This document shows positions 1 to 64,000 of a stretch of DNA of 64,000 nucleotides, in pieces (within the stretch, counting starts at the first letter, position 1; the number at the start of each line of letters is the position of its first letter). The position numbers and the translations under genes were made by a program. Where the stretch lies: contig JAPLYG010000001.1 in assembly GCA_026395685.1 (NCBI GenBank), positions 7,862-71,861 of the forward strand, written 5' to 3'. This stretch comes from Candidatus Parcubacteria bacterium. GTDB taxonomy: Bacteria > Patescibacteriota > Patescibacteriia > CAIXNZ01. The notes under the pieces were generated by a model. It ran no database searches and was not told where the DNA came from. It worked only from the letters and a program-made list of their open reading frames with translations.

Positions 1-19
1 AATTCTATCCCAAAAAGAG

Positions 20-667
20 TTGGGTTTTATTAATGAGTATTTAAGAAGAGAAAATATTAATAAGATTTTAGATGTCGGTGTCGGCAACGGCAGAATCTTA
101 AAAAATTTAATTGCTCATTCGGATCAGGCTGCTGAAATTTATGGCATTGATATTGCGGAGCAAATGGTTAATATTTGTTTAAATAAATATAAAGACGAAC
201 CAAAAATTAGGGAAATTAAAGTCTGCAATTTATCGAAAGAAAATTTAAATTTTAATAATAAGTTTGATTTTATTACTGCAATTAGGGTGCTTAAGTATAA
301 CCTGAATTGGCCGGAAATAATCAAAAAGATATATTCAGGATTGAATAATGACGGATATTTTATCTTCACTATGCCCAACGAGCTATCTATTACTTTTTTT
401 CACAAAGATAAATTTGCTAATGGTAAATTAATGATTCAATATTCAACTCCCAATAAAATAAAAGAAATTCTCAATGATTGCGGTTTTGAGAATATTAAGA
501 TTAAAAGTTTTAGCAAGCTGCCTGATTTTCTGTATTATCTTAGCAATAATATGTATTACGTTAAATTGCTATTGTTATTGGAAAATATTTTAAGCAAAAC
601 TTTCGGCAATATTTTATTCGGCAGAATTTTATTTATTGCCTGCCAGAAGAATAAAAATGAGGAATAA
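20..667 (+). CDS. Class I SAM-dependent methyltransferase (possibly 5'-partial; frame open to window start)
   Basis: Motif I-like 'LDVGVGNGR', followed by acidic motif II 'YGIDIAEQM' and 'FDFITAIRVL'. Typical Methyltransf_11/12 layout. Confidence 0.6.
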   Translation: MGFINEYLRRENINKILDVGVGNGRILKNLIAHSDQAAEIYGIDIAEQMVNICLNKYKDEPKIREIKVCNLSKENLNFNNKFDFITAIRVLKYNLNWPEIIKKIYSGLNNDGYFIFTMPNELSITFFHKDKFANGKLMIQYSTPNKIKEILNDCGFENIKIKSFSKLPDFLYYLSNNMYYVKLLLLLENILSKTFGNILFGRILFIACQKNKNEE

Positions 668-3600
668 AATAAAAAAATTCAAGAAAAGCAGATTTTTCAA
701 ATTTATCGCGCGCCATAAATACCCGATACTTTTAATTTTGCTCGCTATTATTACCCATTGGCAGTGGTTTGATCCAAACAGTTTGCTTTTTCACGGCGAT
801 TGGCGCAACTGGCCCAATGAAAACATCCAAAGGTTTATTAGCGGCGGCTATGGAGCTTATGTTGATGACCTGAATTTTGGCATCCAAAACATCCAGATTT
901 ATTTTAGTTTTATTTTCTTTCTTTGGGGAATAATTGGATCTTATTTGATGGCCACAAAATTAGTTATGCTTTTGCCCATCGCCCTTCTCTCTCTTTTAGC
1001 CCCTTATTATTTGGTTAAGGAATTGGTTAAAGATGAAAGAATTGCTTTTGTGGCTGCGCTTTTTTATGGCTTTACCACAGTATTACTCAAGCTGGAATTA
1101 GCCCATTTGTTTATCGCTTTTGTCTTTGCCTTAGCACCCTTGATAATTTTATCTTTCATAAAATTATTAAATAACTTCACCTGTAAAAATATCCTTGCCT
1201 TTTCCCTGTTATTTTCCCTGGGATGTTTTTATGAATTAAGAATAATGTACATCATAACTTTTATTATATTTTTCTACCTCCTCATTTATATAACAAAGAA
1301 AAAATTCAAGGTGAATTTTTTCAAATATATCCTTTTAGCCCTTGTAATATTGGCGCTAAATGCCTTCTGGCTACTGCCGACTGTTTTTAGCGACCGTACA
1401 GTATTAAATTCTATTGAAGACCGCGGACTTTTTGGCAATAATTTTTTTAATATTTTTTACGCTTTCAGCGATTTTGACAAATACTGGAACGGCCAGGTAT
1501 TAATTCCCTTTGAAGCCCAGCCTATTCCTTCTTGGACATGGATAATGCCGATCTTTATCTTCTCCTTATTTTTCTTTTTTAATAAAATCTCCAAAACCGA
1601 CAAAAAAATAATTTTATTCTCATTCTTTCTAGCTTTATTGGGCATACTTTTAAGCAAACAATCTTTTGAACCTTGGCCCGATTTGTATGCTTGGCTTTAT
1701 AAAAATTTTCCCGGCTTCAGCCTTTTCAGGGAAGCTTCAAAATTTTTTCTCATTATTACGCTAGGCTATTTGTTGTTATTTGCCTACGCCTTGAAATATA
1801 TAATCATTAAAAATAAAAGATTTAACAAACATTTTAAGTCCGCTATATTTATTCTTTTTAGTATAATCTTTTTATGGCAAGCTAAGCCGCTGATAACAGG
1901 AGAAGTAGGCTGGCTGTTTTCTCCCAAAATAGAGCCAGGGGAATATAAAATTTTAAATCAGATAATAAAATCCGGCAATGATTTTTATCGCACGCTGTGG
2001 ATTCCCCGCGATTCCCAATGGGGCTTTTATAACTGGGACAAGCCCAAAGTCTCCTTGGTATCTGTTAAGGATAGCGAATACAAAACATTTTACTCAGAGC
2101 ATAAAGCGGAAAAAAATTACGCTGATTTTATATTTGAACCCTTAGAAAAAAACTATGGTAATTATTTGGCCGATCTTTCAAATATTAAATATTTCGTTAT
2201 ACCTATGCCTGATTGGCAGAGTGACGTATATGAATATTATGGCAGCGCTTATCAGGATTATATTGATAAAATTAAAAATCTGGATTTTTTAACAGAGTTA
2301 AAAATAGACGGCCTGGATAAAATTAAATTATATGAAAACAAGGGGTACAAACCCTATATTTTTGCTTTTGACAGCCTTTTTGCCGTTAGCGCAAATCAAA
2401 ATTTAGAAAAAAAGTTTAATTTGATTAATAATTATTTAAATAAAGATTTTAATTTTACGCTCCTCAGCAATGGTGATAAAGAAATAGAAAACTTAACTGG
2501 GCTGGAAAATTTATTTGAAAATATTAATTTTGGAAATATCAAGCTGGATGAACTTATATTTACCGCAGATAGCTCAATTAATCAAAAAAACAATTTCCTT
2601 TTGACCAATAAATTTAAAAATAATCTATATGCCAAAAAGGAAAACTCTATTATATTATTTTATACTAAGCCTTCGGGCAGTTTGAATTTTAACGGCCGGC
2701 TAATTAGCCAGGAACAAACAAATATCCTGGAGCAAATTAAAGTTGAAGATGCTATTGAATATTATGTATCTCAAAATAGCAATTTAACTCCTTTAATCCC
2801 AAATGTGGAAATTTCTCTCGGCCAATTTGACAGGACAGCATCTCTAACACTATTTTCAGAAACTAAGCAAAATTTAATAGTCAATCCTTCGTTTGAACAG
2901 GGGCTTTGGCAGGACAAAGCCAAGGATTGCCATAACTATGACAACAACCCCATTTTAAATATTAATCTCAATAACCAAGAAAAAACCCAGGGTAATTATT
3001 CTTTGCAGTTAGAAGCAACCAAGCACACTGCCTGCACTTCAACGCAATTTTCCGTTGAACCAGAAGCGGACTTTATTTTCAGTTTTGATTACAAAAACCT
3101 AAAAGGACAAAAAGTCGGTTATTATCTGGAATTTAACAATCCCCAAAAAACAATAATCAATGAGAGTTTCATTAATAATGAAAACGATTGGCAGGTCTAT
3201 AGAAAATGGATAACCACGCCCCAAAATGCCACTTCAGCTAAACTTTATCTTTATGCTTTTGAAAGCGATGAGATGAACAATAATATAAACCTATATGATA
3301 ATCTGCAATTTTTAAAAATTAATCAGCTTAAATCCTGGGAAATACAAGGCAATAGCAAAGAATATAATCGGGAGAATCTTATTTTAACAGAAGAAAAAAA
3401 TGTTTTTTCTTATTCGTCTAAAAATCTCAATTATCAAAATATTATAAAAAATTCGTCTTTTGAAGATGGTTTGTGGCAGAAAAAGGTCAAAGATTGCCAT
3501 AATTATGATGACAACCCAATTTTGGCTATGAGCCAAAATAATCAAGAAAAAACTGAAGGTGACTATTCTTTGCAATTAGAAGCTACCAGGCATGACGCCT

Positions 3601-4373
3601 GCTCTTCAGTAAACTTTCCGATAAAAGAAAATTCAACTTATTTTTTTAGCTTTGATTATCAAAGTCCCAATGCGGAAAGTGTCGGCTATTATTTAAGCTT
3701 TAACAGTCCGCAAAAAGACTATTTGAGCGATAAAATTAAATTAAATAATCAAGATTGGCAAAATTTTAATAAAATCATCACTACTCCTGAAGGAGCCACT
3801 CAGGCGAATTTGTACATTTATGCTTACGCCACAAATAATGGAAAAAATAATATTACGCGCTATGACCATTTCCAATTCATAGAAATTACTGATTTAACGG
3901 ACAAATACTATTTAATTAGCCTGCCAAAATTTAAGATTCAAGAGCCTAAAAAAATAGAATTTGAAAATATCGGCCCCATAAAAAAAGAAATTAATATAAA
4001 ATCGGCTTCAGCTCCCTTTTTTCTGGCGCTCAATGAAAGCTATAATCCTTATTGGCAACTAGAGTTTAATGGCCAAGAAAACCAAGGAATTTTAAATTCC
4101 TGGTGGCCTTTTGCCAAACCTCAAAAAATCTCTGAAAAAAATCATTACCGATTAGATTCTTTTTTAAATGCCTGGTATGTTGATATTTATAAGTTGTGCC
4201 GAAATAATCAGGCTTGCGCTAAAAATGCTGACGGCAGCTATGATATCAAAATGACAGTTGAATTTTGGCCGCAACGTTGGTTTTATCTGGGCGCTTTAAT
4301 ATCATTTGTCGTTTCTATTTCTATGATTTTGTTTTATATAATTTTCTATAAATTCATATGGCTGAAAAAATAA
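636..4373 (+). CDS. Giant polytopic membrane protein, GT-C-fold glycosyltransferase-like (YfhO/PMT/ArnT-like topology) with two tandem CBM4/9-like extracytoplasmic repeats and a C-terminal TM anchor
   Basis: About 12 predicted TM helices in the first ~420 aa. An internal ~190-aa tandem repeat ('NPSFEQGLWQDKAKDCHNYDNNPIL...YSLQLEATKH' versus 'NSSFEDGLWQKKVKDCHNYDDNPIL...YSLQLEATRH') is visible at DNA level at about 2881-3400 and 3450-3960. Hydrophobic C-terminus. The true start may be the internal Met at ~657. Confidence 0.45.
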   Translation: MPARRIKMRNKIKKFKKSRFFKFIARHKYPILLILLAIITHWQWFDPNSLLFHGDWRNWPNENIQRFISGGYGAYVDDLNFGIQNIQIYFSFIFFLWGIIGSYLMATKLVMLLPIALLSLLAPYYLVKELVKDERIAFVAALFYGFTTVLLKLELAHLFIAFVFALAPLIILSFIKLLNNFTCKNILAFSLLFSLGCFYELRIMYIITFIIFFYLLIYITKKKFKVNFFKYILLALVILALNAFWLLPTVFSDRTVLNSIEDRGLFGNNFFNIFYAFSDFDKYWNGQVLIPFEAQPIPSWTWIMPIFIFSLFFFFNKISKTDKKIILFSFFLALLGILLSKQSFEPWPDLYAWLYKNFPGFSLFREASKFFLIITLGYLLLFAYALKYIIIKNKRFNKHFKSAIFILFSIIFLWQAKPLITGEVGWLFSPKIEPGEYKILNQIIKSGNDFYRTLWIPRDSQWGFYNWDKPKVSLVSVKDSEYKTFYSEHKAEKNYADFIFEPLEKNYGNYLADLSNIKYFVIPMPDWQSDVYEYYGSAYQDYIDKIKNLDFLTELKIDGLDKIKLYENKGYKPYIFAFDSLFAVSANQNLEKKFNLINNYLNKDFNFTLLSNGDKEIENLTGLENLFENINFGNIKLDELIFTADSSINQKNNFLLTNKFKNNLYAKKENSIILFYTKPSGSLNFNGRLISQEQTNILEQIKVEDAIEYYVSQNSNLTPLIPNVEISLGQFDRTASLTLFSETKQNLIVNPSFEQGLWQDKAKDCHNYDNNPILNINLNNQEKTQGNYSLQLEATKHTACTSTQFSVEPEADFIFSFDYKNLKGQKVGYYLEFNNPQKTIINESFINNENDWQVYRKWITTPQNATSAKLYLYAFESDEMNNNINLYDNLQFLKINQLKSWEIQGNSKEYNRENLILTEEKNVFSYSSKNLNYQNIIKNSSFEDGLWQKKVKDCHNYDDNPILAMSQNNQEKTEGDYSLQLEATRHDACSSVNFPIKENSTYFFSFDYQSPNAESVGYYLSFNSPQKDYLSDKIKLNNQDWQNFNKIITTPEGATQANLYIYAYATNNGKNNITRYDHFQFIEITDLTDKYYLISLPKFKIQEPKKIEFENIGPIKKEINIKSASAPFFLALNESYNPYWQLEFNGQENQGILNSWWPFAKPQKISEKNHYRLDSFLNAWYVDIYKLCRNNQACAKNADGSYDIKMTVEFWPQRWFYLGALISFVVSISMILFYIIFYKFIWLKK

Positions 4374-4837
4374 TATACCGCAAGAAAATCAGTAAGATTT
4401 TTAAGCTTTTTAAAAAATTCAAGCCTAGGGTTGAAAAATATTGCCAGCTGGGATTAGATTGTTTGGTGAATACCTCAAGGGTTGTTTATTTGCAAGTAAA
4501 AAAAGAAAAGCTCTATGGATTTTTAATAATCATTGTTTTTATTATTATTTGGCTTCTGATAAACTTTGCGACTGCTTGTTTGGTAACATTATTTTTAGTC
4601 TTTCTTTGTTATAAGTGGGACAGAAGGATACTGTTAGCGCCAGCGCTGATTTTATTGATTAGCTGCCCTATTTTTTTGCATTTAAAACAGGATAATTATG
4701 CGATTCTAGCCGCAGTTTACGCTTATTATTTATTGCTGATGATTTTTACATTATTAGTTTTTGATTTCCGCGGTTATAATCTTTTTAATAAAATAAAAAA
4801 ATGGCTAAAAAAATTAAAAGCATCATTTTTTTCCTAG
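4358..4837 (+). CDS. Small integral membrane protein (hypothetical)
   Basis: 159-aa ORF with 3-4 hydrophobic helices, tightly packed between two membrane-protein genes. No recognisable motif. Confidence 0.3.
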   Translation: MAEKIIYRKKISKIFKLFKKFKPRVEKYCQLGLDCLVNTSRVVYLQVKKEKLYGFLIIIVFIIIWLLINFATACLVTLFLVFLCYKWDRRILLAPALILLISCPIFLHLKQDNYAILAAVYAYYLLLMIFTLLVFDFRGYNLFNKIKKWLKKLKASFFS

Positions 4838-6468
4838 GATTAACCATTATTATTCTTTGGCAAATGCTCAAGCCGGGCTACATCTTAACCTTGGATATGA
4901 TTTTTACGCCTCATTTTAGCAATTTTCTAACTAATAATAATATTTATAATACCTATCCCTTCTATTGTTTTTTGGCGCTGCTGGATTTAATTTTACCCTC
5001 TTGGATTTTACAAAAAATAATTTTATTGCTTTTGTTTTTGTGTATCAGTTATTTAGCTTTTAAATTTCTGCCCGTTCCTCAAAATTATCGCGCTAATTAT
5101 TGGGCGGCTTTGTTTTATACTGTTAATCCTTTTGTATATGAGAGATTTTTGGCCGGGCATTGGCAGCTTTTATTTGCTTATGCTTTTTTGCCGCCGTTAA
5201 TTTTCTATTTGCTGGAATTTGCCAAATTTCAAGATCGGCGACACTTAATCATAATTTTGTTCTGGATTTTTTTAATAGGCATGTTCTCTCTGCATTTTTG
5301 GGTAATTTCAATTCTGCTTATTTTAATTTTCTTAATTTTTCAGATTTTACATAGTTTAATCGCCAATAAAAAAGAGGCGGCTATGAGGTTGCTGCAATAT
5401 TGCTGCGCTTTAGGATTAGGCATTCTAATTTTAAGCAGCTATTGGCTGATTCCCTATTTAGTAAATAATCAAAAATCCATCCTTAACACTTTTACGCCGG
5501 AAAATATCCAATTATTTAAATCATCCGGAGATCCTCGTCTAGGCACAACTTTAAATGTCCTATCGCTTTACGGATTTTGGCAGGAAAATCAGCCCTGGGC
5601 CAATTATTGGCTCTGGCCAAAGGATAATTTTATTTTATGGTCAATCTTTAGCCTAAGTTTAAGTTTCCTAATTTTAACTGGCTTAATTAAAGGATTGCGC
5701 AACAAACGAAAGAGAGGCCTGGCTGTGTTTTTTTTTATTTTCGGCTTGCTGGCTTTTATTTTTTCAACCGGACTGGGCGAAACTATATTTAAGGGTTTAA
5801 ATAAGTGGTTATTCGCAAATATTTATTTTTGGCGGGGTTTTCGCGATACCAATAAATTCAGCGCCTTTTTAGTGATTAGCTATATTTTTTTTATTGGTTT
5901 GGGACTGGAAACAATTATAAAATTTTTAAAAGAAAGAAACTTCAAATTAACTAATTTTGTCTTAGCTCTCATTTTTCTCATCCCCCTTATTTATACATAC
6001 CCGATATTAGGAGGGTTTGCCAGACAATTACAGCCGATTTGGTATCCAAAGTCGTGGCTCCAAATTAATCAAATTTTGAATCAGGATAAAAGTGATTATA
6101 AAGTGCTTTTTTTGCCTTGGCACCAGTATTTTTCCCTTAGATTTAATAACACGTTAATTACTGCCAGCCCAGCTAAACTATATTTTGATAAAAAAGTTAT
6201 TCAGAGCCAAAATATGGAATTGGATTCAATTATTACCCCAATAGGCGCATCAGAATATCAGAAGGTTGAAAATATGATAATTAATGAAAATCAATTTGCT
6301 GAAAATAAAATAATTGAGACTTTACAATTAGAAAATATCAAATATATTATCTGGGCCAGAGATTTAGAAGGCCAGGATATTTTTCAGTATAATTTTTTAC
6401 AATCAAATCATCTGTGGAATACTTTTAATTCACTGGAAATAAATCTTTATCAAATTCAGGGAAATTAA
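4801..6468 (+). CDS. Polytopic membrane protein, paralog of the N-terminal GT-C-like domain of the upstream giant protein
   Basis: More than 12 hydrophobic helices. The 'YWLIPYLVNNQKS' segment resembles 'FWLLPTVFSDRT' of ORF 636-4373, and the periplasmic Trp/Tyr-rich tail is similar. Confidence 0.45.
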   Translation: MAKKIKSIIFFLGLTIIILWQMLKPGYILTLDMIFTPHFSNFLTNNNIYNTYPFYCFLALLDLILPSWILQKIILLLLFLCISYLAFKFLPVPQNYRANYWAALFYTVNPFVYERFLAGHWQLLFAYAFLPPLIFYLLEFAKFQDRRHLIIILFWIFLIGMFSLHFWVISILLILIFLIFQILHSLIANKKEAAMRLLQYCCALGLGILILSSYWLIPYLVNNQKSILNTFTPENIQLFKSSGDPRLGTTLNVLSLYGFWQENQPWANYWLWPKDNFILWSIFSLSLSFLILTGLIKGLRNKRKRGLAVFFFIFGLLAFIFSTGLGETIFKGLNKWLFANIYFWRGFRDTNKFSAFLVISYIFFIGLGLETIIKFLKERNFKLTNFVLALIFLIPLIYTYPILGGFARQLQPIWYPKSWLQINQILNQDKSDYKVLFLPWHQYFSLRFNNTLITASPAKLYFDKKVIQSQNMELDSIITPIGASEYQKVENMIINENQFAENKIIETLQLENIKYIIWARDLEGQDIFQYNFLQSNHLWNTFNSLEINLYQIQGN

Positions 6469-6639
6469 TCTTTTTACTCTTATTTTATTAAAAAAAGATT
6501 AAATTAAGATAAATTAAAAATTAAGCAAATATTAGCCAAAATTCATTGATCTTTTGTTTAAAAATTGGTACAATTATACTAATATTAAGGTTTTAAAAAT
6601 AAAACTTAAAATATCTACCTAAAAACTAATTTATCGCTT

Positions 6640-7254
6640 ATGAAACTGAAATTAATACGCAAAATAACACTGCCTATTTTGATTGTCAGCTTAATTATTT
6701 TTTCAACTGGTCTTTTAGGCCATGGCATTTTTTGGGGCATTAAAACCGCCTTTGGCTATGGCGGGGGCGGCGGAGGCTATTACCCGCCTGTTAATACAAA
6801 TACAAACACTAATGTTAATGCCAATACTAACATTAATCAACCAATTCAGGTACTTGCCCCAACTATTGATGCTTTTAGCAGTCCGACCGGCAATTCAATT
6901 TTAGTCTTACATGGAGGACGCGATGCCAATACCATTGTTTTTATTAATAATTCAGACAATTCTGTTTCCTATCCTACGGCCACAACTTGGCAAGCGACTG
7001 TTTCTTTGGAAATAGGCCTGAATTTTTTTACTTTAACTGCCAAGAATTCAATCGGCACGAGCAGCGGAGCGGTGGCGATTTTTGTCACTCGCACTGGCTC
7101 TGCTGATATAACTGGCGATAACATAACTGACGATCTTGATTTGGCGAAATTAGTTTCTAATTGGAACAAAAATTGGTCCGATGGCGATTATAATAAAGAT
7201 GGGATAATCGATGATCTTGATTTGGCCTATCTTGTAAGCCATTGGAGTATTTAA
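6640..7254 (+). CDS. Secreted/anchored protein with Gly-rich and (NT)n low-complexity linker and a C-terminal type-I dockerin module
   Basis: N-terminal hydrophobic segment. 'GYGGGGGGYYPP' and 'NTNTNTNVNANTN'. Two 22-aa Ca-binding dockerin repeats: 'DITGDNITDDLDLAKLVSNW' and 'DYNKDGIIDDLDLAYLVSHW'. Confidence 0.55.
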   Translation: MKLKLIRKITLPILIVSLIIFSTGLLGHGIFWGIKTAFGYGGGGGGYYPPVNTNTNTNVNANTNINQPIQVLAPTIDAFSSPTGNSILVLHGGRDANTIVFINNSDNSVSYPTATTWQATVSLEIGLNFFTLTAKNSIGTSSGAVAIFVTRTGSADITGDNITDDLDLAKLVSNWNKNWSDGDYNKDGIIDDLDLAYLVSHWSI

Positions 7255-7291
7255 AAAATTATTATTAATTTTTAAAATAACTGCAAAAATT

Positions 7292-8518
7292 ATGAAAAAA
7301 ATATTCATTGTTTTATTAATATCCTTGGTTCTAACTTTAATTTCCTTGCCTGCCTTAGCTGCCTCAGCCACGCTATCTTTAACGTCAAGTAAAACTACTT
7401 ATAAAGTTGGTGATGTTCTTAAAGTCTCTATTAATATCAATAGCGATGGTAATGCGCTTCAGGTAGTCAGGGCAAAGGTTTCTTACCCGGCTGATTTATT
7501 GCAAGCGCAGGGATTTACTTTGGGTTCGCTTTTTCCCCAAAAAAGTCCCGGTGAAATTATTGGTGGTGGCACCCTTTATGTCGGCGGTTATCGCATAGGC
7601 GAGGGTACAAGTTCAAATGGCGTCTTGGGCACAGCTACCTTTAAGGTCATAAAAGCCGGAAAAGCCGCCTTGTCTTTAGTCGCCGGTTCAAGAATGGTTA
7701 CTGCCGAACCAAAAGATATTTATAGCGGAGGCAATAGTTTGGCTTTCACTTTAAATACAGTTGAAAAGCCAAAAGAAGAAATAAATCCAGCTAAGCCGCA
7801 GGAAAAAATAATTTTAACTGCGCCGGAAATTTCCTCAGCTGCTAATCCTGAAGATGCCTGGTCAAAATCAAATTCAATAACTTTGAACTGGACCAAGCCA
7901 GCTAATGCGCTTGGTTATGTGACAAAATTATCAGCTGATACCTTGGAAGATATTGGTGAAACAATTACAACTAAAGATAATACTGCAACATACAATAATG
8001 TTGGAGACGGGATTTGGATTTTTTATCTGAAGGCTAAATATCAGACAGGCTTTAGCGAATTAGCCAATTATACTTTAAAAATTGACACAATTCCGCCAGT
8101 GGTTCCGCAACCCTCGATTGAAGCCCAGTTAAACCAAAATAATGCCAATACCTATCAAATTTTATTTAATACCACGGATGCTTTAGCAGGCATTGATCAT
8201 TATCAGATAAAATTTGACGATAGTGAGTTTAAAAATGCTAATAGCCCTTATATCTTAAATAGTAACGAAAAAGAAGCAAAGTTTGTCACTGTTAAAGCAG
8301 TTGACAAAGCAGGCAATGAAAGCACTGGCGTGTTAGCAATTAGCGATTATATCGCTAGTCAGGATAAAATAGCATTACAAAAAACAACATTGTTTGATAT
8401 TCAGGCTAATGCAGTTAAACAATCTCAATTAACTTTTTATATTGTTTTGGCTGCAATTATTGCCATTATCACGATTGTAATAATTGCCATTATTGTTAGG
8501 AATCGTAAAAAATCTTAA
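7292..8518 (+). CDS. Cell-surface protein with N-terminal cohesin-like domain, Ig/FN3-like middle region and C-terminal TM anchor
   Basis: Signal peptide 'MKKIFIVLLISLVLTLISLPALA'. The segment 'TTYKVGDVLKVSININSDGNALQVVRAKVSYPADLLQAQGF' fits the cohesin beta-sandwich signature. C-terminal 'IVLAAIIAIITIVIIAIIV' followed by 'RNRKKS'. Confidence 0.5.
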   Translation: MKKIFIVLLISLVLTLISLPALAASATLSLTSSKTTYKVGDVLKVSININSDGNALQVVRAKVSYPADLLQAQGFTLGSLFPQKSPGEIIGGGTLYVGGYRIGEGTSSNGVLGTATFKVIKAGKAALSLVAGSRMVTAEPKDIYSGGNSLAFTLNTVEKPKEEINPAKPQEKIILTAPEISSAANPEDAWSKSNSITLNWTKPANALGYVTKLSADTLEDIGETITTKDNTATYNNVGDGIWIFYLKAKYQTGFSELANYTLKIDTIPPVVPQPSIEAQLNQNNANTYQILFNTTDALAGIDHYQIKFDDSEFKNANSPYILNSNEKEAKFVTVKAVDKAGNESTGVLAISDYIASQDKIALQKTTLFDIQANAVKQSQLTFYIVLAAIIAIITIVIIAIIVRNRKKS

Positions 8519-8544
8519 TAAAATCATTTTTCTTAAGTTATCAT

Positions 8545-9435
8545 ATGACCGCCAAAGACTGGCAGAAAATTTTTTTAGTTATTATATTTATCAATGTATA
8601 TTTATTTTGGCCCAAAAATAATATTCTGGCGCAAAATTTGAATAAGATTGAAATCACAGCGCTGGAGCAATTTCAGACAATCGCGCCAGGCGAAAGCCTA
8701 CCCATAAATATTAAACTGCTAAATATGGGCGGCAGCGGACGCGTTGATGTGCAATTGGCTTACAGAGTTTTGGATGTAGCTAATAATCTAATCTCTGAAG
8801 AATCAGAAACAGTTGCCGTTGAAACTACTGCCAGTTTTATCAAGCAGGTAAAAATACCTTCAAATATAAAGCCGGGGCGCTATTTTCTCTTGGCTGATTT
8901 AAAATATGCGGATCAGGAAGTACCCGCTATTGCCAAAATCCCTTTTCAGGTAGAGTTTAAATTCTTGGGCTTATTTCTGAATCAATTGGCAATTTTAGGC
9001 GCTATAATATCAGTGGGAATAATTTTAGTATGGCTGCTTATTTATTTTATTAACAGGCCACGTAAAATTATAATCTCCAGATTTGATTATAAAAAAGTTC
9101 CCGTAAATTTAAAACCCTATTATGAATTAATCAGCGACATTATCCTGACTATGCAGCTGCATCTGGGCGATAAGGCTGTTAAGATAGCCAATAAAATTAT
9201 GGGGTTAAGAATCTCTGATCAGGGCGAAGTTTTGGAAATCAAAAAAGAGCCGGCGGAAATCGTCACTTTGCTGACTGTCGCCTTTCAAAAAAATCTTAAT
9301 TACCAAAGCCTGTATATTTCCCAAAAAGCCATTAGCCAAAGGTTGAAAATCAGCCCTTCGGCGCAAGACAAGGCTGAATACAAAAAAACAGCTGATTTGG
9401 TAAGCAATGTGGCTAAATTTTTTATAAAAAAATAA
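8545..9435 (+). CDS. Membrane protein, hypothetical (N-terminal signal/TM and central TM)
   Basis: Hydrophobic N-terminus and central helix 'LAILGAIISVGIILVWLLIYFI'. No recognisable catalytic motif. Confidence 0.35.
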   Translation: MTAKDWQKIFLVIIFINVYLFWPKNNILAQNLNKIEITALEQFQTIAPGESLPINIKLLNMGGSGRVDVQLAYRVLDVANNLISEESETVAVETTASFIKQVKIPSNIKPGRYFLLADLKYADQEVPAIAKIPFQVEFKFLGLFLNQLAILGAIISVGIILVWLLIYFINRPRKIIISRFDYKKVPVNLKPYYELISDIILTMQLHLGDKAVKIANKIMGLRISDQGEVLEIKKEPAEIVTLLTVAFQKNLNYQSLYISQKAISQRLKISPSAQDKAEYKKTADLVSNVAKFFIKK

Positions 9436-9459
9436 TTTAATGATTTTAAATATAAACTT

Positions 9460-9846
9460 ATGTCTAAAATTTTAGCAGTTGACAATGACTTAAACACTTT
9501 GGAGACGATTTGTTTAAGCCTGGAAGCAGGGGGACATAAAGCAAGCAAAGCTGAAAGCGGCGAACAAGCCTTGAAAGTTTTGAAGCAAAATAAAATCGAT
9601 TTAATTTTGCTTGATATTATGATGCCGAAAGTTGACGGCATCCAGGTCGCCAAAAATTTAGCGGCTGATTCTGCATTTAAAAAAATACCCATCATTTTAA
9701 TTTCCGCTCTGCCGATTGAATCAAACAGTTTTAAAAAAGCCCTGAAAGAAACTGAAAAGCTTGACAATGTCAAAGGCTCGATTGAAAAACCGTTCAAGCT
9801 GGAAGATTTGCTGGCGAAAATAGATGTAGTTTTAAAAGGCGTTTAA
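9460..9846 (+). CDS. Single-domain response regulator (CheY-like receiver)
   Basis: 'ILAVDND', 'LLDIMMPKVDGIQV' and a conserved Lys region 'IILISA'. No output domain. Confidence 0.8.
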   Translation: MSKILAVDNDLNTLETICLSLEAGGHKASKAESGEQALKVLKQNKIDLILLDIMMPKVDGIQVAKNLAADSAFKKIPIILISALPIESNSFKKALKETEKLDNVKGSIEKPFKLEDLLAKIDVVLKGV

Positions 9847-9871
9847 ATACGTTGGAATTTTTTAAAAAAAT

Positions 9872-11869
9872 ATGGCAAGCGCAATCAATGGTAAAAAAAT
9901 AAAAGCATTGCAGCGCCAATCTGATTTGCAAGAAAAATCAGTAATTAATGATTCTTTGGCCAACTTTTATAATGCCACGGAGCATTCATTCTCCGGCATT
10001 TTTATTTTGGACAATGATTTTAATATTATTTATCTGAATGAAGCAGCGGCTAAAAATCATGGCTATGCCAGGGAGAAGATCGGGATTAAAAATTTTTTTG
10101 ATTTAATCAATTGCCAATCAAATAATAAACAAAATAAGATTTTAGCCAGGTTGCAGAAAGGAGAGTGGATCGGCAAAATCAAAATAGATGGCGCTTCGGG
10201 CGACAGGATGAAATATGAAATTTATATCAATAAAATACAGCAAATTGGAAACGGACGACAGTCCTTTTTGGCCATAGAAAACCAAATTCTTGATTCAACC
10301 AAAACAGAAGAAAAATTGAGGCAGTCAGAGGAACGTTTCAGGATAATTTTTGAAAACGCGCCCGAAACGATTTATTTGAATGATCTGAAGGGAACATTTA
10401 TTGCCGGCAATAGAGCCTCGGAAATATTGACCGGTTATAAAAGAAACGAGCTGATAGGTAAAAGTTTTCTCAAATTGAAGCTGATTAGCCCCCAGCAAAT
10501 ACTCAAAGCGGCAGAGCTTTTAGCTGCTAATGCTTTAGGCAAACCGACTGGCCCTAATGAATTTAAATTAAGACGTAAAGACGGCGCAACAGTCATAGTT
10601 GAAATAAGCACTTATCCTGTTAAATTAAACGATAAAACCACAATTTTGGGCATTGCTAGGGATATCTCGGAAAGAAAATCCATGGAAAATAAGCTGGCTG
10701 AAAGCGAGGCAAAATACCGCTCTTTGGTTGAAGAAACAAGCGATATTATTTACTCTGCAGATTTGGACGGCAACTTGACTTATATCAGTCCGCAAATTGC
10801 CAAATTAGGATATCGCCCCAAAGAGCTTATCGGAAAAAATTTCCTCCAATTCATTCATCAAAGCGATAGGAATAAAGTAATTAATGATTTTAAAAAAACC
10901 ATCACAACAGGGCAGGAATTACCAACCCAATTCAGGCTCATATCAGACAATAAAAAAAACAATTATCGCTGGGTTGAAGAAACTGATAAAGTTATCAGGA
11001 ATCGCCAGAACAACATAGTCGGTGTCACCGGCATAGTTAGGGATATTACTGAACGCAAGATTATTGAAAAACAATTGGCAAAATTAAATAATGAGCTGGA
11101 TCGTAAAGTTGAACAAAGAACCAGGCAATTAAAAATAGCCTTAACAGAGTTAAAAAGCCTGGATGCTTTAAAGGATGAATTTTTGAATATTTCCGCTCAC
11201 GAGTTAAAAACGCCCCTAACTTCTATTATCGGTTTGACCGAATTAATGATCCTAAAAAAACAGGGTTCAATTAATAACCAGCAGGAAAAAAGCCTGCAGA
11301 TTGTCAATAATGAATCAAACAGGCTTTTAAATATTATTAAAAAGATTTTAAATATTACCCGTATTGAGGCCAAAAAAGCTGTCTTTGACCTGCAATTATT
11401 AAATCCCTGTGATTTATTGCCCAAGGTCGTGGAATCGCTTAAAACCATTGCCAAGGGCTTAGAAGTTAAAATAATCTGCCAACGGCCACATGGGAAATTT
11501 TTAGTTAAGGCTGATCCGGAAAAATTGCAGGAAGTGGTATATAACCTGATTGATAATGCATTAAAATTCAGCCCGCCCAACAGCAAGGTTCTTGTTTCCG
11601 GTGAAATTAAGGATAAGAACTTTATTTTCAGTGTCAAAGACCAGGGGCATGGCATTGACCCTGCTTCAAAAAAACGGCTCTTCCAAAAATTTTCCCAGTT
11701 GGATACCGGCTTCAGCCGCCAGCAGGAAGGCACGGGACTGGGCTTGTATATCAGCAAAATCATGATAGACAGCATGGGGGGCAAAATATGGGTTGAGTCA
11801 GAACTCGGCAAAGGCGCGACTTTTATATTCAGCTTGCCTATCGCTAAAAAAAAGAAAAACGCCGGCTAA
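9872..11869 (+). CDS. Multi-PAS sensor histidine kinase
   Basis: Three PAS-like segments. HisKA H-box 'SAHELKTPLTS'. HATPase_c N-box 'YNLIDNALKFS' and G-boxes 'DQGHGI' and 'GTGLGLYISK'. Confidence 0.85.
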   Translation: MASAINGKKIKALQRQSDLQEKSVINDSLANFYNATEHSFSGIFILDNDFNIIYLNEAAAKNHGYAREKIGIKNFFDLINCQSNNKQNKILARLQKGEWIGKIKIDGASGDRMKYEIYINKIQQIGNGRQSFLAIENQILDSTKTEEKLRQSEERFRIIFENAPETIYLNDLKGTFIAGNRASEILTGYKRNELIGKSFLKLKLISPQQILKAAELLAANALGKPTGPNEFKLRRKDGATVIVEISTYPVKLNDKTTILGIARDISERKSMENKLAESEAKYRSLVEETSDIIYSADLDGNLTYISPQIAKLGYRPKELIGKNFLQFIHQSDRNKVINDFKKTITTGQELPTQFRLISDNKKNNYRWVEETDKVIRNRQNNIVGVTGIVRDITERKIIEKQLAKLNNELDRKVEQRTRQLKIALTELKSLDALKDEFLNISAHELKTPLTSIIGLTELMILKKQGSINNQQEKSLQIVNNESNRLLNIIKKILNITRIEAKKAVFDLQLLNPCDLLPKVVESLKTIAKGLEVKIICQRPHGKFLVKADPEKLQEVVYNLIDNALKFSPPNSKVLVSGEIKDKNFIFSVKDQGHGIDPASKKRLFQKFSQLDTGFSRQQEGTGLGLYISKIMIDSMGGKIWVESELGKGATFIFSLPIAKKKKNAG

Positions 11870-11890
11870 TAAGCTGGCGTTTTGCATAGG

Positions 11891-12253
11891 TTAGGCGTTT
11901 TTTCCCAAAGATTGCCTGACGAAATTTTCAAGCACATCGTCTTGCCACGGTTTGGGTGTAAAAAGTATTCCGCTGGGAGCCTCTCTTGCCTGAAGATTGC
12001 CTGAAATCAGTATCACGGGCAATGCCGGATAGGTCTCTTTTACTTTGGAAATCAATTCCAATCCTGTCATTCCCGGCATTTTATGGTCAGTGATCAGCAG
12101 GTCAAATTGTTGCTTTTGCAACAAGATTAAAGCCTTTTCCCCGCTTTCCGCCTGTATAAATTCAACCCCCAATTTCCTTAATGCGCGGCAAATGGCTTTA
12201 CGCACATATTCTTCATCGTCAACGAGCAAAATTTGCTTCTTGGCCTCACTCAT
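11891..12253 (-). CDS. Single-domain response regulator (CheY-like receiver), convergent with the histidine kinase
   Basis: 'ILLVDDEEYV', 'LLITDHKMPGMTGLEL' and 'VILISG'. Confidence 0.8.
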   Translation of the reverse strand: MSEAKKQILLVDDEEYVRKAICRALRKLGVEFIQAESGEKALILLQKQQFDLLITDHKMPGMTGLELISKVKETYPALPVILISGNLQAREAPSGILFTPKPWQDDVLENFVRQSLGKNA

Positions 12254-12518
12254 TTTAACCTCCTTTATAATTTAGAATCTTACAATAAATCTCTTGCCCC
12301 CGATATGGAGATATCTTAGTATGAATTAGATTATTTATCAACCCTAAAGCCTGGTAAAGTTGTCCTATCTGCAGTTATGAGTTTCGCAATTTATACGGGC
12401 AATAAAGGGTTAATAAATGCTTGAATTTTATTAGGAAAAACGGCTTTTTTTCGTTTGACTCAGCGCAATTTTAGGCGTAAAATAAGAATAAATTAGCTTA
12501 ATTTTAAACTTCTCAAAT

Positions 12519-15422
12519 ATGGACAAAAAGCACCAAATCTTAAGAACGCCACAAATAGACAGTGATATAACAGATTCTGCTAAAAACAAGCTGAAGAAAG
12601 GGCTTGTTAGTTTGGTTCAGAAATTCAAGGAAGAAGACGGCTGGTCAAAGTCTGAAGAACATGTTCAGACCAGCTTTACGATTAAGTTACTGGAATTGCT
12701 GGGCTGGGATAGTTCAAGCTGGAATATCAACCAAGGACAGGATGTTAAGACTGGCAAAAAGCCCGATATAGTTTTAAAATCAAGCACATCCAAACTTTTA
12801 GTTATTGAGTCTAAGGATGCCCACAAAAAAGACATGCTTGACGGAGCATATCAGACCAAAACTTTTGTAGAGCAGTTATTAAAATATTGTTCTGGTGAGG
12901 GTGTGGCCTGGGGCGTACTGACTAATTTCGTGGAATGGCGACTGTACAGCTTTTATCAGGGGCGATTATATAAAAACAAAAAGTATGCCTTTTATGATTT
13001 GCTTTGGCCGAACGCCAACAAAGAAGATTATATTGATTTGCTTTCAGAAGATGGTTTAAACTTCTTACTCAAGCTCTCTAAAAGTTTCTTACTGCAAACT
13101 CAGGGCAGAATTGATCAGGATACTATTTATTATCCAGTTCAGCAGGATTTGGGCGTGGAAAAAATAAAGAAAGAATTTTTTGAAAAGATTAAAGTTTGGC
13201 GGTCATCCTTGCGTAAATATTTATTAAAGAATTATCCTCGCATTGAGGCTGATGATATTGATTTATTAGCACAGAAAATTTTAGACCGCTTAATCTTCAT
13301 GGACATCTGCCATGACAAGCATGTAATTGGCGAAGACATTATTGGTCAGGTTAAGGAATCAAAGTTGCCCAAGTATCAGGAATTGAAACTCAAGTTTAAA
13401 CAGATGGATGATAAGTTTAATACCGAGCTTTTCACATTTAAAGATTACAGCCAAGTCAATGAAGAAGATATTAAGATCAATGACGAAGTTATCCTACCAA
13501 TAATCACAGACTTGATAGAAATTGATTTTTCTAAATTAAGCGTTCATATTATCGGCGAAGTTTACGAGAATTATTTGGGCGAATTGGCCAAGTCCAGAAC
13601 TACTGATTCCGCCTCCGCTAAAGCTTCGGCGGACAGGGAAAAGAAAATCAGCGATAAGCAGAAACAAAAACGAAAATCCCAGGGTATTTACTATACTCCC
13701 GATTACATTGTTGACTACATTGTGAAAAATACAATCGGTGAGATATTGAAACAGGCAAAAACTGTTGAAGAAATAGAAAAAATAAGAGTCATAGATCCTG
13801 CCTGTGGATCAGGTTCTTTCCTTATCAGAGCATTTGATGAGTTTTTAAATGCATATATGCGGGTTCACAGAGAAGGCGGTCTGTTTGCTTTTGAATTAAA
13901 AAAGAAAATCTTGCAGAAGAATCTGTTTGGGGTTGATTTGGATGCCAAAGCCGTGGAAATTACAAAGTTGAATCTGCTGATTAAGGCTTTGGATGGCACC
14001 AAACCTGAAGATCTTAAGGGTAAACACCTTTTGCCTAATTTAAACTTGAACATTCGCTGTGGTAATTCATTGATTGGCGGTGAAAAATTACAGGATAAAG
14101 AGCAAAGCTTAAATCTTTTTGATAATTATAAAACTGAAGTTAATAAATTAGCTGACTTAAAGATTAGTTTTTACAAAGAATCAGATGATCAGAAGAAAAA
14201 GGACTTGCTGACAGAAATTGGCACATTGGAAATGGTGATTAATAAAAATCTTAACGGTGGGTTGAGCAAATACTTCTCCAACTTATCAAAAGTTGATCCC
14301 TTTAATTATTTCGTCGCATTTTGTTAAATATTTAATGATGGTGGGTTTGACGCAATAATCGGTAATCCGCCATATGGAGCTGAACTGAATGATAATGAAA
14401 AGGAATTTTATGCTAATAATTTTGGGGTCGGTTCAACTGATACTGCAATCCTGTTTATCAAGCGTTCATTTGATATTTTAAAGGATGAAAGTAAATTCGG
14501 ATTTATTGTCCCTAAAGCTTTTTGTTTTGCCTCTAATTACGAAAAAATCAGGGATTATGTTTGGAATAATCTGGAACAGATTGTGGACTGCAATAAAGTA
14601 TGGAAAGAAGTCAAACTCGAACAGCTTATATTTATAATCAACAAAGAAAAGAAATCTAAAAAATACTTATCCGCTAATTTTAAGAATAAGCAATTAAACA
14701 TCCTCGGCGATATTGATAAATCCGATGCAAAAGAATTTGGTTTCTTTTTAAATAGTGTTTCACCCGACGAAGTTGAAATCGCTAAAAAGATAAAATCAAA
14801 TTCACTTATGCTTAATGATATTGCCACTAATCAGAGGGGTGCAATTTTACAAAAACATATTTCAGACAAGGGCGAACTTGAGGTTATTGGCGGAGCGCAA
14901 GTACAGAGATTTGGAATTGATGGGATTAAGGGTAAAATTGACAAGAGTAAAATAGACAATGATCAAGCTTATTTAAAAGATAATTCTGTCTTAGTCCAGA
15001 ATATTGTCGCTCATATAGAAAATCCTGTTGACCATATTTTAATTATTGCAGGAATACCTGAAAAAGCAGACTATATTTTAGTGGATACCGTAAATCAAAT
15101 AACTTTACAAAAAGAGTTCTCGCCTTATTTTATTTGGTGTCTTCTAAATTCTAAGATAATTAACTGGTATGCTTATAGGTTCATTTTTGGTAAAGCTATT
15201 AGAACTATGCATTTTGATAATTCAGTGACTGCACGATTGCCTATTCCTAAGGCCACGAAGCAGGAGAAAAATTTATTAATTCAAAAGGCAAAGGAATTCT
15301 TGAAATTGGTAAAACAGAACCCAAGTGAGGATAAAATAAATGCGGTTAATTACGAAATTGACAAGGTGGTTTATAATTTGTTCGGATTGACTGATAATGA
15401 AATTAATTTATTATTTAAATAA
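12519..15422 (+). pseudogene. Type IIG restriction-modification enzyme (MmeI/Eco57I-like: PD-ExK nuclease, gamma-class N6-adenine MTase, TRD) interrupted by one in-frame TAA at 14325-14327
   Basis: N-terminal 'PDIVLK...VIESK' nuclease core. MTase motif I 'IDPACGSGSFL' lies upstream of the stop, and motif IV 'GNPPYG' (14358-14378) lies downstream of it in the same frame. The reading frame continues to 15422. The ORF track splits this into 12519-14327 and 14583-15422. Confidence 0.6.
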
Positions 15423-15437
15423 TCTAACTATAAAAAT

Positions 15438-16472
15438 ATGGATGACCGTAAAATACAAGAGATAAGAGAAGGATTACAAAGTTCTCATGTGAATTTTTTA
15501 TTTGGAGCGGGCTTGTCAACACCATATTTGCCATTGCTTGGCGATATTGAGATAAGATTATCAAGAGAAAGGAAATCCGCTGAAAGAATAAAGATAAAGA
15601 AGGAATACTTTGAAAAAGTCATGATCCCCAATTTAGAAATCATAAATAATGATATTACTAGTTCAAAACAGAATGATTTTAATATTACACAAAAAGCATA
15701 TAAAGATTTTTTTGAGCTTATTGGTCACATTTTACTTCACAGAAAAAATACTATTTTAAGTAAACAAGTAAATATCTTTACAACTAATATTGACATTCTA
15801 ATGGAAGTAGCATTAGAGGAACTTAACATGGAATACAATGATGGATTCTCTGGTAGACTAAATTCAGTTTTTAGTTTAAGTAATTTCAAGCGGTCTATTT
15901 TAAAACGAAGCTTGCACTATGAAAATGTATCGGAGGTGCCTATTTTCAATCTGGTAAAAATACACGGTTCCCTTACTTGGAAGAAAATTGAAGACAAGAT
16001 ATTTTTCTCTAAATTAACCCATTTTGATAAATCATTACTAAAAAAGTCTGGGAAAAAATTTGATGACAATTACAAAAAATTAGCAATAGTGAATCCTGAA
16101 AAGAAAAAACTTGAAGAAACCGTAATGGATCTGACTTATTATGAATTACTCAGAATGTATTCTAGTGAATTAGAGAAAGAAAATGTCATTTTATTTATTA
16201 TGGGTTTTTCAATGGAAGATGAACATATAAGAGAAATAACTATTAGGGGTGCTAATTCAAATCCCACATTAAAAATCTATCTTATTAGTCACGAAAAAGA
16301 TACTAATTTAGATCTGGCAAGAAAAATGGAAATCGGAAAATTGAGATATTCAAATATTGAAATAGTAGAACCTGAAGATGGAGAACAAAATAGCAAATTA
16401 AGTCTAACTGTAATTACAAAATTGATTTTCGAAAAAGTGGTTAAGAACATTGCTCATGACAACAAAGATTAA
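15438..16472 (+). CDS. SIR2-family NADase (defence-associated sirtuin) of a SIR2-HerA pair
   Basis: SIR2 signature motifs 'FLFGAGLST', 'FTTNIDILME' (TTNxD) and 'KIHGSL'. Confidence 0.8.
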   Translation: MDDRKIQEIREGLQSSHVNFLFGAGLSTPYLPLLGDIEIRLSRERKSAERIKIKKEYFEKVMIPNLEIINNDITSSKQNDFNITQKAYKDFFELIGHILLHRKNTILSKQVNIFTTNIDILMEVALEELNMEYNDGFSGRLNSVFSLSNFKRSILKRSLHYENVSEVPIFNLVKIHGSLTWKKIEDKIFFSKLTHFDKSLLKKSGKKFDDNYKKLAIVNPEKKKLEETVMDLTYYELLRMYSSELEKENVILFIMGFSMEDEHIREITIRGANSNPTLKIYLISHEKDTNLDLARKMEIGKLRYSNIEIVEPEDGEQNSKLSLTVITKLIFEKVVKNIAHDNKD

Positions 16473-18366
16473 TCCAATTGAAAAAGAATTAGTTAGGGAG
16501 TCAATTTTTATAATTGGACATGTTTTGTCTGTAGAGGGTAGGATTGTCAAAATTAAATTAAATAAAGATAAGAATCATTCCCACATACTGTACGAGGGTA
16601 AAACGGTAAAAAATGTTTCAGTTGGTGGTTATGTAAAAATCATTAAAGGTTTTGTTAGTATTATTGGTAAGGTTGAGGGAGAATATATTACTGAAGAAAA
16701 ATACATCAATAGAGAATATAACAAAGAAGAGATAAAAATAAATAGAATTTTGCAGGTTTCTCTTTTTGGTCATTTTGAAGGTGGTTGTTTTAGACAGGGT
16801 ATTAAAGAAATGCCACTTATTGATAACGAGTGTTATCTTTTAAATAGAGAAGAGTTCAACACCCTTCATCAGTTCTATAAAAATAGTCAGAAGTCGATAG
16901 TCATAGGAAGTTTAACAGAAGAACCTTCGCAAAAGATACGACTAGGTGTCAATAATTTATTTGCTAGTCACATAGGAATATTTGGCAATACAGGAAGTGG
17001 TAAATCAAACACATTAGCCAAAATTTACACTGAATTATTTATAGAATTTGATGATAACGAGGAGTTTAAAGCTAAATCTGATTTCGTGATTATTGATTTT
17101 AATGGTGAATATATAGGTAGGGATATAATTACCAATAATAAAACTGTTTACGAATTATCTACAGGTAAAGAAGGAAGTAAGAAAAAATATCCAATAACTA
17201 GAGAAAATCTTAATAAGGTTGAAGTGTTATCCGTTTTATTAGAAGCTACGGAAAAGACTCAAAAGCCTTTTCTGGATAGGGTTGTAAGAAATGATTACTT
17301 AAATGACGTCGATAAATTTAATAGTAGGGTAATTTCTGATATAGAAGATATTTGCAGAAACATTATTGACAAAAAAGACAAAAATATGCGAGAAGGAGTT
17401 GTGGTTGAGTTATTTGGACGAATTTCAGATTTAGTTTTAGATGAAAGTAAAGATGGGATAACAAATTTAAAAAAAGAAATTGAAAATAATTTGCATTTCT
17501 TTTCAGGTACTGGTGGTACCCCCGAATATTACTGGGCAAATTCCTCAGATTCAAATAATTTTAATAACAAGACACCAATTTATGATAATAAAATAAAAAC
17601 CGTAGTGGATGGTTTAAAATTTAAAAGTGATGAGTTTAGTAAATTAAAACTAAAGATTATACTCAATTATTTTCACGAGACTATTAAGGGATACTCAAAT
17701 CAGGAACACATTGCCCCTTTAATCGGCAGAACTTTTAGAAAATTCGATATGCTTGAAAAGTTAATTGAGATTAATGAAGAAGTAGACTCAAATAACTTAT
17801 CAATTGTTTGTTTGAGAAATGTAAATATTGAAATGAAAAAGATAATTCCTCTTATTGTTTCTAAGCAACTATACGAGAGGAAAAAAGAGATAAATGGGAA
17901 AAAATCATTGCATATCATTGTTGATGAAGCACATAATATTCTTTCAACGATGTCGCAAAGGGAAAGTGAAACATGGAAAGATTATCGCCTAGAAACATTT
18001 GAAGAAATAATTAAAGAAGGTAGAAAATTTGGTGTCTTTTTGACCATCGCAAGCCAAAGGCCATATGATATTTCCTCTACAATCATTTCTCAATTGCACA
18101 ATTATTTCATCCATAGACTAATTAATGATAATGATATTAATGCGGTTGAGAAGGCGGTTTCTTATCTTGATAAGCTATCATTTCAAACTATCCCAATATT
18201 ATCAGTTGGAAGTTGTTTTGTTGCTGGATTAGCTTCGGATATACCTATTAAAGTCGATATTGATCCACTGGAAAAAAACAAAAGACCAAAGAGCGAGACT
18301 GTTGATTTAGAAAATGCGTGGACAAAAATTTTGTCGCCAAATAATCGAAAATCAAGCAAACAATAG
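16450..18366 (+). CDS. HerA/DUF87-family ATPase partner of SIR2
   Basis: Walker A 'GNTGSGKSNTL'. Walker B 'LHIIVDEAHNI'. Size (638 aa) and 23-nt overlap with the SIR2 gene, typical of an operon. Confidence 0.8.
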   Translation: MLMTTKINPIEKELVRESIFIIGHVLSVEGRIVKIKLNKDKNHSHILYEGKTVKNVSVGGYVKIIKGFVSIIGKVEGEYITEEKYINREYNKEEIKINRILQVSLFGHFEGGCFRQGIKEMPLIDNECYLLNREEFNTLHQFYKNSQKSIVIGSLTEEPSQKIRLGVNNLFASHIGIFGNTGSGKSNTLAKIYTELFIEFDDNEEFKAKSDFVIIDFNGEYIGRDIITNNKTVYELSTGKEGSKKKYPITRENLNKVEVLSVLLEATEKTQKPFLDRVVRNDYLNDVDKFNSRVISDIEDICRNIIDKKDKNMREGVVVELFGRISDLVLDESKDGITNLKKEIENNLHFFSGTGGTPEYYWANSSDSNNFNNKTPIYDNKIKTVVDGLKFKSDEFSKLKLKIILNYFHETIKGYSNQEHIAPLIGRTFRKFDMLEKLIEINEEVDSNNLSIVCLRNVNIEMKKIIPLIVSKQLYERKKEINGKKSLHIIVDEAHNILSTMSQRESETWKDYRLETFEEIIKEGRKFGVFLTIASQRPYDISSTIISQLHNYFIHRLINDNDINAVEKAVSYLDKLSFQTIPILSVGSCFVAGLASDIPIKVDIDPLEKNKRPKSETVDLENAWTKILSPNNRKSSKQ

Positions 18367-18436
18367 TTTGTATAAAACACCACTCTCTTAATTAATTCTA
18401 TTAACATTGATAGAATAGATTGTCATTTTAAATAAT

Positions 18437-19906
18437 ATGCCACACCAAATTATAAAATTTTCAGAATATTTTAATCTAAATAAGAGTCAGTACGAACTTG
18501 ATTTTGTTGATGTTCCTATAAATAATGGCGATGTGCCTTTATTTATTGATCCCTATGCAATATCTAAAAGAACTGATTATTGGTCAATTGAGTGTCATAA
18601 TGCAATCGTAGATTTCTTTCAATATTTAATTGATCAAATTAGCCAAGGCAACACTCAACAAGCCAGGAATGCTTTATCTGGTTTAAGGGAGCCAAATCAA
18701 ACCAGATTAGGCATGTCTACTGGAAATAAGCCAAGAGGACGAGGTATCGGGAATGAGCAATCTGAATTTTTATTTTTAGCATTATCAGAAAGCACCGCTG
18801 TAAGAACTGGATTCATAAAAGATCTAGAAGAATGTGAACTTTTAATTGAGGGTATTGGCCGTGATAAAATTTCCGATATAGCCACAAATATAATCAGACA
18901 TAAATTAATTGAGTATACTCAAATACAGTGTGAACTTTGGAATATCACATTAAACTCGGTTCCAAGTGGGATGACATGGAATCAAGATTTAAATGAATGG
19001 GAGAATGAATATGTTAATCTGCCAGTATGTAATTCTAATAGTGTTATTTTAATCCCAAAGGCAATAGCTAGATTTGATATTGAATTTGATTATCAAGAAT
19101 ATTATCAACACTTCGTATTGAATTTTCTTCAATCCGAAGAATTATCTGCAAATTCTTCACTGGTTAGAACTTTAAAAAATGGGACTAAAAAACCACCCTA
19201 CAAAAAAGCTTTAAAGGAAAAATATCCTTTAACCAAGAAATATCTTTATGAATTTTCTAAAGAGCACCCAGATATATTAAGTAATTATAAAACTAGCAAA
19301 GGCTATAATTTAAGAGAATTAAGCGTAGAGGATATTTTATTTTTCGCTTATAAACAAGAGACAAATAGAAGCATTGATTATAATACTTTAAAGAATAAGT
19401 TAAATACCATTCAAACTGGAGACTCAGCCGCTAATCAATATCATGATTATATTATAGGAGCGATGACGGCAATATTTTATCCTTACCTTATCAACCCTAA
19501 AAAAGAGCAGGAAATTCATGATGGAAGGAAAAGAATTGATATAGTATTCCAAAATTCAGCACATGACGGTTTCTTTTTTGAATTACCGAATACTAAATCG
19601 GTTCCGTCCGGGTATATATTTGTCGAGTGTAAGAATTACGCAAGTGATCCCGCCAACCCTGCATTGGATCAATTGTCTGGAAGATTTTCAACTAATAGAG
19701 GTAAATTCGGATTTTTAGTGTGTAGGTCATTTAGCAATAAAGATTTATTTATACAAAGATGCAAAGACACAGCACAAGATGATAGAGGTTTTATTGTCGC
19801 ACTAGACGACGATGACATTGAAAAGTTATTAGAATTTAGAAGTAATAATAATTATGCTGGCATTAATACTTTTTTAGATGATAGATTTAAAGAATTGGTA
19901 ATGTAA
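18437..19906 (+). CDS. Hypothetical protein with C-terminal PD-(D/E)xK nuclease-like core
   Basis: 'RIDIVFQN...GYIFVECKNY' (D...E-x-K) near the C-terminus. The N-terminal 330 aa are unrecognised. Confidence 0.4.
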   Translation: MPHQIIKFSEYFNLNKSQYELDFVDVPINNGDVPLFIDPYAISKRTDYWSIECHNAIVDFFQYLIDQISQGNTQQARNALSGLREPNQTRLGMSTGNKPRGRGIGNEQSEFLFLALSESTAVRTGFIKDLEECELLIEGIGRDKISDIATNIIRHKLIEYTQIQCELWNITLNSVPSGMTWNQDLNEWENEYVNLPVCNSNSVILIPKAIARFDIEFDYQEYYQHFVLNFLQSEELSANSSLVRTLKNGTKKPPYKKALKEKYPLTKKYLYEFSKEHPDILSNYKTSKGYNLRELSVEDILFFAYKQETNRSIDYNTLKNKLNTIQTGDSAANQYHDYIIGAMTAIFYPYLINPKKEQEIHDGRKRIDIVFQNSAHDGFFFELPNTKSVPSGYIFVECKNYASDPANPALDQLSGRFSTNRGKFGFLVCRSFSNKDLFIQRCKDTAQDDRGFIVALDDDDIEKLLEFRSNNNYAGINTFLDDRFKELVM

Positions 19907-19912
19907 TATAAT

Positions 19913-20329
19913 ATGCTTAAAGAATCACAAGTTGAAAATATTTTGAGAGGATACTTAATTAGTAAAGGATGGCGATTAACAAACTTGCCTAAAGGTATTG
20001 GTGAAGGTGGTATTGATATTAAAGGTTATCATCCTATTAAAAGGAAGGTTTTATTGGTAGAGGTTAAAGGTGACGGGAAAGCAAAGAATCAAACACTGCA
20101 TAATGGTTTTTACACTATTTTAGGCCAGATACTTTTTCGCATGGATAAACAAGGTAATGATCAGAAGAAGGCTAGAACCTATGCCTTAGCCATCCCTGCA
20201 AATTGGGAGGATGCGTTTACTAAGAAAATCAAACAAATGCCATACGGCTGGAGTTTATTGCGATTAAAAGTCTTTTTAGTTTCAAATAGAAGCGTTGAAG
20301 AAAAAAATTATAAATATTTTTTAAAATAA
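19913..20329 (+). CDS. Small PD-(D/E)xK-fold protein (YraN/Hjc-like mini-nuclease)
   Basis: 'ENILRGYLISKGWRL...GEGGIDIKGY...LLVEVKGDGKA' resembles the UPF0102/YraN layout. Starts 7 nt after the previous gene. Confidence 0.4.
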   Translation: MLKESQVENILRGYLISKGWRLTNLPKGIGEGGIDIKGYHPIKRKVLLVEVKGDGKAKNQTLHNGFYTILGQILFRMDKQGNDQKKARTYALAIPANWEDAFTKKIKQMPYGWSLLRLKVFLVSNRSVEEKNYKYFLK

Positions 20330-20342
20330 TTAAATATAAATT

Positions 20343-20540
20343 ATGCTCACCTCAAAAATCAAAGTCCTAAACGAAGAAAAAATTGCCAATATAATTTTGG
20401 ATTTAGAACGCGGGAAATTAAAAATTCCAAGATTTCAGCGTCAATTTGTTTGGGAGCGGTCAAAAATTATTAAACTTTTAGATAGCATCTATCAGGAGTT
20501 TCCGATCGGCAGTTTTTTCGGGGGAATGACTTGTGGATAA
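20343..20540 (+). pseudogene. Truncated DUF262 (GmrSD/ParB-like type IV restriction N-domain) fragment
   Basis: 'IPRFQRQFVWERSKIIKLLDSIYQEFPIG' is the DUF262 signature. The ORF stops after 65 aa, whereas intact family members are several hundred aa. Confidence 0.5.
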
Positions 20541-20613
20541 GTATTGTTGTGTTCGGCTTTTGTTCGGGATATAATATTAATAACAAAATATCTCTAAGTA
20601 TTATTCATATTCT

Positions 20614-21564
20614 ATGCCGAAAACGAACTATTGGGATTTAACCAATAGGCCACATACAAAATTAAAACTGGAGATTTATGAAAAATACCTTAAGTCATGG
20701 TGCCAAATTTTTAAAAAACAGGCATGGGCTAAGGATGTTTTTATAGTAGATTGCTTTGCTGGTAAGGGCGATTACCTTGATAATGGCGCAATCGTGGATG
20801 GTTCTCCTCTCATAACCATAAAAACAGTTAAGGAAATTAATGAGGATTTTAAGAATAACAAAGTCAGGAATAAAGATTATTTTAAAATCAAATGTTTTTT
20901 TATTGAAGAAAATTCTGGTTATGCCAATAATTTAACTAAGCTTTTGGAGCCATATAAGAAGGATGTTGAATTTGAAATAATCAATGATGACTTCAATAAA
21001 GTAATCGCTAGGCTGGTAAAAGATATGGCAAATAAGCCGGCGTTATTTTTTATTGATCCCTATGGCATAAAAAGCGTGAATAAATCTAGCATCTTATCAG
21101 TTATTAATAAACCAGGGGCCAAAGATATTTTATTTAACTATATAAACGAAGGAGTCATCAGGATTGCTGGATTAGCCAAGAAAGTAATAACTAGAGACAT
21201 TGACGATATCACAGTCACGGAACTTAAAACAATAAAGCATTTGCAGAATTTTATTGGCGATAAGTTTTTAGAACTTATTGATAAAAATGACATAGAAATA
21301 CTTAAGTATTATGTTGATAATATTTTAAAAAGCAATAATAACGATACTGCCGGGAAAAATAATCTCGATGTAATCGGCTTTGACATGCCTTACCCCAATA
21401 AAAGCGATACGATTTATTATTTATTGTTTGCGTCAAGAAACAAACAGGCGATGAAAATCGTAAGCCAAGTATATGCTAACAGCAAAAAGGAAAACTTGCA
21501 GAAACAAAAAAGCCTTTTTGATTCTAAAGAGCAATTGAGAATACATAAGGATTTTAAGGTCTAA
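20614..21564 (+). CDS. Hypothetical protein, possible TcmP-like partner protein (MTase-like 'IVDCFAGKGDY')
   Basis: N-terminal 'FIVDCFAGKGDYLDNGAIVDGSPL' and 'LFFIDPYG'. Tight pairing with the downstream Cys-motif gene. The assignment is from memory of the family and not verified. Confidence 0.3.
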   Translation: MPKTNYWDLTNRPHTKLKLEIYEKYLKSWCQIFKKQAWAKDVFIVDCFAGKGDYLDNGAIVDGSPLITIKTVKEINEDFKNNKVRNKDYFKIKCFFIEENSGYANNLTKLLEPYKKDVEFEIINDDFNKVIARLVKDMANKPALFFIDPYGIKSVNKSSILSVINKPGAKDILFNYINEGVIRIAGLAKKVITRDIDDITVTELKTIKHLQNFIGDKFLELIDKNDIEILKYYVDNILKSNNNDTAGKNNLDVIGFDMPYPNKSDTIYYLLFASRNKQAMKIVSQVYANSKKENLQKQKSLFDSKEQLRIHKDFKV

Positions 21565-21599
21565 GTATAAATATGATATAATTAAAACATATAAATCCC

Positions 21600-22439
21600 A
21601 TGCAAAAAATAACCAGAAAATCTCTTTTATATAAAAGCGGTGTTGAATACGCTGATTTTTGCATTAATCATGTAGAGGGATGCTCTCATGGCTGTAAGTT
21701 TCCTTGCTATGCCATGATGATGAAAAAACGATGTGGGGTAATTAAGACTTATAGCGACTGGATCCAACCTAAAATAGTAAGCAACGCCCTGGAATTACTT
21801 GATAAGGAAATCCCCAGGTTGAAACATAAGATTAAAGTAGTTCATCTTTGTTTCACAACTGACCCTTTTATGTATAAACAGCCGGAGATTACAGATTTAA
21901 CTTTGAAAATTATTGAGAAGTTAAATGCTAATGGCATCAGATGCACGGTATTGACTAAAGGAATTTATCCTAAAGAATTGGCAGACACTACGAAATATAG
22001 TCCCAGCAATGAATATGCCGTAACTTTGGTTTCTCTGAATAAAAATTTCAAGGAGCAATTTGAGCCTGGCACAGCTCCTTACGAATCAAGAATAAACGCT
22101 TTAAAATATCTGCATGACAGTGGATTAAACACCTGGGTCAGTATGGAGCCTTATCCAACCCCTAATTTAGTCAGGCAAGACCTGGAGAAAATATTGGAGA
22201 AAATAGATTTTGTCGACAAGATAATTTTTGGCAAATTAAATTATAATGTTAAGGTTACCCAATTCCAAGATAATAAAGATTTTTATGATAATTGCGCCAG
22301 TGTTGTTACAGATTTTTGCACTCAAAATAATATAAGCTATCATATTAAATACGGCACGGCAAAAAAAGATAATTTTAAAACAGAGAAAATTTTCAAAGTT
22401 GCGAGCTGTAATTTAGATCCTGTAACTTTTAATGTTTAA
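21600..22439 (+). CDS. COG1533/spore-photoproduct-lyase-like Cys-motif protein (variant 'GCSHGCKFPCYA')
   Basis: 'NHVEGCSHGCKFPCYAMM' resembles the 'GCxHGCxYCYA' radical-SAM-type motif of SplB-like DNA repair lyases, but with CX3CX3C spacing. Confidence 0.4.
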   Translation: MQKITRKSLLYKSGVEYADFCINHVEGCSHGCKFPCYAMMMKKRCGVIKTYSDWIQPKIVSNALELLDKEIPRLKHKIKVVHLCFTTDPFMYKQPEITDLTLKIIEKLNANGIRCTVLTKGIYPKELADTTKYSPSNEYAVTLVSLNKNFKEQFEPGTAPYESRINALKYLHDSGLNTWVSMEPYPTPNLVRQDLEKILEKIDFVDKIIFGKLNYNVKVTQFQDNKDFYDNCASVVTDFCTQNNISYHIKYGTAKKDNFKTEKIFKVASCNLDPVTFNV

Positions 22440-22485
22440 ATATAACTAAAAAAGAGACGATTTAAACGCCTCTTTTTTGTTTTAA

Positions 22486-23946
22486 CTATATTTTTTCTAA
22501 AAACTTTAATATCTCCACCATGGCCATTGTATCCATAAAGCAATAATCCAGCATATCCCTATAAAGTTTATCTTTTTCTTTTTTATCAATATCATGATCA
22601 ATCAAGGTTTTCCAACTATCAGAAGCAGTCCCGCCTTCCTGAATATTTAAATCCTTGTAGGACAATTTGGGAATCAATACGGGCAATACCTTTTTAATAG
22701 ATGCGCTCCCGTGGAAATTCTTATGGACATAATAGCCTTTGCGGAAAATGAGCATTAGATCGTACATTGAATCATTGACTGATTTTAAGAACATAGCATA
22801 TTGCGGAGCCCGTTTTGCCATTTCACTGTTACAGCCCTTTTCAAACATCGCATTCCATGAAATGGCAGTGCCTTTCTTAGATATAAATTTTCTAAGAGCT
22901 TTTAATAAATCTTCAGTCGGATCTTTAAAGTCTTTGGCCAGAAATTCATAATGATTCAGCTTTCCGCCCGGCTTTTCCTGCACATGCAGGGAAAACTGAA
23001 AGACAATGCGCTGATAGGGCTTGTAGCCGTCAAAAAGCGGGATAGCAGGGCTGAATGTCTCGTAATCAAGGAAATAGAGCGGATATTTGAGGTTACTTAG
23101 GTCTTCTTTGATGTTTTCTGGTTCAATATGGACTTTGTTATGCTTAACCACATGTCGGTGCATTAAAGCTCGGTCTCTGGTCAAAAAGTCCTCGGGAACG
23201 TCCTTAATTTCTAAAATATCCTGATCTAGGAGCTCATTTAGCTTTTTCTCGCTTAATCCGCAGGCAATGCTGTAAATTGAGTGGTCTGGCACGTCTTTCC
23301 AGCAGTAATCAATGAATGGGCATTCATAGGGACTATTACATTGCTTTAAGATCCTTATTTGGGGTTCTTTGGGAGATTTGATAAGTTTAAGAGCGGATTC
23401 AATGTTTAGCTTGGTTTCGCTGATCAGATTTCTGACATCAGAAGTAATATCCTCAATCTTTAATAATTTTTTAGGATCAATTTCGCCTTTTCTTACATAG
23501 CTGGTATTGATTACAACCAAATGGGTTTTACCGATTTTATAACCTGCAGATTCAAAACAGACTTTCTGGAAGGACAAGTCAATGATATGGATATCTTTGA
23601 CCTGGGTTGAACTTTTAACTTCGTAAATATCCCACTTGTCTCCGTTCTTAACAAAAATATCAGCCATTGCGTAAAGGCTATTGGCCATGGCAGTGGCTTG
23701 AAAAATAACTTTATTGCCGTCTTTGATCAGTTTGTCAGTATTTTTCTTGGCGGTTTCATAAAGCCCCTCTGCCTTAACTCCCTTAGGAAATAATTTGCGA
23801 GCATAATCTTCAACTTCATAACCTTCGTCAAATATTCTTTGCAATGATTCATCTGTTTCTTCAGGCAACAAATCACGGCGGAATTTATACAGCCAAAGGT
23901 ATTTGTAGCACTGGATATATTTTAGGAATTGGGATTTGGATAGCAT
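22486..23946 (-). CDS. DUF2779-like protein with N-terminal Cas4/RecB-like PD-(D/E)xK nuclease domain
   Basis: 'SKSQFLKYIQCYKYLWL' and 'MADIFVKNGDKWDIYEVKSST' (D...E-x-K), plus a long C-terminal domain. Confidence 0.4.
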   Translation of the reverse strand: MLSKSQFLKYIQCYKYLWLYKFRRDLLPEETDESLQRIFDEGYEVEDYARKLFPKGVKAEGLYETAKKNTDKLIKDGNKVIFQATAMANSLYAMADIFVKNGDKWDIYEVKSSTQVKDIHIIDLSFQKVCFESAGYKIGKTHLVVINTSYVRKGEIDPKKLLKIEDITSDVRNLISETKLNIESALKLIKSPKEPQIRILKQCNSPYECPFIDYCWKDVPDHSIYSIACGLSEKKLNELLDQDILEIKDVPEDFLTRDRALMHRHVVKHNKVHIEPENIKEDLSNLKYPLYFLDYETFSPAIPLFDGYKPYQRIVFQFSLHVQEKPGGKLNHYEFLAKDFKDPTEDLLKALRKFISKKGTAISWNAMFEKGCNSEMAKRAPQYAMFLKSVNDSMYDLMLIFRKGYYVHKNFHGSASIKKVLPVLIPKLSYKDLNIQEGGTASDSWKTLIDHDIDKKEKDKLYRDMLDYCFMDTMAMVEILKFLEKI

Positions 23947-23961
23947 AAGCTTGTTTATATA

Positions 23962-25029
23962 TTAACGCAGTTTCTTCAAAACATCCATAACCCCCGACTT
24001 CTCTAATTCAAGTAGAGAATTGTAAATAAAAGTTATTGCCTTTTTTTCTCCACCCTTAATGAATTCGGGGAATGCCATTTCTTTTAAATATGGCCAATGA
24101 ATATCGTTCGGTTGTTTTACGAAAAATGTCTTATCGATTTTCTGCGGTTTTATATTTTTAAACTTTTCAGCGAATTCTTTTTTCCAGATAGCGATACATT
24201 GATAGTAATAAAGTCCATTCGTATAATTTTTTTCATCTATATATAAAGCGAAGCCTAATTCAATCCGTTTAAACCAACTCCATTCGTTTCTGCCAAAAAA
24301 TAAATAGAACAACATGTTGTCACTGCTGAATTTTGGGGTATTGCGTGTCACTTGCAATTTATGTTTCTTTAAAAATCCGATAATCCTTTTGTCTTTGTAA
24401 ATCTGTTTTAAAAAGGCAATTAGTTTTTTATTAAAGCCCAGGAAATTTGTTTTGGAAAGGGCGATGTCTTTCTTATCAAAACCCTGAAATGGTTGCATAT
24501 CTAATTCTTTCATGAATTTTAAAAAATTAGTAATAAAATATTTATTGGTTTTATTAATCTTATTATTATGAAAATAATCGTCCAAAAGATTATAGACCTC
24601 AAACCATTCAAATTGTCCTAGGAATTTGTCGATATTACTTTTAACTTGTATACTGCCCTGATCTTTCGTTATAAAACAAACAAAACCTTTATTCATTCGT
24701 AGATATTTTTCAACTTGTCCAAAATCATCCTCTGTAGCGTCGTCATAATAACGGTTTTCATGAGCATTGACTTTAATTTCAATAAATATTTTCTTATAGT
24801 TTTTATCAGTAACCTGCAAATCAATTATTGAATTGCCATATCTGACTTGGCTTTCTAAGGTAAAAGGAGCTTTAAATACCTGATCGTTACTGATATATTT
24901 TACAAATTTATTTAGAAGATCTGCATCAAGAGAAAGTATGATTTTTAAGCTTTCAGTAAAAAAATTCTCCGCAGGAGTCATTCCCGGCTGAGGCTTGTAT
25001 CTATATAAGGTAGAAAAAATATTTTCCAT
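23962..25029 (-). CDS. PD-(D/E)xK nuclease-superfamily protein (hypothetical), first gene of a two-gene minus-strand operon
   Basis: 'GNSIIDLQVTDKNYKKIFIEIKVNAHE' core. The likely start is Met 'MENIFSTLYR' at 25029 rather than the extended ORF start at 25080. Confidence 0.35.
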   Translation of the reverse strand: MENIFSTLYRYKPQPGMTPAENFFTESLKIILSLDADLLNKFVKYISNDQVFKAPFTLESQVRYGNSIIDLQVTDKNYKKIFIEIKVNAHENRYYDDATEDDFGQVEKYLRMNKGFVCFITKDQGSIQVKSNIDKFLGQFEWFEVYNLLDDYFHNNKINKTNKYFITNFLKFMKELDMQPFQGFDKKDIALSKTNFLGFNKKLIAFLKQIYKDKRIIGFLKKHKLQVTRNTPKFSSDNMLFYLFFGRNEWSWFKRIELGFALYIDEKNYTNGLYYYQCIAIWKKEFAEKFKNIKPQKIDKTFFVKQPNDIHWPYLKEMAFPEFIKGGEKKAITFIYNSLLELEKSGVMDVLKKLR

Positions 25030-25046
25030 ATAATAGGTGAAATTTT

Positions 25047-25083
25047 TGGGAAAACAAAAAGGGTCCCACGTCGGTGGCACCCT
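25047..25083 (-). terminator. Hairpin plus U-run immediately upstream of the 23962-25029 start (leader attenuator or terminator of an upstream sRNA)
   Basis: Minus strand reads 'GGGTGCCACCGACGTGGGACCC' followed by 'TTTTTGTTTT', about 20 nt before the ATG. Confidence 0.4.
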
Positions 25084-25782
25084 TTCGGGCGCCCAACAAC
25101 CTTTCGGATGTTGACCATTCGCATAGTGCCGATCATGAGACCGTCTTTATGCGAATGGATTTGAGCGACCATGCCCCAAGGAGGAATCCTTGGGGGTTAG
25201 GTCCAAATTGTATGAAATTATTCATATCATACCTTAAAAAATGGTTGCTGTAAAGCGGGGTTACCGACAGTTTATCTACTCGGGTTTCAGCAAAAAGTTA
25301 TCCACAATTTAATTTTTGACTTACAAAATCACAAAATTATAACATATCTGATTTTGCTTAATCTTAGATGAATTTTCATGGTTGACTTACGAGATGTAAT
25401 TATCTGAAAAACACGATTATAAACTTGACGGAACTGCTAGTTAAGCTATAATTAATGTAACAGTTCTTGTGACTAGCTCTTCGAAAACTTAATATCAGCA
25501 ATAAGATATAAGATTTTATAACTAATTAACATTTAAGTTCGGTTTTAAAAAGGAAAAAATCTATAACCCTAATAAAAGGTTTTAGGTTTGAAGTTAAAAT
25601 ATAAGATTTAAAATTAAAATTCTAAAAAAGTTCCAGTCATTTAATATCCCTATAAGATATTAAATTTAATTTTAAACAATCCAGCAATGGGTATATTTTA
25701 ACAACAGACTTAAGGCCTTTTTTTGTTAAAAGCTATCCCCATTGAGGATAGCTTTTTAATTATTTATAATTAATTTTATTTT

Positions 25783-27054
25783 ATGCAAAACTCAGCCAAA
25801 TTAAAAATAGAGTCAATTCCTATTGCTGAACTTAAGGTGGATATTTACAATCCCAGAATCCACACGCCAGAAGCAATAAGCCAGCTAAAAGAGTCAATTA
25901 AAAAGTTCGGCGAAATTTCGCCAATAGTGGCTAATAGTGCTCCCAACAGGAAAAATATTGTAATTTCGGGGCACATGAGAATAAAAGCCTGCTTAGAGTT
26001 AGGGCTTAAGGAAATACCGACAATTTTTGTGAACATCCCCGACATTAATCGAGAAAAAGAATTAAATCTTCGCATGAACCGTACTGGCTCATGGGATTAT
26101 GAACTTCTTAAGAGTTTTGACTTAAATGTCCTTTTGGATGTTGGGTTCGATAACAGTGATTTATCTTTGATATGGGATCAGAACTTGGAAACTGAAGATG
26201 ACAGTTTTGATGTAGAAACGGAATTAAAAGAGATTAAGAAAACAGACATAAAAGTTGGAGATTTATTCCAGATTGGATCTCATAGGATTTTGTGCGGTAA
26301 TTCATTGGATCTTTCAGCAGTAAAAGGGCTTATGGGCGGTAAAAAGACAAGGATGATATATACCGATCCGATCTACAACATCTCTCTGGATTATAACTTG
26401 GGGATTTCTCAGAAACAAAATTATGGCGGACAAACTAATGACAAGAAAACCGATGCTGAATACAAAGAATTTCTGAAAGGAGCTATTTCTAATGGATTGG
26501 CGGTTTCTGAAAAGGATTTACATGTGTTTGTTTACTGTGACCAAAGATATATTGGTTTAATTCAAGATCTTTATCATGAGCTTGGGATAAAGAACCAAAG
26601 GGTCTGCCTTTGGATTAAGAATGGATTTAATGTAACTCCACAAATAGGTTTTAATAAATCATATGAGCCTTGTGTTTATGGAACAATGGGAACGCCTTTT
26701 CTTTCAGACATAAAGAACTTAAGTGAAATTTTAAACAAGGAAATCGGCACAGGAAACAGAACAATTGATGACATCATGGACTTGTTGGATATTTGGCTGG
26801 TTAAACGTTTGCCAGGCCAAGATTACACACACGCCACAGAGAAGCCAACAACTCTCCATGAAAAAGCAATAAAAAGATGTACATCTCCTGGCGATATTAT
26901 TTTAGATCTATTCGCTGGTTCGGGATCAGCCATTATTAGTAGTGAACAACTTAAGCGAGTATGTTACGCCGTCGAGATTGAACCTATCTTCGTACAACTA
27001 ATTATTAACAGGTTTGAAAAATATGCAAACATCAAAGCAAAAAAGCTCAATTAA
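25783..27054 (+). CDS. ParB-N domain fused to beta-class N4/N6 DNA methyltransferase
   Basis: ParB-like 'ISGHMRIKAC'. MTase motif IV 'MIYTDPIYN' precedes motif I 'ILDLFAGSGSAII...YAVEIEP'. Confidence 0.75.
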   Translation: MQNSAKLKIESIPIAELKVDIYNPRIHTPEAISQLKESIKKFGEISPIVANSAPNRKNIVISGHMRIKACLELGLKEIPTIFVNIPDINREKELNLRMNRTGSWDYELLKSFDLNVLLDVGFDNSDLSLIWDQNLETEDDSFDVETELKEIKKTDIKVGDLFQIGSHRILCGNSLDLSAVKGLMGGKKTRMIYTDPIYNISLDYNLGISQKQNYGGQTNDKKTDAEYKEFLKGAISNGLAVSEKDLHVFVYCDQRYIGLIQDLYHELGIKNQRVCLWIKNGFNVTPQIGFNKSYEPCVYGTMGTPFLSDIKNLSEILNKEIGTGNRTIDDIMDLLDIWLVKRLPGQDYTHATEKPTTLHEKAIKRCTSPGDIILDLFAGSGSAIISSEQLKRVCYAVEIEPIFVQLIINRFEKYANIKAKKLN

Positions 27055-27793
27055 ATATGGTGACATTTTTACGCTAGGCGAACATCTTTTATGTTGCGGA
27101 AATTGTACAGATACGGAATTAGTAAAGAGGTTATTGGGCAATAATAAAATTAAATTAATTTTGGCGGATGTGCCGTATGGCGTGAATTTTACCCAATCAA
27201 AAGAAAGTTTATTGAAAAAAGAGACAAAGCATAAAGATATTGTCGGTGATGAAGATCAAAGCGACGAAAAATACAGTTCCTTCACCCGAGAATGGCTAGA
27301 AGCGATTAAACCTTATTTGGAAAGGAAAAATGCCTTCTATATTTTTAATTCAGATAAGATGATTTTTTCACTCAGACAAGGGATTGAGAATGCTGGTTAC
27401 AATTTTGGGCAGCTTCTAATTTGGGTGAAGAGTCAGGCTGTAATCGGACGAAAGGATTATCTTCCCATGCATGAGCTTATTGCATACGGATGGTGTGGTA
27501 CTCATGAATTTATGAAAAGTAAGGCGAAAAGCGTGCTCTTTTATCCTAAACCTCAAAACAACAATCTTCATCCGACAATGAAACCAATCAGTTTGTTAAG
27601 AGATTTGATTTTGAATAGCACAAGGATTGGTGACATTGTTTATGATGGATTCGTTGGGTCTGGGTCAACTATTTTAAGTTGTGAGCAAACTAAGAGAAAA
27701 TGTTTTGCTTTTGAGATCGAACCCGACTATTGCCGAGTTATTCTTGAGAGATTCGAGAAATTAACAGGCATTAAACCTAAAAAACTAACTTAA
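27014..27793 (+). CDS. Beta-class DNA methyltransferase (phage-type orphan MTase)
   Basis: 'LILADVPYG' (DPPY variant) and 'VYDGFVGSGSTIL...FAFEIEP'. Confidence 0.75.
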   Translation: MKNMQTSKQKSSIKYGDIFTLGEHLLCCGNCTDTELVKRLLGNNKIKLILADVPYGVNFTQSKESLLKKETKHKDIVGDEDQSDEKYSSFTREWLEAIKPYLERKNAFYIFNSDKMIFSLRQGIENAGYNFGQLLIWVKSQAVIGRKDYLPMHELIAYGWCGTHEFMKSKAKSVLFYPKPQNNNLHPTMKPISLLRDLILNSTRIGDIVYDGFVGSGSTILSCEQTKRKCFAFEIEPDYCRVILERFEKLTGIKPKKLT

Positions 27794-27797
27794 TACT

Positions 27798-28205
27798 ATG
27801 AAAGATCTAAAAACTAAAGAGTTATTTCTAGACCAGCTTAAGAAGACCCCAATAATTCAGGTCTGTTGTGAAAAAACTGGCATCAGCAGAGCAACACTTT
27901 ATCGCTGGAAAGCAAAGGATAAGGGTTTTGCTGAAAAATTAGATAAAGCCTTAGGCGAAGGCACTGAATTGGTAAATGATTGCGCTGAAAGCATGTTAAT
28001 TTCAGCTATTAAGGATAAAAACATGACGGCCATCACCTACTGGTTAAAAAATAAGTGTCCTGGATATATGCCTAAGCTGGAATTGTCGGGCAAAGTAAAA
28101 GTGGAAAACGAGGCTCTGTCCGAAGAACAGAAGTCTCTAATCAAGAAAGCCCTTGAGCTTTCTGGCTTAAATATTAATGATCCTAAATATGATAAGTACA
28201 AATAA
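27798..28205 (+). CDS. Phage terminase small subunit-like HTH protein
   Basis: 'KTGISRATLYRWKAKDKGFAEK'. Sits directly upstream of and overlapping the terminase large subunit. Confidence 0.5.
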   Translation: MKDLKTKELFLDQLKKTPIIQVCCEKTGISRATLYRWKAKDKGFAEKLDKALGEGTELVNDCAESMLISAIKDKNMTAITYWLKNKCPGYMPKLELSGKVKVENEALSEEQKSLIKKALELSGLNINDPKYDKYK

Positions 28206-29760
28206 TTTTGACCCAGAGCTAATAGCCAAAATAATGGTTGATCAAAAAGTCAGACAGGAAATCGCCTACAATTCTCATGTATTGTTCTTCCATATTTATT
28301 TTAGCCACTATGTCCAATATCAGACTGCGGATTTCCAGCGTAATCTATTTGATTTGACGCATGATGCTGAAAATCCGTTATTGTGCGTGCTCGCTTTTAG
28401 GGGTTCAGGCAAAAGTTCTATTATGTCAGTATCATTTCCGATTTGGGCAGTACTCGGCAAATTACAGAAAAAACACGTGGTGTTGATTGCCCAAACAATG
28501 GATCAAGCCAAACAAATGCTATTTAACATAAAAACCGAGCTTGAAAATAACCAGCTGCTTAAATCGGATCTGGGACCATTTAAGGAAGAAGAAGACTGGC
28601 GTTCATATACATTGGTATTATCCAAATATGGTGCGAGAATTTCGGCGCTGTCAACTGAGCAAAGCAGTAGAGGCATCAGACACAGAGAAAACCGTCCTGA
28701 TTTGATTATTTTAGATGATGTGGAAAATTCTTATTCCGTTAAGACCAAAGAGTCGAGAGACAAATTATATAATTGGTTTAATTCTGAAATTGTGCCTTTA
28801 GGCGATAAGCAAACTCAAACTGTGATAATTGGGAATCTGCTTCATGAAGATTCTTTGATGATGAGAATAAAGGAAAGAATTACCAGCGACAATCTTACCG
28901 GCAAATTTGTAGAAATACCGATTGTTTATAAAGATGGAAAGATTGCCTGGCCGGGAAAGTATCCGACGATGGCTGATATTGAAAATCTAAAAAAAAGAAT
29001 GCCCGATCCCGCCATCTTTGCTTTGGAGTATGAATTAAGAAAAATTGATGATGGAGATAGAATAATTCATCAGGAATGGATTAAAACTTATGCTAATCTT
29101 CCAGATCCCAATGATAAAACACATAGATACTTATTCACCGTCTCAGGAATTGATCCTGCGGCTTCGACTGATAGCGGAGCATGCTTTACGGCAATAATTT
29201 CTGCTCATATCTACCAAATTCGCGAAAGGCTTAAAATTTTTATTTTGCCTAATCCATTAAACAAAAGGCTGACATTCCCTCAGTTGATAGAGCAGATAAA
29301 ATTATTGGATATACGATTAAAAAGGGAGAAACATAAATTATTTATCGAAGATGTTGGCTATCAAAAAGTATTAATTCAGGAATTGTCTTCTCAGTATTTT
29401 GCCGTAGAAGGAATAAAAGTTGGCTCTCTTAATAAGTATGAAAGATTAAAGTTGACCAGCAATGCGGTTTTTGACGGGACTGTTTTGTTTCCTGAAAAAG
29501 GCTGTGAAGCGTTAATAAATCAGATTGTTAATTTCGGCGTAGAAAGATATAAGGATCTGGCAGATGCCTTTTCGCTATTAATTAACCAGCTGATATCCGC
29601 TAATTATAAGCAGAACGAACTTTATGTGACAACAGGAAATTTTACTCATATAAATATCCCCGGTCAAGACCATTTCACTGAACAGTCAAAGGCGGCAAAG
29701 ATAGCTGAATATAAAAGGTTACAGGATAAAATTAACAGAGACGGGTTTCTGTATTTTTAG
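28177..29760 (+). CDS. Phage terminase large subunit (TerL)
   Basis: P-loop 'AFRGSGKSS', 'LIILDDVEN', and a C-terminal RNaseH-like nuclease region with conserved acidic residues. Confidence 0.7.
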   Translation: MILNMISTNNFDPELIAKIMVDQKVRQEIAYNSHVLFFHIYFSHYVQYQTADFQRNLFDLTHDAENPLLCVLAFRGSGKSSIMSVSFPIWAVLGKLQKKHVVLIAQTMDQAKQMLFNIKTELENNQLLKSDLGPFKEEEDWRSYTLVLSKYGARISALSTEQSSRGIRHRENRPDLIILDDVENSYSVKTKESRDKLYNWFNSEIVPLGDKQTQTVIIGNLLHEDSLMMRIKERITSDNLTGKFVEIPIVYKDGKIAWPGKYPTMADIENLKKRMPDPAIFALEYELRKIDDGDRIIHQEWIKTYANLPDPNDKTHRYLFTVSGIDPAASTDSGACFTAIISAHIYQIRERLKIFILPNPLNKRLTFPQLIEQIKLLDIRLKREKHKLFIEDVGYQKVLIQELSSQYFAVEGIKVGSLNKYERLKLTSNAVFDGTVLFPEKGCEALINQIVNFGVERYKDLADAFSLLINQLISANYKQNELYVTTGNFTHINIPGQDHFTEQSKAAKIAEYKRLQDKINRDGFLYF

Positions 29761-29840
29761 TTATCAACAATGCCTCCTGGACTCAGCAAAGCCGTTGCGT
29801 CATCCCTTGTCTTAGGTAATAACTATTAACCTTAAGACCT

Positions 29841-31181
29841 ATGGATCAACCAACGACGCAAATTAAGGGCAATTTGGGGGCTTTAAGCAACAAACAGGCG
29901 GATTTGAAGCCTATACTCAAGTATTGCCTTTACTCAAGAAAATCAACGGAACAAGAGGAACGGCAGGCTCTTTCCATTGATTCGCAAATTAAAGAAATGT
30001 TAAAAGTTGCAGAAAGAGATAATCTGGAAGTAACCGAGATTAGGCGTGAAAGCCATTCTGCCAAAGCTTCGGGAGCCAGGCCGATTTTCAAACAGCTGTT
30101 AGTTGATATTGAGAAAGGACTATTCAATGGAATTTTAACCTGGGCTCCCGACAGGTTAAGTAGAAACGCTGGGGATCTGGGCGAATTGGTCGATCTGATG
30201 GATCATCAAAAACTGATTGAAATCAGAACATTCAGCCAGATATTCACTAATTCACCTAATGAAAAATTTCTACTGATGATCTTGGGCAGTCAGGCCAAAC
30301 TGGAAAACGATAATAGGGGCGTTAATGTCAAAAGAGGATTAAGAGCCAGAGTTGAAATGGGTTTGTGGCCCGGCCAGGCGCCGACTGGTTATCTGACTAA
30401 TAAAAATGTTGATAAGAAAGGTCAAGTTTTAGTAGATCCAGACCGAGCTCCAGTGCTCCGCAAAATGTTTGAAAAAGTAGCTTATGAAAATGTTAGCGGT
30501 CGTAAACTATATGCCTGGCTAAAATTTGATATAGACTTCAAAACTAAATACGGCAAACATTTAACGCTAAGCAATGTATACAGAATTTTAAATAGCCCGT
30601 TTTATTACGGCAGATTCCAATATCCTAAAGAAAGCGGAAACTGGTATCAGGGCAAGCATGAACCATTAATATCGCAAGAACTCTATGAACTGGTACAGCA
30701 AGCGATTACCAGAGGCCAGCATATTAAATCAGAAGCAAAGGAATTCATGTTTGTTAAGCTGATTAAGTGCGGAGCCTGCGGATCAGGAATAACCGCAGAT
30801 GAAAAATTCAAAAAGCTATTGGACGGATCAGTAAGCAGATATGTTTATTACGGATGCACTAAGAGCAAGGATATCCATTGCAAGACAGGTTATATAAGAG
30901 AGGACGAATTATTAAAGCAGATGCTGGAATTGATTGATCGGGTCGATCTTAATCAGCTGGGCATAAAAGAAAAAATAGAAAATGAAATAGACAGGTACTA
31001 TAAATTCAAAACCAGCGTGCTTGGCGAGTCAGACACAAAGAAAAATAAGCAAAAAGATCTGGATATTAAAAATTATGCCAAGTACATCTTAAAGGAAGGC
31101 AGTGTTTATGAAAAAAGAGATTTGTTATCTAACTTAAGAAGCAAGCTTGTACTTAAGGATAAAAAGTTGATGCTGGAATAG
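29841..31181 (+). CDS. Large serine recombinase/integrase
   Basis: Resolvase catalytic region 'YCLYSRKSTEQEERQALSIDSQ'. Recombinase domain, then zinc ribbon 'CGACGSG...YYGC' and a coiled-coil tail. Confidence 0.8.
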   Translation: MDQPTTQIKGNLGALSNKQADLKPILKYCLYSRKSTEQEERQALSIDSQIKEMLKVAERDNLEVTEIRRESHSAKASGARPIFKQLLVDIEKGLFNGILTWAPDRLSRNAGDLGELVDLMDHQKLIEIRTFSQIFTNSPNEKFLLMILGSQAKLENDNRGVNVKRGLRARVEMGLWPGQAPTGYLTNKNVDKKGQVLVDPDRAPVLRKMFEKVAYENVSGRKLYAWLKFDIDFKTKYGKHLTLSNVYRILNSPFYYGRFQYPKESGNWYQGKHEPLISQELYELVQQAITRGQHIKSEAKEFMFVKLIKCGACGSGITADEKFKKLLDGSVSRYVYYGCTKSKDIHCKTGYIREDELLKQMLELIDRVDLNQLGIKEKIENEIDRYYKFKTSVLGESDTKKNKQKDLDIKNYAKYILKEGSVYEKRDLLSNLRSKLVLKDKKLMLE

Positions 31182-31277
31182 GTAAAATAGAAAAACGCCC
31201 TGCTATTGCGGGCGTTCTTCTGTTTCTCTGAATTTGTACGTCCTTGAGGCACTCGGGTCTCTCGAACGCTTTCTTCT

Positions 31278-31352
31278 TGGTACCGCCTAGGGGAATCGAA
31301 CCCCTGTTACCAGGATGAAAACCTGGTGTCCTAACCACTAGACGAAGGCGGC
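31278..31352 (-). tRNA. tRNA-Glu(UUC), CCA encoded
   Basis: Minus strand reads 'GCCGCCTTCGTCTAGTGGTTAGGACACCAGGTTTTCATCCTGGTAACAGGGGTTCGATTCCCCTAGGCGGTACCA'. Cloverleaf with anticodon loop 'TTTTCAT'. Confidence 0.85.
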
Positions 31353-31356
31353 GTAA

Positions 31357-31611
31357 TTATTTAAGATTAAAACCTAATTTGTTAAGTAACTCTTTACGAA
31401 TTTGATAATTTTTCTTTAATATAAGTTCTATCTTTCTCGCTTCAGTTTTAGTATTATATTCTTCTATATATATTAATTCAAAGGGTATTCTACATTTAGT
31501 TGATTTTGTTTTGCCATTATTATGTTCTTTTAGCCTATTTGTTGGGTTATCACTTATTCCAATATAATAACCTTTATCATTTAAGCTTTGTAAAATATAT
31601 AAATAGTACAT
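31357..31611 (-). CDS. GIY-YIG nuclease-family small protein (YhbQ/UPF0213-like)
   Basis: 'YYLYILQSLNDKGYYIGISDNPTNRLKEHN' (GIY-YIG motif, Arg and Glu) and '...TKTEARKIELILKK'. The ORF-track N-terminus 'MVRTPGF...' is a read-through of the tRNA fragment, so the start is set at the internal Met. Confidence 0.7.
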   Translation of the reverse strand: MYYLYILQSLNDKGYYIGISDNPTNRLKEHNNGKTKSTKCRIPFELIYIEEYNTKTEARKIELILKKNYQIRKELLNKLGFNLK

Positions 31612-31620
31612 ATTAATCAA

Positions 31621-31694
31621 GGCAGGATGTCCGCCGGAGGCGGATCCGCCTTTGGCGGAAAAACCTGGTGTCCTAACCACTAGACGAAGGCGGC
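31621..31694 (-). repeat. Duplicated 5' half of tRNA-Glu (acceptor, D-arm and anticodon 5' stem) fused to GGATCCGCC palindromic hairpins
   Basis: Minus strand reads 'GCCGCCTTCGTCTAGTGGTTAGGACACCAGGTTTT' then 'TCCGCCAAAGGCGGATCCGCCTCCGGCGGA'. Identical to tRNA-Glu positions 1-35, diverging inside the anticodon loop. Confidence 0.6.
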
Positions 31695-31882
31695 AAGTTT
31701 AGTTCAAAGTTTATAGTGCAAAGTTTAAAGTTGCGTAATAATCATTTTAAACTAAAAATCCCCTAAGGGATTATGGTTATATTATAGGGTAAAAATCAAT
31801 TATCGTCAAGGCTTGACCTTTGTCAGGATATTTGATTAAGTAACTGTAGGACTAACTGTAATAATAACCAAGGAGGATTAAG

Positions 31883-32329
31883 ATGAAATACAAGTCTAAA
31901 AGATCAGCTCATCTGGTAATTGGAGAAATGATTGCGGAAACAGTGACCAAGATTTGTTCTTTAGCTGACTTGACCAGTTTAGAAGCTGCTACTCTTTTAG
32001 GGATGCTGGCAGCGGAGCTGGAGATGATGAAGCGAGTAAATATCTCGCTGGATGATTATAAGGCACTTTGCGCCACTTTGTGGAAAATTAAACAAAGCTG
32101 TTCCGATGATCTGGCTGAAAAGCTTTTGCCGGCGGCAATATTTGTTATTGAAGAAGAACCTGAAAAAAATGATGTGACTTATATTCCTTGCCCTGCTAAA
32201 GATTGCAATGGGCTGATGGAATCTAAGGGAAAATCTTCGGCTAAGGGTGACGATGGAAAGAGTTCGTATCTTACTTATATTTGTCCGAGATGTGGTCGCG
32301 AACAAAAAGTTCAACAGCCTCGATGGTGA
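31883..32329 (+). CDS. Hypothetical protein with C-terminal zinc-ribbon (CPxxDC...CPRCG)
   Basis: RBS 'AGGAGG' upstream. 'CPAKDCNG' and 'CPRCGREQ'. Confidence 0.4.
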   Translation: MKYKSKRSAHLVIGEMIAETVTKICSLADLTSLEAATLLGMLAAELEMMKRVNISLDDYKALCATLWKIKQSCSDDLAEKLLPAAIFVIEEEPEKNDVTYIPCPAKDCNGLMESKGKSSAKGDDGKSSYLTYICPRCGREQKVQQPRW

Positions 32330-32459
32330 ATTTTAACATGATAAACCGCGCTCAAGGGAGCCGGTTTTTTTTATGTTCTAACCTTGAATTCTATTGATTT
32401 TTAAGGTATCATTTAAATAAAGATTTTAAAATTTTGTTATAAAACTAAGTCTTTTAATT

Positions 32460-33500
32460 ATGATAATACTAGCCATTGAGACATCATGTGATGAAACAGC
32501 CGTCGCCTTGTTAGAAATTAATAGGGGTTATTTTAAAGTTTTGGCCAATTTGGTGGCATCTCAAATTAATATTCATAAAAAATACGGGGGAGTGGTGCCG
32601 GAAGTGGCTGCGCGTAAACACTTGGAAAATATGCTGCCGATTTTGGATAAGGCTTTAAAGCAGGCCAAAGTAACTCCGAAACAAATTGATGCCATCGCTG
32701 TGGTTTATGGGCCGGGGTTAATCACTTCTTTAATTGTAGGTGTGGAAGCTGCAAAGACTTTGGCCATGGTTTGGGATAAGCCTTTGATTCCGGTTAATCA
32801 TGTGAAAGCGCATATTCTGGCTAATTATCTCAAGGGCGAGCAGGGAAAACTTGAAGATATTAAATATCCTGCTTTATGTCTGGTTGTTTCAGGCGGGCAT
32901 ACTTCTTTGGTTTTACTTAATGATCCCAATGATTTAAAAACAATCGGCTCTACCCGTGATGACGCGGTTGGTGAAGCCTTTGATAAAGCCGCCAAAATTA
33001 TGGGCTTAGGTTATCCTGGCGGGCCGATAATCTCCAAACATGCGGAAAATGCAGATAAGGAAGATTATAAATTGCCCAGACCCATGATTCATTCTAAGGA
33101 TTTTGATTTTAGCTTTTCCGGCCTAAAAACCGCTGTTAAATATGAATGGGAAAAAGAACGATTTAAGGATGAAAAAAACATACGCAAAATGTGCGCCGCT
33201 TTTCAGCAGGCTTGTATCGATGTGTTAATTGCCAAAACTTTATCCGCGGCTAAACATTATAATGTCAAAGCAATTTTACTGGGCGGGGGAGTCTCGGCTA
33301 ATCGAGAATTGCGCCTGCAATTGGCCGCCAAAGTTAAGGATGAATTACCTAAAGTCATTTTTTCCCAGCCTGATTTGCATTTGACTACAGACAATGCTTT
33401 AATGGTAGCAGTAGCGGCTTTTTTTGAAACTCAGGGTGGTTTGGCTAAATTCAGGGATAATTGGAAAAATGTGAAGGTGGATCCGAATCTGGAGGTCTAA
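32460..33500 (+). CDS. tsaD: tRNA N6-adenosine threonylcarbamoyltransferase TsaD
   Basis: 'MIILAIETSCDETAVAL', 'GVVPEVAARKH' and 'VSGGHTSL'. Confidence 0.9.
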   Translation: MIILAIETSCDETAVALLEINRGYFKVLANLVASQINIHKKYGGVVPEVAARKHLENMLPILDKALKQAKVTPKQIDAIAVVYGPGLITSLIVGVEAAKTLAMVWDKPLIPVNHVKAHILANYLKGEQGKLEDIKYPALCLVVSGGHTSLVLLNDPNDLKTIGSTRDDAVGEAFDKAAKIMGLGYPGGPIISKHAENADKEDYKLPRPMIHSKDFDFSFSGLKTAVKYEWEKERFKDEKNIRKMCAAFQQACIDVLIAKTLSAAKHYNVKAILLGGGVSANRELRLQLAAKVKDELPKVIFSQPDLHLTTDNALMVAVAAFFETQGGLAKFRDNWKNVKVDPNLEV

Positions 33501-33590
33501 TTACCAATAACCAATATTCAATAATCAAACAAATTATATTACACTAAATACTAAATTCAAATTTTGGATTTTGAAATTTGAATTTAGACA

Positions 33591-34070
33591 TTGTTTGATG
33601 ATTGGTTATTGATAGTTGATTATTATAAAATAATGAAAAAACTAATATTAAAATCTGAGAAAGATACCAAGAAATTTGCCATTGAGCTGAGCAAGAAACT
33701 TAAGGGCGGAGAGATTATTGCTTTAGAAGGCGACTTGGGCGTCGGCAAAACTACGTTGACCCAATATTTGGCTAAAAATTTTGGAATTAAGGAAAAGGTA
33801 ACCAGCCCGACTTTTGTTTTAATGAAGATATATGAAATTAAAAATTTAAAATTTAAAATTAAAAATTTAATTCATGTCGATTGTTATAGATTGGACGATC
33901 CTCAGGAGCTTTTTTATCTGGGGATTGAGGAATATTTGAATAATAAAGAATCAATAGTTATAATTGAGTGGGCAGACAAGATTAAAAAGTATATTAAGGC
34001 TTTTAAAAATGTGATTTGGCTGAAAATTGAAATTAAAAATAATTTACGATATTTAAAGGTATTAAAATAA
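33591..34070 (+). CDS. tsaE: tRNA t6A biosynthesis ATPase TsaE (likely true start at Met 33633)
   Basis: P-loop 'GDLGVGKTT', 'SPTFVLM' and 'HVDCYRL'. Confidence 0.8.
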   Translation: MFDDWLLIVDYYKIMKKLILKSEKDTKKFAIELSKKLKGGEIIALEGDLGVGKTTLTQYLAKNFGIKEKVTSPTFVLMKIYEIKNLKFKIKNLIHVDCYRLDDPQELFYLGIEEYLNNKESIVIIEWADKIKKYIKAFKNVIWLKIEIKNNLRYLKVLK

Positions 34071-34074
34071 TAAT

Positions 34075-34614
34075 ATGGATAATGAGCAGATTAAAAAGTT
34101 ATCAGACGAAAAATTGATAGTGTTAGATTCTTTATTTAAAGGGAAAACAGATGCCCAGTTAACAGCTGAAGAAAAAAAACGAAAAGCGATTTATGCGGAT
34201 TATTTGTATCGGCTTCAAGATTTGGAAAATAACGCAAAATTAGAAATCGCCAATAATAAAGTTCGAAAAAAGAGGAGTCTGGAGGGTGATAGGGAAGAAG
34301 CACGGGAAATGATTGAAAAAATGATCAGTGAAAGAATATATCCAATCGTCACTGTCCCGGCTGAATTTTGGCCAAATATCCAAAGCGAAGGCGGACTTTC
34401 AGCCCATAAAACAAAATATTTGCCGGATTTTAAAAAAATAGTAGGCACTTTAGGTGTAGGCGCATATAATCCTCAAGGGCGCGTGCTTTTACAGATTGAA
34501 TGTGATCCAAACGATTTAGAGCCGAGAATGACCGGATCAAATTTGACCTACCATGGCATTGTTGGTTATACGAAAAATTTTGTGCCTCTTGAAAAAATTA
34601 AATTACTGCAATAA
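34075..34614 (+). CDS. Hypothetical protein
   Basis: 179-aa ORF in an operon with tsaDE. No recognisable motif. Confidence 0.35.
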   Translation: MDNEQIKKLSDEKLIVLDSLFKGKTDAQLTAEEKKRKAIYADYLYRLQDLENNAKLEIANNKVRKKRSLEGDREEAREMIEKMISERIYPIVTVPAEFWPNIQSEGGLSAHKTKYLPDFKKIVGTLGVGAYNPQGRVLLQIECDPNDLEPRMTGSNLTYHGIVGYTKNFVPLEKIKLLQ

Positions 34615-34649
34615 AAAAAGCGGTTAAAGTCTTGGACTTAGCCGCTTTA

Positions 34650-34850
34650 TCATTTAGATACGTTCAGCATGATTTCTTCGATGAAAAATCCGCTAGGCAA
34701 ACAAACTGTTTTTTTGTTGTTAAGATGAAAGATAACTAGTTTTTTATCGCTGGAAACGCTTGCGTCAATAATCACGAGTCCCTTCCCATCACTATAGGGC
34801 AATCTTTTCTTGTATTCAGCCAAGGCTAATGCAAGTCTGTCTTCTGCCAT
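34650..34850 (-). CDS. Small hypothetical protein (66 aa) with strong RBS
   Basis: 'GGAGGTG' lies 5 nt upstream of the ATG on the minus strand. Confidence 0.4.
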   Translation of the reverse strand: MAEDRLALALAEYKKRLPYSDGKGLVIIDASVSSDKKLVIFHLNNKKTVCLPSGFFIEEIMLNVSK

Positions 34851-34950
34851 TTTATCACCTCCATTAATCTATACTTAAAGACATTATTTCTTAGCGGATT
34901 ACTAACCTTAGCAGTTGTTTAGGTTATTGTCAAGCGGCAACCTTAAATAA

Positions 34951-34984
34951 AAGATCCTCCCTAAGGCGAGAGGATCTTTTTTAT
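34951..34984. terminator. Bidirectional rho-independent terminator
   Basis: 'AAGATCCTCCCTAAGGCGAGAGGATCTT' flanked by an A-run and a T-run. Confidence 0.6.
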
Positions 34985-34991
34985 TCAATGA

Positions 34992-36740
34992 TTATTCAAC
35001 TACTCTAAAGACTTCGTCAACTGTTGTAATGCCATCAAGAGCTTTTAAAATGCCGTCTTGAGCCATGCTGATCATGCCGCTATCATGGGCAACTTTGGAA
35101 ATAATATATTCTGATGTTTTGCCTGATAAAATTTCAGCTTCAATTTGGGGGTTAAGAGTAAAGATTTCATAAATACCGAGCCTACCCTTTAAACCAATAT
35201 GGTTACATTCATCACAGCCTTGTCCGCGATAAAATTTTAATTTATTAAGATCAATTTTATAGCCTGAATTGGGTGGTAAATTTTTGAGGGTTTCTTTAAC
35301 TTTTTCTAGTTGCGCTGGTTCCAGCTGGGCTTCAATTTTGCATTTATCGTGAATTTTTCTGACTAAACGCTGTCCAATCACGGCATTTAAGGCCGGGGCC
35401 AATAAATAAGGCTTGGCGCCCATGGATAAGAAGCGGGGAATGGCGCCAGAGGCATCATTGGTGTGCAGGGTGGAAAGTACCTGATGGCCTGTCAAAGCAG
35501 CCTGAATAGCTACATCTACGGTTTCCAGGTCGCGCAATTCGCCGACCATAATGATATCCGGATCCTGCCTTAAAAGCGAACGTAATCCGTCAGCAAAAGA
35601 ATAGCCGGCAGTATGGTCAATTTGACTTTGAGAAATACCTTCAATCTTGTATTCAATAGGATCTTCTAAGGTAATGATTTTTATTTCTGGATTATTTAAT
35701 TTACTTAAAATTGCATATAAGGTCGTTGTTTTACCAGAACCGGTAGGCCCGGTGGTAATAATCATGCCGGTTGGCCTGTCAATTTGTCTTTTTAAATCAT
35801 CAAAAGCTTTGCCTCTAATTCCTAATTCCTCAAAATTTAAGCCCGTGATATTGGGATGAAGTAATCTCAAAACAATACTTTCCCCATAGGCTGTGGGTAG
35901 GGTAGAAACACGGATTTCCATTTTATTTTCTCCCTTTAAGAATATAGTGATTCTGCCGTCCTGCGGTTTTTCAGTAATATTTATTTTCAAGCCGGCAATA
36001 TTTTTGATTCTGGAGTCAAGCCTCTCCCAGACGTTTTTCTGCAGAGTAGCGACAACATGCAAAACACCGTCAATTCTGTATCTGATATTTATTTTATTTT
36101 CTTCCGGCTCAATATGAATATCCGAAGAATTTGACTGCATTGCTCCCGCCAGGAGCATTTGAAAAATTACAGTCATATTTTTTTCTTCATTCAGTTTAGC
36201 ATTCAAAATTCCAAAATTTTTCAGTTCTTTCTGCAGCTGTTCCAGCTCAGCAGCGGTAATTTTAACGCCGGCAATAAATTCACGCGGGGGAGGAAATTTA
36301 TCATAAAGCTGATCTGCCGTTTTTAGGTTATGTTCGGAAATTAAATATATCTCTCCGGTTCCGCTGGCAGTATCTTTCGCAGCCATAGTTAAGATTTCTT
36401 TCAGCTTTGGATTATTCGGCATCGTCGAAGCGATTTTGGCGCCTTTTTCTGATTTATAAAAACAAATTACCTTATTCTTTCGGGAGATTTCTCGGGGAAT
36501 AGCATTGATGGCATCGCTATTAATCGGCAGGCCAATCAGATTAATATAAGGATAGCCCAGCTGTTGAGCCTGGGCCTGAGCTACTCCTTCCAGTTCTCCA
36601 AGCTTGATTGCGGTCATTTTTTCCGTAAATTTTTCCTGAACATTCGTTTCAGCTAAAACCGGTTTGAGTGATTTGTTTTTGCTTTCTGAAATTAAATCAG
36701 AGATGCCTTTTATTTTTTTATTATCGTCTAAGTCAGCCAT
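34992..36740 (-). CDS. Type IV pilus/type II secretion assembly ATPase (PilB/GspE family)
   Basis: Walker A 'GPTGSGKTTTLYA', Asp box, Walker B 'IMVGELRD', and a tetracysteine motif 'CDEC...'. Confidence 0.85.
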   Translation of the reverse strand: MADLDDNKKIKGISDLISESKNKSLKPVLAETNVQEKFTEKMTAIKLGELEGVAQAQAQQLGYPYINLIGLPINSDAINAIPREISRKNKVICFYKSEKGAKIASTMPNNPKLKEILTMAAKDTASGTGEIYLISEHNLKTADQLYDKFPPPREFIAGVKITAAELEQLQKELKNFGILNAKLNEEKNMTVIFQMLLAGAMQSNSSDIHIEPEENKINIRYRIDGVLHVVATLQKNVWERLDSRIKNIAGLKINITEKPQDGRITIFLKGENKMEIRVSTLPTAYGESIVLRLLHPNITGLNFEELGIRGKAFDDLKRQIDRPTGMIITTGPTGSGKTTTLYAILSKLNNPEIKIITLEDPIEYKIEGISQSQIDHTAGYSFADGLRSLLRQDPDIIMVGELRDLETVDVAIQAALTGHQVLSTLHTNDASGAIPRFLSMGAKPYLLAPALNAVIGQRLVRKIHDKCKIEAQLEPAQLEKVKETLKNLPPNSGYKIDLNKLKFYRGQGCDECNHIGLKGRLGIYEIFTLNPQIEAEILSGKTSEYIISKVAHDSGMISMAQDGILKALDGITTVDEVFRVVE

Positions 36741-36755
36741 AAAGTAAGTAAAAAA

Positions 36756-38093
36756 TTATTTTGATTTTTTAGATTTTCGTTTAGTTTTAACCGGGGGTTT
36801 AGTCTGGGTTTGCCATTCCTTCTGAGCTTCAATTAGTATTTTTTTTGCTCTTCTTTTTATTATAGGCTCAAATTTGGTATAGGCATAAACCGCTTCCTTG
36901 GCAACTTTCTGACTGCGTTTTTTTAGAACCGGCTTATACTCCCTGTATTTATCGTAAATATTTTGGGAGATTACCACTGCTTGTTTTTCCGCCTCTTTGG
37001 CTATCTGGGCGGCATTTTTTTCTATCATTTTCGCATCAATCTTAAGTTTATTTTTTTTGGCAAAATCTCTCATGAATCCGGGTAATTCCTTGATCAGATT
37101 TAGAATCTTTCCAAATAAAGTCTCTTCACTAAGCTTAATAAAGGTAATAGTCCAGGATGACAGATAGAATACCGTAAAAAATGAATTGATAAATAGCGAC
37201 AAAGCAGTAAAGGCTAAGACTAGAATTGTCAGACATAAAACAATGGCTAACAAATCGCCTTTAATTACTGATAAAACACCCATAATGCTCATGGGGAATA
37301 AGAATAACAGGAAAAGACTGAAAATAACAATCAAACTAAGCAGTTTAATAAAAAATAATATTGTGGCAATTTCAAGGCTGATCAGGATGTTTTTAGTAAA
37401 CAGTTTCCAGGCATGGGAAATCGCATCAATTACCTCCATGTCTTTCAAGACAATATAATTGATGGCGTAGGCTGTGATAAAACTGATAATTATTGCCAGG
37501 ATTATATAGAAAATAAAGAATAGAATATTGACATATACCAGAAGTATGAATTTTTGTATCAGGATGAGATAAAGCAAGGGCAGGCTTAAGGCAATAAATA
37601 ATGCATAGATTACGAGCTTATTGAGAATATTCAGACTTAAAACCGCCCAAAATTTTTCACTGCTTTGGCCCAGTATTTTACTGATTGTTATTTTCTTGCC
37701 ATGATAAATTAAACTCGTTCCCTTGATAACAAAGATTTGGGAAGTAAAGGCAAACCAGATAGCCGCTAAAATAGTTGCACCTGCCAGACAAAACGCAATA
37801 AAACCCAGAAAGTTTGGCTTTTGGATGCTCAATCCCATGAAAATTTTTTGAAAATATAGACCCTGATTTTGATAAAAAATAATCAGGCTTTGATAAAAGC
37901 CGACCGGATCCTGCGCCTGGGTAATCTGCCCCAGGAAAATTTCATAAATATTTTCCAAAGAAACAAAAGAAGCAAAAATACCAAAAACCCAAAGAATCTT
38001 ATTATGGGCGGTAATTTGCCAAGCTTGCTTAAGAATTTGTTTATAAGAAATGAACATATTTTTCCCCCGTCTCTTTGCGTTTTTATAAAGCAA
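36756..38093 (-). CDS. Polytopic membrane protein, hypothetical
   Basis: About 8 TM helices and a Lys-rich C-terminal tail. Not a recognisable PilC. Confidence 0.35.
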   Translation of the reverse strand: MLYKNAKRRGKNMFISYKQILKQAWQITAHNKILWVFGIFASFVSLENIYEIFLGQITQAQDPVGFYQSLIIFYQNQGLYFQKIFMGLSIQKPNFLGFIAFCLAGATILAAIWFAFTSQIFVIKGTSLIYHGKKITISKILGQSSEKFWAVLSLNILNKLVIYALFIALSLPLLYLILIQKFILLVYVNILFFIFYIILAIIISFITAYAINYIVLKDMEVIDAISHAWKLFTKNILISLEIATILFFIKLLSLIVIFSLFLLFLFPMSIMGVLSVIKGDLLAIVLCLTILVLAFTALSLFINSFFTVFYLSSWTITFIKLSEETLFGKILNLIKELPGFMRDFAKKNKLKIDAKMIEKNAAQIAKEAEKQAVVISQNIYDKYREYKPVLKKRSQKVAKEAVYAYTKFEPIIKRRAKKILIEAQKEWQTQTKPPVKTKRKSKKSK

Positions 38094-38241
38094 AAAAGAC
38101 TTAACTTTCTTAATTAATTTATTATAATAAAAAATATTTAGCTGTATAAATTATACTACAAATTAGCATAAAAATAAACTAGCCCCTGCTGAGAGGCTAG
38201 TTTTAAACTATAAAGATCCAGAGGGCTATGCTTATTGCTAT

Positions 38242-40059
38242 TTATTTTGTAAATAAGGCTTCAAAGTCACCGCGTTCCAGGGTTTCTTTTTCCAGCAAGA
38301 CAGAAACTATTTTTTCCAGTTGCACCTTGTTTTTTAGGAGAATATCTTTAGCTGTTTTTTGCGCCTGAGTGATCAGAGCTGAAATTTGATGATCAATCAT
38401 TTCTGATGTTTTTTCCGAATAATCGCGCTGTTCATGTATTTCTTTGCCTAAGAAAATAAGTTCTTCACGTTCTCCAAAGGTACGCGCGCCCAGGGTGTCA
38501 TCCATGCCATATTGGGTAATCAGGCTTTTGGCAAGCTTAGTGGCTTGTTGTAAGTCATTAGAAGCTCCGGTAGTTACTTCGCCAAAAATTTCCTTCTCAG
38601 CTACAAAGCCGCCCAGAAATACTGCTAATTCATCAATAAATTCTGAACGGGGATGTAAATGCTTATCTTCCAGGGGCAGTTTTAAAGTATAACCGGCAGC
38701 ATGGCCGCGGGAAATAATAGAAATTTTTTGTACCGGGTCAACATTTGGAAGCTCATGGGCAACTAAGGCATGGCCGGCTTCATGAAAGGCAGTGATTTTT
38801 CTTTCCTTTTCTGACAAAATGTGGCTTTTTCTTTCAGGTCCCAGCAAGACTTTTTCAATGCTTTCTAAAATATCAAGCTGTTCAATTGATTTTTTATTGC
38901 GTCTGGCCGCCATAATAGCGCCTTCATTCAAAACATTTGCCAAGTCAGCGCCAGAAAAGCCGGGGGTGCGTTCAGCTACTTTGCGTAAATCGACATCAGT
39001 GGAAAAAGGCTTATTTTCCGCATGGACTTTTAATATTTCTTCACGATCTTTAATATCGGGCATATCTAAAACTATGCGTCTGTCAAAACGGCCGGGGCGC
39101 AATAATGCCGGATCCAGAATGTCTGGCCTATTTGTTGCAGCCATAACAATGACATTGATTTTTGTTTCCATGCCATCCATTTCAACAAGAATTTGATTCA
39201 ATGTCTGTTTGCGTTCATCATGAGAGCCTCCCACACCTGCGCCACGCTGGCGACCGACAGCATCGATTTCATCAATGAAAATAATGCAGGGGCTGGATTT
39301 CTTTGCGCGTTTAAATAAATCACGTACTCTGGAAGCGCCTACACCCACAAACATTTCCACAAATTCTGAACCGGAAATAGAAAAGAAGGGAACATTAGCT
39401 TCGCCGGCAACTGCTTTGGCCAATAATGTCTTGCCTGTTCCGGGGGCGCCCATTAAAAGCACGCCTTTGGGAATTTTTGCGCCTAGCTGCAGGAATTTTT
39501 TAGGATTTTGCAGAAATTCAACAACTTCCAGCAGTTCTTCTTTTGATTCTTTACAGCCGGCCACATTTTTAAAGGTAATTTTATCCTTGCCTTTTTGCTT
39601 AAGTTCTCGAGCTTGGCTTTGGCCAAAAGACATGGCCTTGGTATTGGCTCCCTGAACCTGCCGCATCATCAGATAAATAAAAGCGGCGATAATAATAAAC
39701 GGAATTAAAATCGGCAAAATTGTGACTGCCCAAAAGCTCCAGCCTTCATCTTCTTTAACGTCAATCTTTACCTGTTTAATTTTTGCCGGATCAACATTAT
39801 AATTTTTCAATAATGTACTGAGAGAATCCGTGCTTTCTTTTTTGGTTATTTCCTTTTGTCCGTTAAGCAGGGTAATCTCCAGATTGCTGTTTTTGACAAT
39901 TATTTCCTTAACCTCCTGATTTTCAATCTGGCTGATTAATTTTTCCAGTCCGATTTCCGCGGGTTTTTCAGTCTTGGCATTGTAGGTGGAAAATAAGGCG
40001 GCAATAACCAGGAAGATTAGTAAGAAGATAAGAAAGTTTTTGAGGATAATTTTGGACAT
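38242..40059 (-). CDS. ftsH: ATP-dependent zinc metalloprotease FtsH
   Basis: Two N-terminal TM segments. AAA Walker A '[13 protein letters not shown]', Walker B 'IIFIDEID', SRH region. Zn site 'HEAGHAL'. Confidence 0.9.
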
Positions 40060-40158
40060 AGATGATAGATTATAGATAATGGATTATCCCGCGAAGCGGG
40101 AAGCCGCTACGCGGCTTAGATTTTAGTTTAAGATATTTTGCCGAAAAAGTCAATGATT

Positions 40159-40899
40159 CTATTTGGTTTTGCTTACATTCCAAACAACGCGCCAGATAAA
40201 TTTTAAACTGGTTGCTAATTCCTGGCTTTCAATGATCAGGCCATAGCTTTCTTTGGCTGATGAAAGGATTGAAATTTTATTATCATAAATATCAATATTC
40301 ACGAAAAAATCCTTTTCTTCAGTAGGGAAATATCGTAAATCACGTAAAAATTCTTCGCCTCCCTGCCATTCTTTTATCGGTAATTCTTTGCCCCTGATTC
40401 TGATAGCATTTACTTTAATGCCTTTTTCTTTTCTTTTTTTAATCCAGTCACCTAAAAATTTTTTTCCCACTAAATTAACTTCATCCTTGATAGTACCAAA
40501 ATAATATATCTGATCCTTGGTGGTTAATAAGTCTTCATATATATGCTTAATGCCTTCAATTCCTTCATAGTATCTGATCTTTGGTTTTTGCAGTGATTTG
40601 CTGGCTAAAAATTTTAAATCAGGCAAAAGCTGTTTAATGGCTTGAGTCTGTTTTTGCAAAATCAGTTCCAATGATTCCGGGGGAGCGGCATTATAAAGTT
40701 TTCTTTTACCGCTAAAAGTGGCAATGATAAAGCCCTGATGAATCAAAGGTTCAATAAATTCATGAATAGTGGTTCTTTTGACCCCTGATTTAGAAGCTAA
40801 ATCAATAATTGTAGTCGGTCCAAACTCCAAAGCAGCCAGATATACTTTGGCTTCTTTTTCATTTAAGCCTAATTGTTGTAATAAGTCTATTTGTTCCAT
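40159..40899 (-). CDS. TrmB-family transcriptional regulator
   Basis: N-terminal wHTH 'KEAKVYLAALEFGPTTIIDLASKSGVKRTTIHEFI'. C-terminal sensor-like domain. Confidence 0.6.
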   Translation of the reverse strand: MEQIDLLQQLGLNEKEAKVYLAALEFGPTTIIDLASKSGVKRTTIHEFIEPLIHQGFIIATFSGKRKLYNAAPPESLELILQKQTQAIKQLLPDLKFLASKSLQKPKIRYYEGIEGIKHIYEDLLTTKDQIYYFGTIKDEVNLVGKKFLGDWIKKRKEKGIKVNAIRIRGKELPIKEWQGGEEFLRDLRYFPTEEKDFFVNIDIYDNKISILSSAKESYGLIIESQELATSLKFIWRVVWNVSKTK

Positions 40900-41043
40900 A
40901 TGGCTAAATTTGAAGTGTTGACGAAATAACCGTCATATTTAGTATATCATAAGTTTTAGGCTAAGTCAATAGTGTCTATTTTATGGCTAATTGACGATAA
41001 AAATAAGAATTATGAAATTTTTATAACTAAGTGACGTAATACT

Positions 41044-41073
41044 TGACATATTTCTCTAAATGTGCTATACTGT
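41044..41073 (+). promoter_or_regulatory. Sigma70-type promoter (TTGACA-17-TATACT) for 41135-41809
   Basis: 'TTGACATATTTCTCTAAATGTGCTATACTG', followed by RBS 'AAAAGGAGGA'. Confidence 0.6.
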
Positions 41074-41134
41074 TATATCAGGATGAGAAAGGATAGTACT
41101 TAAACAAACGTTCCCAACCCAAAAGGAGGAAGAT

Positions 41135-41809
41135 ATGAAGAAGATGATGATGGCGGCTATGGTTGTTTGCCTGTTGGCTACTTCGGCTAAGGCTGGCCAG
41201 CTTCGGTTGGCAGGCTACTTCGATGTTATCCGGGAGCAGAGAACCATAACGCTTGATGGTTTCTCGCAGCTGTCCACGAAGTGGAGCGCCTGGGGATTCG
41301 TGGACTTTTACACAAATCCGGGAAACCAGAAGCAAGCAGCTGACAATGCTGATGTCCAGACGTTCTGTGGCAAAGGCACTCTGAGCTTCGTTCTCTGGCA
41401 GATTGATCAGAACAACTCTGTCAAACTGACTGGCGAGCTGATTGATTCTTCCTGGGCAAGCTCGCAGTTTCGGCCTGGTATTCAGTGGATGTTCGCCGAC
41501 GATCAGGGCTGGGTCAACTTCAAGATTTTGCCGGTCACGTTTGAACTGGTAACTCCTGAAGAAGAAATCCCGCAGGTCGGAGTGCTGGGCAGCGCCTGGA
41601 ATCTCAACGTGACTGACAAACTCTTCTGGGAAGGGTTCTGGGAAATGAGCTTTAGCTATGAGCAGCAGGATCAGCATTTCCCCTTTATTGCTGAGACTCA
41701 GCTTGGTTACCGGTTATTTGAAAAAGTTAATGTGCTGGTCGAGTACCGGTACAATAACTTTGTGGAAGATGACCACGGCCTCGGACTCGGGGCTGAGATC
41801 GTCTTCTAA
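41135..41809 (+). CDS. Secreted protein with predicted beta-strand-rich body and C-terminal Phe (outer-membrane-barrel-like signature). GC-rich relative to the flanks.
   Basis: Signal peptide 'MKKMMMAAMVVCLLATSAKA'. Alternating hydrophobic pattern. C-terminus 'GLGAEIVF'. Confidence 0.4.
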   Translation: MKKMMMAAMVVCLLATSAKAGQLRLAGYFDVIREQRTITLDGFSQLSTKWSAWGFVDFYTNPGNQKQAADNADVQTFCGKGTLSFVLWQIDQNNSVKLTGELIDSSWASSQFRPGIQWMFADDQGWVNFKILPVTFELVTPEEEIPQVGVLGSAWNLNVTDKLFWEGFWEMSFSYEQQDQHFPFIAETQLGYRLFEKVNVLVEYRYNNFVEDDHGLGLGAEIVF

Positions 41810-41858
41810 CGCAAGGGGAACAGACTTTCTGAAAGTCTGCTCCCCACCTAAATTCAAA

Positions 41859-41887
41859 TCCCGCCCTTAAGTGGACGGGATTTTTTA
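41859..41887 (+). terminator. Rho-independent terminator
   Basis: 'TCCCGCCCTTAAGTGGACGGGA' followed by 'TTTTTT'. Preceded by a second hairpin 'GGGGAACAGACTTTCTGAAAGTCTGCTCCCC' at 41815-41845. Confidence 0.7.
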
Positions 41888-42051
41888 AATGGGTTTATAG
41901 GTAATCGGTTTCGATATTCGTTTCGTTTATCGGAAATCGTTATTGGTAACAAATTCCGTATAACGCATAACGTAACGTTAAACGATACCGAATAACGAAA
42001 AACAAAAAAGAAATCCCTTGGTGGGGATTCCTTTTTTTATATTATTCAATT

Positions 42052-43464
42052 TTATTGCACTGTTAACACCAAATCATTGGAATAAACTCCGCAAGCTCCG
42101 CCCAGATATTCGCAGACTCGGAAATGATAAGTACCTGCGCTCAATCCCTGCCAAACATCGCTTTTAGCGGCGGAGCTGGAAAGATAATGATAATCATCAC
42201 CGGGATAAATCGGATTTATATGTTCAGCTTTAACAATTTTAAAACCTTGCCCGGAGGTAAAACTGGCTGTCCAGTTTAAACTTACGCTATTGCCGTAAAC
42301 TACCGCTGAAGCCGAGATGCTTTTATCGGCAGTTGAAGTTGTTGCTGCTTTGATAATTACTATTACATCATTGGAATAAACTCCGCAGGACCCGCCTAAA
42401 TATTCACAGACACGGAAATGCCAGGTGCCAACTGCTAAGTCAGACCATAAATCTATATTTGCTGACGGGCTGGATAAATAGTGGTATTCATCGCCGGGAT
42501 ATACTGGATTTACATGTTCGGCTTTGACGATCTTAAACCCGCTGGGAGAAGAAATATTTGTAGTCCATTTTATTTTTATGCCGTCAGTAACTGTTTCTGA
42601 CATTGCAGTAATGCTTTTTGTGCCGGTGTTTATTCCGTCTTCGACTATAAATGCCATGTTATCACTGTAGATTCCGCATTTGCCAGCCTGATACTCGCAG
42701 ACGCGGAAATAATAGGTGCCTTTGAATAGTCCTTCCCAAGTATCACTGCGAGCTGAAGGATCTGATAAATAATGATATTCATTGCCAGGATAAACCGGGT
42801 CTGGCTGGTTAGCCCAGACAACTTTAAACCCCTGGTCAGCGCTAATATTGGTGGTTGTCCATTTCAAGTTAACAGTATTGGTGGAAATAGATCCGGTTAA
42901 AGTAATTTTGCTGAGCTGGGAGTCGGTCGGATCTGGCTGGGTTGAAATTAATTTATCCTGATTAATGGAATAAGTCGCAGGGATAGCGGTTAATTCAGGA
43001 TTTTCTAAGGGTTCGCCGATTTTATAATTTATAAAAAATGGATCTGGCACATCATCAATTTTTTTAGACCAATCTGCACCCCATAAATTTTTTGCCAAAG
43101 ATTCGCTGGTTACCCATTTTAAAGTTCCTTCCTTATCAACATAGTAAACTTTGGGATCGGTGGTAATTTTTACGAGTTTAACGCCGGGCTTGTAGGTAAC
43201 ATTGCCGCCAATCGGAATTTCACCCAATAATTCATTACTGATTGCGATTACAGTATCAAAAGTGATAAACCAGGTTTTGTAAGTTTTTTCTGTGGGGAAA
43301 ACATAACGTTTGCCATCTGCGCCATAGTAATAAATACTATCGCTGGAGCCTCTAATCAAAGTTCCGGGGACTAAAGAGGAGGAGATGGTGGCTGAAGCTG
43401 TCAGAGGCAATAACGTTAAGACAAAAAGTCCTATTAGCGCCCCCACTAAAAATTTCTTCAACAT
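42052..43464 (-). CDS. Secreted protein with three tandem ~95-aa Cys-containing repeat domains
   Basis: Signal peptide 'MLKKFLVGALIGLFVLTLLPLTASA'. The repeat 'GFK(I/V)V...PVYPG(D/N)EYHYLS.PSA..D.W..L..GT(Y/W)(Y/H)FRVCEY..G.CG(V/I)YSN' occurs three times. Confidence 0.5.
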   Translation of the reverse strand: MLKKFLVGALIGLFVLTLLPLTASATISSSLVPGTLIRGSSDSIYYYGADGKRYVFPTEKTYKTWFITFDTVIAISNELLGEIPIGGNVTYKPGVKLVKITTDPKVYYVDKEGTLKWVTSESLAKNLWGADWSKKIDDVPDPFFINYKIGEPLENPELTAIPATYSINQDKLISTQPDPTDSQLSKITLTGSISTNTVNLKWTTTNISADQGFKVVWANQPDPVYPGNEYHYLSDPSARSDTWEGLFKGTYYFRVCEYQAGKCGIYSDNMAFIVEDGINTGTKSITAMSETVTDGIKIKWTTNISSPSGFKIVKAEHVNPVYPGDEYHYLSSPSANIDLWSDLAVGTWHFRVCEYLGGSCGVYSNDVIVIIKAATTSTADKSISASAVVYGNSVSLNWTASFTSGQGFKIVKAEHINPIYPGDDYHYLSSSAAKSDVWQGLSAGTYHFRVCEYLGGACGVYSNDLVLTVQ

Positions 43465-43784
43465 AAATTTAGGGTTATTAGTTAGGTTTATACTTTTAGT
43501 TTAGCAGATAAAGTTGGGTTTAGGCAAAACAAATTGTTAATCGTCAATCGGTATCGAAAATCGTTACGTTTATCGTTAATCGTTTGACGAGACGTAATGG
43601 AAAACGAAGCTGAAAAACGTATAACGAGAATGTTTGACAAATATCCCCAAAATGTTAAGTTTAAAGCAAATAAGAAATTGTCTAGGGGGACAGTTTTTTA
43701 TTTTTTAGAGATAAAGGTCTTTGAAAAAAAAGAGTCTTAAGGTATAACAAGGTTAACGATTACGCAAAGAAAGGGAGATGCCAG

Positions 43785-46700
43785 ATGTCTATGTTCTATC
43801 GCATCTATCGTCGGCCGCTACTCTCAACAGCCAGGACTGAAGAATTACAGCAAGTTCTGGCAGAAGTGGTGCCGGAAATTTCTGGGCTGGAAACTGAAAA
43901 AGTATTCTGCCTGGAAACAAAAAGGGAACTGACTGACGAGGAAATGGATCGGCTCAGGTGGCTCTTAGGCGGAGCTGACAGAGCCAAATGTCTGTCAGAC
44001 AGAACTTTTTTCCAAGATCACAGCAATGTGATAGAAATTGGTCCGCGGCTGCATTTTGAAACAGCTAATTCAACCAATGCTGTTTCCATTTGCCAGTCCT
44101 GTGAACTACCTGTGATCAGGCTGGAAGAAGCCAGACGTTACAAATTCATAAGCACTCAAACCTTGGGCAATGGCAAGATCGATCTGATTCTGCCGTTGTT
44201 GCACGACAAAATGACAGAGTGTCCGTATCCCAATCAGCTGACAACTTTTGTCACTGACAAAAAGCCGGAGCCGGTAAAGTATATTCCGGTAATGGAACAG
44301 GGAATGGATGCTTTGGTCAAAGCCAATGCTGAATATGGCACTGGCATGGACAAGGCGGATTTGCAGTACTATTTGTATCTCTTCACTGAAGTTGCCAAAC
44401 GCAATCCCACTGATGTTGAATGGTGCGATCTGGGCAACTGTAATTCTGAACATTCGCGACATCATGTCTTCCGCGCCAAGCTGATTATCGACGGACAGGC
44501 AATGCCCTTCACGCTGATGGATATTATCAAAAGCACGCTGACCAATCTCAGCAACTCTATTATTGCTTTTGATGATAATGCCTCGGCGATTAAAGGTGTG
44601 CCAGTTGGTTTCCTCATTCCTGAAAGACCTGGTTTACCTTCGCCAGTGCGTATGGCCGAACTTTTACTCCATTACGTGCTGACCTGCGAAACGCACAATC
44701 ACCCCTGCTTATGGGCAGCATATCCCGGAGCAGGAACGGGTGGCGGTGGCCGCAGACGCGATAATCAGGGTTTGGGCAGAGGCGGCTTAATTGCTGCCTG
44801 TTCAGCTGGATTTTTTGGCGGCAATCTCAATATTCCGGGCTATCCCCTGGAATGGGAAGATCCAAACTTTGCCTATGATCCGCTGTGCGAAAGCCCGCTG
44901 AAATTTTTCCGCAAAGCTGTTAATGGCGCTTTTGATGACGGCAATCAGTGTGGCGAGCCAGTCATTCTGACTTTCTTCGAGAGCTTTGGCTTGCGTATCG
45001 GTGCCGAACGCTGGGAGTACATCAAGCCGATCATGTTTACCGGTGGCTTTGGCTTCCTTGATGATCGCCATGTTAAAAAACACGAACCTGTTCCTGGCTG
45101 GCTGATTGTCCGAATCGGCGGCAAGGCCCATGAAGTTGGTTTTGGCGGCGGTGCTGCTTCCAGCTTAATGGGTGGTCAGAACATTGCAGCCCTTGATTTC
45201 AAATCAGTGCAGCGCGCTGATGGGGAAATGGCTCGCAAAACCGACCAGGTTATCCGCACTTGCGTCATGAAGGGTGATGATAATCCGATTGAAACGATTC
45301 ATGACCAAGGCGCTGGCGGACCTGGTAATGTGCTTAAAGAAATCATGGCTCCGGCTGGCGGTAGGATTGATATTCGCAACATCATCCTGGGCGATAAAAC
45401 CATGTCACCGGTGGCGATCTGGGTTTCCGAGTTCCAGGAAAATATGGCGATGTTAATCAAGCCAGAGCGCTGGGAAGAATTCAAGGCCATCTGCGACCGG
45501 GAAAAAGTCCCCTGCGCCGTGGTGGGTACGATCACTGGCGACGGCAAAGTCGTGGTTATTGATTCTCAGAACAATACCACTCTCTTTGATCTCAGTCTCC
45601 AGCAGATTTTCGGTGAATATCCTCTGAAAACTTATGAGGATACGCGCCGCAAACTAGAACTTCAGCCGCTTAATTTACCCGAAGATCTGTCAGTGGCTCA
45701 AGCTCTGGAAAAAACTTTCAAGCTGTTACAAGTTGGTTCGCAGGAATGGGCAGTTCACGTGGTTGACCGCAGTGTTACACCGCATGTGGTGCAGCAGCAG
45801 TGTGTCGGCCCCTGGCAATTGCCGATCAACAAATATTCGGTGATTGCGCCCAGCCCCTTCAGTCATACTGGCATGACCAATTCAGTAGGCACTAAACCCA
45901 TCATCGGCTTGATTTCACCGCAAGCCAGCGCCAGAATGTCTGCTGCTGAAGCTTTGTTAAGGCTGATGTTTGTTCCGGTCAGCAGTCGAGATGAAATCAA
46001 AGCATCCATAAACTGGATGCTGGCAGCCAAAGTCCCGGGCGGGATTGCCTGGCTGTACGATGCTGCTGTGGCTTTGCGCGATTTCATGAATAGCATCGGC
46101 ATGGATGCTGATGGCGGCAAAGATTCTTTATCAATGGCTACTAATGCCGGCGGAGAAAGAGTCAAATCGCCCAGCACAGTAGTAGTCAGCACCTATGCTG
46201 CTTGTACGGATTATCGCCAGAGATTGCAGCCTTACCTCAAGAATCCTGGCCAAACCAAACTGTTATTTGTTGATTTGGCTAATGGCAAAACCCGCTTAGG
46301 CGCGAGCGCCTTAGCTCAAGTCTGTGGCCAAGTCGGCAATGACTGTCCTGATGTTGAGAATGTTGATTTAGTCAATCAGGCTTTTGATAGCGTCCAGAAA
46401 TTGCTGGTCGCTGACGGCTTGATTGTCTCTGGCCAGCTGCGCAGTCGTAATGGTCTGATCTCGTCGTTGTGTGAAACAGCCTTTGCCGGCAACTGCGGAC
46501 TGTCAGTTAACATTCAACATCCGACAGCTTCGGCTAAAGAGGTACTGTTTTGCGAAGAGCTGGGTTTTGTCCTGGAATATCTGCCGGAAAACGAAGACGA
46601 CTTGTTGGCAGCGTTTGCCGAAGCCGGTCTTTCGAAGCATATCCAACAGATCGGAGTAACCACTACGGATAAGCAAATCATTATTCGTTTTAATGGGGAA

Positions 46701-47684
46701 CCGATCTTCAATGAACCGAGTGATCTCTGGCTACAAAAATGGCGGGAAACATCTTTCCGGATGAAAGCCTTGCGTTCAGTCAAAGCAGTCGTGGCTCAAG
46801 AAAGAGCCAATATTGCCAAAGGCAACGGCCTGGAATTTTCTCTCAGCTTTAATCCGGATTTAATTACTCCGGTGAAGACTGATTTTCCCGGCAAACCGAA
46901 AGTGGCCATTATCCGCGATGAAGGCACTAACAGCCAAGAAGAAATGAAAGTCGCGTTTTACTTGGCTGGCTTTGAACCCTATGATGTCACCATCACTGAT
47001 CTGGCCAGCGGAAAAGTCAGTTTGCGCGATTTTCGCGGCGTCGCTTTCCCAGGCGGATTCAGTTATAAAGATGTCCTGGGTTCAGCTGTTGGCTGGGCCG
47101 GAGTAATCAAGTTTAATCCGGTTCTTGTCAAAGAATTTTTAGCCTTTTTTCAACGGACAGATACTTTCAGCGTGGGCATCTGTAATGGCGATCAGGTAGA
47201 AATCTGGCTGGGAGTGCTTTATCCCGAGCTTGATGAATTGTCGCAGCCCAGGATGTACTTCAACTTGAGTGAATCTTTTGAATCGCGATTTGTCAGAGTG
47301 AGCATCTTGGATTCTCCAGCAATCATGTTGAAGGGTATGGCTGGATCAATTCTGGGAATCCACGTAGCTCATGGCGAAGGTCGTTTTTACTTCCCGGATG
47401 ACCAAATCTATCGTAGTATCCTATCCAAAGGTTTGGCGCCGGTAAGGTACATTGATCCGAGCGATCAACCGACTGAGGATTATCCCTTCAATCCCAATGG
47501 ATCTCCTGCGGGTATTGCGGCTTTGTGTTCTGCTGACGGCAGGCATCTTGCTATTATGCCGCATCCAGAACGTACAGTCCTAGTCAGGCAGTGGCCTTAT
47601 TTGCCCTACGGGACAAATTGGGAAAACTCGCCCTGGCTGAAAATGTTCCAGAACGCCTATCAGTGGTGTATGGAACAGAAGTAA
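43785..47684 (+). CDS. purL: Phosphoribosylformylglycinamidine synthase, single-chain large form (PurL/FGAM synthase)
   Basis: 1299-aa protein. AIRS-like domains, and a C-terminal class-I glutamine amidotransferase with catalytic 'GICNGDQ' and 'MPHPER'. Confidence 0.9.
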   Translation: MSMFYRIYRRPLLSTARTEELQQVLAEVVPEISGLETEKVFCLETKRELTDEEMDRLRWLLGGADRAKCLSDRTFFQDHSNVIEIGPRLHFETANSTNAVSICQSCELPVIRLEEARRYKFISTQTLGNGKIDLILPLLHDKMTECPYPNQLTTFVTDKKPEPVKYIPVMEQGMDALVKANAEYGTGMDKADLQYYLYLFTEVAKRNPTDVEWCDLGNCNSEHSRHHVFRAKLIIDGQAMPFTLMDIIKSTLTNLSNSIIAFDDNASAIKGVPVGFLIPERPGLPSPVRMAELLLHYVLTCETHNHPCLWAAYPGAGTGGGGRRRDNQGLGRGGLIAACSAGFFGGNLNIPGYPLEWEDPNFAYDPLCESPLKFFRKAVNGAFDDGNQCGEPVILTFFESFGLRIGAERWEYIKPIMFTGGFGFLDDRHVKKHEPVPGWLIVRIGGKAHEVGFGGGAASSLMGGQNIAALDFKSVQRADGEMARKTDQVIRTCVMKGDDNPIETIHDQGAGGPGNVLKEIMAPAGGRIDIRNIILGDKTMSPVAIWVSEFQENMAMLIKPERWEEFKAICDREKVPCAVVGTITGDGKVVVIDSQNNTTLFDLSLQQIFGEYPLKTYEDTRRKLELQPLNLPEDLSVAQALEKTFKLLQVGSQEWAVHVVDRSVTPHVVQQQCVGPWQLPINKYSVIAPSPFSHTGMTNSVGTKPIIGLISPQASARMSAAEALLRLMFVPVSSRDEIKASINWMLAAKVPGGIAWLYDAAVALRDFMNSIGMDADGGKDSLSMATNAGGERVKSPSTVVVSTYAACTDYRQRLQPYLKNPGQTKLLFVDLANGKTRLGASALAQVCGQVGNDCPDVENVDLVNQAFDSVQKLLVADGLIVSGQLRSRNGLISSLCETAFAGNCGLSVNIQHPTASAKEVLFCEELGFVLEYLPENEDDLLAAFAEAGLSKHIQQIGVTTTDKQIIIRFNGEPIFNEPSDLWLQKWRETSFRMKALRSVKAVVAQERANIAKGNGLEFSLSFNPDLITPVKTDFPGKPKVAIIRDEGTNSQEEMKVAFYLAGFEPYDVTITDLASGKVSLRDFRGVAFPGGFSYKDVLGSAVGWAGVIKFNPVLVKEFLAFFQRTDTFSVGICNGDQVEIWLGVLYPELDELSQPRMYFNLSESFESRFVRVSILDSPAIMLKGMAGSILGIHVAHGEGRFYFPDDQIYRSILSKGLAPVRYIDPSDQPTEDYPFNPNGSPAGIAALCSADGRHLAIMPHPERTVLVRQWPYLPYGTNWENSPWLKMFQNAYQWCMEQK

Positions 47685-47691
47685 TCCAAAC

Positions 47692-47724
47692 GCCCCGTTG
47701 TCGCAAGACGCGGGGCTTTTTTTA
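47692..47724 (+). terminator. Rho-independent terminator after purL
   Basis: 'GCCCCGTTGTCGCAAGACGCGGGGC' followed by 'TTTTTTT'. Confidence 0.8.
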
Positions 47725-47924
47725 ATTGGTGAGTAGTGTGTTGGTTAGGAAGCTAGTAGGTGGAGGTTTCATGGGTTAGGTGTTGAATAAATACTTTACC
47801 TTAACACTCTGCACTTACTAGCATCTTTACCTTTGCACTTAACCGTATGTTTGACAATTTTCAACATTTTTAATATGGTAAATACGAATTGGTTACAAGT
47901 TTGTACTTTAACAAGGAGAATATT

Positions 47925-49043
47925 ATGGAAGAACAAAAGGGAATGACGTATCAGGGAACCGGCGTAAACTACGATGACATGGATCCATTTAAAAGAGAGG
48001 CGCAACAAGCCGGACTGAAAACAGCCGGTAACATCAGCCGTCTTAATATGACGGAATTTGCTCCGAGCCGGGGCGAGAGCGCGTATCTGGTTGATTGCGG
48101 GAATCATTTTTTGGCGCAGGTCGTGGAAGGCTTGGGTACCAAGAATATTGTGGCCGAAGCCATGCAACAGCTAACCGGTGAATTGCATTTTGATTTAATT
48201 GCCCAGTGCTGCATGGCCATGATCGTCAATGACCTGATTACTGTCGGCGCCTTGCCCATTTCCGCGGCCATGTATTTGGCAGTGGGTGATTCAGCCTGGT
48301 TCAAAGACGAAGCGCGCGCCAAGAATCTGATTGACGGCTGGATGCATGCCTGCAATAAGTCTGGCTGTACCTGGGGTGGTGGGGAAACACCCACACTCAA
48401 AGGCATTATCAATCCAAATACAATCGATCTGAGTGGCGCGGCCATGGGCATCATTAGGAATAAACAGCATTTGATTACTGGCGAGAAGATCAAGCATGGC
48501 GATGTCATCATCGTTTTTGCCAGTTCCGGAATTCATGCCAATGGTCTGACTCTGGCCAGACGGATCGCTGAAAAGTTGTCCCAAGGCTACTTAACTCCAA
48601 TTGATTATATTGGCACGACATATGGCCGAGCCTTGCTGGATCCGACCGTGATCTATGTTCCTATCATCGAAGATTGTCAGTATTGGAATGTGAACGTACA
48701 CTACGCAGTCAATATCACAGGCCATGGTTGGCGCAAGCTGATGCGTAGTCAGGAACCTTTTATTTATGTCATTGAAACAATTCCTGATCCTCAGCCGGTT
48801 TTCCAGATCATGCAAAAGCATGGTCCGGTGGACGACGAAGAAGCCTATGGCAACCTGAATATGGGCGGTGGCTTTGCCATCTTTGTGTCAGAAAAGGATG
48901 TGCCTCTGGTCGTTGATATTTCCAAGGCTACCAACATACCGATTGTCGGCTACGGACATATTGAAAAAAGTGGTGAGGACAAGAAAGTCATCATTGAACC
49001 CAAAGGCATTACCTTTGATAGTAAAAGTCTGCAGGTTCGCTGA
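47925..49043 (+). CDS. purM: PurM-family protein (AIR synthetase / AIR-synthase-related)
   Basis: RBS 'AAGGAGAA' before the ATG at 47925. 'VEGLGTKN', 'MIVNDLITVGALPI', 'SGCTWGGGETPTLKG' and 'GDVIIVFASSGIHANGLTL' align with PurM motifs. Confidence 0.7.
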   Translation: MEEQKGMTYQGTGVNYDDMDPFKREAQQAGLKTAGNISRLNMTEFAPSRGESAYLVDCGNHFLAQVVEGLGTKNIVAEAMQQLTGELHFDLIAQCCMAMIVNDLITVGALPISAAMYLAVGDSAWFKDEARAKNLIDGWMHACNKSGCTWGGGETPTLKGIINPNTIDLSGAAMGIIRNKQHLITGEKIKHGDVIIVFASSGIHANGLTLARRIAEKLSQGYLTPIDYIGTTYGRALLDPTVIYVPIIEDCQYWNVNVHYAVNITGHGWRKLMRSQEPFIYVIETIPDPQPVFQIMQKHGPVDDEEAYGNLNMGGGFAIFVSEKDVPLVVDISKATNIPIVGYGHIEKSGEDKKVIIEPKGITFDSKSLQVR

Positions 49044-49283
49044 TTTGATTTTTAAAGGGATTCGTGGAAACGCGGGTCCCTTTTTCTAATTGTCAAAAAG
49101 GTTAGGGTTAGGATGTTGATAGGTGTAAAGTGCTTGGGTTAGGTGACCTTGCCCTGCCTGCCAATAGGAAGTAGACAGGCTAAACACTCCACTCTTAATA
49201 TCGTCTTTACCATTACACCTAACTCTTGTTTGACAAAATATAGATTTTATTATAATTTCAAGCTAGAAAAGAAGGGTCAAAAC

Positions 49284-49808
49284 ATGGAGATTAATGAAAG
49301 TCTAGCTAAGCAGATTCAGGCAAGAACTCGTGAATTTCAGAAAAAACGTCTCTGGAAGAAATCCACGGCCATTGCAAAGACATTTGGCAGAAAAGATGTC
49401 CGTGAAGCCAGCGATCATACGACTGTTACGTATGATTTTAATCAGAATCGATGCTGTGGTTTTTTCAGGGTCTACCTGTCAAATTTTGTTTACGGCGGAT
49501 ACTATGTGAATGTAGAAATCGCGGGCAAAACGGTTTTGTCCGCCCAGGAAACATTCGCTGATTCTGAAGACGCCAAACATTTTCCTTTCCAGATCTGCAA
49601 GTATGGGAGCAGTTTGCTCTTTGTTAAGATTTACATCCCGGGCGATTGGGAAAAACTTATGGATATGAAGTTTATGCGCAAGGAAGTAAAAGCCCTGGAA
49701 GCTGCAGAACAGGGCAGGCTTAAAGAACATGACGAAACAGCGGAAAAATCAAGACCCCTTACCAGGGAGGAACAAGAATTAGCCGCGAATTTCGGCATCA
49801 AAGGCTAA
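49284..49808 (+). CDS. Hypothetical protein (start at ATG 49284 preferred over the extended ORF start 49143)
   Basis: A repeat element and a TTGACA/TATAAT promoter occupy 49150-49260. No known motif. Confidence 0.4.
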   Translation: MEINESLAKQIQARTREFQKKRLWKKSTAIAKTFGRKDVREASDHTTVTYDFNQNRCCGFFRVYLSNFVYGGYYVNVEIAGKTVLSAQETFADSEDAKHFPFQICKYGSSLLFVKIYIPGDWEKLMDMKFMRKEVKALEAAEQGRLKEHDETAEKSRPLTREEQELAANFGIKG

Positions 49809-49815
49809 AAATTAT

Positions 49816-49844
49816 GCCCGCATCTTCGGATGCGGGTTTTTTTA
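49816..49844 (+). terminator. Rho-independent terminator
   Basis: 'GCCCGCATCTTCGGATGCGGG' followed by 'TTTTTTT'. Confidence 0.8.
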
Positions 49845-50054
49845 TTTGTTGTTAGTGAATCGGTATCGATAATCGTTTCGTTTATCGTTAATCGTTTGAC
49901 GTGACGTATATAGTACAACGTTCAACGTAACCTGCCTGTCGGCAGACAGGCTAAACACTCCACTCTTACCAGCATCATTACCATTACACCTTGCCTTTAA
50001 ATAAAAATACCCTCGTGTTCCGAAGGTATTTTTAAGTAATTTGGCTGTCTGAGT

Positions 50055-50372
50055 TTACCATGACAATACGCTAAGAATTAATTTTTTCCAGCTGGGTTTT
50101 CTTTTATAGCGTTTAAATTTGCGTTCTGCTTTTTCAATAAGCTGGAAATAGTAAGTAGAACTCATTGTCCCCAAAACACAGCCCAGAGCATATGCCAGAA
50201 TAATACTCCAATTAGTAATGTCTGAAATGATGGCTTCAATAATATAGTACCAGACAATAATTTCAATCAGAGTAATTGCGCCGCTGGCCCAGACTTGGCT
50301 TTTATTGACCACCTTGGTCCAGATAGTGCAAATTATCATTTCAGCCAGGCCGATTAGAAAAAAGGAAATCAT
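50055..50372 (-). CDS. Small membrane protein (hypothetical)
   Basis: Three hydrophobic helices. Basic C-terminus 'KFKRYKRKPSWKK'. Confidence 0.35.
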   Translation of the reverse strand: MISFFLIGLAEMIICTIWTKVVNKSQVWASGAITLIEIIVWYYIIEAIISDITNWSIILAYALGCVLGTMSSTYYFQLIEKAERKFKRYKRKPSWKKLILSVLSW

Positions 50373-50622
50373 AGGTGTGGGGGATTAAAAATTAGATTAA
50401 ATATTATAGCCAGAATCTATAATCGTAAAAGCTAACTATTTTGATATTATGAGATTTTGGCTAAGGTCCGACCTTTGGTAAGAGCAATTTAAGGCGCTTT
50501 TGTGTGTTGCCTATTTTAGCAAATTTCAGGTAATGTGTCAAAAGTATCTTGTCAGGAGCGTCTGACATTCTTTAGCTAAAAAAGGCAGCTTAGTGAGCCG
50601 CCTTTTTTGCTGTAAATTTATA

Positions 50623-53600
50623 TTAGCGCGGTATATTTACATTGCCTTTTAGCCTGATTCTAGCAATAACGCCTCTGCCATTATTTTTTTCATCTTTTTC
50701 TAAAATTAATTCCCAATTTTTGCGGGCTTCAGGCGTTTCAGCATTAAAAAAGAGGGTTGGTATTTTGCTGTTGGGCACAAAAATTTTATACCAGGATACT
50801 TTGACTTCAGCTCCTGCATCTAAAATAGATATATCCTCAATTGGGAAAGAATTAAGGTTAAGCCTGTTTAAAAGGATCAGCGCATTTTCATTAAAATATT
50901 CCCCATTCCTAACGATTTGCCTGTTGGGAGGAAGTTGTCCGGCCAGAATTCTTTTGACATAATTATTATCGCCATAGTCAATTTTCTCGTTGGCCCCAAT
51001 AAGATTTTTCATAAAGGTTTGATCATTCAGCAGGTTTTTAGTAAATGCTTCAACGTCAGAATCAACCAGAGTTAGAATCTCCAGGACTACAGGAGTAAAT
51101 TCATTCAGCTTTGCTTCTAGAATCTGCTTAACCTCTTGAGGATGATTTTTGACATGATGCTGTAAAAATTTGCCTGTCAAAGGAAAATAAATTTGGGCAA
51201 ATTCTTTGGCTTCTTCAAAATTTTCAGCTTCTCCTAACTTTTCAAATACTTCACTATTAAGAAAATGATTTATATGGTTCTCAAGCTCATTTTTAAAGAT
51301 GCCTGCCAACTCAGTTAAAAATGTAATTTCTTTGGCAGAAAGCGATTTGTCCCTGATAACTTCTGCCAATTGGCCTTCTCTTTTCTTGAGATTTTTCAGC
51401 TTGTTCCTGATTATTTCCAGCTGTTTTTCTAGCGGAAGATTGCGCAGCCACGGACTGGCAATATTGAAATTTCTATTGGCTAAGGCAATTATAAATTCCT
51501 GATCTTTTCCCAAATCTGTACCTTTTGAAATCAAATCTTTGATCTCATCTTGTTTTTTTAATATTTCATCAATTTGCCTCAGGTCTTTTAGTGAGTTTAA
51601 TTCAGTAAAGATCAGCCTTTTTTGTTTTGTCGCTTCCACTAAGGGCAAGCCAAAATTAGGATTTTTTTCCACCAATTTCTCAAAAAATTGTAAGTTGTCA
51701 GGATTTTGCAGCCAGCTGGAATTGTAATTTAGGAGTTTTTCTAGCTGGCTTGTTTTGTCAAAATTTTCCTTTATAATTTCACGCAGTTCTGCCTGGCTGT
51801 TAGCATCGTCAAACAGCATATTGATATAAACAATTGCAGAATCAAAGTCTTTTTTTGCCATTTTTCTGACTTCGGCAGCATCTTCAAGAATAATTCCTTT
51901 TACGTTTTCCATAATTAACCTGGAATTGGTGCCACGTCCGGCTAACGCTTCCTTGAGAAACCTTTTTTGATCTTCCGGCGTTAAATATTTTAGATATTTC
52001 AACGCCAATGAGAAGCTAAGGTCTGCCAATTTGTTCATTATTTCAAGGTCGTCACAAATCTTTGGATTGCTTTTTAGAAAAGATTCAAGATCAAGCATCT
52101 CCGGGTGGATAAGGTATTCTTTAACAGATAAAATTATTTTCTTCTGGATTTCTTTATCTTTAGTTATTCCCAGGGCTAAGGCAAAATGATGATAAGCAAT
52201 TTCTCCAATGATATTCCTATTACTTAAATACTCTGGCTTAATTTCTAAAATTTTCTTTATATCACTTTCAGACAAATCTTGTATTTTTTTTATAATAATG
52301 TCCTCTAAGTTTGTAGCGCCGATTTGTGCTGGTAAGTCTTTCAGATAGGGAATTAAAAGAGAAAAATTATATCTTCTTACAGCTTGCAATAGTTGCTGAT
52401 CAGCAAGCAGTTCTTTGTTTCTGGCAATAAGGTCATTAAAAATTTCAATAGAAGCGGTAGAAGCAGTGCCGAATTTAATGTAGGTTATAACAACTTCCCT
52501 TTTTTCCTCATCAGTCAACTGCGGCAGCAACAGATCTTTATAGTAACTTATTTTTTCCTTAAGTGATGTCTTAATTTGGGGGACATCCAGCAAGTCAGGC
52601 CTTGCTTTTAAAAATTGTTCGATTTTATAAACATAATTATCTCCTCCGCTGACTGGTACGCCGTGATGAAATAATATTTTTTCCATAATAGCAATCTGGG
52701 TTTCTTCATCAACCTTGTCTGCAAATTTAAAAAATATTTCCGGGTTTTTTTCAGCAATTAATCGGCCGAAAGCTTCATTCTTTAAAAAATTCGGATATTG
52801 ACTTAAAATTTCGTCTAACTTATTGATTCTTTCCGGACTTTTAAAATTTATATTGGCAGCTTTTTCAAGATAATGTAATATCCTTTGCTTTTTTTGGTTT
52901 TCATCAGATAAAAGACTGGGATCAACTTCTATAATAGCTTTCAAGGCAAAAAAGTTTTTATCAATAAGCTCTGTCAGAAATCCCTGCTCTGCTCCCAATT
53001 TTGTTACTTTTGCTAAAGTCGTGAGAATTCTTGGAAGCGCATACTCTGATTTACAATTTAGAGCTAAAAATTTTAATAATTCTTTACCGCTCACGGTATA
53101 TTGCCGGGATATCAAGGCGTTAATAATGTCTACTTTGCCGGTCAGCAATTTTTTTATTTCCTCGCCATCTGTCAGCTCACGACAAATTGACAGAATAATA
53201 TGATCATAGGCTATTCTGGCAAAAGTATGCTTTTTTGTCGTGTCTTTTCTTTTTTTACCTATTCTATATACTTCCCATTCTTCCCAGTCATTATTGGAGC
53301 TCCTTTTATACTGAAGAAGTAAAATCAGTATTTTAGGCTTGGAAAGGTTATGTGTCTTGGAAATTTGTTTAATCAGCTTGTCTAAATTATCCGTATCAAA
53401 CTGATCAACGCCTGGTTTGCTGACTTTGTTTACCAGTTCTTCGTATTGTTCTCCGACCATTTTTCTCAGCAGTTTATCTTGTTTTTCCTGATCCATCTTT
53501 TCCCCCAGAATTTCTGTTCTAAAGCGAAAAATTCGATGAACAAAGCCCGGATCCGAAGTTATTGTATCTGAAAGTTTTACGAAAAGATCATTTAATTTAC

Positions 53601-56247
53601 TTTTGTGCACCCCAATTAATTTTATTACCTGTTCGTCTTGGCTATTGGCATCAAGAAAATAAAACAGACTTATAATAAACTCACGATCGTGTGATTTTTC
53701 AGCGACAGAAATCGCCTGCTCAAGGTTATTAATCTTTTCCTGCTTAAATTTTGTGGTTAGGCTAAAAAGCTGTAAAATTTCAGGTAGATTTAATTTATCT
53801 TCTTCAGGGTTATTTTTACTTAAATTGAAATAGTAACTGCTTAGTTTTTTTGGCGCATATCGCAAGACAATGGGTAAATCAAGCTTGGGCGTGGTTGGCA
53901 ACAGGCTCAAAACCTCAAGTAACTTATCCTGATTGGTTTTTATATCCTGAGTCAGCTTTTTTATATAATTCTCAATAGTTTCTTTAATTTCCGCTCCGAT
54001 TTTTATTTGGCTGAATAATTTTGCCTTTTCTTCAGTTGCAATATCCAGGATTAGCAAATTTTCCGCATAATTGGTAAAGTTTGCCAGCACTTTTTTGCGC
54101 ATAAATTCCTGCACCTCGGGATTTTTATGCTTTAGCAAGCTTATGGGAAAGTTTAATTTTGTGGTTTCCGGCAGAGAAGTTAAAATATCCAAAACCAGGG
54201 GCGCAAAGGCGGCTAATTTTTCAGAATTTCGTTCTTTAAAAAATTCTTTATAAATATTTTGGGCAACCTCTACGCTGACATTGCCCTTGAGTTTAAGCAG
54301 GCAATATTGCAGATTTTTGGGGTCAAGGCCTTTATTCAAAAAGCCAATTGGATTTTGGGCCACGTATTCCATGTATCTTTGATCCAGTCCGCCTTCTTTT
54401 TCTGCTGATTTTTTCACTTCTTTTATTACCTGAGTCGGAGTAATTTTTTCTTTGATTTGAAAAACAGTTATGTTGTTTAAGTCTGCGGCTAATTTTTCCA
54501 AATTAACTTTTTTGTCGATTTTTGCCAGGAAATATTTCAAGCGTCCCAGTTTGGTAAGGGCACGTTGGCGATGGGATTCTCCCAGTTTTTCTTCGATTTG
54601 ATTTTGGGTGTCCTTATCAAGTGTCGGGATGGCGCTTTTTTCCAGGACGCTGATATTATTTTTTGCCAAGACATTATAAAATTCCGAAGTAAAAGGCTGA
54701 TTGGTGGAAAAACGTAAAAGTCCGCCTGTTTTGGCCATGCGTACCATGTCAACAAGCATATTTTTTACATCATTTTCTGATGACGGCCCCTTAAGATTAT
54801 CAAAAGAAGAGCATTCTACCAGATCAATGCAATTATCGGCAATCGGCGTATGCTTCATATCCGCCAGAATATCATGGCCTTGATTTTTTATGTCTTGAGG
54901 CAAGGTTTCGCGACTGTTGGCCAGCATGTCAAGGCTGTAATCTGCTGAAATAATATGTTCCGGCATTTTATAATCAGGAAAGCGTTTGGCAATATCATAA
55001 TGGGCTCTTAATTCTTCATGAGGTCCGGAAGCAACAGAAAGAATTACCTGGGGAAGATTCTTTATTAATCCTTTTTTATATTTGCTGATTAAATCTAAAA
55101 CAGCTGCCCGATGTTCCAAATATTGGGGAAAATAATCCATATATTTGACATACAGCTTGGTAATTTCATTGGTCCATTTCCCTGTTTTGGTAGCATTGGA
55201 AATCAGCCAGAATTTTTGCTGCAGTTCATTGGGGACAATTGATTTTTCAGTGGTTTTAATTCTTTTAAAATTCAATAATTCAGGATTGGGATCTGCTATT
55301 TCTTTAAATTTAATGCCCTCCGCATCTAAAAAGGGGAAAATATTATGAAGCGGTATCATTTCAGCCGGGGTGTCATTTAAGACTTCGACAATTTTGCTTT
55401 GCTCTCGGGAGATCGCTCCGGAAAAAAATTCATTCAATTCTCGCTTGCCCAGTTCCTCAAATTTTTGCAGTTCCTTAAAGGTTGAAGCCTGTTTCAATTG
55501 CTTGAAGCGTAAATCTTCAATCTCAAAATCAGCAATGTTCAAGTCGGGATATTCTTTGCGCAAAATTTTCCAGACTGTTTCTTTTACTTCGTCGGCTAAT
55601 ATTTTTTTTATAAAATAAGCAATAATGTCAGATTTCTTTTCAGCCAAGACGCTGTCTTTGGGCAACCCTTTCTCCAATTTATATTGTTCTTCTAGGGATT
55701 TATTTTTTTCCAGGTTTTCTTTGATTTTTTCAAAGGTATAAAGAATCGCGCCGGTAATTTTCGGGCTGAGGTTTATATTATTGGGCAAACCATTAATTTT
55801 AAGCGCCACTCCCATCGGCATGATGGAAAATTCAGAAGCTGATTTTAAGTAGGTTTCCATAATCGGCAGATTGCCAAAAGGCAAGCGAGCTTCAATGACT
55901 GTTTTTTGCAGTCTTTCCTTTGAGGTAAGCTCTTCGCTTGACACTTCTTGTCCCAGATTAATTTCTTCGGATGTTTGTAATTTTTCTTTAATCAGAGATT
56001 TCATCTCCGCAGTCAGGTCAAGCTGCAGCATAACAGCCCAAAAGCGGCGTCTGATTTCCAGGCCGGAATTGCTAATCTTTTTTATATATTCGACAAAATT
56101 GGCAGTTTCTGTTTGTTTGTTTTCAGTGCTAAGTAAAATTAAAATTTCTTGGGCAATTGAATCTTTAAATTTTTCAGTGCCAAGTAGGTCTTTAAGCAGT
56201 TGTTGCGGAGATTTTTTAAGCTGTTCTTTCAGAGAAAAATTTAACAT
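50623..56247 (-). CDS. Giant (1874 aa) largely alpha-helical hypothetical protein with an embedded class-I SAM-MTase-like segment
   Basis: Uninterrupted 5.6-kb ORF. 'VILSVASGPHEE' and 'ADMKHTPIADNCIDLVECSSFDNL' resemble MTase motifs I and II/III. No TM segments. Terminator hairpin 'GGCAGCTTAGTGAGCCGCC' lies downstream at 50587-50620. Confidence 0.55.
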   Translation of the reverse strand: MLNFSLKEQLKKSPQQLLKDLLGTEKFKDSIAQEILILLSTENKQTETANFVEYIKKISNSGLEIRRRFWAVMLQLDLTAEMKSLIKEKLQTSEEINLGQEVSSEELTSKERLQKTVIEARLPFGNLPIMETYLKSASEFSIMPMGVALKINGLPNNINLSPKITGAILYTFEKIKENLEKNKSLEEQYKLEKGLPKDSVLAEKKSDIIAYFIKKILADEVKETVWKILRKEYPDLNIADFEIEDLRFKQLKQASTFKELQKFEELGKRELNEFFSGAISREQSKIVEVLNDTPAEMIPLHNIFPFLDAEGIKFKEIADPNPELLNFKRIKTTEKSIVPNELQQKFWLISNATKTGKWTNEITKLYVKYMDYFPQYLEHRAAVLDLISKYKKGLIKNLPQVILSVASGPHEELRAHYDIAKRFPDYKMPEHIISADYSLDMLANSRETLPQDIKNQGHDILADMKHTPIADNCIDLVECSSFDNLKGPSSENDVKNMLVDMVRMAKTGGLLRFSTNQPFTSEFYNVLAKNNISVLEKSAIPTLDKDTQNQIEEKLGESHRQRALTKLGRLKYFLAKIDKKVNLEKLAADLNNITVFQIKEKITPTQVIKEVKKSAEKEGGLDQRYMEYVAQNPIGFLNKGLDPKNLQYCLLKLKGNVSVEVAQNIYKEFFKERNSEKLAAFAPLVLDILTSLPETTKLNFPISLLKHKNPEVQEFMRKKVLANFTNYAENLLILDIATEEKAKLFSQIKIGAEIKETIENYIKKLTQDIKTNQDKLLEVLSLLPTTPKLDLPIVLRYAPKKLSSYYFNLSKNNPEEDKLNLPEILQLFSLTTKFKQEKINNLEQAISVAEKSHDREFIISLFYFLDANSQDEQVIKLIGVHKSKLNDLFVKLSDTITSDPGFVHRIFRFRTEILGEKMDQEKQDKLLRKMVGEQYEELVNKVSKPGVDQFDTDNLDKLIKQISKTHNLSKPKILILLLQYKRSSNNDWEEWEVYRIGKKRKDTTKKHTFARIAYDHIILSICRELTDGEEIKKLLTGKVDIINALISRQYTVSGKELLKFLALNCKSEYALPRILTTLAKVTKLGAEQGFLTELIDKNFFALKAIIEVDPSLLSDENQKKQRILHYLEKAANINFKSPERINKLDEILSQYPNFLKNEAFGRLIAEKNPEIFFKFADKVDEETQIAIMEKILFHHGVPVSGGDNYVYKIEQFLKARPDLLDVPQIKTSLKEKISYYKDLLLPQLTDEEKREVVITYIKFGTASTASIEIFNDLIARNKELLADQQLLQAVRRYNFSLLIPYLKDLPAQIGATNLEDIIIKKIQDLSESDIKKILEIKPEYLSNRNIIGEIAYHHFALALGITKDKEIQKKIILSVKEYLIHPEMLDLESFLKSNPKICDDLEIMNKLADLSFSLALKYLKYLTPEDQKRFLKEALAGRGTNSRLIMENVKGIILEDAAEVRKMAKKDFDSAIVYINMLFDDANSQAELREIIKENFDKTSQLEKLLNYNSSWLQNPDNLQFFEKLVEKNPNFGLPLVEATKQKRLIFTELNSLKDLRQIDEILKKQDEIKDLISKGTDLGKDQEFIIALANRNFNIASPWLRNLPLEKQLEIIRNKLKNLKKREGQLAEVIRDKSLSAKEITFLTELAGIFKNELENHINHFLNSEVFEKLGEAENFEEAKEFAQIYFPLTGKFLQHHVKNHPQEVKQILEAKLNEFTPVVLEILTLVDSDVEAFTKNLLNDQTFMKNLIGANEKIDYGDNNYVKRILAGQLPPNRQIVRNGEYFNENALILLNRLNLNSFPIEDISILDAGAEVKVSWYKIFVPNSKIPTLFFNAETPEARKNWELILEKDEKNNGRGVIARIRLKGNVNIPR

Positions 56248-56315
56248 ATAAAGAGGTTAATATTGATAGAGTAATTATAACACAATTTTAGCTTAAATTT
56301 AATAAATTTTGGGAA

Positions 56316-56360
56316 TAATAAAAGGGCGGTGCTTTTGCCCGCCCCTTGGTTGTCTTTTTT
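56316..56360. terminator. Bidirectional terminator between the giant gene start and the PEPCK stop
   Basis: 'GGGCGGTGCTTTTGCCCGCCC' with an A-run before and a T-run after. Confidence 0.6.
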
Positions 56361-58152
56361 AATTTTTGTTCAGTCGGTTCTTCAAAAGCAAATGCTGCTG
56401 GAAAATTTCAACCGGCACGGTATTGCCCAGTTTTTCCTTGAGGAATTTTTCCCGCTTGTCCATCTCTTCCAGCCAAAGATCTTTATCAATCTTCAGCAGT
56501 TTCTCCATGGTCTCAGGGTCAATGTTCAAGCCAGTCAGATCAAGGTCGTTTGGTCCCGGCATAAAGCCAATCGCTGTTTTTTGCGCTTCAATTTTGTTGT
56601 TGCAACGGCTAATAATCCATTCCAAAACACGCAGGTTATCGCCATAACCTGGCCAGAGGAAATTGCCGTTTTCATCTTTACGGAACCAATTGACATGGAA
56701 AATCTTTGGCGCCGGGTTCAGGCGCTCACCGGTACGCAGCCAATGGCTTAAATAATCAGCCAGGTTGTAGCCGCAGAATGGCAGCATGGCCATGGGGTCA
56801 AACCTTAGATCTCCAATGCCCTGAGTTTGGGCTGCTGTTACCTCAGAAGATGTAGTTGCCCCGATATAGACTCCATGTTCCCAGTTGAAAGCCTCATAAA
56901 CCAGAGGTGTGACTGTAGCGCGGCGACCTCCAAAAATAATCGCCGAGATGGGCACTCCTTGAGGTTGTTCAATCCGTCGGCTGACACTGGGACATTGTGA
57001 TAAGGGTGCAGTGAAGCGGCTGTTGGGATGAGCGCCCAGAATCAGCTTGTTGTCAGCGTCTCGCAATCCCGGGTACCAGGGTAATCCCTGCCAATTAACT
57101 CCGCTTGCCGGAGTTTCGCCATCGCAACCTTCCCACCAGACAGTGTAATCAGGTTTAAGTAAAGTATTGGTAAAGATCGTGTTTTTACCAATTGTTGCCA
57201 TGGCATTGGGATTGCTCTGAGTATTTGTTCCGGGTGCAACACCAAACATGCCTGCTTCAGGGTTGATACCCCAAAGTTGGCCGTCGGTATTCACCCGCAA
57301 CCAGGTGATATCATCGCCAATGGTGAAAATACGGTAACCCTTGGCTTTGAATCCTTCAGGAGGAATCAGCATGGCCAAATTAGTTTTGCCGCAGGCACTG
57401 GGAAAGGCCGCTGCAATGTAAGTGATTTGTCCGCTTGGACTCTCAATGCCCATAAGGAGCATATGTTCAGCCAGCCAGCCCTCTTGTCTGGCTTGGTAAC
57501 TGGCAATGCGTAAAGCCAGGCATTTTTTGCCCAGCAGTGCATTTCCGCCATAACCAGAACCAACGCTCCAGATTTCATTGTCCTGGGGAAAATGAAGAAT
57601 CAGGCGCCGTTCAGGATCAAGCGATGCCAGACCGTGCATGCACCGGGTAAATTCACCCTTGTACCCCAGGGCATCTAAAACAGCTGAACCGGCTCTGGTC
57701 ATGATCATCATGTTGATCACGACATAGAGAGAGTCGGTAATTTGGACTCCAATTTTGGAAAATTGAGAGCCAATTGGTCCCATGGAAAATGGGATCACGT
57801 ACATTACGCGGTTGCGCATGGAGCGTGAAAAGATCCCTGTTGCCCGATCGCGTGCTTCCTGAGGAGACATCCAGTTATTGGTCGGGCCAGCCTGGTACTT
57901 ATCCTGAGTACAGATGAATGTCAGCTGCTCAGTTCGGGCAACATCTCCAGAATTACTGCGATGATAATAGCAGCCAGGATGTTTATCCTGGTTTAGCTTG
58001 ATCAGGTCGCCGTTGCGCAAAGCAAGCTGAATTATTTCTTCTCGTTGTGCATCAGAGCCATCGACAATAACAATGTCTTTAGGCTCGCACATGGCAGCCA
58101 TCTGCCAGATCCATCTGCGCAGACCCTCATGTTTGATCTCATCCAATTTCAT
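56359..58152 (-). CDS. pckG: Phosphoenolpyruvate carboxykinase (GTP)
   Basis: About 600 aa. N-terminal 'WIWQMAAMCEPKDIVIVDGSD'. Kinase-1a 'AAAFPSACGKTNLAM'. 'YGGNALLGKKC'. GC-rich. Confidence 0.9.
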   Translation of the reverse strand: MKLDEIKHEGLRRWIWQMAAMCEPKDIVIVDGSDAQREEIIQLALRNGDLIKLNQDKHPGCYYHRSNSGDVARTEQLTFICTQDKYQAGPTNNWMSPQEARDRATGIFSRSMRNRVMYVIPFSMGPIGSQFSKIGVQITDSLYVVINMMIMTRAGSAVLDALGYKGEFTRCMHGLASLDPERRLILHFPQDNEIWSVGSGYGGNALLGKKCLALRIASYQARQEGWLAEHMLLMGIESPSGQITYIAAAFPSACGKTNLAMLIPPEGFKAKGYRIFTIGDDITWLRVNTDGQLWGINPEAGMFGVAPGTNTQSNPNAMATIGKNTIFTNTLLKPDYTVWWEGCDGETPASGVNWQGLPWYPGLRDADNKLILGAHPNSRFTAPLSQCPSVSRRIEQPQGVPISAIIFGGRRATVTPLVYEAFNWEHGVYIGATTSSEVTAAQTQGIGDLRFDPMAMLPFCGYNLADYLSHWLRTGERLNPAPKIFHVNWFRKDENGNFLWPGYGDNLRVLEWIISRCNNKIEAQKTAIGFMPGPNDLDLTGLNIDPETMEKLLKIDKDLWLEEMDKREKFLKEKLGNTVPVEIFQQHLLLKNRLNKN

Positions 58153-58320
58153 AGATTACCTCCTCAAAGAATCAAGAGTTTGTCAGTTTTGGTTAATTAA
58201 AGTTCCCTAGGGAATTTACTATATTTAACTGAAACGCGCAAGCATAAAAATGACTCTGTTTAAAGCAGAGCCATTTTTTTATTTTTTTTGATTAATGTTT
58301 CAAATTGTAGGTAGAAATTT

Positions 58321-58824
58321 TTATTGTGATAATTCAAGCCATTTGTTTTGGTCATTCACCCATTCGACTTTTTTAATTTCCGGAAATTGCATTAAATTGA
58401 CTTCAACAAAGGGTTTCCAATAGCAGAGGAATATAGATACGCCGGCCCAGCCATCAATCGGCTGAATATAGGCAGTATCGCCGACAATTTTTAAATATTT
58501 TTCGTCAATATTGTTATAAATTGAAAATTCCGAGTTATTGGCTGCTGCTGCCAGTGTTTCAATTATCAATTGGTTCGGCGATAAATTTCCTTTGTCAATT
58601 TTAACCTGATTTTTTTGGGTAATGGTTTTTCTAAAGCCCTCGCTGTCCATATCCGCACCATTGCAGTATTTATTGGGATCTTCTGCTGATAAAAGGATTG
58701 AAACTTCTGTTGAGGTTGCCTGGGGAGCAATATTTTGCGTTTGCTTGGCTTTGAAAAAATTACAGCCGGAAACAGCCGTAGTTAAAAGGATAGCCAAGAG
58801 CAGGGAGAATATTAATTTCTTCAT
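58321..58824 (-). CDS. Lipoprotein (hypothetical)
   Basis: Signal peptide with lipobox 'AVSGC'. Confidence 0.5.
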   Translation of the reverse strand: MKKLIFSLLLAILLTTAVSGCNFFKAKQTQNIAPQATSTEVSILLSAEDPNKYCNGADMDSEGFRKTITQKNQVKIDKGNLSPNQLIIETLAAAANNSEFSIYNNIDEKYLKIVGDTAYIQPIDGWAGVSIFLCYWKPFVEVNLMQFPEIKKVEWVNDQNKWLELSQ

Positions 58825-58939
58825 AAGTTTAAAGATTAATAATTAGCAGGTACTTGGAATTATAGCAATTATTACAAATAAAGTCTAAACAAAAAATCCC
58901 CCCGCAACGCGGAAGGGATTTTTGCTATGTAAAAAAGTA

Positions 58940-59167
58940 TTAAACTCGTTTTACATTGACTGCACGAGGACCTTTTTCAGAATCCTCCATGTCAAAGGTA
59001 ACTTCGTCGCCTTCTCTCAAATCAGTAAATGTAGCGTCTGAAAGGGCGCTAGAATGAAAGAAAACGTCTTTGCCCTGATTTTCTTCAGTAGCAATAAAGC
59101 CAAAACCTTTGTCGGTAAGTCTCTTTATTTTGCCGTTCATAATTTTTCTTAAGTAATTAATCTGCAA
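58940..59167 (-). CDS. Cold-shock protein (CspA family)
   Basis: 'GKIKRLTDKGFGFIATEE...DVFFHSSAL' (RNP1 and RNP2 motifs). Confidence 0.85.
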   Translation of the reverse strand: MQINYLRKIMNGKIKRLTDKGFGFIATEENQGKDVFFHSSALSDATFTDLREGDEVTFDMEDSEKGPRAVNVKRV

Positions 59168-59308
59168 AACTTAGCCTTTTGCAGAAATTCGACTTATTTC
59201 TACGCGTAAAAGGTAAATTTTCATATTATTATGATATCATAATTGAGATAGAAAGTCAACAGCTATGGTAATTAGAACAAAAAAACAAGACTTGCGTCTT
59301 ATTTTTCC

Positions 59309-59382
59309 TTGGGCGAGTAAAGGGAATCGAACCCTTGTTAACGGGACCACAACCCGCTGCTCTACCATTGAGCTATACCCGC
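59309..59382 (-). tRNA. tRNA-His(GUG) with encoded G-1 and C73. CCA not fully encoded.
   Basis: Minus strand reads 'G-GCGGGTATAGCTCAATGGTAGAGCAGCGGGTTGTGGTCCCGTTAACAAGGGTTCGATTCCCTTTACTCGC-C'. Anticodon loop 'TTGTGGT'. Confidence 0.8.
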
Positions 59383-59528
59383 CACGAAAATAGTTTAAAG
59401 TTCAAAGTGCAAAGTTTGAAGTTACAATGTAAAGTTTAAAATTTTGGAATAATTATTTAACATGTCCTTCCTAAACTTTGAATTATTAACTGCAATTTTA
59501 CATTTTAAATTTTGAACTTTTAACTATC

Positions 59529-59587
59529 CGTGTGTCCCCGCTAGGAATCTCCCGCGAAGCAGGATCCGCCTCTGGCGGAGAACCTTG
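59529..59587 (-). repeat. GGATCCGCC-hairpin element plus a duplicated 3' end of tRNA-Arg
   Basis: Minus strand immediately 3' of tRNA-Arg reads 'TCCGCCAGAGGCGGATCC...', then 'TTCCTAGCGGGGACAC', a repeat of the tRNA T-stem and acceptor 3' strand. Confidence 0.55.
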
Positions 59588-59659
59588 TGTCCCCGCTAGG
59601 AATCGAACCTAGATCTAAAGCTTAGAAGGCTTTCGTTCTATCCATTGAACTACAGGGAC
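59588..59659 (-). tRNA. tRNA-Arg(UCU). CCA not encoded.
   Basis: Minus strand reads 'GTCCCTGTAGTTCAATGGATAGAACGAAAGCCTTCTAAGCTTTAGATCTAGGTTCGATTCCTAGCGGGGACA'. Anticodon loop 'CTTCTAA'. Confidence 0.8.
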
Positions 59660-59679
59660 TTATTTAATTTGTGGGTACT

Positions 59680-59730
59680 CCATTGTCCCGCGGCGCGGGA
59701 TCCGCCTCCGGCGGAAACTACAGGGACGAA
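59680..59730 (-). repeat. tRNA-Arg 5' fragment interrupted by GGATCCGCC-hairpin element
   Basis: Minus strand reads 'GTCCCTGTAGTT' (tRNA-Arg positions 1-12), then 'TCCGCCGGAGGCGGATCCCGCGCCGCGGGA', then 'CAATGGA' (D-loop). Confidence 0.55.
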
Positions 59731-59960
59731 ATCCGCTCTGTCATTCCGAATGTTAATGAGGAATCTCTTTGGGTTTCGGTATCCAAGGAGATCCTTCGCT
59801 ATGCTCAGGATGACAGAGCGGATTTTAATTTAAAAAAGCTCAAAGCTCAAAGCTCCGAGCCCAGAGCTTACTCGTATTTTAGCAGAAAAATTTAGTTTAG
59901 TCAATATTAAAAAGGCGAGAGAACTCGCCTTTTGTCAGCAGTGGGAAAATCGTTTATCGA

Positions 59961-60320
59961 CTATCTTTTTCTGGCCAGATAATCCTCTGGGAATTTGGCT
60001 GGAATGATGATCAGCGCTTTGCAGTGTCGGCATTTAATTTCCAGTTTGTTACCGAGAAATCTGCCTAAAAGATTACCGCAGTCACACCTTTCATCCAGGT
60101 ATTTATTCGGCTCTTTACCGATTGAAATCTCCAAGTCAATCTGGCAGGGAATGAATATTAACCGTTTACAACGGCGGCATTTAATTTCAATACCGCTGGT
60201 ATCTCCCGTAACCACTTTGCAGAACAAAGTTCCGCAATCGCAACGTACTTCGTTGCCGATAATCCTAATCCGTGGCCTGTTACCCTTAAAAACTCTGTTG
60301 GTTCTGGGGTCATTAGCCAT
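59961..60320 (-). CDS. Tandem Mu Com-like zinc-ribbon protein
   Basis: Two repeats 'CDCGTLFCKVVTGDTSGIEIKCRRCKRLIFI' and 'CDCGNLLGRFLGNKLEIKCRHCKALIIIP'. Confidence 0.5.
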   Translation of the reverse strand: MANDPRTNRVFKGNRPRIRIIGNEVRCDCGTLFCKVVTGDTSGIEIKCRRCKRLIFIPCQIDLEISIGKEPNKYLDERCDCGNLLGRFLGNKLEIKCRHCKALIIIPAKFPEDYLARKR

Positions 60321-60413
60321 TTTTTACCTCCTAAGGTATTTTTTCGACTTCAGTTGAAGTCTCCGTTAAATTATCAGGAAGCAAATAATATGTCAAGGCG
60401 ATTATTCTTATGT

Positions 60414-61352
60414 TTAGCCTTTAGTTTTATGATGAAAATTCTTATAAACTTCGCGCAGTTGCTTATCAGTAATATGAGTATAAATTTGAGTAGTGGTAAT
60501 TGATGAATGTCCCAGCATCATCTGGACTGAACGGATATCAGCGCCGTTTTGGAGCAGATCCGTGGCAAAGGAATGGCGCAACACATGGGGAGTAATTTTT
60601 TTGGTAATGCCGGCAATCTTGGCGCATTTTTGGACGATCCTTTGAACTGACCGCGGAGTTAAGCCTTTATCTTCTTTGGTTTTATTGCGTTTTATTCCGG
60701 CTTTGTCATGATTGGTAAATAAATAGGCGGACATATCTTTGCGGGCATCACAATATTTTTTTATCCAGTGTTTGGCCTGGTTGGATAAAAAGACGACACG
60801 TAATTTCGAGCCTTTGCCGCGGACCGTGAATTCGTCTTTATTGAGGTTGATTGCCTCTTTTTTCAAGCCGGCTAATTCAGAAACACGCAATCCGGTACAA
60901 AATAAAGTTTCCAGAATTGCTTTGTCGCGCAGTTGTAATATTTCCGGCTGATCAATTTTAAAAGGCGCTTCCAGAAAGTTTTGCAAATCAGAGCCTTCCA
61001 AAAATTCGATCTGGCGTTCGGGCATTTTGGCTAGTTCAATTTTTTCCGGAGCTAAAGTTTTAATATCCTGTTTGGCTAAATACTTTAAAAAAGCGCGCAA
61101 GGCGATCAGATGATAATTCTGAGTATTTTTTTTCAGCGGCGAACCAGCCGCATCTGTTTGCCTGTTGAGCCATAAGCGATAATTGCGCACAGAATCCTGG
61201 GTGATTTGTTCTGCGCCGGAAAAACCAGACCAAGCCAAAAAACGGTTGAGATAGAAATGATAATTCTCAATCGTATTGCGCGCCCGGCCTTTTTCAATTT
61301 CGAGGTATTCGAGAAATTGGCGGATTAGGTTTTGGAGATTTGGTGATGGCAT
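60414..61352 (-). CDS. Tyrosine recombinase XerC/XerD family
   Basis: C-terminal catalytic region 'RHSFATDLLQNGADIRSVQMMLGHSSITTTQIYTH' (R..H..R..Y pentad). Confidence 0.85.
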   Translation of the reverse strand: MPSPNLQNLIRQFLEYLEIEKGRARNTIENYHFYLNRFLAWSGFSGAEQITQDSVRNYRLWLNRQTDAAGSPLKKNTQNYHLIALRAFLKYLAKQDIKTLAPEKIELAKMPERQIEFLEGSDLQNFLEAPFKIDQPEILQLRDKAILETLFCTGLRVSELAGLKKEAINLNKDEFTVRGKGSKLRVVFLSNQAKHWIKKYCDARKDMSAYLFTNHDKAGIKRNKTKEDKGLTPRSVQRIVQKCAKIAGITKKITPHVLRHSFATDLLQNGADIRSVQMMLGHSSITTTQIYTHITDKQLREVYKNFHHKTKG

Positions 61353-61670
61353 GTATTTTAATAGGATTGTGAGGGAGAATAGGAAGAAGATGATTAGATG
61401 ACTGTAGGAAAATAGGATAATAGGACAAAATCAGTCATCTAATCCTGTAATCCTATTCTCCTTTTCTTCCTCTTCTTCCTTTAACTCCTCTTATAAACAC
61501 ATTTTACGACACTTTGGAATCTTTGTAAATAAACTAGAGAAATTAATTAGTAAGTTAGAGTTAGATTTTGGATATATTTTGACTTGACAAGGTAATGCGA
61601 ATATGGTAATTTGCCAAATCGTACATATTGTCCTTTTAAAGCAATAACAACCAAGGGAAAGGAGAAAGTC

Positions 61671-61991
61671 ATGTGGGAAGTGCTTGAATTGGTTTTGTTG
61701 GCCATTATTTTTGTGATGGGTGTAACTCAGGTGGTTATTCCTGCGTTTTCCAAACTGCCCTTTTTTTGGCTCTTTCGCCAAAACGGCTTCAAAAGGCTCA
61801 TAAAGGCTGAGACAGATTTGACCGAAGCAGAAGTTGAGAGTGAAGCCCGCCAAGTTGAAAGAGAAGCGTGGGATAAAAAGTTGGACGGGTTGGGGATTGA
61901 CCATGATGAAAAACAAGATTCCGATAGTAATTTTGGGATACCGGAAACCAAACGCAGACAACAGCAGAAAGAAAGGGAGAAGGGAAAATGA
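61671..61991 (+). CDS. Small membrane protein, NfeD-like partner of the SPFH gene
   Basis: RBS 'AGGAGAAAG' before Met 'MWEVLELVLLAIIFVMGV'. The stop overlaps the start of the SPFH gene (ATGA). The minus-strand ORF 61491-62009 is considered spurious. Confidence 0.45.
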   Translation: MWEVLELVLLAIIFVMGVTQVVIPAFSKLPFFWLFRQNGFKRLIKAETDLTEAEVESEARQVEREAWDKKLDGLGIDHDEKQDSDSNFGIPETKRRQQQKEREKGK

Positions 61992-63229
61992 GAGACGACA
62001 GTTATTCACCGCAGGGGCTTTTTAAAAAGACCATCGGAGTCTTGGCGATACTCGCCTTGTTTGTGCTGGCAGCAGCGTCGACCAAGCTTTTTGAGCAGGT
62101 CGCGGCCGGCGAGATCGTGGTTATCCAGGATCCGTATGACGGCGAACTGCATTTTTACACTGACCCCGGACTGGTCTATCAGAACCTCGGACATGCGACC
62201 CATTACAAAAAATCCTTCCAGTACTGGTTTTCTAAGATGGATGATCAGGGCAATACCAAGGATCAGTCCATCAAGATCCGCTTCAATGACGGCGGTCACG
62301 CCACCATCAGCGGATCAGTGCGTGTGGATTTACCGGTCGATAAGGTTATGCTGAGGGATATTCACACGCGTTTGGGTAGTCAGGCTGCAATTGAGCAGGA
62401 AGTGATCAGGACCGTGATCGAAAAATCGGTTTACATGAGTGGACCGCTCATGTCCTCCAAGGAAAGCTACGCTGAAAAGAGAAACAGTCTGATCACATAC
62501 ATCGAAGATCAGGCTGCCTCGGGAATTTACCGGACAATCTCCAAGGAGGCCAAAGTTACTGATCCCCTGACCGGAACGGATAAAACCGTTACCCAGGTCG
62601 AGATCGCGACTGATGCTGCGGGCCTTTTACTGCGGCAAGAGTCTTCTCCACTTCTGCGTTTCGGCTTGAAGCTCTACAACCTTTCCATCAACGCCATCGA
62701 CTATGACGGCGAAGTGGAAAAGCAGATCAACAGCCAGCAGCAGGCGACCATGGAGGTTCAGACCGCCATGGCCGAGGCCAAAAAAGCTGAACAGCGCGCC
62801 ATTACCGTGGAAAAGCAGGGTGAAGCCAATGCTGCCACTGCCAAGTGGGAGCAGGAAACCATTAAAGCCAAGGCAGTGGTTGAAGCGCAGATGCGTCTGG
62901 ACGTGGCTACTCTGGATCGCCAGGCCGCGGAACAGACCAAGCAGAAGGAAATCCTGCTTGGTGAAGGCGAGGCTACCAGGAAAAAGCTGGTAATGGAAGC
63001 GGACGGTGCTTTGAGCCAGAAACTGGAAGCCTGGACTAAAGTCAACGAACTGTACGCCAACGCCATCTCCAATTACAAGGGCAATTGGGTGCCCGGCGTC
63101 ATGATGGGTGGGAGCAGTGCCAACTACGGAAACGGCGCTCAGGATCTGATCAACTTGTTGTCGGTAAGTACCGCCAAACAGTTGAGTCTGGATATGAGCG
63201 TCCCCGCCGGCAATCAGCCCCCCAAGTAA
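61988..63229 (+). CDS. SPFH/band-7 (flotillin-like) membrane-associated protein
   Basis: N-terminal TM. SPFH core, then an Ala/Glu/Lys-rich coiled-coil 'AMAEAKKAEQRAITVEKQGEANAATAKWEQE'. GC-rich. Confidence 0.75.
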   Translation: MRDDSYSPQGLFKKTIGVLAILALFVLAAASTKLFEQVAAGEIVVIQDPYDGELHFYTDPGLVYQNLGHATHYKKSFQYWFSKMDDQGNTKDQSIKIRFNDGGHATISGSVRVDLPVDKVMLRDIHTRLGSQAAIEQEVIRTVIEKSVYMSGPLMSSKESYAEKRNSLITYIEDQAASGIYRTISKEAKVTDPLTGTDKTVTQVEIATDAAGLLLRQESSPLLRFGLKLYNLSINAIDYDGEVEKQINSQQQATMEVQTAMAEAKKAEQRAITVEKQGEANAATAKWEQETIKAKAVVEAQMRLDVATLDRQAAEQTKQKEILLGEGEATRKKLVMEADGALSQKLEAWTKVNELYANAISNYKGNWVPGVMMGGSSANYGNGAQDLINLLSVSTAKQLSLDMSVPAGNQPPK

Positions 63230-63240
63230 CGCACAACCAA

Positions 63241-63269
63241 CCCCCGTCTGAATAAGGCGGGGGTTTTTA
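63241..63269 (+). terminator. Rho-independent terminator
   Basis: 'CCCCCGTCTGAATAAGGCGGGGG' followed by 'TTTTT'. Confidence 0.8.
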
Positions 63270-63487
63270 ATTAGGTTACAAATTTACTGATAAGCTACAG
63301 ATCTACGGATTTTGTCCCCGTAATTATATTAGTAGATTCGTAGCAAATTCGCAGATTAGCATCAATACTTTGTCTTGACATACATGAATTTAAGTGTTAC
63401 CATTACCTTAGCTAATAAAGTTAAGCGTTTTCTCGGTTTTGGGGCGGCTCCCACACTCGGATAAGCGCAATAGAAAGATTTAAAATT

Positions 63488-63781
63488 ATGCCATTAAGTA
63501 AAGAACAAAAGGACCGGGTAATTAAAAAGTACCGCGTCCATGACACTGACACCGGTTCAGCTGAAGTGCAGATTGCCATCTTGACTGAAGAAATTAAGCA
63601 GCTGACAAACCACATGAAAGAACATAAACATGATTATTCCAGCCGTTTGGGCTTAATCAGAAAAGTTCAGGAACGAAAGAGGTTATTAGATTACTTAAGA
63701 AGGGAAAATTTTGAAAGTTATGAAAAATTGGCTAAAGAATTAAAGTTGAAAGTTGCTCAACAAAAAATTGAACAATTATAA
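63488..63781 (+). CDS. rpsO: 30S ribosomal protein S15
   Basis: 'DTGSAEVQIAILTEEIKQLTNHMKEHKHDYSSRLGLIRKVQERKRLLDYL'. Confidence 0.9.
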   Translation: MPLSKEQKDRVIKKYRVHDTDTGSAEVQIAILTEEIKQLTNHMKEHKHDYSSRLGLIRKVQERKRLLDYLRRENFESYEKLAKELKLKVAQQKIEQL

Positions 63782-63931
63782 TATTTAATTAATTCCCCGT
63801 GCTAAGCGGGGATTTTGGTTAATAAGGAAATATCGGAACCACAGATTTTTATTCACTGATTGCACAGATTATTGGGGAAATTGGTCATCAGTGTTATCTG
63901 TGAATTTAAATCAGTGGTTAAGCTTATTCAT

Positions 63932-64000
63932 ATGAAAAAACATTCAGACCAGCGCGTCGGCGTATTCGTCGATGTGCAAAACATGTACCATTCCGCTAAG
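63932..64000 (+). CDS. NYN/LabA-like domain protein, 3'-truncated by the window end
   Basis: 'MKKHSDQRVGVFVDVQNMYHSAK' matches the NYN N-terminal signature. Confidence 0.45.
   Translation, partial: MKKHSDQRVGVFVDVQNMYHSAK

Follow-up and report, generated by a model that had tools for sequence, protein, structure and literature searches.

Two adjoining genes of a Candidatus Parcubacteria bacterium encode a dockerin protein (ORF1) and a cohesin-bearing membrane anchor (ORF2) that very probably bind each other, judging from their strict co-occurrence, their co-evolution and the domain fusions found among their relatives, in line with the cognate pair proposed by an earlier sequence-only reading of this DNA. 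Both lie on the + strand of the 64,000-nt stretch analyzed here (assembly GCA_026395685.1, contig JAPLYG010000001.1, positions 7,862-71,861 of the forward strand; referred to below as the window), at 6640-7254 and 7292-8518 with 37 nt between them, and the same pair was found on at least eight orthologous contigs. A surface display or attachment role for the pair is reasonable, and we consider it likely, with some reserve, that the two proteins form a non-cellulosomal, type-I-like cognate pair within a modular surface display/sensing unit that also includes ORF3 and the two-component genes encoded downstream. The features on which this reading is based are listed in Table 1.

Table 1. Genes and protein features of the dockerin-cohesin locus (positions are those of the window)
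Feature	Position	Strand	Remarks
1245-aa polytopic membrane protein with 2x CBM_4_9	636-4373	+	CBM_4_9 8.9e-10; YfhO weak
159-aa membrane protein	4358-4837	+	
555-aa polytopic membrane protein	4801-6468	+	
ORF1, 204 aa	6640..7254	+	N-terminal hydrophobic anchor/signal, poly-Gly motif, Asn/Thr linker, Ig/FN3-like domain, C-terminal dockerin
ORF1 hydrophobic segment, ~aa 8-30	6661..6729	+	AF2 helix at residues 2-27
ORF1 FWGIKTAFGYGGGGGG motif, aa 31-46	6730..6777	+	Most conserved stretch of ORF1
ORF1 disordered Asn/Thr-rich linker, aa 47-80	6778..6879	+	pLDDT <50
ORF1 Ig/FN3-like beta domain, aa 81-152	6880..7095	+	pLDDT >90; sole "cargo" of the dockerin
ORF1 dockerin module, aa 153-204	7096..7251	+	Two calcium-loop + helix repeats
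Dockerin repeat 1, D156-W175, DITGDNITDDLDLAKLVSNW	7105-7164	+	12-residue calcium loop + helix
Dockerin repeat 2, D183-W202, DYNKDGIIDDLDLAYLVSHW	7186-7245	+	Followed by two residues and the stop
ORF2, cohesin-bearing membrane anchor, 408 aa	7292..8518	+	AF2 pLDDT 85
ORF2 signal peptide, aa 1-24, ...LPALA↓AS	7292..7363	+	AF2 helix 2-17, low-confidence 18-23
ORF2 cohesin domain, aa 25-155	7364..7756	+	Beta-sandwich; AF2 pLDDT ~90
ORF2 stalk, two beta domains: FN3-like (aa 176-265), Ig-like OmpL47/Big_13-like (aa 266-350)	7817..8341	+	From secondary structure
ORF2 juxtamembrane LFDI motif, aa 367-370	8390..8401	+	L367, F368, D369, I370 invariant across orthologues
ORF2 C-terminal TM helix, aa 382-402, and basic tail RNRKKS	8435..8515	+	AF2 continuous helix 351-407
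ORF3, 296 aa, single-pass	8545..9435	+	Signal peptide, Ig-like ectodomain, TM helix, ~125-aa cytoplasmic helical domain
Receiver-only (CheY-like) response regulator, 128 aa	9460..9846	+	PF00072 E 5e-19; no output domain
PAS-PAS-PAS-HisKA-HATPase histidine kinase, 665 aa	9872..11869	+	HisKA 1.4e-14, HATPase_c 4.4e-29 (Pfam)

Domain identity of the dockerin and cohesin proteins

ORF1, which carries the NCBI name 'hypothetical protein NTZ49_00060', does end in two dockerin repeats, as the sequence-only reading had claimed. The second repeat places its ligands D183, N185, D187, D191 and D194 at positions 1, 3, 5, 9 and 12 in exactly the canonical pattern, and the first (D156, T158, D160, D164 and D167) deviates only by a Thr at position 3 and an Asn at position 6. 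A regular expression for the dockerin loop, run over all six frames of the window, picked out these two repeats and nothing else, and family HMMs likewise reported a single dockerin and a single cohesin there. In the AF2 model of ORF1 (pLDDT 78), the dockerin forms two helices, at residues 165-173 and 192-200, with pLDDT >90, and conservation among orthologues reaches 73% for this module versus 48% for the Ig domain. The description of ORF2 as a protein with a signal peptide, a cohesin-like sandwich and a C-terminal TM segment was also upheld by its AF2 model and by Foldseek. The cohesin model aligned with the PDB cohesin 1g1k at a TM score of 0.78 (rmsd 2.4, 147 columns), its best structural match was 2w1n (Coh-FN3, E 1e-11), and 6kgc (TM 0.76), 2vn5 (0.73), 2xdh (0.73) and many cohesin-dockerin complexes were listed as well. 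No other folded part of ORF2 is as well conserved among orthologues as the cohesin (69% versus ~50%), and NCBI already lists the exact protein under the name 'cohesin domain-containing protein [Candidatus Parcubacteria bacterium]'.

Searches with the family HMMs that the sequence-only reading had put forward as a check gave a divided outcome. Taken literally, the outcome that the sequence-only reading had named as its refutation did occur, as 7292-8518 has no PF00963 match at E<=1 in Pfam; ORF1 likewise has no PF00404 match at E<=1, and the NCBIfam GC-type dockerin model gave ORF1 only 13.6 bits (E 0.069) for a cut-off of 29. The orthologues, however, score above the cut-offs. PF00963 (cut-off 24.1 bits) matches 12 of the 19 cohesin family members, including P0002, which is 79% identical to ORF2 (32.0 bits), P0017 (33.0), P0018 (28.2) and P0009 (27.4), and PF00404 (cut-off 22.9 bits) matches 6 of 11 ORF1 orthologues (best E 2.7e-8), with 34.3 bits for P0033 and 24.0 for a 213-aa dockerin protein from locus L015. 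Furthermore, the cohesin profile (A1) matches the PDB cohesin 5g5d (E 2.5e-5), and the dockerin profile (A6) matches 2y3n_B (E 1.3e-7), 2vn6_B (6.7e-7), and 1daq and 2mte (both 1.6e-5) over the whole module, along with weaker matches to EF-hand proteins. Because orthologues, profiles and fold agree, the Pfam and NCBIfam miss was not taken as a refutation; it is a failure of sensitivity, an HMM false negative on the window proteins, and the ORF1 dockerin and ORF2 cohesin are supported as genuine at the family level.

All 11 homologues of ORF1 have an identical architecture. The N-terminal anchor or signal of ORF1 and its poly-Gly motif were not part of the sequence-only reading, and neither was the position of the pair at the head of a conserved five-gene operon. 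The hydrophobic segment is probably a signal-anchor or a signal peptide, either uncleaved or cleavable, with a putative cleavage site at AFG↓Y according to the -3/-1 rule. A type IV pilin-like signal was rejected, as no G↓F(T/S)LxE motif precedes the hydrophobic segment. Next comes the nearly invariant FWGIKxAFGYGGGGGG motif, with a mean pairwise identity of 94% across orthologues, of which 'AFGYGG' recurs in distant dockerin proteins (loci L015, L018, L025 and L028). The linker contains a 24-nt tandem repeat at 6789-6837, and the number of its NT repeats differs between orthologues; reading of the sequence led us to reject the (NT)n tract as a series of N-glycosylation sequons, as N-x-S/T is absent in register. 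The Ig/FN3-like domain gave the FN3-like modules of CbhA as its top Foldseek match (3pe9, E 7e-4, TM 0.67) and shares homology with the Ig domain in the 213-aa protein of L015. It is the only folded cargo of ORF1, in which Pfam detected no catalytic domain and no carbohydrate-binding module.

In ORF2, the putative signal peptidase site is of the AxA type (ALA↓AS), and the stalk matches an NCBIfam OmpL47-type domain (E 2.8e-7, under its cut-off) and the FN3-like region of a chitinase (6bt9, E 2.7e-4). Pfam, NCBIfam and the AF2 model gave no CBM, SLH or LPXTG and point to anchoring by the TM helix; no NCBIfam CTERM model matches. The LFDI motif belongs to a recurrent ending, (P)LFD[IV] followed by 10-20 aa, a TM helix and a basic tail, that closes the protein encoded 5' of ORF3 in 54 of 82 loci, whether or not this protein carries a cohesin.

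Association of dockerin and cohesin across related loci

The partnership was examined in a census of 80 metagenome loci, which is one-directional because all loci were retrieved via ORF3. A cohesin is encoded in 31 of them, 27 of which have a dockerin ending ~100-270 nt upstream; the four others are all interrupted by a contig end, so that a dockerin is present in 27/27 loci with enough upstream sequence. Wherever one of the 80 loci encodes a dockerin it encodes a cohesin as well, and the dockerins always lie 1-8 residues from the C-terminus of their protein. A dockerin-ending gene followed by a cohesin gene was also found in distant relatives (L004, L007, L011, L014, L015 and L016), with one exception, L012, in which cohesin, ORF3, response regulator and kinase genes follow one another with no adjoining dockerin gene. 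A related-loci search with the orthologue alignment (A4) recovered just three GTDB species.

Evolutionary distances of the two modules are well correlated in a set of 26 non-redundant loci (r 0.875), a mirror-tree signal that shared rate variation may inflate. Controlling for ORF3 and the response regulator leaves a partial r of 0.67 (partial Mantel p 2e-4), above the 0.06-0.45 obtained for the remaining domain pairs. Moreover, some relatives appear to do without the joint. A 387-aa protein encoded immediately 5' of ORF3 at locus L070 has neither dockerin nor cohesin and ends in an LFDI-TM anchor, to which it joins a counterpart of the cargo domain from the L016 dockerin protein (56% identity, E 1e-58) and one of the Ig domain found in the L015 dockerin protein (45%, E 3e-22); this L015 protein is itself a homologue of window ORF1. 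In such single chains, the cargo domains are joined straight to the anchor and both interaction modules are replaced together.

Within each lineage, the two dockerin repeats share their helix residues (DDLDLA/DDLDLA, DEYDFS/DEYDFS, DKYDF/DKYDF or DIFDFN/DLFDFN), and near-identical helix residues in both repeats are a hallmark of dual-binding type I dockerins. The co-varying DDLDLA, DEYDFS, DKYDF and DIFDFN pair types could become orthogonal protein connectors. Relatives carry one cohesin per protein, and none of the related dockerin proteins that we examined carries a glycoside hydrolase.

The operon and a proposed arrangement at the cell surface

The pair is followed by three genes, giving the order dockerin protein, cohesin anchor, single-pass ORF3, receiver-only response regulator and PAS histidine kinase. 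The gaps between them measure 37, 26, 24 and 25 nt, and a scan of the + strand, weak in such AT-rich DNA, showed no terminator-like site between the genes; the same kind of scan, again of little information, gave a weak promoter-like site at 6546-6574. ORF3 has 85 homologues across Parcubacteria-group lineages (alignment A5) and an invariant ETVAVETTASF.K in its ectodomain. Protein and profile searches of Pfam and PDB returned nothing significant for it and no recognizable fold or family, the profile matches to Alph_Pro_TM and DUF4832 being weak and sub-threshold. Cohesin::ORF3 fusion proteins exist (P0227, P0205, P0246 and others). In 57 of 62 metagenome loci the gene directly 3' of the ORF3 homologue encodes a response regulator, and the kinase has homologues in 40 of the 80 loci retrieved via ORF3; we call the window kinase soluble from reading its sequence by eye, which gave no N-terminal hydrophobic segment. 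The gene order of the window recurs at L001-L003 and L015 and, from the cohesin gene on, at L012. However, ORF3 is missing from the neighborhood of four distant dockerin-cohesin loci and about half of the ORF3 loci have neither cohesin nor dockerin, and the linkage between pair and signaling genes is therefore frequent but not obligatory.

Taken together, the locus appears to be a widely conserved and so far undescribed five-gene surface/signaling operon, and our literature search found no paper on cohesin-dockerin pairs in Parcubacteria or on the operon itself. In the arrangement that we consider likely, ORF2 would be exported and kept in the cytoplasmic membrane via its C-terminal helix, and its stalk (FN3-like, Ig-like and helix) would present a single cohesin at the tip. 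ORF1, either anchored or cleaved, would contribute a small Ig-like domain borne by a flexible linker of Gly, Asn and Thr, and its internally symmetric C-terminal dockerin would plug into the ORF2 cohesin in a calcium-dependent manner, the non-covalent joint acting as a substitute for the peptide bond of the single-chain relatives. The complex would adjoin ORF3, which probably touches the cohesin protein at its juxtamembrane/TM end with the LFDI motif, and the pair and ORF3 would be co-transcribed with the CheY-like receiver and the soluble PAS histidine kinase. The exposed ectodomain would then be exchangeable, with ORF3 and the receiver as the conserved base. Such a compact operon offers a concrete hypothesis for surface building and sensing in the ultra-small, mostly uncultured bacteria of the Parcubacteria group.

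A functional link between the pair and the two-component genes is suggested by synteny, and the receiver and kinase might be mere neighbors, in which case the locus would amount to one more ordinary representative of the non-cellulosomal cohesin-dockerin class. As a more speculative extension, to which we give limited credence, dockerin and cohesin may be a swappable outer coupling in an undescribed transmembrane system of the Parcubacteria group, whose diverse ectodomains would sit on the LFDI-TM anchor either directly or by way of dockerin and cohesin, while the anchor docks on ORF3 and the cytoplasmic domain of ORF3 signals to the receiver and soluble PAS kinase; this would amount to a surface contact or ligand sensor, for instance for a host cell, made of cellulosome parts. 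In a variant of this extension, LFDI-TM would be a new C-terminal sorting signal and ORF3 its handler.

Other explanations and relation to known systems

An adhesin function overlaps with the arrangement proposed above and differs only in the ligand, a host surface, and in the purpose, episymbiosis. The dockerin-borne ectodomain would be a host or particle adhesin, the cohesin stalk its holder, and the two-component genes would report or regulate attachment. Variable cargo on a constant anchor (Ig-like in the window, GYAWS-repeat, DUF5018-repeat or other modules elsewhere) fits this idea, as do an essential dockerin-domain envelope protein in a cultured saccharibacterium, for which host-glycan targeting was speculated (PMC10633639), and the adhesin roles proposed for non-cellulosomal dockerins in Omnitrophota (PMC10066038) and ANME consortia (PMC9012536). 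We nevertheless hold it as tentative, since ORF1 has no recognizable ligand-binding domain and the dockerin of certain relatives has no cargo at all (L028, 110 aa). The three single-pass proteins might instead be structural units or substrates of a surface layer for whose production the upstream GT2 and polytopic (GT-C/YfhO/MmpA-like) proteins would be used, and the Thr/Asn linker of ORF1 would be glycosylated. The clade of the window does show the order GT2, large CBM_4_9 membrane protein, small membrane protein, 555-aa protein, dockerin, cohesin, the upstream membrane proteins and GT2 being syntenic in L001-L003 and L006, and the 555-aa protein shares 41% identity with a counterpart 5' of the dockerin genes in Nealsonbacteria L015. 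Yet only 7 pair-bearing metagenome loci also contain the membrane-protein genes, a clade-limited linkage, and a 171-nt gap with the promoter-like site precedes ORF1; family assignments are under curated cut-offs (including an MmpA-like NF053599 match in 636..6468, E 2.5e-44), and the (NT)n tract is without sequons. This explanation thus seems unlikely.

We also weighed whether the two genes are neighbors by coincidence, with other ligands or none, such as a generic EF-hand module next to a generic beta-sandwich. Although the window sequences fall below all Pfam thresholds and the dockerin profile has its weak EF-hand matches, this is very improbable in view of the 27/27 co-occurrence in fixed order and spacing, the partial co-evolution that is strongest for dockerin and cohesin, and the fusion variants that swap out both modules together. 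A true mini-cellulosome for polysaccharide breakdown is scarcely credible. The folds are of the cellulosomal type and a CBM_4_9-bearing protein is encoded 2 kb upstream, but only a single cohesin and a single dockerin are encoded in the 64 kb, catalytic and carbohydrate-binding modules are missing from the dockerin protein, the CBM protein is itself dockerin-free, and glycoside hydrolases are absent from the dockerin proteins of all relatives examined. There being no enzymes on either protein, the 'mini cellulosome-like' label of the sequence-only reading had to be dropped; the single cohesin, without scaffoldin, is held by a TM anchor and not by SLH or sortase.

Clostridial type I pairs (C. 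cellulolyticum 1g1k and 2vn5/2vn6; C. thermocellum Xyn10B dockerin 1ohz) nonetheless share the cohesin fold (TM 0.70-0.78) and the duplicated 12-residue calcium loop and helix at the extreme C-terminus, and the window repeats are near-identical at helix positions, like those of dual-binding-mode dockerins. Unlike in clostridia, both window dockerin helices end in a conserved Trp (...LVSNW/...LVSHW). In contrast to clostridial cellulosomes, the locus offers no multi-cohesin scaffoldin, enzyme cargo or CBM; its cohesin is anchored by a TM helix in the same protein, the partner bears a hydrophobic anchor/signal at its N-terminus, and the two genes adjoin in an operon with signaling genes. The GH84C/NagJ Coh-FN3 of Clostridium perfringens (2w1n) resembles ORF2 in having a single cohesin directly followed by FN3, and the NagH dockerin (2jnk/2ozn) is among the PDB matches of the dockerin profile. 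NagJ and NagH modules form a 1:1 heterodimer, not a scaffold. These clostridial modules, however, join secreted glycoside-hydrolase toxins, whereas the window proteins are enzyme-free, membrane-anchored and encoded in a conserved operon. Similarly, OlpA and OlpC of C. thermocellum (3ul4 and 4dh2, both Foldseek matches) each provide one cell-bound cohesin holding one dockerin protein, but with SLH wall anchoring and cellulosomal enzyme partners, beside which they are not encoded.

Non-cellulosomal cohesins and dockerins have long been catalogued, mostly without partner or purpose, whereas here the partner can be identified by genomics alone. Archaeal modules (Archaeoglobus fulgidus 2xdh; ANME) likewise occur in organisms that do not degrade cellulose, and attachment or cell-cell contact has been proposed for them (PMC9012536). 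They belong to other lineages and architectures, those of ANME often being multi-cohesin proteins or dockerin-bearing solute-binding proteins, and no report links them to a receiver or to a protein of the ORF3 type. With respect to tripartite sorting signals (LPXTG/sortase, PEP-CTERM/exosortase, GlyGly-CTERM and others), the 10-20-residue spacer between LFDI and helix and the absence of an NCBIfam CTERM match set the window protein apart, and ORF3 resembled no sortase, exosortase or rhombosortase in Pfam/PDB profile searches. What is shared, as a resemblance only, is the layout of motif, TM helix and basic tail at the C-terminus, and diverse surface proteins genetically linked to one conserved membrane protein.

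Cohesin and dockerin modules of ORF1 and ORF2

The window is AT-rich, with a GC content ranging from 0.29 to 0.50, and its proteins are identical to NCBI entries of a 'Candidatus Parcubacteria bacterium' MAG (locus tags NTZ49_000xx). Neither ORF1, the gene of the dockerin-bearing protein, nor ORF2, the adjacent gene of the cohesin-bearing membrane anchor, matched Pfam Cohesin or Dockerin_1 at E<=1 and, taken literally, the missing PF00963 match for 7292-8518 speaks against the cohesin proposed by the sequence-only reading. This miss is a failure of sensitivity, as judged from the Pfam scores of relatives, family profiles compared with the PDB, and AlphaFold2 models. Pfam Cohesin was matched by 12 of 19 ORF2 relatives and Dockerin_1 by 6 of 11 ORF1 relatives, several of which exceeded the curated cut-offs. 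For example, P0002, a protein 79% identical to ORF2, scored 32.0 bits (Cohesin cut-off, 24.1), and the homologous protein P0033 scored 34.3 bits (Dockerin_1 cut-off, 22.9). Furthermore, the ORF2 family profile matched the PDB cohesin 5g5d (E 2.5e-5), and a profile built from 20 of this family's dockerin modules aligned with entire solved dockerins, among them 2y3n_B (E 1.3e-7). The modules are a type-I-like cohesin and dockerin, and family HMMs found exactly one of each in the window.

The signal peptide, cohesin-like domain, and C-terminal anchor first read for ORF2 were confirmed. After a signal-like N-terminus (…LPALA|AS) come three beta domains, the first at 25-155, then a long helix, and finally a TM segment with a basic tail at the C-terminus. 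Its AlphaFold2 model (mean pLDDT 85) aligned with isolated cohesins at TM 0.70-0.78, the best structural match being 2w1n, the Coh-FN3 module of C. perfringens GH84C (E 1e-11). This architecture is common: a profile search limited to E<=1e-30 returned 3,006 cluster representatives, many of them 450-600 aa long and aligned end to end. Close orthologues are rare; the three GTDB species in which they were found comprise one MAG each of Parcubacteria and Falkowbacteria and a record with a Gammaproteobacteria label. A contig (CAZPVP010000002.1, GCA_964590345.1; L010/L001), filed under 'uncultured Gammaproteobacteria bacterium', carries a complete Parcubacteria-type operon with 55% identity to ORF2, and the label of this MAG is probably wrong.

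As for ORF1, the two dockerin repeats do lie at the C-terminus, and only the second is canonical as had been claimed for both; the first departs from the consensus by a Thr at loop position 3 and an Asn at position 6. When the window was searched in all six reading frames with a regular expression for the dockerin loop, these two repeats were the only matches. The AlphaFold2 model (pLDDT 78) starts with an N-terminal helix and a disordered Gly/Asn/Thr linker, continues with an FN3/Ig-like domain, and ends in two short helices modelled at pLDDT above 90. The linker includes (Asn-Thr/Val/Ala)n units encoded by a tandem repeat, and its length varies, with ~3 to 9 NT units per orthologue. Poly-Gly tracts are a general trait of these dockerin proteins. 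After the N-terminal hydrophobic segment stands an almost invariant motif, FWGIKxAFGYGGGGGG (94% identity among orthologues), whose 'AFGYGG' core recurs in distantly related dockerin proteins (L015 3247-3888, L018, L025, and L028). This motif may mark a site for signal peptidase (A-F-G|Y) or act as a dedicated recognition element. ORF1 may thus be cleaved at the conserved AFG|YGG or stay in the membrane; the 110-aa L028 relative, which consists of anchor, linker, and dockerin with nothing else, argues for an anchored form.

Features of the window and of related loci
Feature	Position	Strand	Details
Methyltransferase gene	20-667		precedes the membrane-protein cluster
Membrane-protein cluster	636-6468		1245 aa (two CBM_4_9, weak YfhO match), 159 aa, 555 aa
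ORF1	6640-7254	+	204 aa
Motif FWGIKxAFGYGGGGGG	6730-6777		in ORF1
Tandem repeat	6789-6837		24 nt, 2 copies; ORF1 linker
Dockerin repeat 1	ORF1 aa 156-175		DITGDNITDDLDLAKLVSNW; calcium loop + helix
Dockerin repeat 2	ORF1 aa 183-202		DYNKDGIIDDLDLAYLVSHW; calcium loop + helix
ORF2	7292-8518	+	408 aa
ORF2 LFDI-TM ending	8390-8497		LFDI, aa 367-370; TM helix, aa 382-402
ORF3	8545-9435	+	signal peptide, Ig-like ectodomain, TM helix, ~125-aa cytoplasmic domain (~aa 175-296)
Response regulator	9460-9846		128 aa, receiver-only
Histidine kinase	9872-11869		PAS-PAS-PAS-HisKA-HATPase
Second response regulator	11891-12253	-	120 aa, receiver-only
N6-DNA-methylase/MmeI-like and following protein	12519-15422	+	methylase 602 aa, HSDR_N domain; then weak TaqI_C match
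DUF87/HerA-like ATPase	16450-18366
LOOT RNA (Rfam RF03000)	25076-25203	-	full-length model
ParB_N-N4/N6 methylase	25783-27054
GC-rich segment	43785-49808		purL (FGAR amidotransferase, 1299 aa), PurM-like gene
Long ORF	50623-56247	-	1874 aa
Second GC-rich patch	~56-58 kb		PEPCK
GYAWS-repeat locus L016	3265-3999
GYAWS-repeat locus L070	2697-3872
GYAWS-repeat locus L078	1744-3108
GYAWS-repeat locus L083	1451-3040
GYAWS-repeat loci L037, L075, L082

Probable partnership of the dockerin and the cohesin

The case for ORF1 and ORF2 as partners is comparative, and their binding is predicted. Orthologous pairs occur on at least eight contigs, and a dockerin-ending gene also precedes the cohesin gene in distant relatives with 27-46% identity (L004, L007, L011, L014, L015, and L016). 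We took a census of 80 metagenome loci fetched with the neighbouring ORF3 protein. A cohesin was present in 31 of them, with a dockerin ending ~100-270 nt upstream in 27; the remaining four loci are interrupted by contig ends. None of the 80 loci held a dockerin without a cohesin, and the dockerin always lay 1-8 residues from the C-terminus. Pairwise distances of the two modules across 26 non-redundant loci were correlated (r 0.875), and a partial r of 0.67 was retained once ORF3 and receiver distances were regressed out (partial Mantel p 2e-4), while all other domain pairs gave 0.06-0.45. Among orthologues, conservation is higher in the cohesin (0.69) and the dockerin (0.73) than in the Ig/FN3 domains (~0.50). 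The helix residues match between both repeats of each dockerin, lineage by lineage; type I dockerins owe their dual binding to such repeat symmetry.

Fusion variants were also found. At L070, a 387-aa protein with neither dockerin nor cohesin occupies the same genomic position and has the same C-terminal anchor. Two of its domains have counterparts on dockerin proteins: one corresponds to the cargo domain carried by the L016 protein (56% identity, E 1e-58), the other to the Ig domain carried by the L015 protein (45%, E 3e-22), and the L015 protein is in turn homologous to ORF1 (E 4e-8). The adjacent dockerin- and cohesin-bearing proteins noted at first are thus confirmed. Of the interpretation given to them, the cognate surface pair is supported by co-occurrence, the partial correlation, and these fusions, and the cellulosome-like side is not. 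The sole exception seen to the dockerin-then-cohesin order is L012 (992-4895), where no dockerin gene adjoins the cohesin gene. There, P0017, a 228-aa cohesin-TM protein devoid of the FN3/Ig stalk, is followed by ORF3, the response regulator, and the kinase, and a divergently transcribed DNA-binding response regulator stands upstream where the dockerin gene would be expected.

Operon context and putatively exchangeable ectodomains

ORF1, ORF2, ORF3 (a single-pass membrane protein), the response regulator, and the histidine kinase are separated by gaps of 37, 26, 24, and 25 nt, with 171 nt upstream. ORF3 matched no Pfam family and no PDB relative; its ectodomain motif ETVAVETTASF.K is invariant, and its 85 homologues bear the names of Buchanan-, Nealson-, and Staskawiczbacteria as well as other groups. 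In 57 of 62 loci, the next gene after ORF3 is the receiver gene, and the dockerin-cohesin pair is present in about half of the ORF3 loci with enough upstream sequence (24 of 46). Cohesin::ORF3 fusion proteins exist (P0227, P0205, P0246, and others), as do pairs without ORF3 (L004, L007, L011, and L014); the pair and ORF3 overlap often, not always. In one clade, a gene for a ~94-aa soluble TM1266-like (ACT-like) protein separates ORF3 from the cohesin/LFDI-TM gene (L015 6742-7023 and ~15 other loci, e.g., L027, L030, L035, L043, and L050). The second receiver-only regulator of the window, convergent and right after the kinase, has counterparts in L001 and, at the locus edge, in L003.

Whatever its ectodomain, and independently of a cohesin, the protein just upstream of ORF3 ends in '(P)LFD[IV] - 10-20 residues - TM helix - basic tail' in 54 of 82 loci, and the LFDI residues of ORF2 are invariant among orthologues. 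This LFDI-TM ending resembles C-terminal sorting signals in layout; no curated model matches it. Dockerin proteins carry, or the LFDI-TM anchor is joined to, a repeat domain in which 'GYAWS.N.GW(I/V)NF' occurs three or four times, with 'TFDC.NCD.RTD(Y/W)RP' and then a poly-Gly tract after the repeats; the L016 protein had no precomputed Pfam match.

On the basis of fold, motif, and comparative evidence, ORF2 is most likely a membrane-anchored stalk displaying one cohesin, into which the dockerin of ORF1, a small protein whose Ig domain sits on a flexible linker, would plug with calcium. Synteny and fusions suggest that this joint probably replaces a covalent link, so that different ectodomains could be mounted on one anchor. 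On the same grounds, the LFDI/TM end of ORF2 is probably in contact with ORF3, whose cytoplasmic domain could signal to the CheY-like receiver and the soluble PAS kinase.

Comparison with known systems and other features of the window

The description 'mini cellulosome-like' was not borne out: the locus has a single cohesin on a TM anchor, with no scaffoldin, enzyme, or CBM. Its nearest analogues are the Coh-FN3/dockerin connectors of C. perfringens toxins, surface anchors with a single cohesin, such as OlpA and OlpC, and archaeal non-cellulosomal modules, whose proposed surface-attachment roles are as hypothetical as the one considered here (PMC9012536). We found no published description of this pair or operon; the Patescibacteria literature searched yielded only a saccharibacterial dockerin-domain envelope protein, which is essential (PMC10633639). 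The present analysis goes beyond routine domain annotation in assigning a partner from genomics alone and in revealing that the pair recurs beside an unannotated membrane protein, a receiver, and a kinase.

Upstream of ORF1, the 555-aa membrane protein is MmpA-like (E 2.5e-44, yet below the cut-off), and a GT2 gene precedes the three-membrane-protein cluster in orthologous contigs. The cluster is possibly an extracytoplasmic glycosylation system, and linkage of the GT2 and large polytopic membrane-protein genes is mainly confined to the window's own clade. Downstream, the 602-aa methylase and the protein after it, which weakly matches the TaqI_C specificity domain, likely form a restriction-modification module. 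In the 1874-aa ORF, Pfam gave a weak match to a methyltransferase domain at aa 430-512 and no other. The GC content of 43785-49808 (0.45-0.50 versus 0.29-0.40 elsewhere) suggests possible horizontal acquisition. Finally, the LOOT RNA match scored 80.9 bits (gathering score, 46.4) and begins 5 nt within the start of the ORF at 23962-25080 (-).

What the first reader, a model, noticed from the sequence alone, without database searches (positions are those of the whole stretch)
12300..31700. About 19-kb mobile defence island bounded by a serine integrase and tRNA-Glu
Between the two-component system and tRNA-Glu the gene content switches to R-M, SIR2-HerA, several orphan nuclease genes, a DUF262 remnant, two orphan DNA methyltransferases, TerS/TerL and a large serine recombinase that ends 100 bp from the tRNA-Glu 3' end. 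This is the architecture of an integrative element carrying a defence island. The uncharacterised gene pairs inside it are the best candidates for new immune modules. A left-end att repeat was not found by eye.
Basis: partly seen in the sequence, partly recalled or inferred. Interest (0 to 1): 0.7.

Follow-up and report, generated by a model that had tools for sequence, protein, structure and literature searches.

The report
Terminase-and-recombinase defence island in a CPR bacterium
The 19-kb stretch beside tRNA-Glu is a real anti-phage gene island built on a five-gene backbone (two DNA methylases, small and large terminase, serine recombinase, plus an orphan RNA motif called LOOT) that recurs beside tRNA genes in many candidate-phyla-radiation bacteria with different defence cargo each time, but its left end could not be found.

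Summary
The recombinase gene stops 96 nt from the tRNA-Glu 3' end.

Corrections to the gene list:
- The R-M gene is one type IIG ORF broken by an in-frame TAA.
- A TcmP/radical-SAM pair and a LOOT RNA were missed.

Main new result: 25.1-31.2 kb (LOOT RNA, ParB-methylase, methylase, TerS, TerL, large serine recombinase) is a conserved backbone, not a random prophage scrap.
- It recurs in the same order in dozens of metagenomic loci. All those that carry a source name are Patescibacteria (CPR).
- A minus-strand tRNA usually lies downstream of the recombinase, with a shared GGGTC trailer motif.
- Some copies show direct repeats of the tRNA 3' end.
- No copy examined has capsid or portal genes.
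- Cargo differs between copies and is mostly defence: type I, III and IIG R-M, CBASS, retron-like RT, TOTE, Bub, DUF8370/GmrSD.
- Two genomes with 91%-identical backbones carry unrelated cargo starting just downstream of LOOT.

Relatives L001 and L003 have NAD-salvage genes at the same tRNA-Glu flank.

Unresolved: the window has no left att copy, and two cargo genes are decayed. Mobility of the 19 kb as one unit, and helper-phage packaging, are inferences. Verdict: partly supported; new variant of a known kind.

The parts
12445..12495 (+). Promoter-like stretch (TTGACT-N17-TAAAAT) upstream of the type IIG gene
   Evidence: Sequence read. It is 88% identical to the stretch upstream of the IIG-like gene in L192, although the two proteins are only 29% identical.
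12519..15422 (+). Type IIG restriction-modification gene (REase + methylase + TRD) interrupted by one in-frame TAA at 14325-14327; probably inactive
   Evidence: Pfam and PADLOC hits. Continuous 967-codon frame with a single stop just before NPPY.
15438..16472 (+). SIR2-like NADase component of a SIR2-HerA defence pair
   Evidence: PADLOC PDLC04080 2.1e-60; PF13289; GC3 0.24.
16450..18366 (+). HerA-type ATPase/helicase partner of SIR2
   Evidence: PADLOC PDLC04097 5.9e-177; PF01935.
18437..19906 (+). DUF8370 (PADLOC PDC-M36A, phrog_27295); C-terminal D...ECK motif, so probably a PD-(D/E)xK nuclease with a FokI/BspD6I-like layout
   Evidence: PF28123:DUF8370 is named. Alignment A6 conserved motifs. 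AlphaFold model pLDDT 85.5. Best PDB fold matches are Nt.BspD6I, FokI and MspJI, but only at E >= 0.02. 95% identical to the copy in L197.
19913..20329 (+). 138-aa ORF, absent from the corresponding intergenic spacer of L197; possible small PD-(D/E)xK protein
   Evidence: L197 has a short spacer between DUF8370 and GmrSD where the window has about 410 nt. A homologue lies between the recombinase and tRNA-Ser in L061. The nuclease reading rests on the motif only.
20343..20519 (+). 5' remnant (59 codons) of a GmrSD/DUF262 gene
   Evidence: tblastn of the 669-aa L197 GmrSD_N protein: residues 1-59, 100% identity.
20614..21564 (+). TcmP (three-Cys-motif partner protein); PADLOC PDC-M30A/M41A
   Evidence: TIGR04474 135.8 bits, cut-off 53; PADLOC.
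21600..22439 (+). Radical SAM protein with weak DUF5131 (Gp37/Gp68) similarity; presumed TcmP partner
   Evidence: PF04055 4e-15 and PF07505 7e-5; phrog_13321.
22486..23946 (-). DUF2779 / Cas4-RecB-like nuclease
   Evidence: PF11074 1.5e-41 and PF01930. Homologues beside the same backbone in L068, L070, L079 and L088.
23962..25032 (-). 356-aa protein of unknown function, first gene downstream of LOOT
   Evidence: No significant Pfam, PADLOC, NCBIfam or PDB hit. The D...EIK motif was seen by eye only.
25076..25203 (-). LOOT RNA (Rfam RF03000), 5' leader of the first cargo gene; lies at the edge of the conserved backbone
   Evidence: 80.9 bits against a gathering score of 46.4. The same motif is found in at least 15 further family loci. 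The homology breaks between window, L192 and L197 lie just 3' of it.
25783..27054 (+). ParB-N-domain fused N6/N4 DNA methylase (backbone gene 1)
   Evidence: phrog_498; conserved position in the family.
27014..27793 (+). Second N6/N4 DNA methylase (backbone gene 2, absent from some family members)
27798..28205 (+). TerS-like HTH protein (backbone gene 3)
   Evidence: PF13022; terminase small subunit PHROGs.
28177..29760 (+). Terminase large subunit with intact Walker A (GSGKS) and Walker B (backbone gene 4)
   Evidence: phrog_38 3.9e-66; sequence. Nearest isolated-phage TerLs are Mu-like at 29% identity or less.
29841..31181 (+). Large serine recombinase (backbone gene 5) with YSRKS and DRLSR motifs intact
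   Evidence: 97-98% aa identity to L192 and L197 over a 1.4-kb block of 92-93% nt identity limited to 29759-31178.
31196..31214 (+). Terminator-like hairpin after the recombinase gene
   Evidence: Read from the sequence.
31248..31277 (.). 30-nt tRNA trailer GAGGCACTCGGGTCTCTCGAACGCTTTCTTCT; probable att half-site. The element/host junction lies between 31182 and 31277.
   Evidence: Identical in L192 and 88% identical in L005. A [CG]GGTC motif is present in 12 of 17 trailers of recombinase-associated tRNAs and 0 of 17 control trailers.
31278..31352 (-). tRNA-Glu(ttc), with CCA encoded, unlike the recombinase-free relatives

Best explanation
Window 12.5-31.25 kb is an integrated copy, probably no longer excisable as it stands, of a widespread family of small integrative elements. 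All family members that carry a source name are Patescibacteria (CPR).

The family backbone is: LOOT RNA leader, ParB-methylase, an optional second methylase, TerS, TerL and a large serine recombinase.

Shown:
- The backbone recurs in fixed order.
- It lies upstream of the 3' end of a tRNA gene, which carries a shared trailer motif.
- In some copies it is bracketed by repeats of the tRNA 3' end.
- It carries variable, mostly anti-phage cargo. Cargo sits mainly just downstream of LOOT, but also between TerL and the recombinase, or between the recombinase and the tRNA.

Inferred:
- The serine recombinase integrates a circular form at a site made of the tRNA 3' end plus about 30 nt of trailer.
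- The methylases protect the element's DNA.
- TerS and TerL let the capsid-less element be packaged into a helper phage's heads, as phage satellites are.
- LOOT controls expression of whatever cargo gene lies behind it.

In this copy the cargo is a nonsense-mutated type IIG R-M gene, SIR2-HerA, DUF8370 with a truncated GmrSD partner, a TcmP/radical-SAM pair, a DUF2779 nuclease and an unknown 356-aa protein.
For: Backbone recurrence:
- 37 IMG/VR loci hold a recombinase 45-63% identical. Most keep methylase-TerS-TerL-recombinase in the same order.
- At least 8000 database homologues at E <= 1e-40. The named ones are all CPR.
- Four further genome and metagenome contexts also have the module: L192, L193, L195/L196 and L197.

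tRNA link:
- The first tRNA downstream of the recombinase is on the minus strand in all 17 loci that have one: Glu, Asp, Gln, Ser, Trp, Asn.
- The trailer motif is in 12 of 17 of these and in 0 of 17 control tRNAs.
- Direct repeats of trailer plus tRNA 3' end bracket L082, 12.2 kb. A 55-nt exact tRNA-Gln repeat brackets L195, 15.4 kb.
- Two elements with a 97-98% identical recombinase (window and L192) both lie upstream of a tRNA-Glu with the identical 30-nt trailer.

Island status:
- Synteny with relatives ends at the tRNA-Glu 3' side.
- L001 and L003 have NAD-salvage genes there.

Cargo:
- Type I and III R-M, RT, TIR-like (assigned by eye); CBASS and TOTE; Bub-like E2/E1; AlwI R-M, helicase, DUF8370, GmrSD.
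- L192 and L197 share a 91% nt backbone and right flank, but have unrelated cargo starting at the LOOT 3' edge.

Other:
- No capsid or portal family in any annotated context.
- The recombinase and TerL motifs are intact.
Against: - No left att copy exists in the window, direct or inverted.
- No genome shares the left flank, so the 12.3-kb border is only the change in gene content.
- The IIG gene has a stop codon and GmrSD is truncated, which suggests decay.
- In the family, defence genes also lie beyond the recombinase, and some modules are inverted relative to it. The recombinase is therefore not always terminal.
- In L192, 8.3 kb including an enolase gene separates the recombinase from tRNA-Glu.
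- No circular form was seen. The L071 ends are 93%-identical copies, not an assembly overlap.
- There is no replication, regulator or excisionase gene, and no known helper phage, so the packaging role is pure inference.
- The IMG/VR loci are biased towards terminase-containing contigs.
Confidence: 0.58

Rival explanations
1. Two adjacent units. A small backbone element (about 22.5 or 25.0 to 31.25 kb, like the 6-kb minimal copy L054) integrated at tRNA-Glu next to an older chromosomal defence island (12.5-22.4 kb) that is not part of it. Defence genes simply accumulate at this tRNA hot spot.
For: - Minimal family members are only 6-12 kb (L054, L082).
- The SIR2-HerA-DUF8370 block has a distinctly lower GC3 (0.23-0.27) than the backbone (0.33-0.40).
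- No left att site is present.
- Defence genes flank family recombinases on both sides.
- The tRNA-Glu 3' flank differs in every relative examined.
Against: - IIG, DUF8370/GmrSD, DUF2779 and the 138-aa ORF all have homologues in the corresponding cargo position of other family members.
- Cargo exchange in L192/L197 begins at LOOT and extends more than 10 kb leftwards.
- A 19.7-kb family member is inferred in L067/L065.
Confidence: 0.27
2. An ordinary decayed prophage. The methylases, TerS, TerL and integrase are what is left after deletion of the structural genes. The segment is immobile and has no function as a unit.
For: - The ParB-methylase/TerS/TerL order is typical of the start of a phage late operon; 592 phage-contig relatives of the methylase were found.
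- The nearest isolated-phage TerLs are Mu-like.
- Two cargo genes are decayed.
Against: - The same compact five-gene block, with intact ORFs and TerL-recombinase adjacency, recurs at 45-63% recombinase identity in dozens of loci. None of them has portal or capsid genes. Independent deletions would not give this.
- The catalytic motifs are intact.
Confidence: 0.08
3. The backbone is itself an immune or conflict system: methylases mark self DNA, and the TerL ATPase-nuclease with an HTH partner attacks unmarked DNA. The recombinase serves only to move or invert it.
For: - The backbone is always embedded among defence genes.
- The module is inverted relative to the recombinase in L069/L070 and L195/L196.
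- There are no capsid genes.
Against: - None of the backbone proteins was run against PADLOC, so there is no direct test either way.
- TerL and TerS match bona fide packaging families.
- ParB-methylase next to terminase is common in real phages.
Confidence: 0.07

Closest known systems
Phage satellites that carry defence hot spots (P4-like, PICI) and the Vibrio PLE, which uses a large serine recombinase
   Same: Small (6-20 kb) integrated element. It has an integrase, no capsid or tail genes, its own packaging gene(s), and variable anti-phage cargo. PLE also integrates with a large serine recombinase (PMC9122126 and PMC9638900, from their abstracts).
   Different: This element encodes both TerS and TerL. 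It has no replication, primase or regulator module detectable here. It sits beside tRNA genes and occurs in CPR bacteria. No helper phage and no induction have been shown. None of the defining satellite marker genes was found.
Classical tRNA-linked genomic islands and integrative elements
   Same: The island sits at the 3' end of a tRNA. It is absent from related genomes. Repeats of the tRNA 3' end bracket some family members (L082, L195).
   Different: The recombinase is a large serine recombinase, not a tyrosine integrase. The window copy lacks the distal repeat.
SCC elements (Ccr large serine recombinases, cargo islands at rlmH) - from my own knowledge
   Same: Serine-recombinase-driven island inserted at the 3' end of a conserved gene. 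It carries exchangeable cargo including R-M systems, and tandem arrays occur.
   Different: SCC elements have no terminase or methylase module. The target is a protein-coding gene, and the hosts are staphylococci.
Temperate-phage serine integrases (SPbeta SprA, TP901-1 Int)
   Same: Same domain architecture. The best solved-structure matches are 9dxh at 6.7e-13 and 3bvp at 7.7e-10.
   Different: Only 25-29% identity to any isolated-phage integrase. Those phages carry complete structural modules and usually target protein-coding genes.
Integron platform (analogy only)
   Same: A fixed leader (LOOT plus a divergent promoter region) behind which unrelated cargo genes are found in different copies.
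   Different: There are no attC-like repeats and no tyrosine integrase. A link between the recombinase and cargo capture has not been tested.

Membership tests
Large serine recombinase (integrase/transposase class) | N-terminal resolvase catalytic domain with a serine nucleophile | tested here: met
   PF00239 2.5e-22; YSRKS and DRLSR motifs.
Large serine recombinase (integrase/transposase class) | Recombinase domain plus zinc-ribbon domain C-terminal to the catalytic domain | tested here: met
   PF07508 1.2e-13 and PF13408 9.4e-8; aligns over residues 22-424 with SPbeta SprA.
Large serine recombinase (integrase/transposase class) | Catalyses attP x attB recombination | not testable with these tools
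   Needs a recombination assay.
tRNA-targeting integrative island | Integrase gene next to the 3' end of a tRNA gene | tested here: met
   96-nt gap. Same geometry in L054, L074 and L087.
tRNA-targeting integrative island | Repeat of the tRNA 3' end (att) at the distal border | tested here: not met
   None in window 1-31.1 kb. Met in relatives L082 and L195.
tRNA-targeting integrative island | Presence/absence polymorphism among related genomes | tested here: inconclusive
   L001 and L003 lack it and have NAD-salvage genes at the site. However, they are only 82% identical in TsaD and do not share the left flank. No same-species genome was available.
Prophage | Capsid, portal and tail genes | tested here: not met
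   No such Pfam or PHROG hit among ORFs of 100 aa or more in 12.5-31.2 kb, nor in family contexts.
Prophage | Terminase small and large subunits | tested here: met
Phage satellite (PICI / P4 / PLE / cfPICI) | Family marker genes: replication initiator or primase, AlpA/Stl-type regulators, capsid-remodelling genes | tested here: not met
   No such domains in Pfam, PHROG or NCBIfam scans.
Phage satellite (PICI / P4 / PLE / cfPICI) | Helper-dependent induction and packaging | not testable with these tools
   Needs virus-particle sequencing or culture.
SIR2-HerA defence system | Adjacent SIR2 and HerA genes matching the defence-specific profiles | tested here: met
   PDLC04080 2e-60 and PDLC04097 6e-177. 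The genes overlap by 23 nt.
Type IIG restriction-modification enzyme | Single intact polypeptide with nuclease, methylase and specificity domains | tested here: not met
   All domains are present but the frame is broken by TAA at 14325-14327.
GmrSD (DUF262 + DUF1524) | Full-length two-domain protein | tested here: not met
   Only codons 1-59 remain.
LOOT RNA (Rfam RF03000) | Covariance-model score above the gathering threshold over the full model | tested here: met
   80.9 bits against 46.4, model positions 1-121.
TcmP / three-Cys-motif pair (PADLOC PDC-M30/M41) | TcmP next to a DUF5131 (Gp37/Gp68) protein | tested here: inconclusive
   TcmP is above its cut-off. The neighbour is a radical SAM protein with only a sub-threshold DUF5131 match (22.9 bits against 28.9) and no PADLOC hit.

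The most novel reading that the evidence does not exclude
CPR bacteria host a very large, undescribed family of capsid-less elements that encode their own terminase, integrate by a serine recombinase next to tRNA genes, and act as the main shuttle for their defence systems. They would spread as phage satellites. Cargo would be captured and expressed behind the orphan LOOT RNA, so that LOOT is a cargo-control leader at a cassette-exchange boundary.
Probability: 0.3. Interest if true: 0.75.

Novelty: new variant of a known kind. Interest (0 to 1): 0.58.

Why it matters
CPR (Patescibacteria) cells have tiny genomes, and from my own knowledge they are thought to carry few mobile elements and few defence systems. 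How they acquire immunity is poorly known.

- If the backbone is a satellite-like vehicle, it gives a concrete, testable route for defence-gene traffic in this large uncultured group.
- It gives a genomic context to the orphan LOOT RNA motif.
- It would add a lineage of serine integrases apparently directed at tRNA 3' ends.
- For annotation, the backbone is a practical marker for finding defence cargo in CPR genomes.

The island in this window is itself an ordinary and partly decayed example. The interest lies in the family.

Tried and rejected
1. Exact-protein look-ups of the recombinase, TsaD, response regulator and histidine kinase found no contig. The source contig could therefore not be extended.
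2. A metagenome scan with the histidine kinase found nothing above 37% identity. The big protein search found only a 100%-identical NCBI Parcubacteria MAG protein on a 77-kb contig, presumably the window's own, and then 57%. The left junction is therefore untestable by comparison.
3. Searches for a left att site gave nothing above shuffled controls. I tried exact and mismatched copies of the tRNA 3' part, ungapped sliding of the trailer plus tRNA end, and local alignment in direct and inverted orientation against intergenic regions.
4. A single-protein viral scan with the ParB-methylase returned only one contig. The profile scan returned generic phage methylases without the recombinase. This shows the module's phage ancestry but did not help with borders.
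5. Circular forms: there are no terminal overlaps in 19 whole contigs. The L071 ends are 93%-identical TerS copies, so it is a tandem arrangement, not a circle.
6. GC and GC3 do not give a clean border.
7. A DGQQR motif scan missed the DUF262 remnant. Only comparison with L197 revealed it.
8. Literature: full-text searches found no description of LOOT biology or of this element family. Absence from that library is not proof of novelty.
9. The DUF8370 structure search gave only weak matches (E >= 0.02) to type IIS enzymes and other PD-(D/E)xK nucleases. This is a hint, not an assignment.

Full report
**What is in the window**

ARAGORN and Rfam place tRNA-Glu(ttc) at 31278-31352 on the minus strand.

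- 12519-15422: a type IIG restriction-modification gene. It is one 967-codon frame broken by a single TAA at 14325-14327, immediately before the NPPY motif.
- 15438-18366: SIR2-HerA (PADLOC 2e-60 and 6e-177).
- 18437-19906: DUF8370, which is PADLOC PDC-M36A.
- 19913-20329: a 138-aa ORF.
- 20614-21564: TcmP, above the NCBIfam cut-off.
- 21600-22439: a radical SAM protein.
- 22486-23946, minus strand: a DUF2779/RecB-like nuclease.
- 23962-25032, minus strand: an unknown 356-aa protein.
- 25783-31181: ParB-methylase, methylase, TerS-like protein, TerL and a 446-aa large serine recombinase.

The recombinase has intact YSRKS and DRLSR motifs, and TerL has an intact Walker A motif. The recombinase gene stops 96 nt before the tRNA 3' end.

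The "DUF262 remnant" is real. Window 20343-20519 encodes the first 59 residues of a GmrSD protein that is intact (669 aa) next to a 95%-identical DUF8370 gene in locus L197.

It lies 44 nt upstream of the 356-aa gene.

**Organism and the right border**

- The nearest TsaD genes (71-82% identical) are in Parcubacteria, Falkowbacteria and Uhrbacteria MAGs.
- The histidine kinase is 100% identical to a protein of an NCBI "Candidatus Parcubacteria" MAG on a 77-kb contig. I take this to be the source contig.
- Gene order from tRNA-Glu rightwards (TsaD, TsaE and on to about 43 kb) is shared with L001, L003, L005, L006 and L007. Nothing left of the tRNA is shared.
- L001 and L003 have NUDIX, NrtR, PnuC and NadR-like genes left of tRNA-Glu.
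- L005 has housekeeping-type genes there.
- The window shares only the 30-34 nt trailer next to the tRNA with L005 and L192. The island's right junction therefore lies between 31182 and 31277.

**The backbone is a recurrent element**

A viral-contig scan with the recombinase gave 37 loci at 45-63% identity. In most of them the block ParB-methylase, (methylase), TerS, TerL, recombinase is present in the same order. The compact form occurs in at least 11 loci. Others have 7-8 kb inserted between TerL and the recombinase.

The large protein database holds at least 8000 homologues at E <= 1e-40. All those that carry a source name are CPR lineages. Every further genome or metagenome context I looked up has the module: L192, L193, L195/L196 and L197.

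No capsid, portal or tail family appears in any annotated context. The nearest TerL and integrase in isolated phages are 29% identical or less. A fixed five-gene block with intact ORFs at this divergence is not what independent prophage decay would give.

**The link to tRNA genes**

In all 17 loci that have a tRNA downstream of the recombinase, the first one is on the minus strand. Its 3' end therefore faces the element.

- The gap is 95-150 nt in the window, L054, L074 and L087. It is 0.8-9.5 kb in the others.
- A [CG]GGTC-containing motif lies about 25 nt from the tRNA end in 12 of these 17 trailers and in 0 of 17 control tRNAs. The controls include the recombinase-free tRNA-Glu of L001, L003, L004, L007, L008 and L009.
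- L082 is bracketed by imperfect repeats of trailer plus tRNA-Asn 3' end, giving a 12.2-kb element (score 29 against a shuffled maximum of 25).
- L195 is bracketed by a 55-nt exact repeat of the tRNA-Gln 3' part, giving 15.4 kb.
- L054 and the tandem contig L067/L065 give weaker repeats, implying 6.2 and 19.7 kb.
- The window and L192 carry 97%-identical recombinases. Both lie upstream of a tRNA-Glu with the identical 30-nt trailer, at 66 nt and 8.3 kb respectively.

The recombinase is the only recombinase seen inside the delimited elements. By parsimony it is the integrase. This is an inference.

**Cargo**

- Cargo families in the loci, as I read them from the sequences, are type I R-M (HsdR/S/M), type III Res/Mod, a retron-like reverse transcriptase, a TIR-like protein, helicases, and IIG-like plus SNF2 pairs.
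- Pfam adds CBASS (Cap15 plus a weak SMODS match) in L057 and TOTE in L077.
- It also adds E2/ThiF/BubE, patatin and an ABC transporter in L195/L196, and AlwI R-M, a UvrD-like helicase, DUF8370 and GmrSD in L197.
- L192 and L197 are 91% identical in nucleotide sequence across the backbone and right flank. Their cargo is unrelated, and the difference begins at the 3' edge of LOOT.
- L192 and L193 have an IIG gene in that cargo position. L197 has DUF8370-GmrSD. L068, L070, L079 and L088 have DUF2779. L061 has the 138-aa ORF family.
- The window's 12.5-25 kb content is therefore typical cargo for this family.

**LOOT RNA**

LOOT is found in at least 15 further family loci, in most cases 10-70 nt upstream of a same-strand gene. 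The genes behind it are unrelated to one another. It is often 450-700 nt from the ParB-methylase and divergent from it.

**Mosaicism**

Nucleotide homology between the window and L192/L197 is limited to four kinds of segment:

- the recombinase gene (29759-31178, 92-93%);
- DUF8370 with the GmrSD start (91-92%);
- LOOT (74%), the IIG promoter (88%) and the tRNA plus trailer (95%).

By contrast, TerL is 48-49% and ParB-methylase 31-34% identical at the protein level. Modules are evidently exchanged between elements.

**What remains open**

- The window has no second copy of the trailer or tRNA 3' end, and no inverted match to the recombinase-proximal end.
- No genome shares the left flank. The border at 12.3 kb is therefore defined only by gene content.
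- Two cargo genes are decayed.
- No circular forms were seen.
- Packaging by a helper phage, methylase protection and LOOT regulation are all inferences.
- A composite is the main rival: a small element next to an older defence island.
- DUF8370 modelled well (pLDDT 85.5). It gave only weak fold matches to FokI, Nt.BspD6I and other PD-(D/E)xK nucleases. These are consistent with its conserved D...ECK motif but not proof.

**Verdict**

The island is a partly decayed member of an apparently undescribed but very common CPR element family. It is a new variant of the "integrative element or satellite carrying defence cargo" theme.

Noticed in passing
window 31357-31694; L003 7545-8275: A small GIY-YIG gene sits between the intact tRNA-Glu and a second copy of tRNA positions 1-35. 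Its true start is probably the ATG near 31617, giving about 86 aa; its GC3 is 0.14. The second copy (31660-31694, an exact 35-nt repeat) has a 30-nt double GC hairpin (TCCGCC-NNN-GGCGGA, twice; 31630-31659) inserted inside the anticodon. L003 has the same layout, plus tandem copies of 3'-half-plus-hairpin on the other side of the intact tRNA. GIY-YIG genes also abut the tRNA-Gln of L195 and L196.
   Followed up: partly
window 59530-59715: tRNA-Arg(tct) is flanked in the same way. On the 5' side there is a fragment of tRNA nt 1-19 with a double hairpin inserted at 12/13. On the 3' side there is a fragment of nt 47-73 with a double hairpin at 53/54. All four CCGCCNNNGGCGG sites in the 64 kb lie at these two tRNAs (0.39 expected by chance). 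This may be a tiny palindromic element that targets tRNA genes, with compensating duplication.
   Followed up: partly
window 25076-25203; L055, L058, L059, L061, L062, L065, L068, L070, L071, L073, L080, L082, L192, L193: The orphan Rfam motif LOOT is tied to this element family. In most cases it lies just upstream of a same-strand gene, and the genes behind it are unrelated. It marks the point where cargo begins to differ between otherwise near-identical backbones.
   Followed up: yes
window 29759-31178 vs L192 9919-11329 and L197 18363-19782: The recombinase gene alone is 92-93% nt identical to two other elements, while the neighbouring TerL is 48-49% and ParB-methylase 31-34% identical at the protein level. 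This points to recent exchange of a recombinase-only segment whose ends coincide with the TerL stop and the last codons of the recombinase.
   Followed up: partly
window 14325-14327: A single in-frame TAA splits the type IIG R-M gene just before the catalytic NPPY motif. It is either a real inactivating mutation or a sequencing error.
   Followed up: partly
window 9872-11869: The PAS histidine kinase has no close homologue in 5.8 billion proteins other than one 100%-identical NCBI record, presumably its own (the next hit is 57% over 62% of its length). The region left of the island may therefore also be accessory DNA.
   Followed up: partly
window 41000-49000, 56400-58100, 62000-63200: Genes with GC and GC3 of 0.48-0.65 stand out against a background of 0.30-0.40, including a 1299-aa ORF at 43785-47684. 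I did not examine them.
   Followed up: no
L192 14964-15025: A fluoride riboswitch sits upstream of an MFS transporter, inside the 8.3 kb between the recombinase and tRNA-Glu. That stretch also holds ArsR/thioredoxin/ArsP-type genes and an enolase gene. It could be non-defence cargo or host DNA.
   Followed up: no
L067/L065 (one 28-kb contig), L083/L076 (one 32.5-kb contig), L071, L072: Two recombinase-bearing elements occur in tandem or head-to-head on single contigs, which suggests repeated insertion at the same site.
   Followed up: partly

What the first reader, a model, noticed from the sequence alone, without database searches (positions are those of the whole stretch)
15438..18366. SIR2-HerA anti-phage system
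A SIR2 protein (GAGxS, TTNxD, KxHGS motifs) is followed, with overlap, by a DUF87/HerA ATPase (Walker A GNTGSGKSN, Walker B IIVDEAHN). This is the two-gene NAD+-depleting SIR2-HerA defence system. Its presence in a reduced-genome CPR-like bacterium is notable.
Basis: partly seen in the sequence, partly recalled or inferred. Interest (0 to 1): 0.55.

Follow-up and report, generated by a model that had tools for sequence, protein, structure and literature searches.

The report
SIR2-HerA phage defence gene pair
Two overlapping genes encode an intact SIR2–HerA anti-phage system of a known kind, carried with other defence genes on a mobile island beside a tRNA gene in a tiny-genome (CPR) bacterium, so it is a correct but fairly ordinary find.

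Summary

- **Family matches.** Both match the PADLOC SIR2+HerA models near full length (2e-60 and 6e-177).
- **Catalytic residues.** SIR2 N117/D119/H176 and HerA Walker A K183 and Walker B D490/E491 are present and conserved across the family.
- **Structure.** Predicted folds best match SIR2 and HerA subunits of solved SIR2-HerA complexes, not sirtuin deacetylases or VirB4/TraG ATPases.
- **Pairing.** In every related locus with enough upstream DNA (80 of 84), a SIR2 gene sits directly upstream. The two proteins co-diverge (r = 0.97). No other neighbour is conserved.
- **Host.** The host is CPR/Patescibacteria, judged from FtsH relatives and synteny. This is not unusual: 22 of 80 species-representative loci with this HerA subtype are CPR, including 7 of the 8 closest.
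- **Subfamily.** The pair is only 15-20 % identical to the studied systems and belongs to an untested subfamily that also occurs on E. coli plasmids.
- **Context.** It lies in a defence island next to terminase genes and a serine integrase that abuts tRNA-Glu. Five other CPR loci repeat the tRNA-plus-integrase arrangement.

Verdict: new member of a known kind, of modest interest.

The parts
15438..16472 (+). SIR2-like NADase effector gene (344 aa; GAGLS at residue 23, catalytic N117/D119/H176; no cysteines)
   Evidence: PADLOC SIR2 PDLC04080 2.1e-60. Pfam SIR2_2. PDB sequence hits are SIR2 of SIR2-HerA complexes only. The top 37 fold hits are the same. Catalytic residues are invariant or nearly so.
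16456..18366 (+). HerA/DUF87 ATPase gene (636 aa from the ATG; an alternative TTG lies at 16450). Walker A GNTGSGKS (K183), Walker B DE (D490/E491). Predicted beta-barrel, RecA core and helical-bundle insert.
   Evidence: PADLOC HerA PDLC04097 5.9e-177. Pfam DUF87. PDB hits. Model and fold search. Motifs invariant. P0001 is 100 % identical at 636 aa.
16456..16472 (+). 17-nt overlap between the SIR2 stop and the HerA start, consistent with translational coupling
   Evidence: Sequence. The genes overlap in 59 of 75 homologous loci, the mode is -17 nt, and they are never more than 20 nt apart.
12519..15422 (+). Neighbouring type IIG restriction-modification gene, interrupted by one in-frame TAA at 14325-14327 just before the NPPY motif. 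It is a probable pseudogene and not part of the SIR2-HerA unit.
   Evidence: PADLOC REase_MTase_IIG 2.2e-60. Translation across the stop. TAA is the usual stop codon here.
18437..19906 (+). Neighbouring candidate defence gene PDC-M36A (489 aa), not linked to SIR2-HerA elsewhere
   Evidence: PADLOC PDC-M36A 1.2e-49. phrog_27295 1.3e-106. Absent from all 84 related loci.
20614..22439 (+). TcmP-like protein plus radical SAM protein, a two-gene candidate defence module of the PDC-M30/M41 type
   Evidence: NCBIfam TIGR04474 TcmP 2.5e-39, above its cutoff. PADLOC PDC-M30A 2.8e-26. Pfam Radical_SAM.
25783..29760 (+). Phage-type module: ParB-DNA methylase, DNA methylase, small terminase-like protein, large terminase
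   Evidence: PHROGs phrog_498 2.9e-85 and 1.2e-62, TerS 4.2e-09, TerL phrog_38 3.9e-66. Pfam.
29841..31181 (+). Large serine recombinase/integrase, convergent on tRNA-Glu. It marks the right end of the island.
   Evidence: Pfam Resolvase, Recombinase and Zn_ribbon_recom. phrog_95 integrase 7.7e-67. The same tRNA-plus-integrase geometry occurs in L006, L007, L011, L028 and L052.
31278..31352 (-). tRNA-Glu(UUC), the probable integration site. In two relatives the tRNA is followed by a NUDIX gene instead of the island.
   Evidence: ARAGORN and Rfam. Relatives L085 and L086.

Best explanation
This is an intact two-gene SIR2-HerA abortive-infection defence system.

**Mechanism (inferred from homology to the Escherichia coli, Paenibacillus and Staphylococcus systems).**
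- The overlapping genes are co-translated.
- HerA, made of an N-terminal beta-barrel, a RecA-type ATPase core and a helical bundle, forms a ring that docks a SIR2 oligomer.
- The complex stays quiescent until phage infection is sensed. The signal may be a phage protein, DNA ends or a fall in ATP, depending on the subtype.
- SIR2 then hydrolyses NAD+ using the N117/H176 site. Possibly aided by HerA-linked DNA nicking or ATP consumption, this arrests the infected cell and blocks phage propagation.

**Genomic setting.** The pair is cargo in a defence island, which is probably a prophage remnant or satellite-like element. A large serine integrase inserted it next to tRNA-Glu in a CPR/Patescibacteria genome.

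**Shown here:** gene integrity, family membership by sequence and predicted fold, conservation of catalytic residues, strict pairing and co-divergence of the two genes, host lineage, and the mobile-element context.

**Inferred:** complex formation, NADase activity, the trigger and the anti-phage phenotype.
For: - **Family models.** Both PADLOC models match near full length, and the Pfam domains are above threshold.
- **Sequence against the PDB.** The only PDB sequence hits for SIR2 are SIR2 subunits of SIR2-HerA complexes (8j4u/8su9, 8w9l/8wld, 8yhx). The best HerA hits are the HerA partners of those complexes.
- **Predicted folds.**
  - SIR2 model: pLDDT 79.8, pTM 0.84. Its top 37 fold hits are all SIR2 of SIR2-HerA complexes, ahead of DSR2 and ThsA.
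  - HerA model: pLDDT 75. Its top hits are SaHerA and PsHerA.
- **Catalytic residues.** N117 and H176 are invariant and D119 is conserved in at least 90 % of 39 homologues. HerA Walker A and B are invariant in 36 homologues.
- **Not a deacetylase.** SIR2 has no cysteine, so it has no sirtuin zinc ribbon. Its deacylase model score is 15 bits against a cutoff of 252.
- **Pairing.**
  - SIR2 lies directly upstream in 80 of 84 related loci; the other 4 are cut by a contig edge.
  - Identities of the two proteins correlate at r = 0.97, with overlap in 59 of 75 loci.
  - No other neighbour is shared.
- **Island.** Integrase, terminases and ParB-methylase were identified. The relatives have NUDIX after tRNA-Glu. 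The tRNA-plus-integrase geometry recurs in other CPR loci.
Against: - No biochemical or phenotypic data exist for this pair or, as far as I could find, for its subfamily.
- Identity to the studied systems is only about 15-20 % in structural alignments.
- Scores are far below the NCBIfam equivalog cutoffs: 83 bits against 500, and 126 against 800. Details such as stoichiometry, trigger, and helicase or nickase activity may therefore differ, as they already do among the studied subtypes (PMC11514289, PMC13434337).
- The adjacent type IIG gene carries a nonsense codon, so parts of the island are decaying.
- Promoter-like sites are no more frequent than in shuffled sequence, so expression is not shown.
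- The left boundary of the island could not be defined.
Confidence: 0.88

Rival explanations
1. The ATPase is a conjugation, secretion or DNA-pumping ATPase (VirB4, TraG/TrwB or FtsK type) of a mobile element, and its adjacency to SIR2 is incidental.
For: Weak sub-threshold P-loop hits to FtsK_SpoIIIE (19.1 bits, cutoff 24) and TrwB_AAD_bind (15.7 bits, cutoff 20.5). The locus sits in a mobile element.
Against: The HerA match runs the full length at 5.9e-177. All top-50 fold hits are HerA proteins, none VirB4, TraG or FtsK. SIR2 is the upstream partner in every testable locus and co-diverges with HerA. No other conjugation genes are nearby.
Confidence: 0.02
2. The SIR2 protein is a housekeeping NAD-dependent protein deacylase (CobB-like sirtuin) rather than a defence NADase.
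For: It shares the Rossmann-fold GAGxS, TTNxD and HG motifs with sirtuins.
Against: It matches Pfam SIR2_2, not the canonical SIR2 family. The deacylase NCBIfam model scores 15 bits against a cutoff of 252. It has no cysteines, so no zinc ribbon. The top fold hits are defence SIR2s. It is always paired with HerA.
Confidence: 0.02
3. The pair is a silent or decaying remnant, non-functional cargo of a degraded prophage like the neighbouring type IIG gene.
For: The adjacent type IIG gene has an in-frame TAA. A 65-aa DUF262-like fragment lies at 20343-20540. The element lacks recognisable capsid or tail genes. There is no expression evidence.
Against: Both ORFs are full length relative to their profiles. 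Every invariant family residue that was checked is retained. The conserved 17-nt overlap is intact.
Confidence: 0.06
4. SIR2-HerA is only the core of a larger system that needs flanking genes, such as PDC-M36A downstream or the R-M gene upstream.
For: The genes are tightly packed and co-oriented from 12519 to 22439. The gap between the R-M gene and SIR2 is only 15 nt.
Against: None of the flanking genes recurs next to the pair in 84 related loci. The gene downstream of the pair in the 86 %-identical locus L001 is unrelated to PDC-M36A. The published systems work as two genes (PMC11472057, PMC11514289).
Confidence: 0.03

Closest known systems
Staphylococcus aureus Sir2-HerA (PDB 8YHO/8YHX; PMC11514289)
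   Same: It gives the best HerA match by sequence (E 1.4e-26) and by fold (E 4e-23, TM 0.58-0.65). It is also a two-gene system. The catalytic Asn/His dyad is conserved. The HerA has a beta-barrel, a RecA core and an extended helical bundle.
   Different: Identity is only about 19 %. SaSir2 is 428 aa against 344 aa here. SaHerA has EE at Walker B and was reported to lack ATPase activity, whereas this HerA has the canonical DEAH.
E. coli SIR2-HerA / Nezha (PDB 8J4U, 8SU9 and others) and Paenibacillus sp. 453MF SIR2-HerA (PDB 8W9L/8WLD; PMC11472057)
   Same: The SIR2 hits have the best sequence E-values (3e-14) and the top fold ranks. Paenibacillus N163 and D165 align with N117 and D119 here, and H176 lies in the HGS motif that aligns with the corresponding motif of these SIR2s. 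The gene order is SIR2 then HerA.
   Different: Identity is 15-20 %. SIR2 here is shorter (344 aa against 381-415). HerA here lacks the long C-terminal arm domain of PsHerA (636 aa against 696). Scores are below the NCBIfam equivalog cutoffs built on these types.
Enterobacterial plasmid SIR2-HerA pair (WP_024232765.1 and WP_024232767.1 on E. coli IncF plasmid NZ_MN218686.1)
   Same: It belongs to the same PADLOC subfamily models, PDLC04080 and PDLC04097. The sizes are similar (348 and 602 aa), and the genes overlap and are co-oriented. Identity is 31 % for SIR2 and about 40 % for HerA.
   Different: It is carried on a conjugative plasmid rather than a tRNA-integrated island. I found no experimental data tied to these accessions.
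E. coli type III Sir2-HerA (PMC13434337)
   Same: It is a two-gene Sir2-HerA abortive-infection system. An acidic residue needed for HerA nicking (D218) is reported. This HerA has an invariant D214 in a conserved DxxGEY motif, but their equivalence was not tested.
   Different: The catalytic Asn of type III Sir2 is N238 against N117 here, which implies a much larger N-terminal region and a different subtype.
DUF4297-HerA and archaeal HerA-NurA
   Same: They share the HerA fold.
   Different: Their partner protein is a nuclease (DUF4297 or NurA), not SIR2. Here the partner is SIR2 in all testable loci.

Membership tests
SIR2-HerA anti-phage system | A SIR2_2-type (defence) sirtuin-fold protein with the catalytic Asn and His | tested here: met
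   PADLOC SIR2 2.1e-60. Pfam PF13289. N117 and H176 invariant. Fold hits.
SIR2-HerA anti-phage system | A HerA/DUF87 ASCE ATPase with intact Walker A and B and a beta-barrel, RecA and helical-bundle architecture | tested here: met
   PADLOC HerA 5.9e-177. DUF87. K183 and D490/E491 invariant. Secondary structure of the model and fold hits.
SIR2-HerA anti-phage system | The two genes are adjacent, co-oriented and inherited as a unit | tested here: met
   17-nt overlap. SIR2 is upstream in 80 of 84 loci, and the rest are cut by a contig edge. r = 0.97 co-divergence, and never more than 20 nt apart.
SIR2-HerA anti-phage system | Location in defence islands or mobile elements (supportive, not strictly defining) | tested here: met
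   Flanked by a type IIG R-M gene, PDC-M36A, TcmP plus rSAM and a Cas4-like DUF2779 protein. Integrase and terminases are beside tRNA-Glu.
SIR2-HerA anti-phage system | SIR2 and HerA assemble into a supramolecular complex | not testable with these tools
   Only single-chain prediction was available. A multimer prediction or pulldown is needed.
SIR2-HerA anti-phage system | Infection-triggered NAD+ hydrolysis and phage protection | not testable with these tools
   This needs an experiment. It is inferred from PMC11472057, PMC11514289 and PMC13434337.
NCBIfam equivalogs SIR2_antiphage (NF042942) and HerA_antiphage (NF042943/NF042944), the Nezha/Paenibacillus-type subfamilies | Score at or above the curated equivalog cutoff | tested here: not met
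   83 bits against 500, and 125.8 and 100.8 bits against 800 and 850. The pair is a different subfamily of the same system, not these equivalogs.
Canonical sirtuin deacylase (CobB/Sir2) | Match to deacylase models, and a zinc-ribbon Cys motif | tested here: not met
   15.2 bits against a cutoff of 252. Zero cysteines.
VirB4/TraG/FtsK-type mobile-element ATPases | Above-threshold match or fold similarity to these families | tested here: not met
   FtsK_SpoIIIE and TrwB hits are below the gathering score. None appears in the top 50 fold hits.

The most novel reading that the evidence does not exclude
The SIR2-HerA pair may be cargo of a previously undescribed family of CPR integrative elements. 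Each would have a large serine integrase convergent on the 3' end of a tRNA gene. Some carry terminase genes, a ParB-methylase and the orphan LOOT RNA but have no recognisable capsid or tail genes, so they would be satellite-like or defence-carrying elements. Such elements would shuttle this SIR2-HerA clade among ultra-small bacteria, and would give the function-unknown LOOT RNA a genomic home.
Probability: 0.25. Interest if true: 0.55.

Novelty: new member of a known kind. Interest (0 to 1): 0.3.

Why it matters
The result confirms that a CPR bacterium carries an apparently functional NAD+-depleting abortive-infection system. Public annotation labels its proteins only as 'SIR2 family protein' and 'ATP-binding protein'.

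It also shows that this SIR2-HerA subfamily is widespread in CPR lineages, and that it moves on tRNA-targeting serine-integrase islands.

This is useful for defensome surveys and for choosing a compact, divergent SIR2-HerA (344 + 636 aa) for structural or mechanistic comparison. It does not change what is known about the system.

Tried and rejected
- **Source contig.** Exact-sequence look-ups of the window's SIR2, PEPCK, PDC-M36A and P0001 found no contig on record. The source contig could not be fetched, and the host was inferred from protein names and relatives instead.
- **A three-gene system.** The protein downstream of the pair in L001 (482 aa) is unrelated to the 489-aa PDC-M36A gene downstream of HerA in the window, so this idea was dropped.
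- **att repeats.** No copy of the tRNA-Glu 3' end was found near 12 kb. Long repeats are not expected for serine integrases.
- **Empty-site test for the left boundary.** A scan of metagenome contigs with the histidine kinase at 9872-11869 gave only distant homologues, at most 37 % identity. The left boundary at about 12.3-12.5 kb remains an inference.
- **Left flank as phage structural genes.** PHROGs found nothing for the proteins encoded in 636-9435.
- **Recoding of the in-frame stop in the type IIG gene.** The codon is TAA, the normal stop here.
- **Mapping to E. coli types I-III.** No sequences or supplements were available. Only type III could be excluded, from its residue numbering.
- **Doubt about the CPR host.** PurL, PurM and PEPCK in the window first made me doubt the assignment. 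PurL and PurM are syntenic in two relatives whose FtsH is 85 % identical to the window's, the same identity as a named Parcubacteria FtsH, so the doubt was dropped.
- **Promoter and terminator scans.** These were uninformative: 38 promoter-like sites against 39.7 expected.
Full report
**1. Observation**

- The quoted motifs are all present: GAGLS at residue 23, TTNID at 115 and KIHGS at 174 in the first protein, and GNTGSGKSN at 177 and IIVDEAHN at 487 in the second, numbered from the ATG at 16456.
- A 100 %-identical public protein is 636 aa long (P0001).
- A 17-nt overlap is the commonest junction in the family. The ATG at 16456 is therefore the more likely HerA start. This is a trivial correction.

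**2. What the two proteins are**

*Family models*
- PADLOC defence models match both proteins near full length. SIR2 PDLC04080 scores 2.1e-60 over profile positions 10-340 of 347. HerA PDLC04097 scores 5.9e-177 over 7-613 of 618.
- Pfam gives SIR2_2 (PF13289) and DUF87/HerA above gathering scores. FtsK, TrwB and ResIII hits are all below threshold.
- NCBIfam's anti-phage SIR2 and HerA equivalogs are the best matches but fall far below their cutoffs: 83 bits against 500, and 126 against 800. The pair therefore belongs to a different subfamily from the Nezha/Paenibacillus types on which those models are built.

*Solved structures*
- The only SIR2 sequence hits in the PDB are SIR2 subunits of three solved SIR2-HerA complexes, from E. 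coli, Paenibacillus and S. aureus.
- The best HerA hits are the HerA partners of those complexes, followed by DUF4297-HerA and archaeal HerA.

*Catalytic residues*
- Published catalytic residues are N163/D165/H212 in Paenibacillus SIR2 (PMC11472057) and N226/H287 in S. aureus Sir2 (PMC11514289).
- By the alignment, N163 and D165 correspond to N117 and D119 here, and H176 lies in the HGS motif that aligns with the corresponding motif of the solved SIR2s.
- In an alignment of 39 homologues at 50-76 % identity, N117, H176 and the GAGxS glycines are invariant, and D119 is conserved in at least 90 %.
- In 36 HerA homologues, Walker A (G177-S184) and Walker B (D490, E491) are invariant.
- The SIR2 protein has no cysteine, so it lacks the zinc ribbon of deacetylase sirtuins.

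*Predicted structures*
- The SIR2 model has pLDDT 79.8 and pTM 0.84. Its first 37 fold matches are all SIR2 chains of SIR2-HerA complexes, ahead of DSR2 and ThsA.
- The HerA model has pLDDT 75. It shows an N-terminal beta-barrel, a split RecA core and a helical-bundle insertion. It best matches SaHerA and PsHerA, and no VirB4, TraG or FtsK appears in the top 50.

**3. The pair is a unit**

- A scan of species-representative genomes returned 80 loci with this HerA subtype, and four more loci came from metagenome contigs.
- tblastn finds a SIR2 homologue directly upstream on the same strand in 80 of the 84 loci. The four exceptions have HerA within 214 nt of the contig edge.
- Across 75 loci with full alignments, SIR2 and HerA identities to the window proteins correlate at r = 0.97. 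The genes overlap in 59 loci and are never more than 20 nt apart.
- None of the window's other neighbours recurs next to the pair. This is a two-gene module, as in the published systems.

**4. Host and how unusual it is**

- The identical proteins are deposited from a 77-kb contig of a MAG named Candidatus Parcubacteria bacterium.
- FtsH from the same contig has its closest named relatives (80-86 % identity) in Parcubacteria, Buchananbacteria and Falkowbacteria.
- Two large contigs from relatives share the gene order PurM-PurL-...-FtsH-x-PilB-...-TsaE-TsaD-...-GIY-YIG-tRNA-Glu.
- The CPR host guess is therefore right, and the purine genes that first looked out of place belong to the lineage.
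- The system is not exceptional there. Of the 80 representative loci, 22 are from CPR lineages: Saccharibacteria, Paceibacterota, Komeili-, Nomura-, Doudna-, Uhr-, Woese- and Buchananbacteria, and Peribacteria. Seven of the eight loci with at least 66 % HerA identity are CPR.
- A published aquifer survey already reports high defence-system density and diversity in CPR (PMC12259885).
- The same PADLOC subfamily also occurs on enterobacterial plasmids, for example an E. coli IncF plasmid pair of 348 and 602 aa.

**5. Context**

The pair sits in a run of defence-type genes:
- a type IIG R-M gene broken by one in-frame TAA just before its NPPY motif;
- the candidate defence gene PDC-M36A;
- a DUF262-like fragment;
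- a TcmP-radical SAM pair;
- a Cas4-like DUF2779 protein.

To the right lie a ParB-methylase, a second methylase, small and large terminase homologues and a large serine integrase. The integrase gene ends 97 nt from the 3' end of tRNA-Glu.

- In the two relatives the tRNA is followed by a NUDIX gene instead, which is consistent with an insertion.
- No capsid, portal or tail genes were recognised. The element looks like a prophage remnant or a satellite-like island.
- The same geometry, a tRNA with a convergent serine integrase ending at or in its 3' end and SIR2-HerA about 0.1-5.4 kb from the integrase (against 11.5 kb in the window), is seen in CPR loci L006, L007, L011, L028 and L052. L011 and L021 also share the TerS, TerL or ParB-methylase genes.
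- A homologue of the window's integrase lies within the fetched locus in 7 of 22 CPR loci against 2 of 58 non-CPR loci (Fisher p = 0.0013). Many loci are truncated, so this is only indicative.
- The left boundary could not be fixed. No att repeat was found and no empty site could be recovered.
- The SIR2-HerA segment has 29.6 % G+C, against 34 % for the island and 37 % for the window.

**6. Mechanism**

This is inferred by homology, with about 0.88 confidence in the overall assignment.

- The overlapping genes are co-expressed.
- HerA forms a ring that binds a SIR2 oligomer and holds the NADase in check.
- Infection cues release NAD+ hydrolysis at the N117/H176 site. In the studied subtypes the cues are phage proteins such as SSB, exposed DNA ends or a fall in ATP.
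- In some subtypes, HerA-linked nicking and ATP consumption contribute as well (PMC11472057, PMC11514289, PMC13434337).
- The infected cell is arrested and the phage fails to propagate.

The canonical DEAH Walker B, unlike the EE of the ATPase-inactive SaHerA, predicts an active ATPase. An invariant D214 in a DxxGEY motif might correspond to the nickase determinant D218 of the E. coli type III HerA, but that equivalence is untested.

**7. Novelty and score**

- The system is a new member of a known kind. It is an untested, divergent subfamily (15-20 % identity to the solved systems) that standard defence models already recognise.
- Its CPR host and mobile-island context are consistent with published trends.
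- Interest is 0.3.
- The most novel reading not excluded is that these islands form an undescribed CPR element family that also carries the orphan LOOT RNA. I give this about 0.25 probability.

Noticed in passing
window 25076-25203 (-); L011 8516-8641 (+); L003 13602-13727 (+): A full-length LOOT RNA (Rfam RF03000, 79-83 bits against a gathering score of 46) lies inside the island, immediately 5' of ORF 23962-25080. It recurs in two other CPR elements that carry SIR2-HerA together with ParB, TerS and a serine recombinase. It is absent from the 19 other CPR or close-relative loci and the 7 non-CPR loci that were scanned. The downstream ORFs are not homologous to each other. LOOT may be a component of this mobile-element type.
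   Followed up: partly
window 31318-31352 and 31660-31694, flanking ORF 31357-31680 (-): The 5' half of tRNA-Glu (35 nt, up to the anticodon loop) is duplicated on the far side of a small GIY-YIG endonuclease-like ORF. The same arrangement, with 22-27 nt repeats, is present in relatives L085 and L086. This suggests an old, minimal homing-endonuclease-type insertion at the tRNA.
   Followed up: partly
window 12519-15422 (+), stop at 14325-14327: A type IIG restriction-modification gene of about 967 codons is interrupted by a single in-frame TAA directly before its catalytic NPPY motif. It is probably a recent pseudogene, or a variant within the population.
   Followed up: yes
window 29841-31352; L006, L007, L011, L028, L052: Large serine integrases converge on, and often overlap, the 3' end of tRNA genes (Glu, Asn, Pro, Ser) in several CPR genomes. 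tRNA targeting is more familiar for tyrosine integrases.
   Followed up: partly
window 20614-22439 (+): A TcmP (three-Cys-motif partner, TIGR04474, 2.5e-39) and radical SAM gene pair matches the PADLOC candidate families PDC-M30A and PDC-M41A. It is an uncharacterised candidate defence module.
   Followed up: no
window 18437-19906 (+): A PDC-M36A candidate defence protein (489 aa) matches phage family phrog_27295 over its full length at 1.3e-106. Its function is unknown and it has no Pfam domain.
   Followed up: no
window 20343-20540 (+): A 65-aa ORF begins with a motif resembling the N-terminus of DUF262 (GmrSD/ParB-like nuclease) and then ends. By eye it looks like a truncated remnant of another defence gene. 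No family search was run on it.
   Followed up: no
P0203, P0204, P0206 (homologues, not in the window): Some SIR2 homologues of this subfamily (415-419 aa) carry an N-terminal excisionase/MerR-type HTH domain fused to SIR2.
   Followed up: no
window 43785-49043 (+) and 56359-58152 (-): Large single-chain PurL, PurM and a GTP-type PEPCK are encoded in this CPR contig at noticeably higher G+C (about 48 % against 37 %). PurL and PurM are syntenic in relatives, although PurL is only about 47 % identical while its neighbours are 77-85 % identical.
   Followed up: partly
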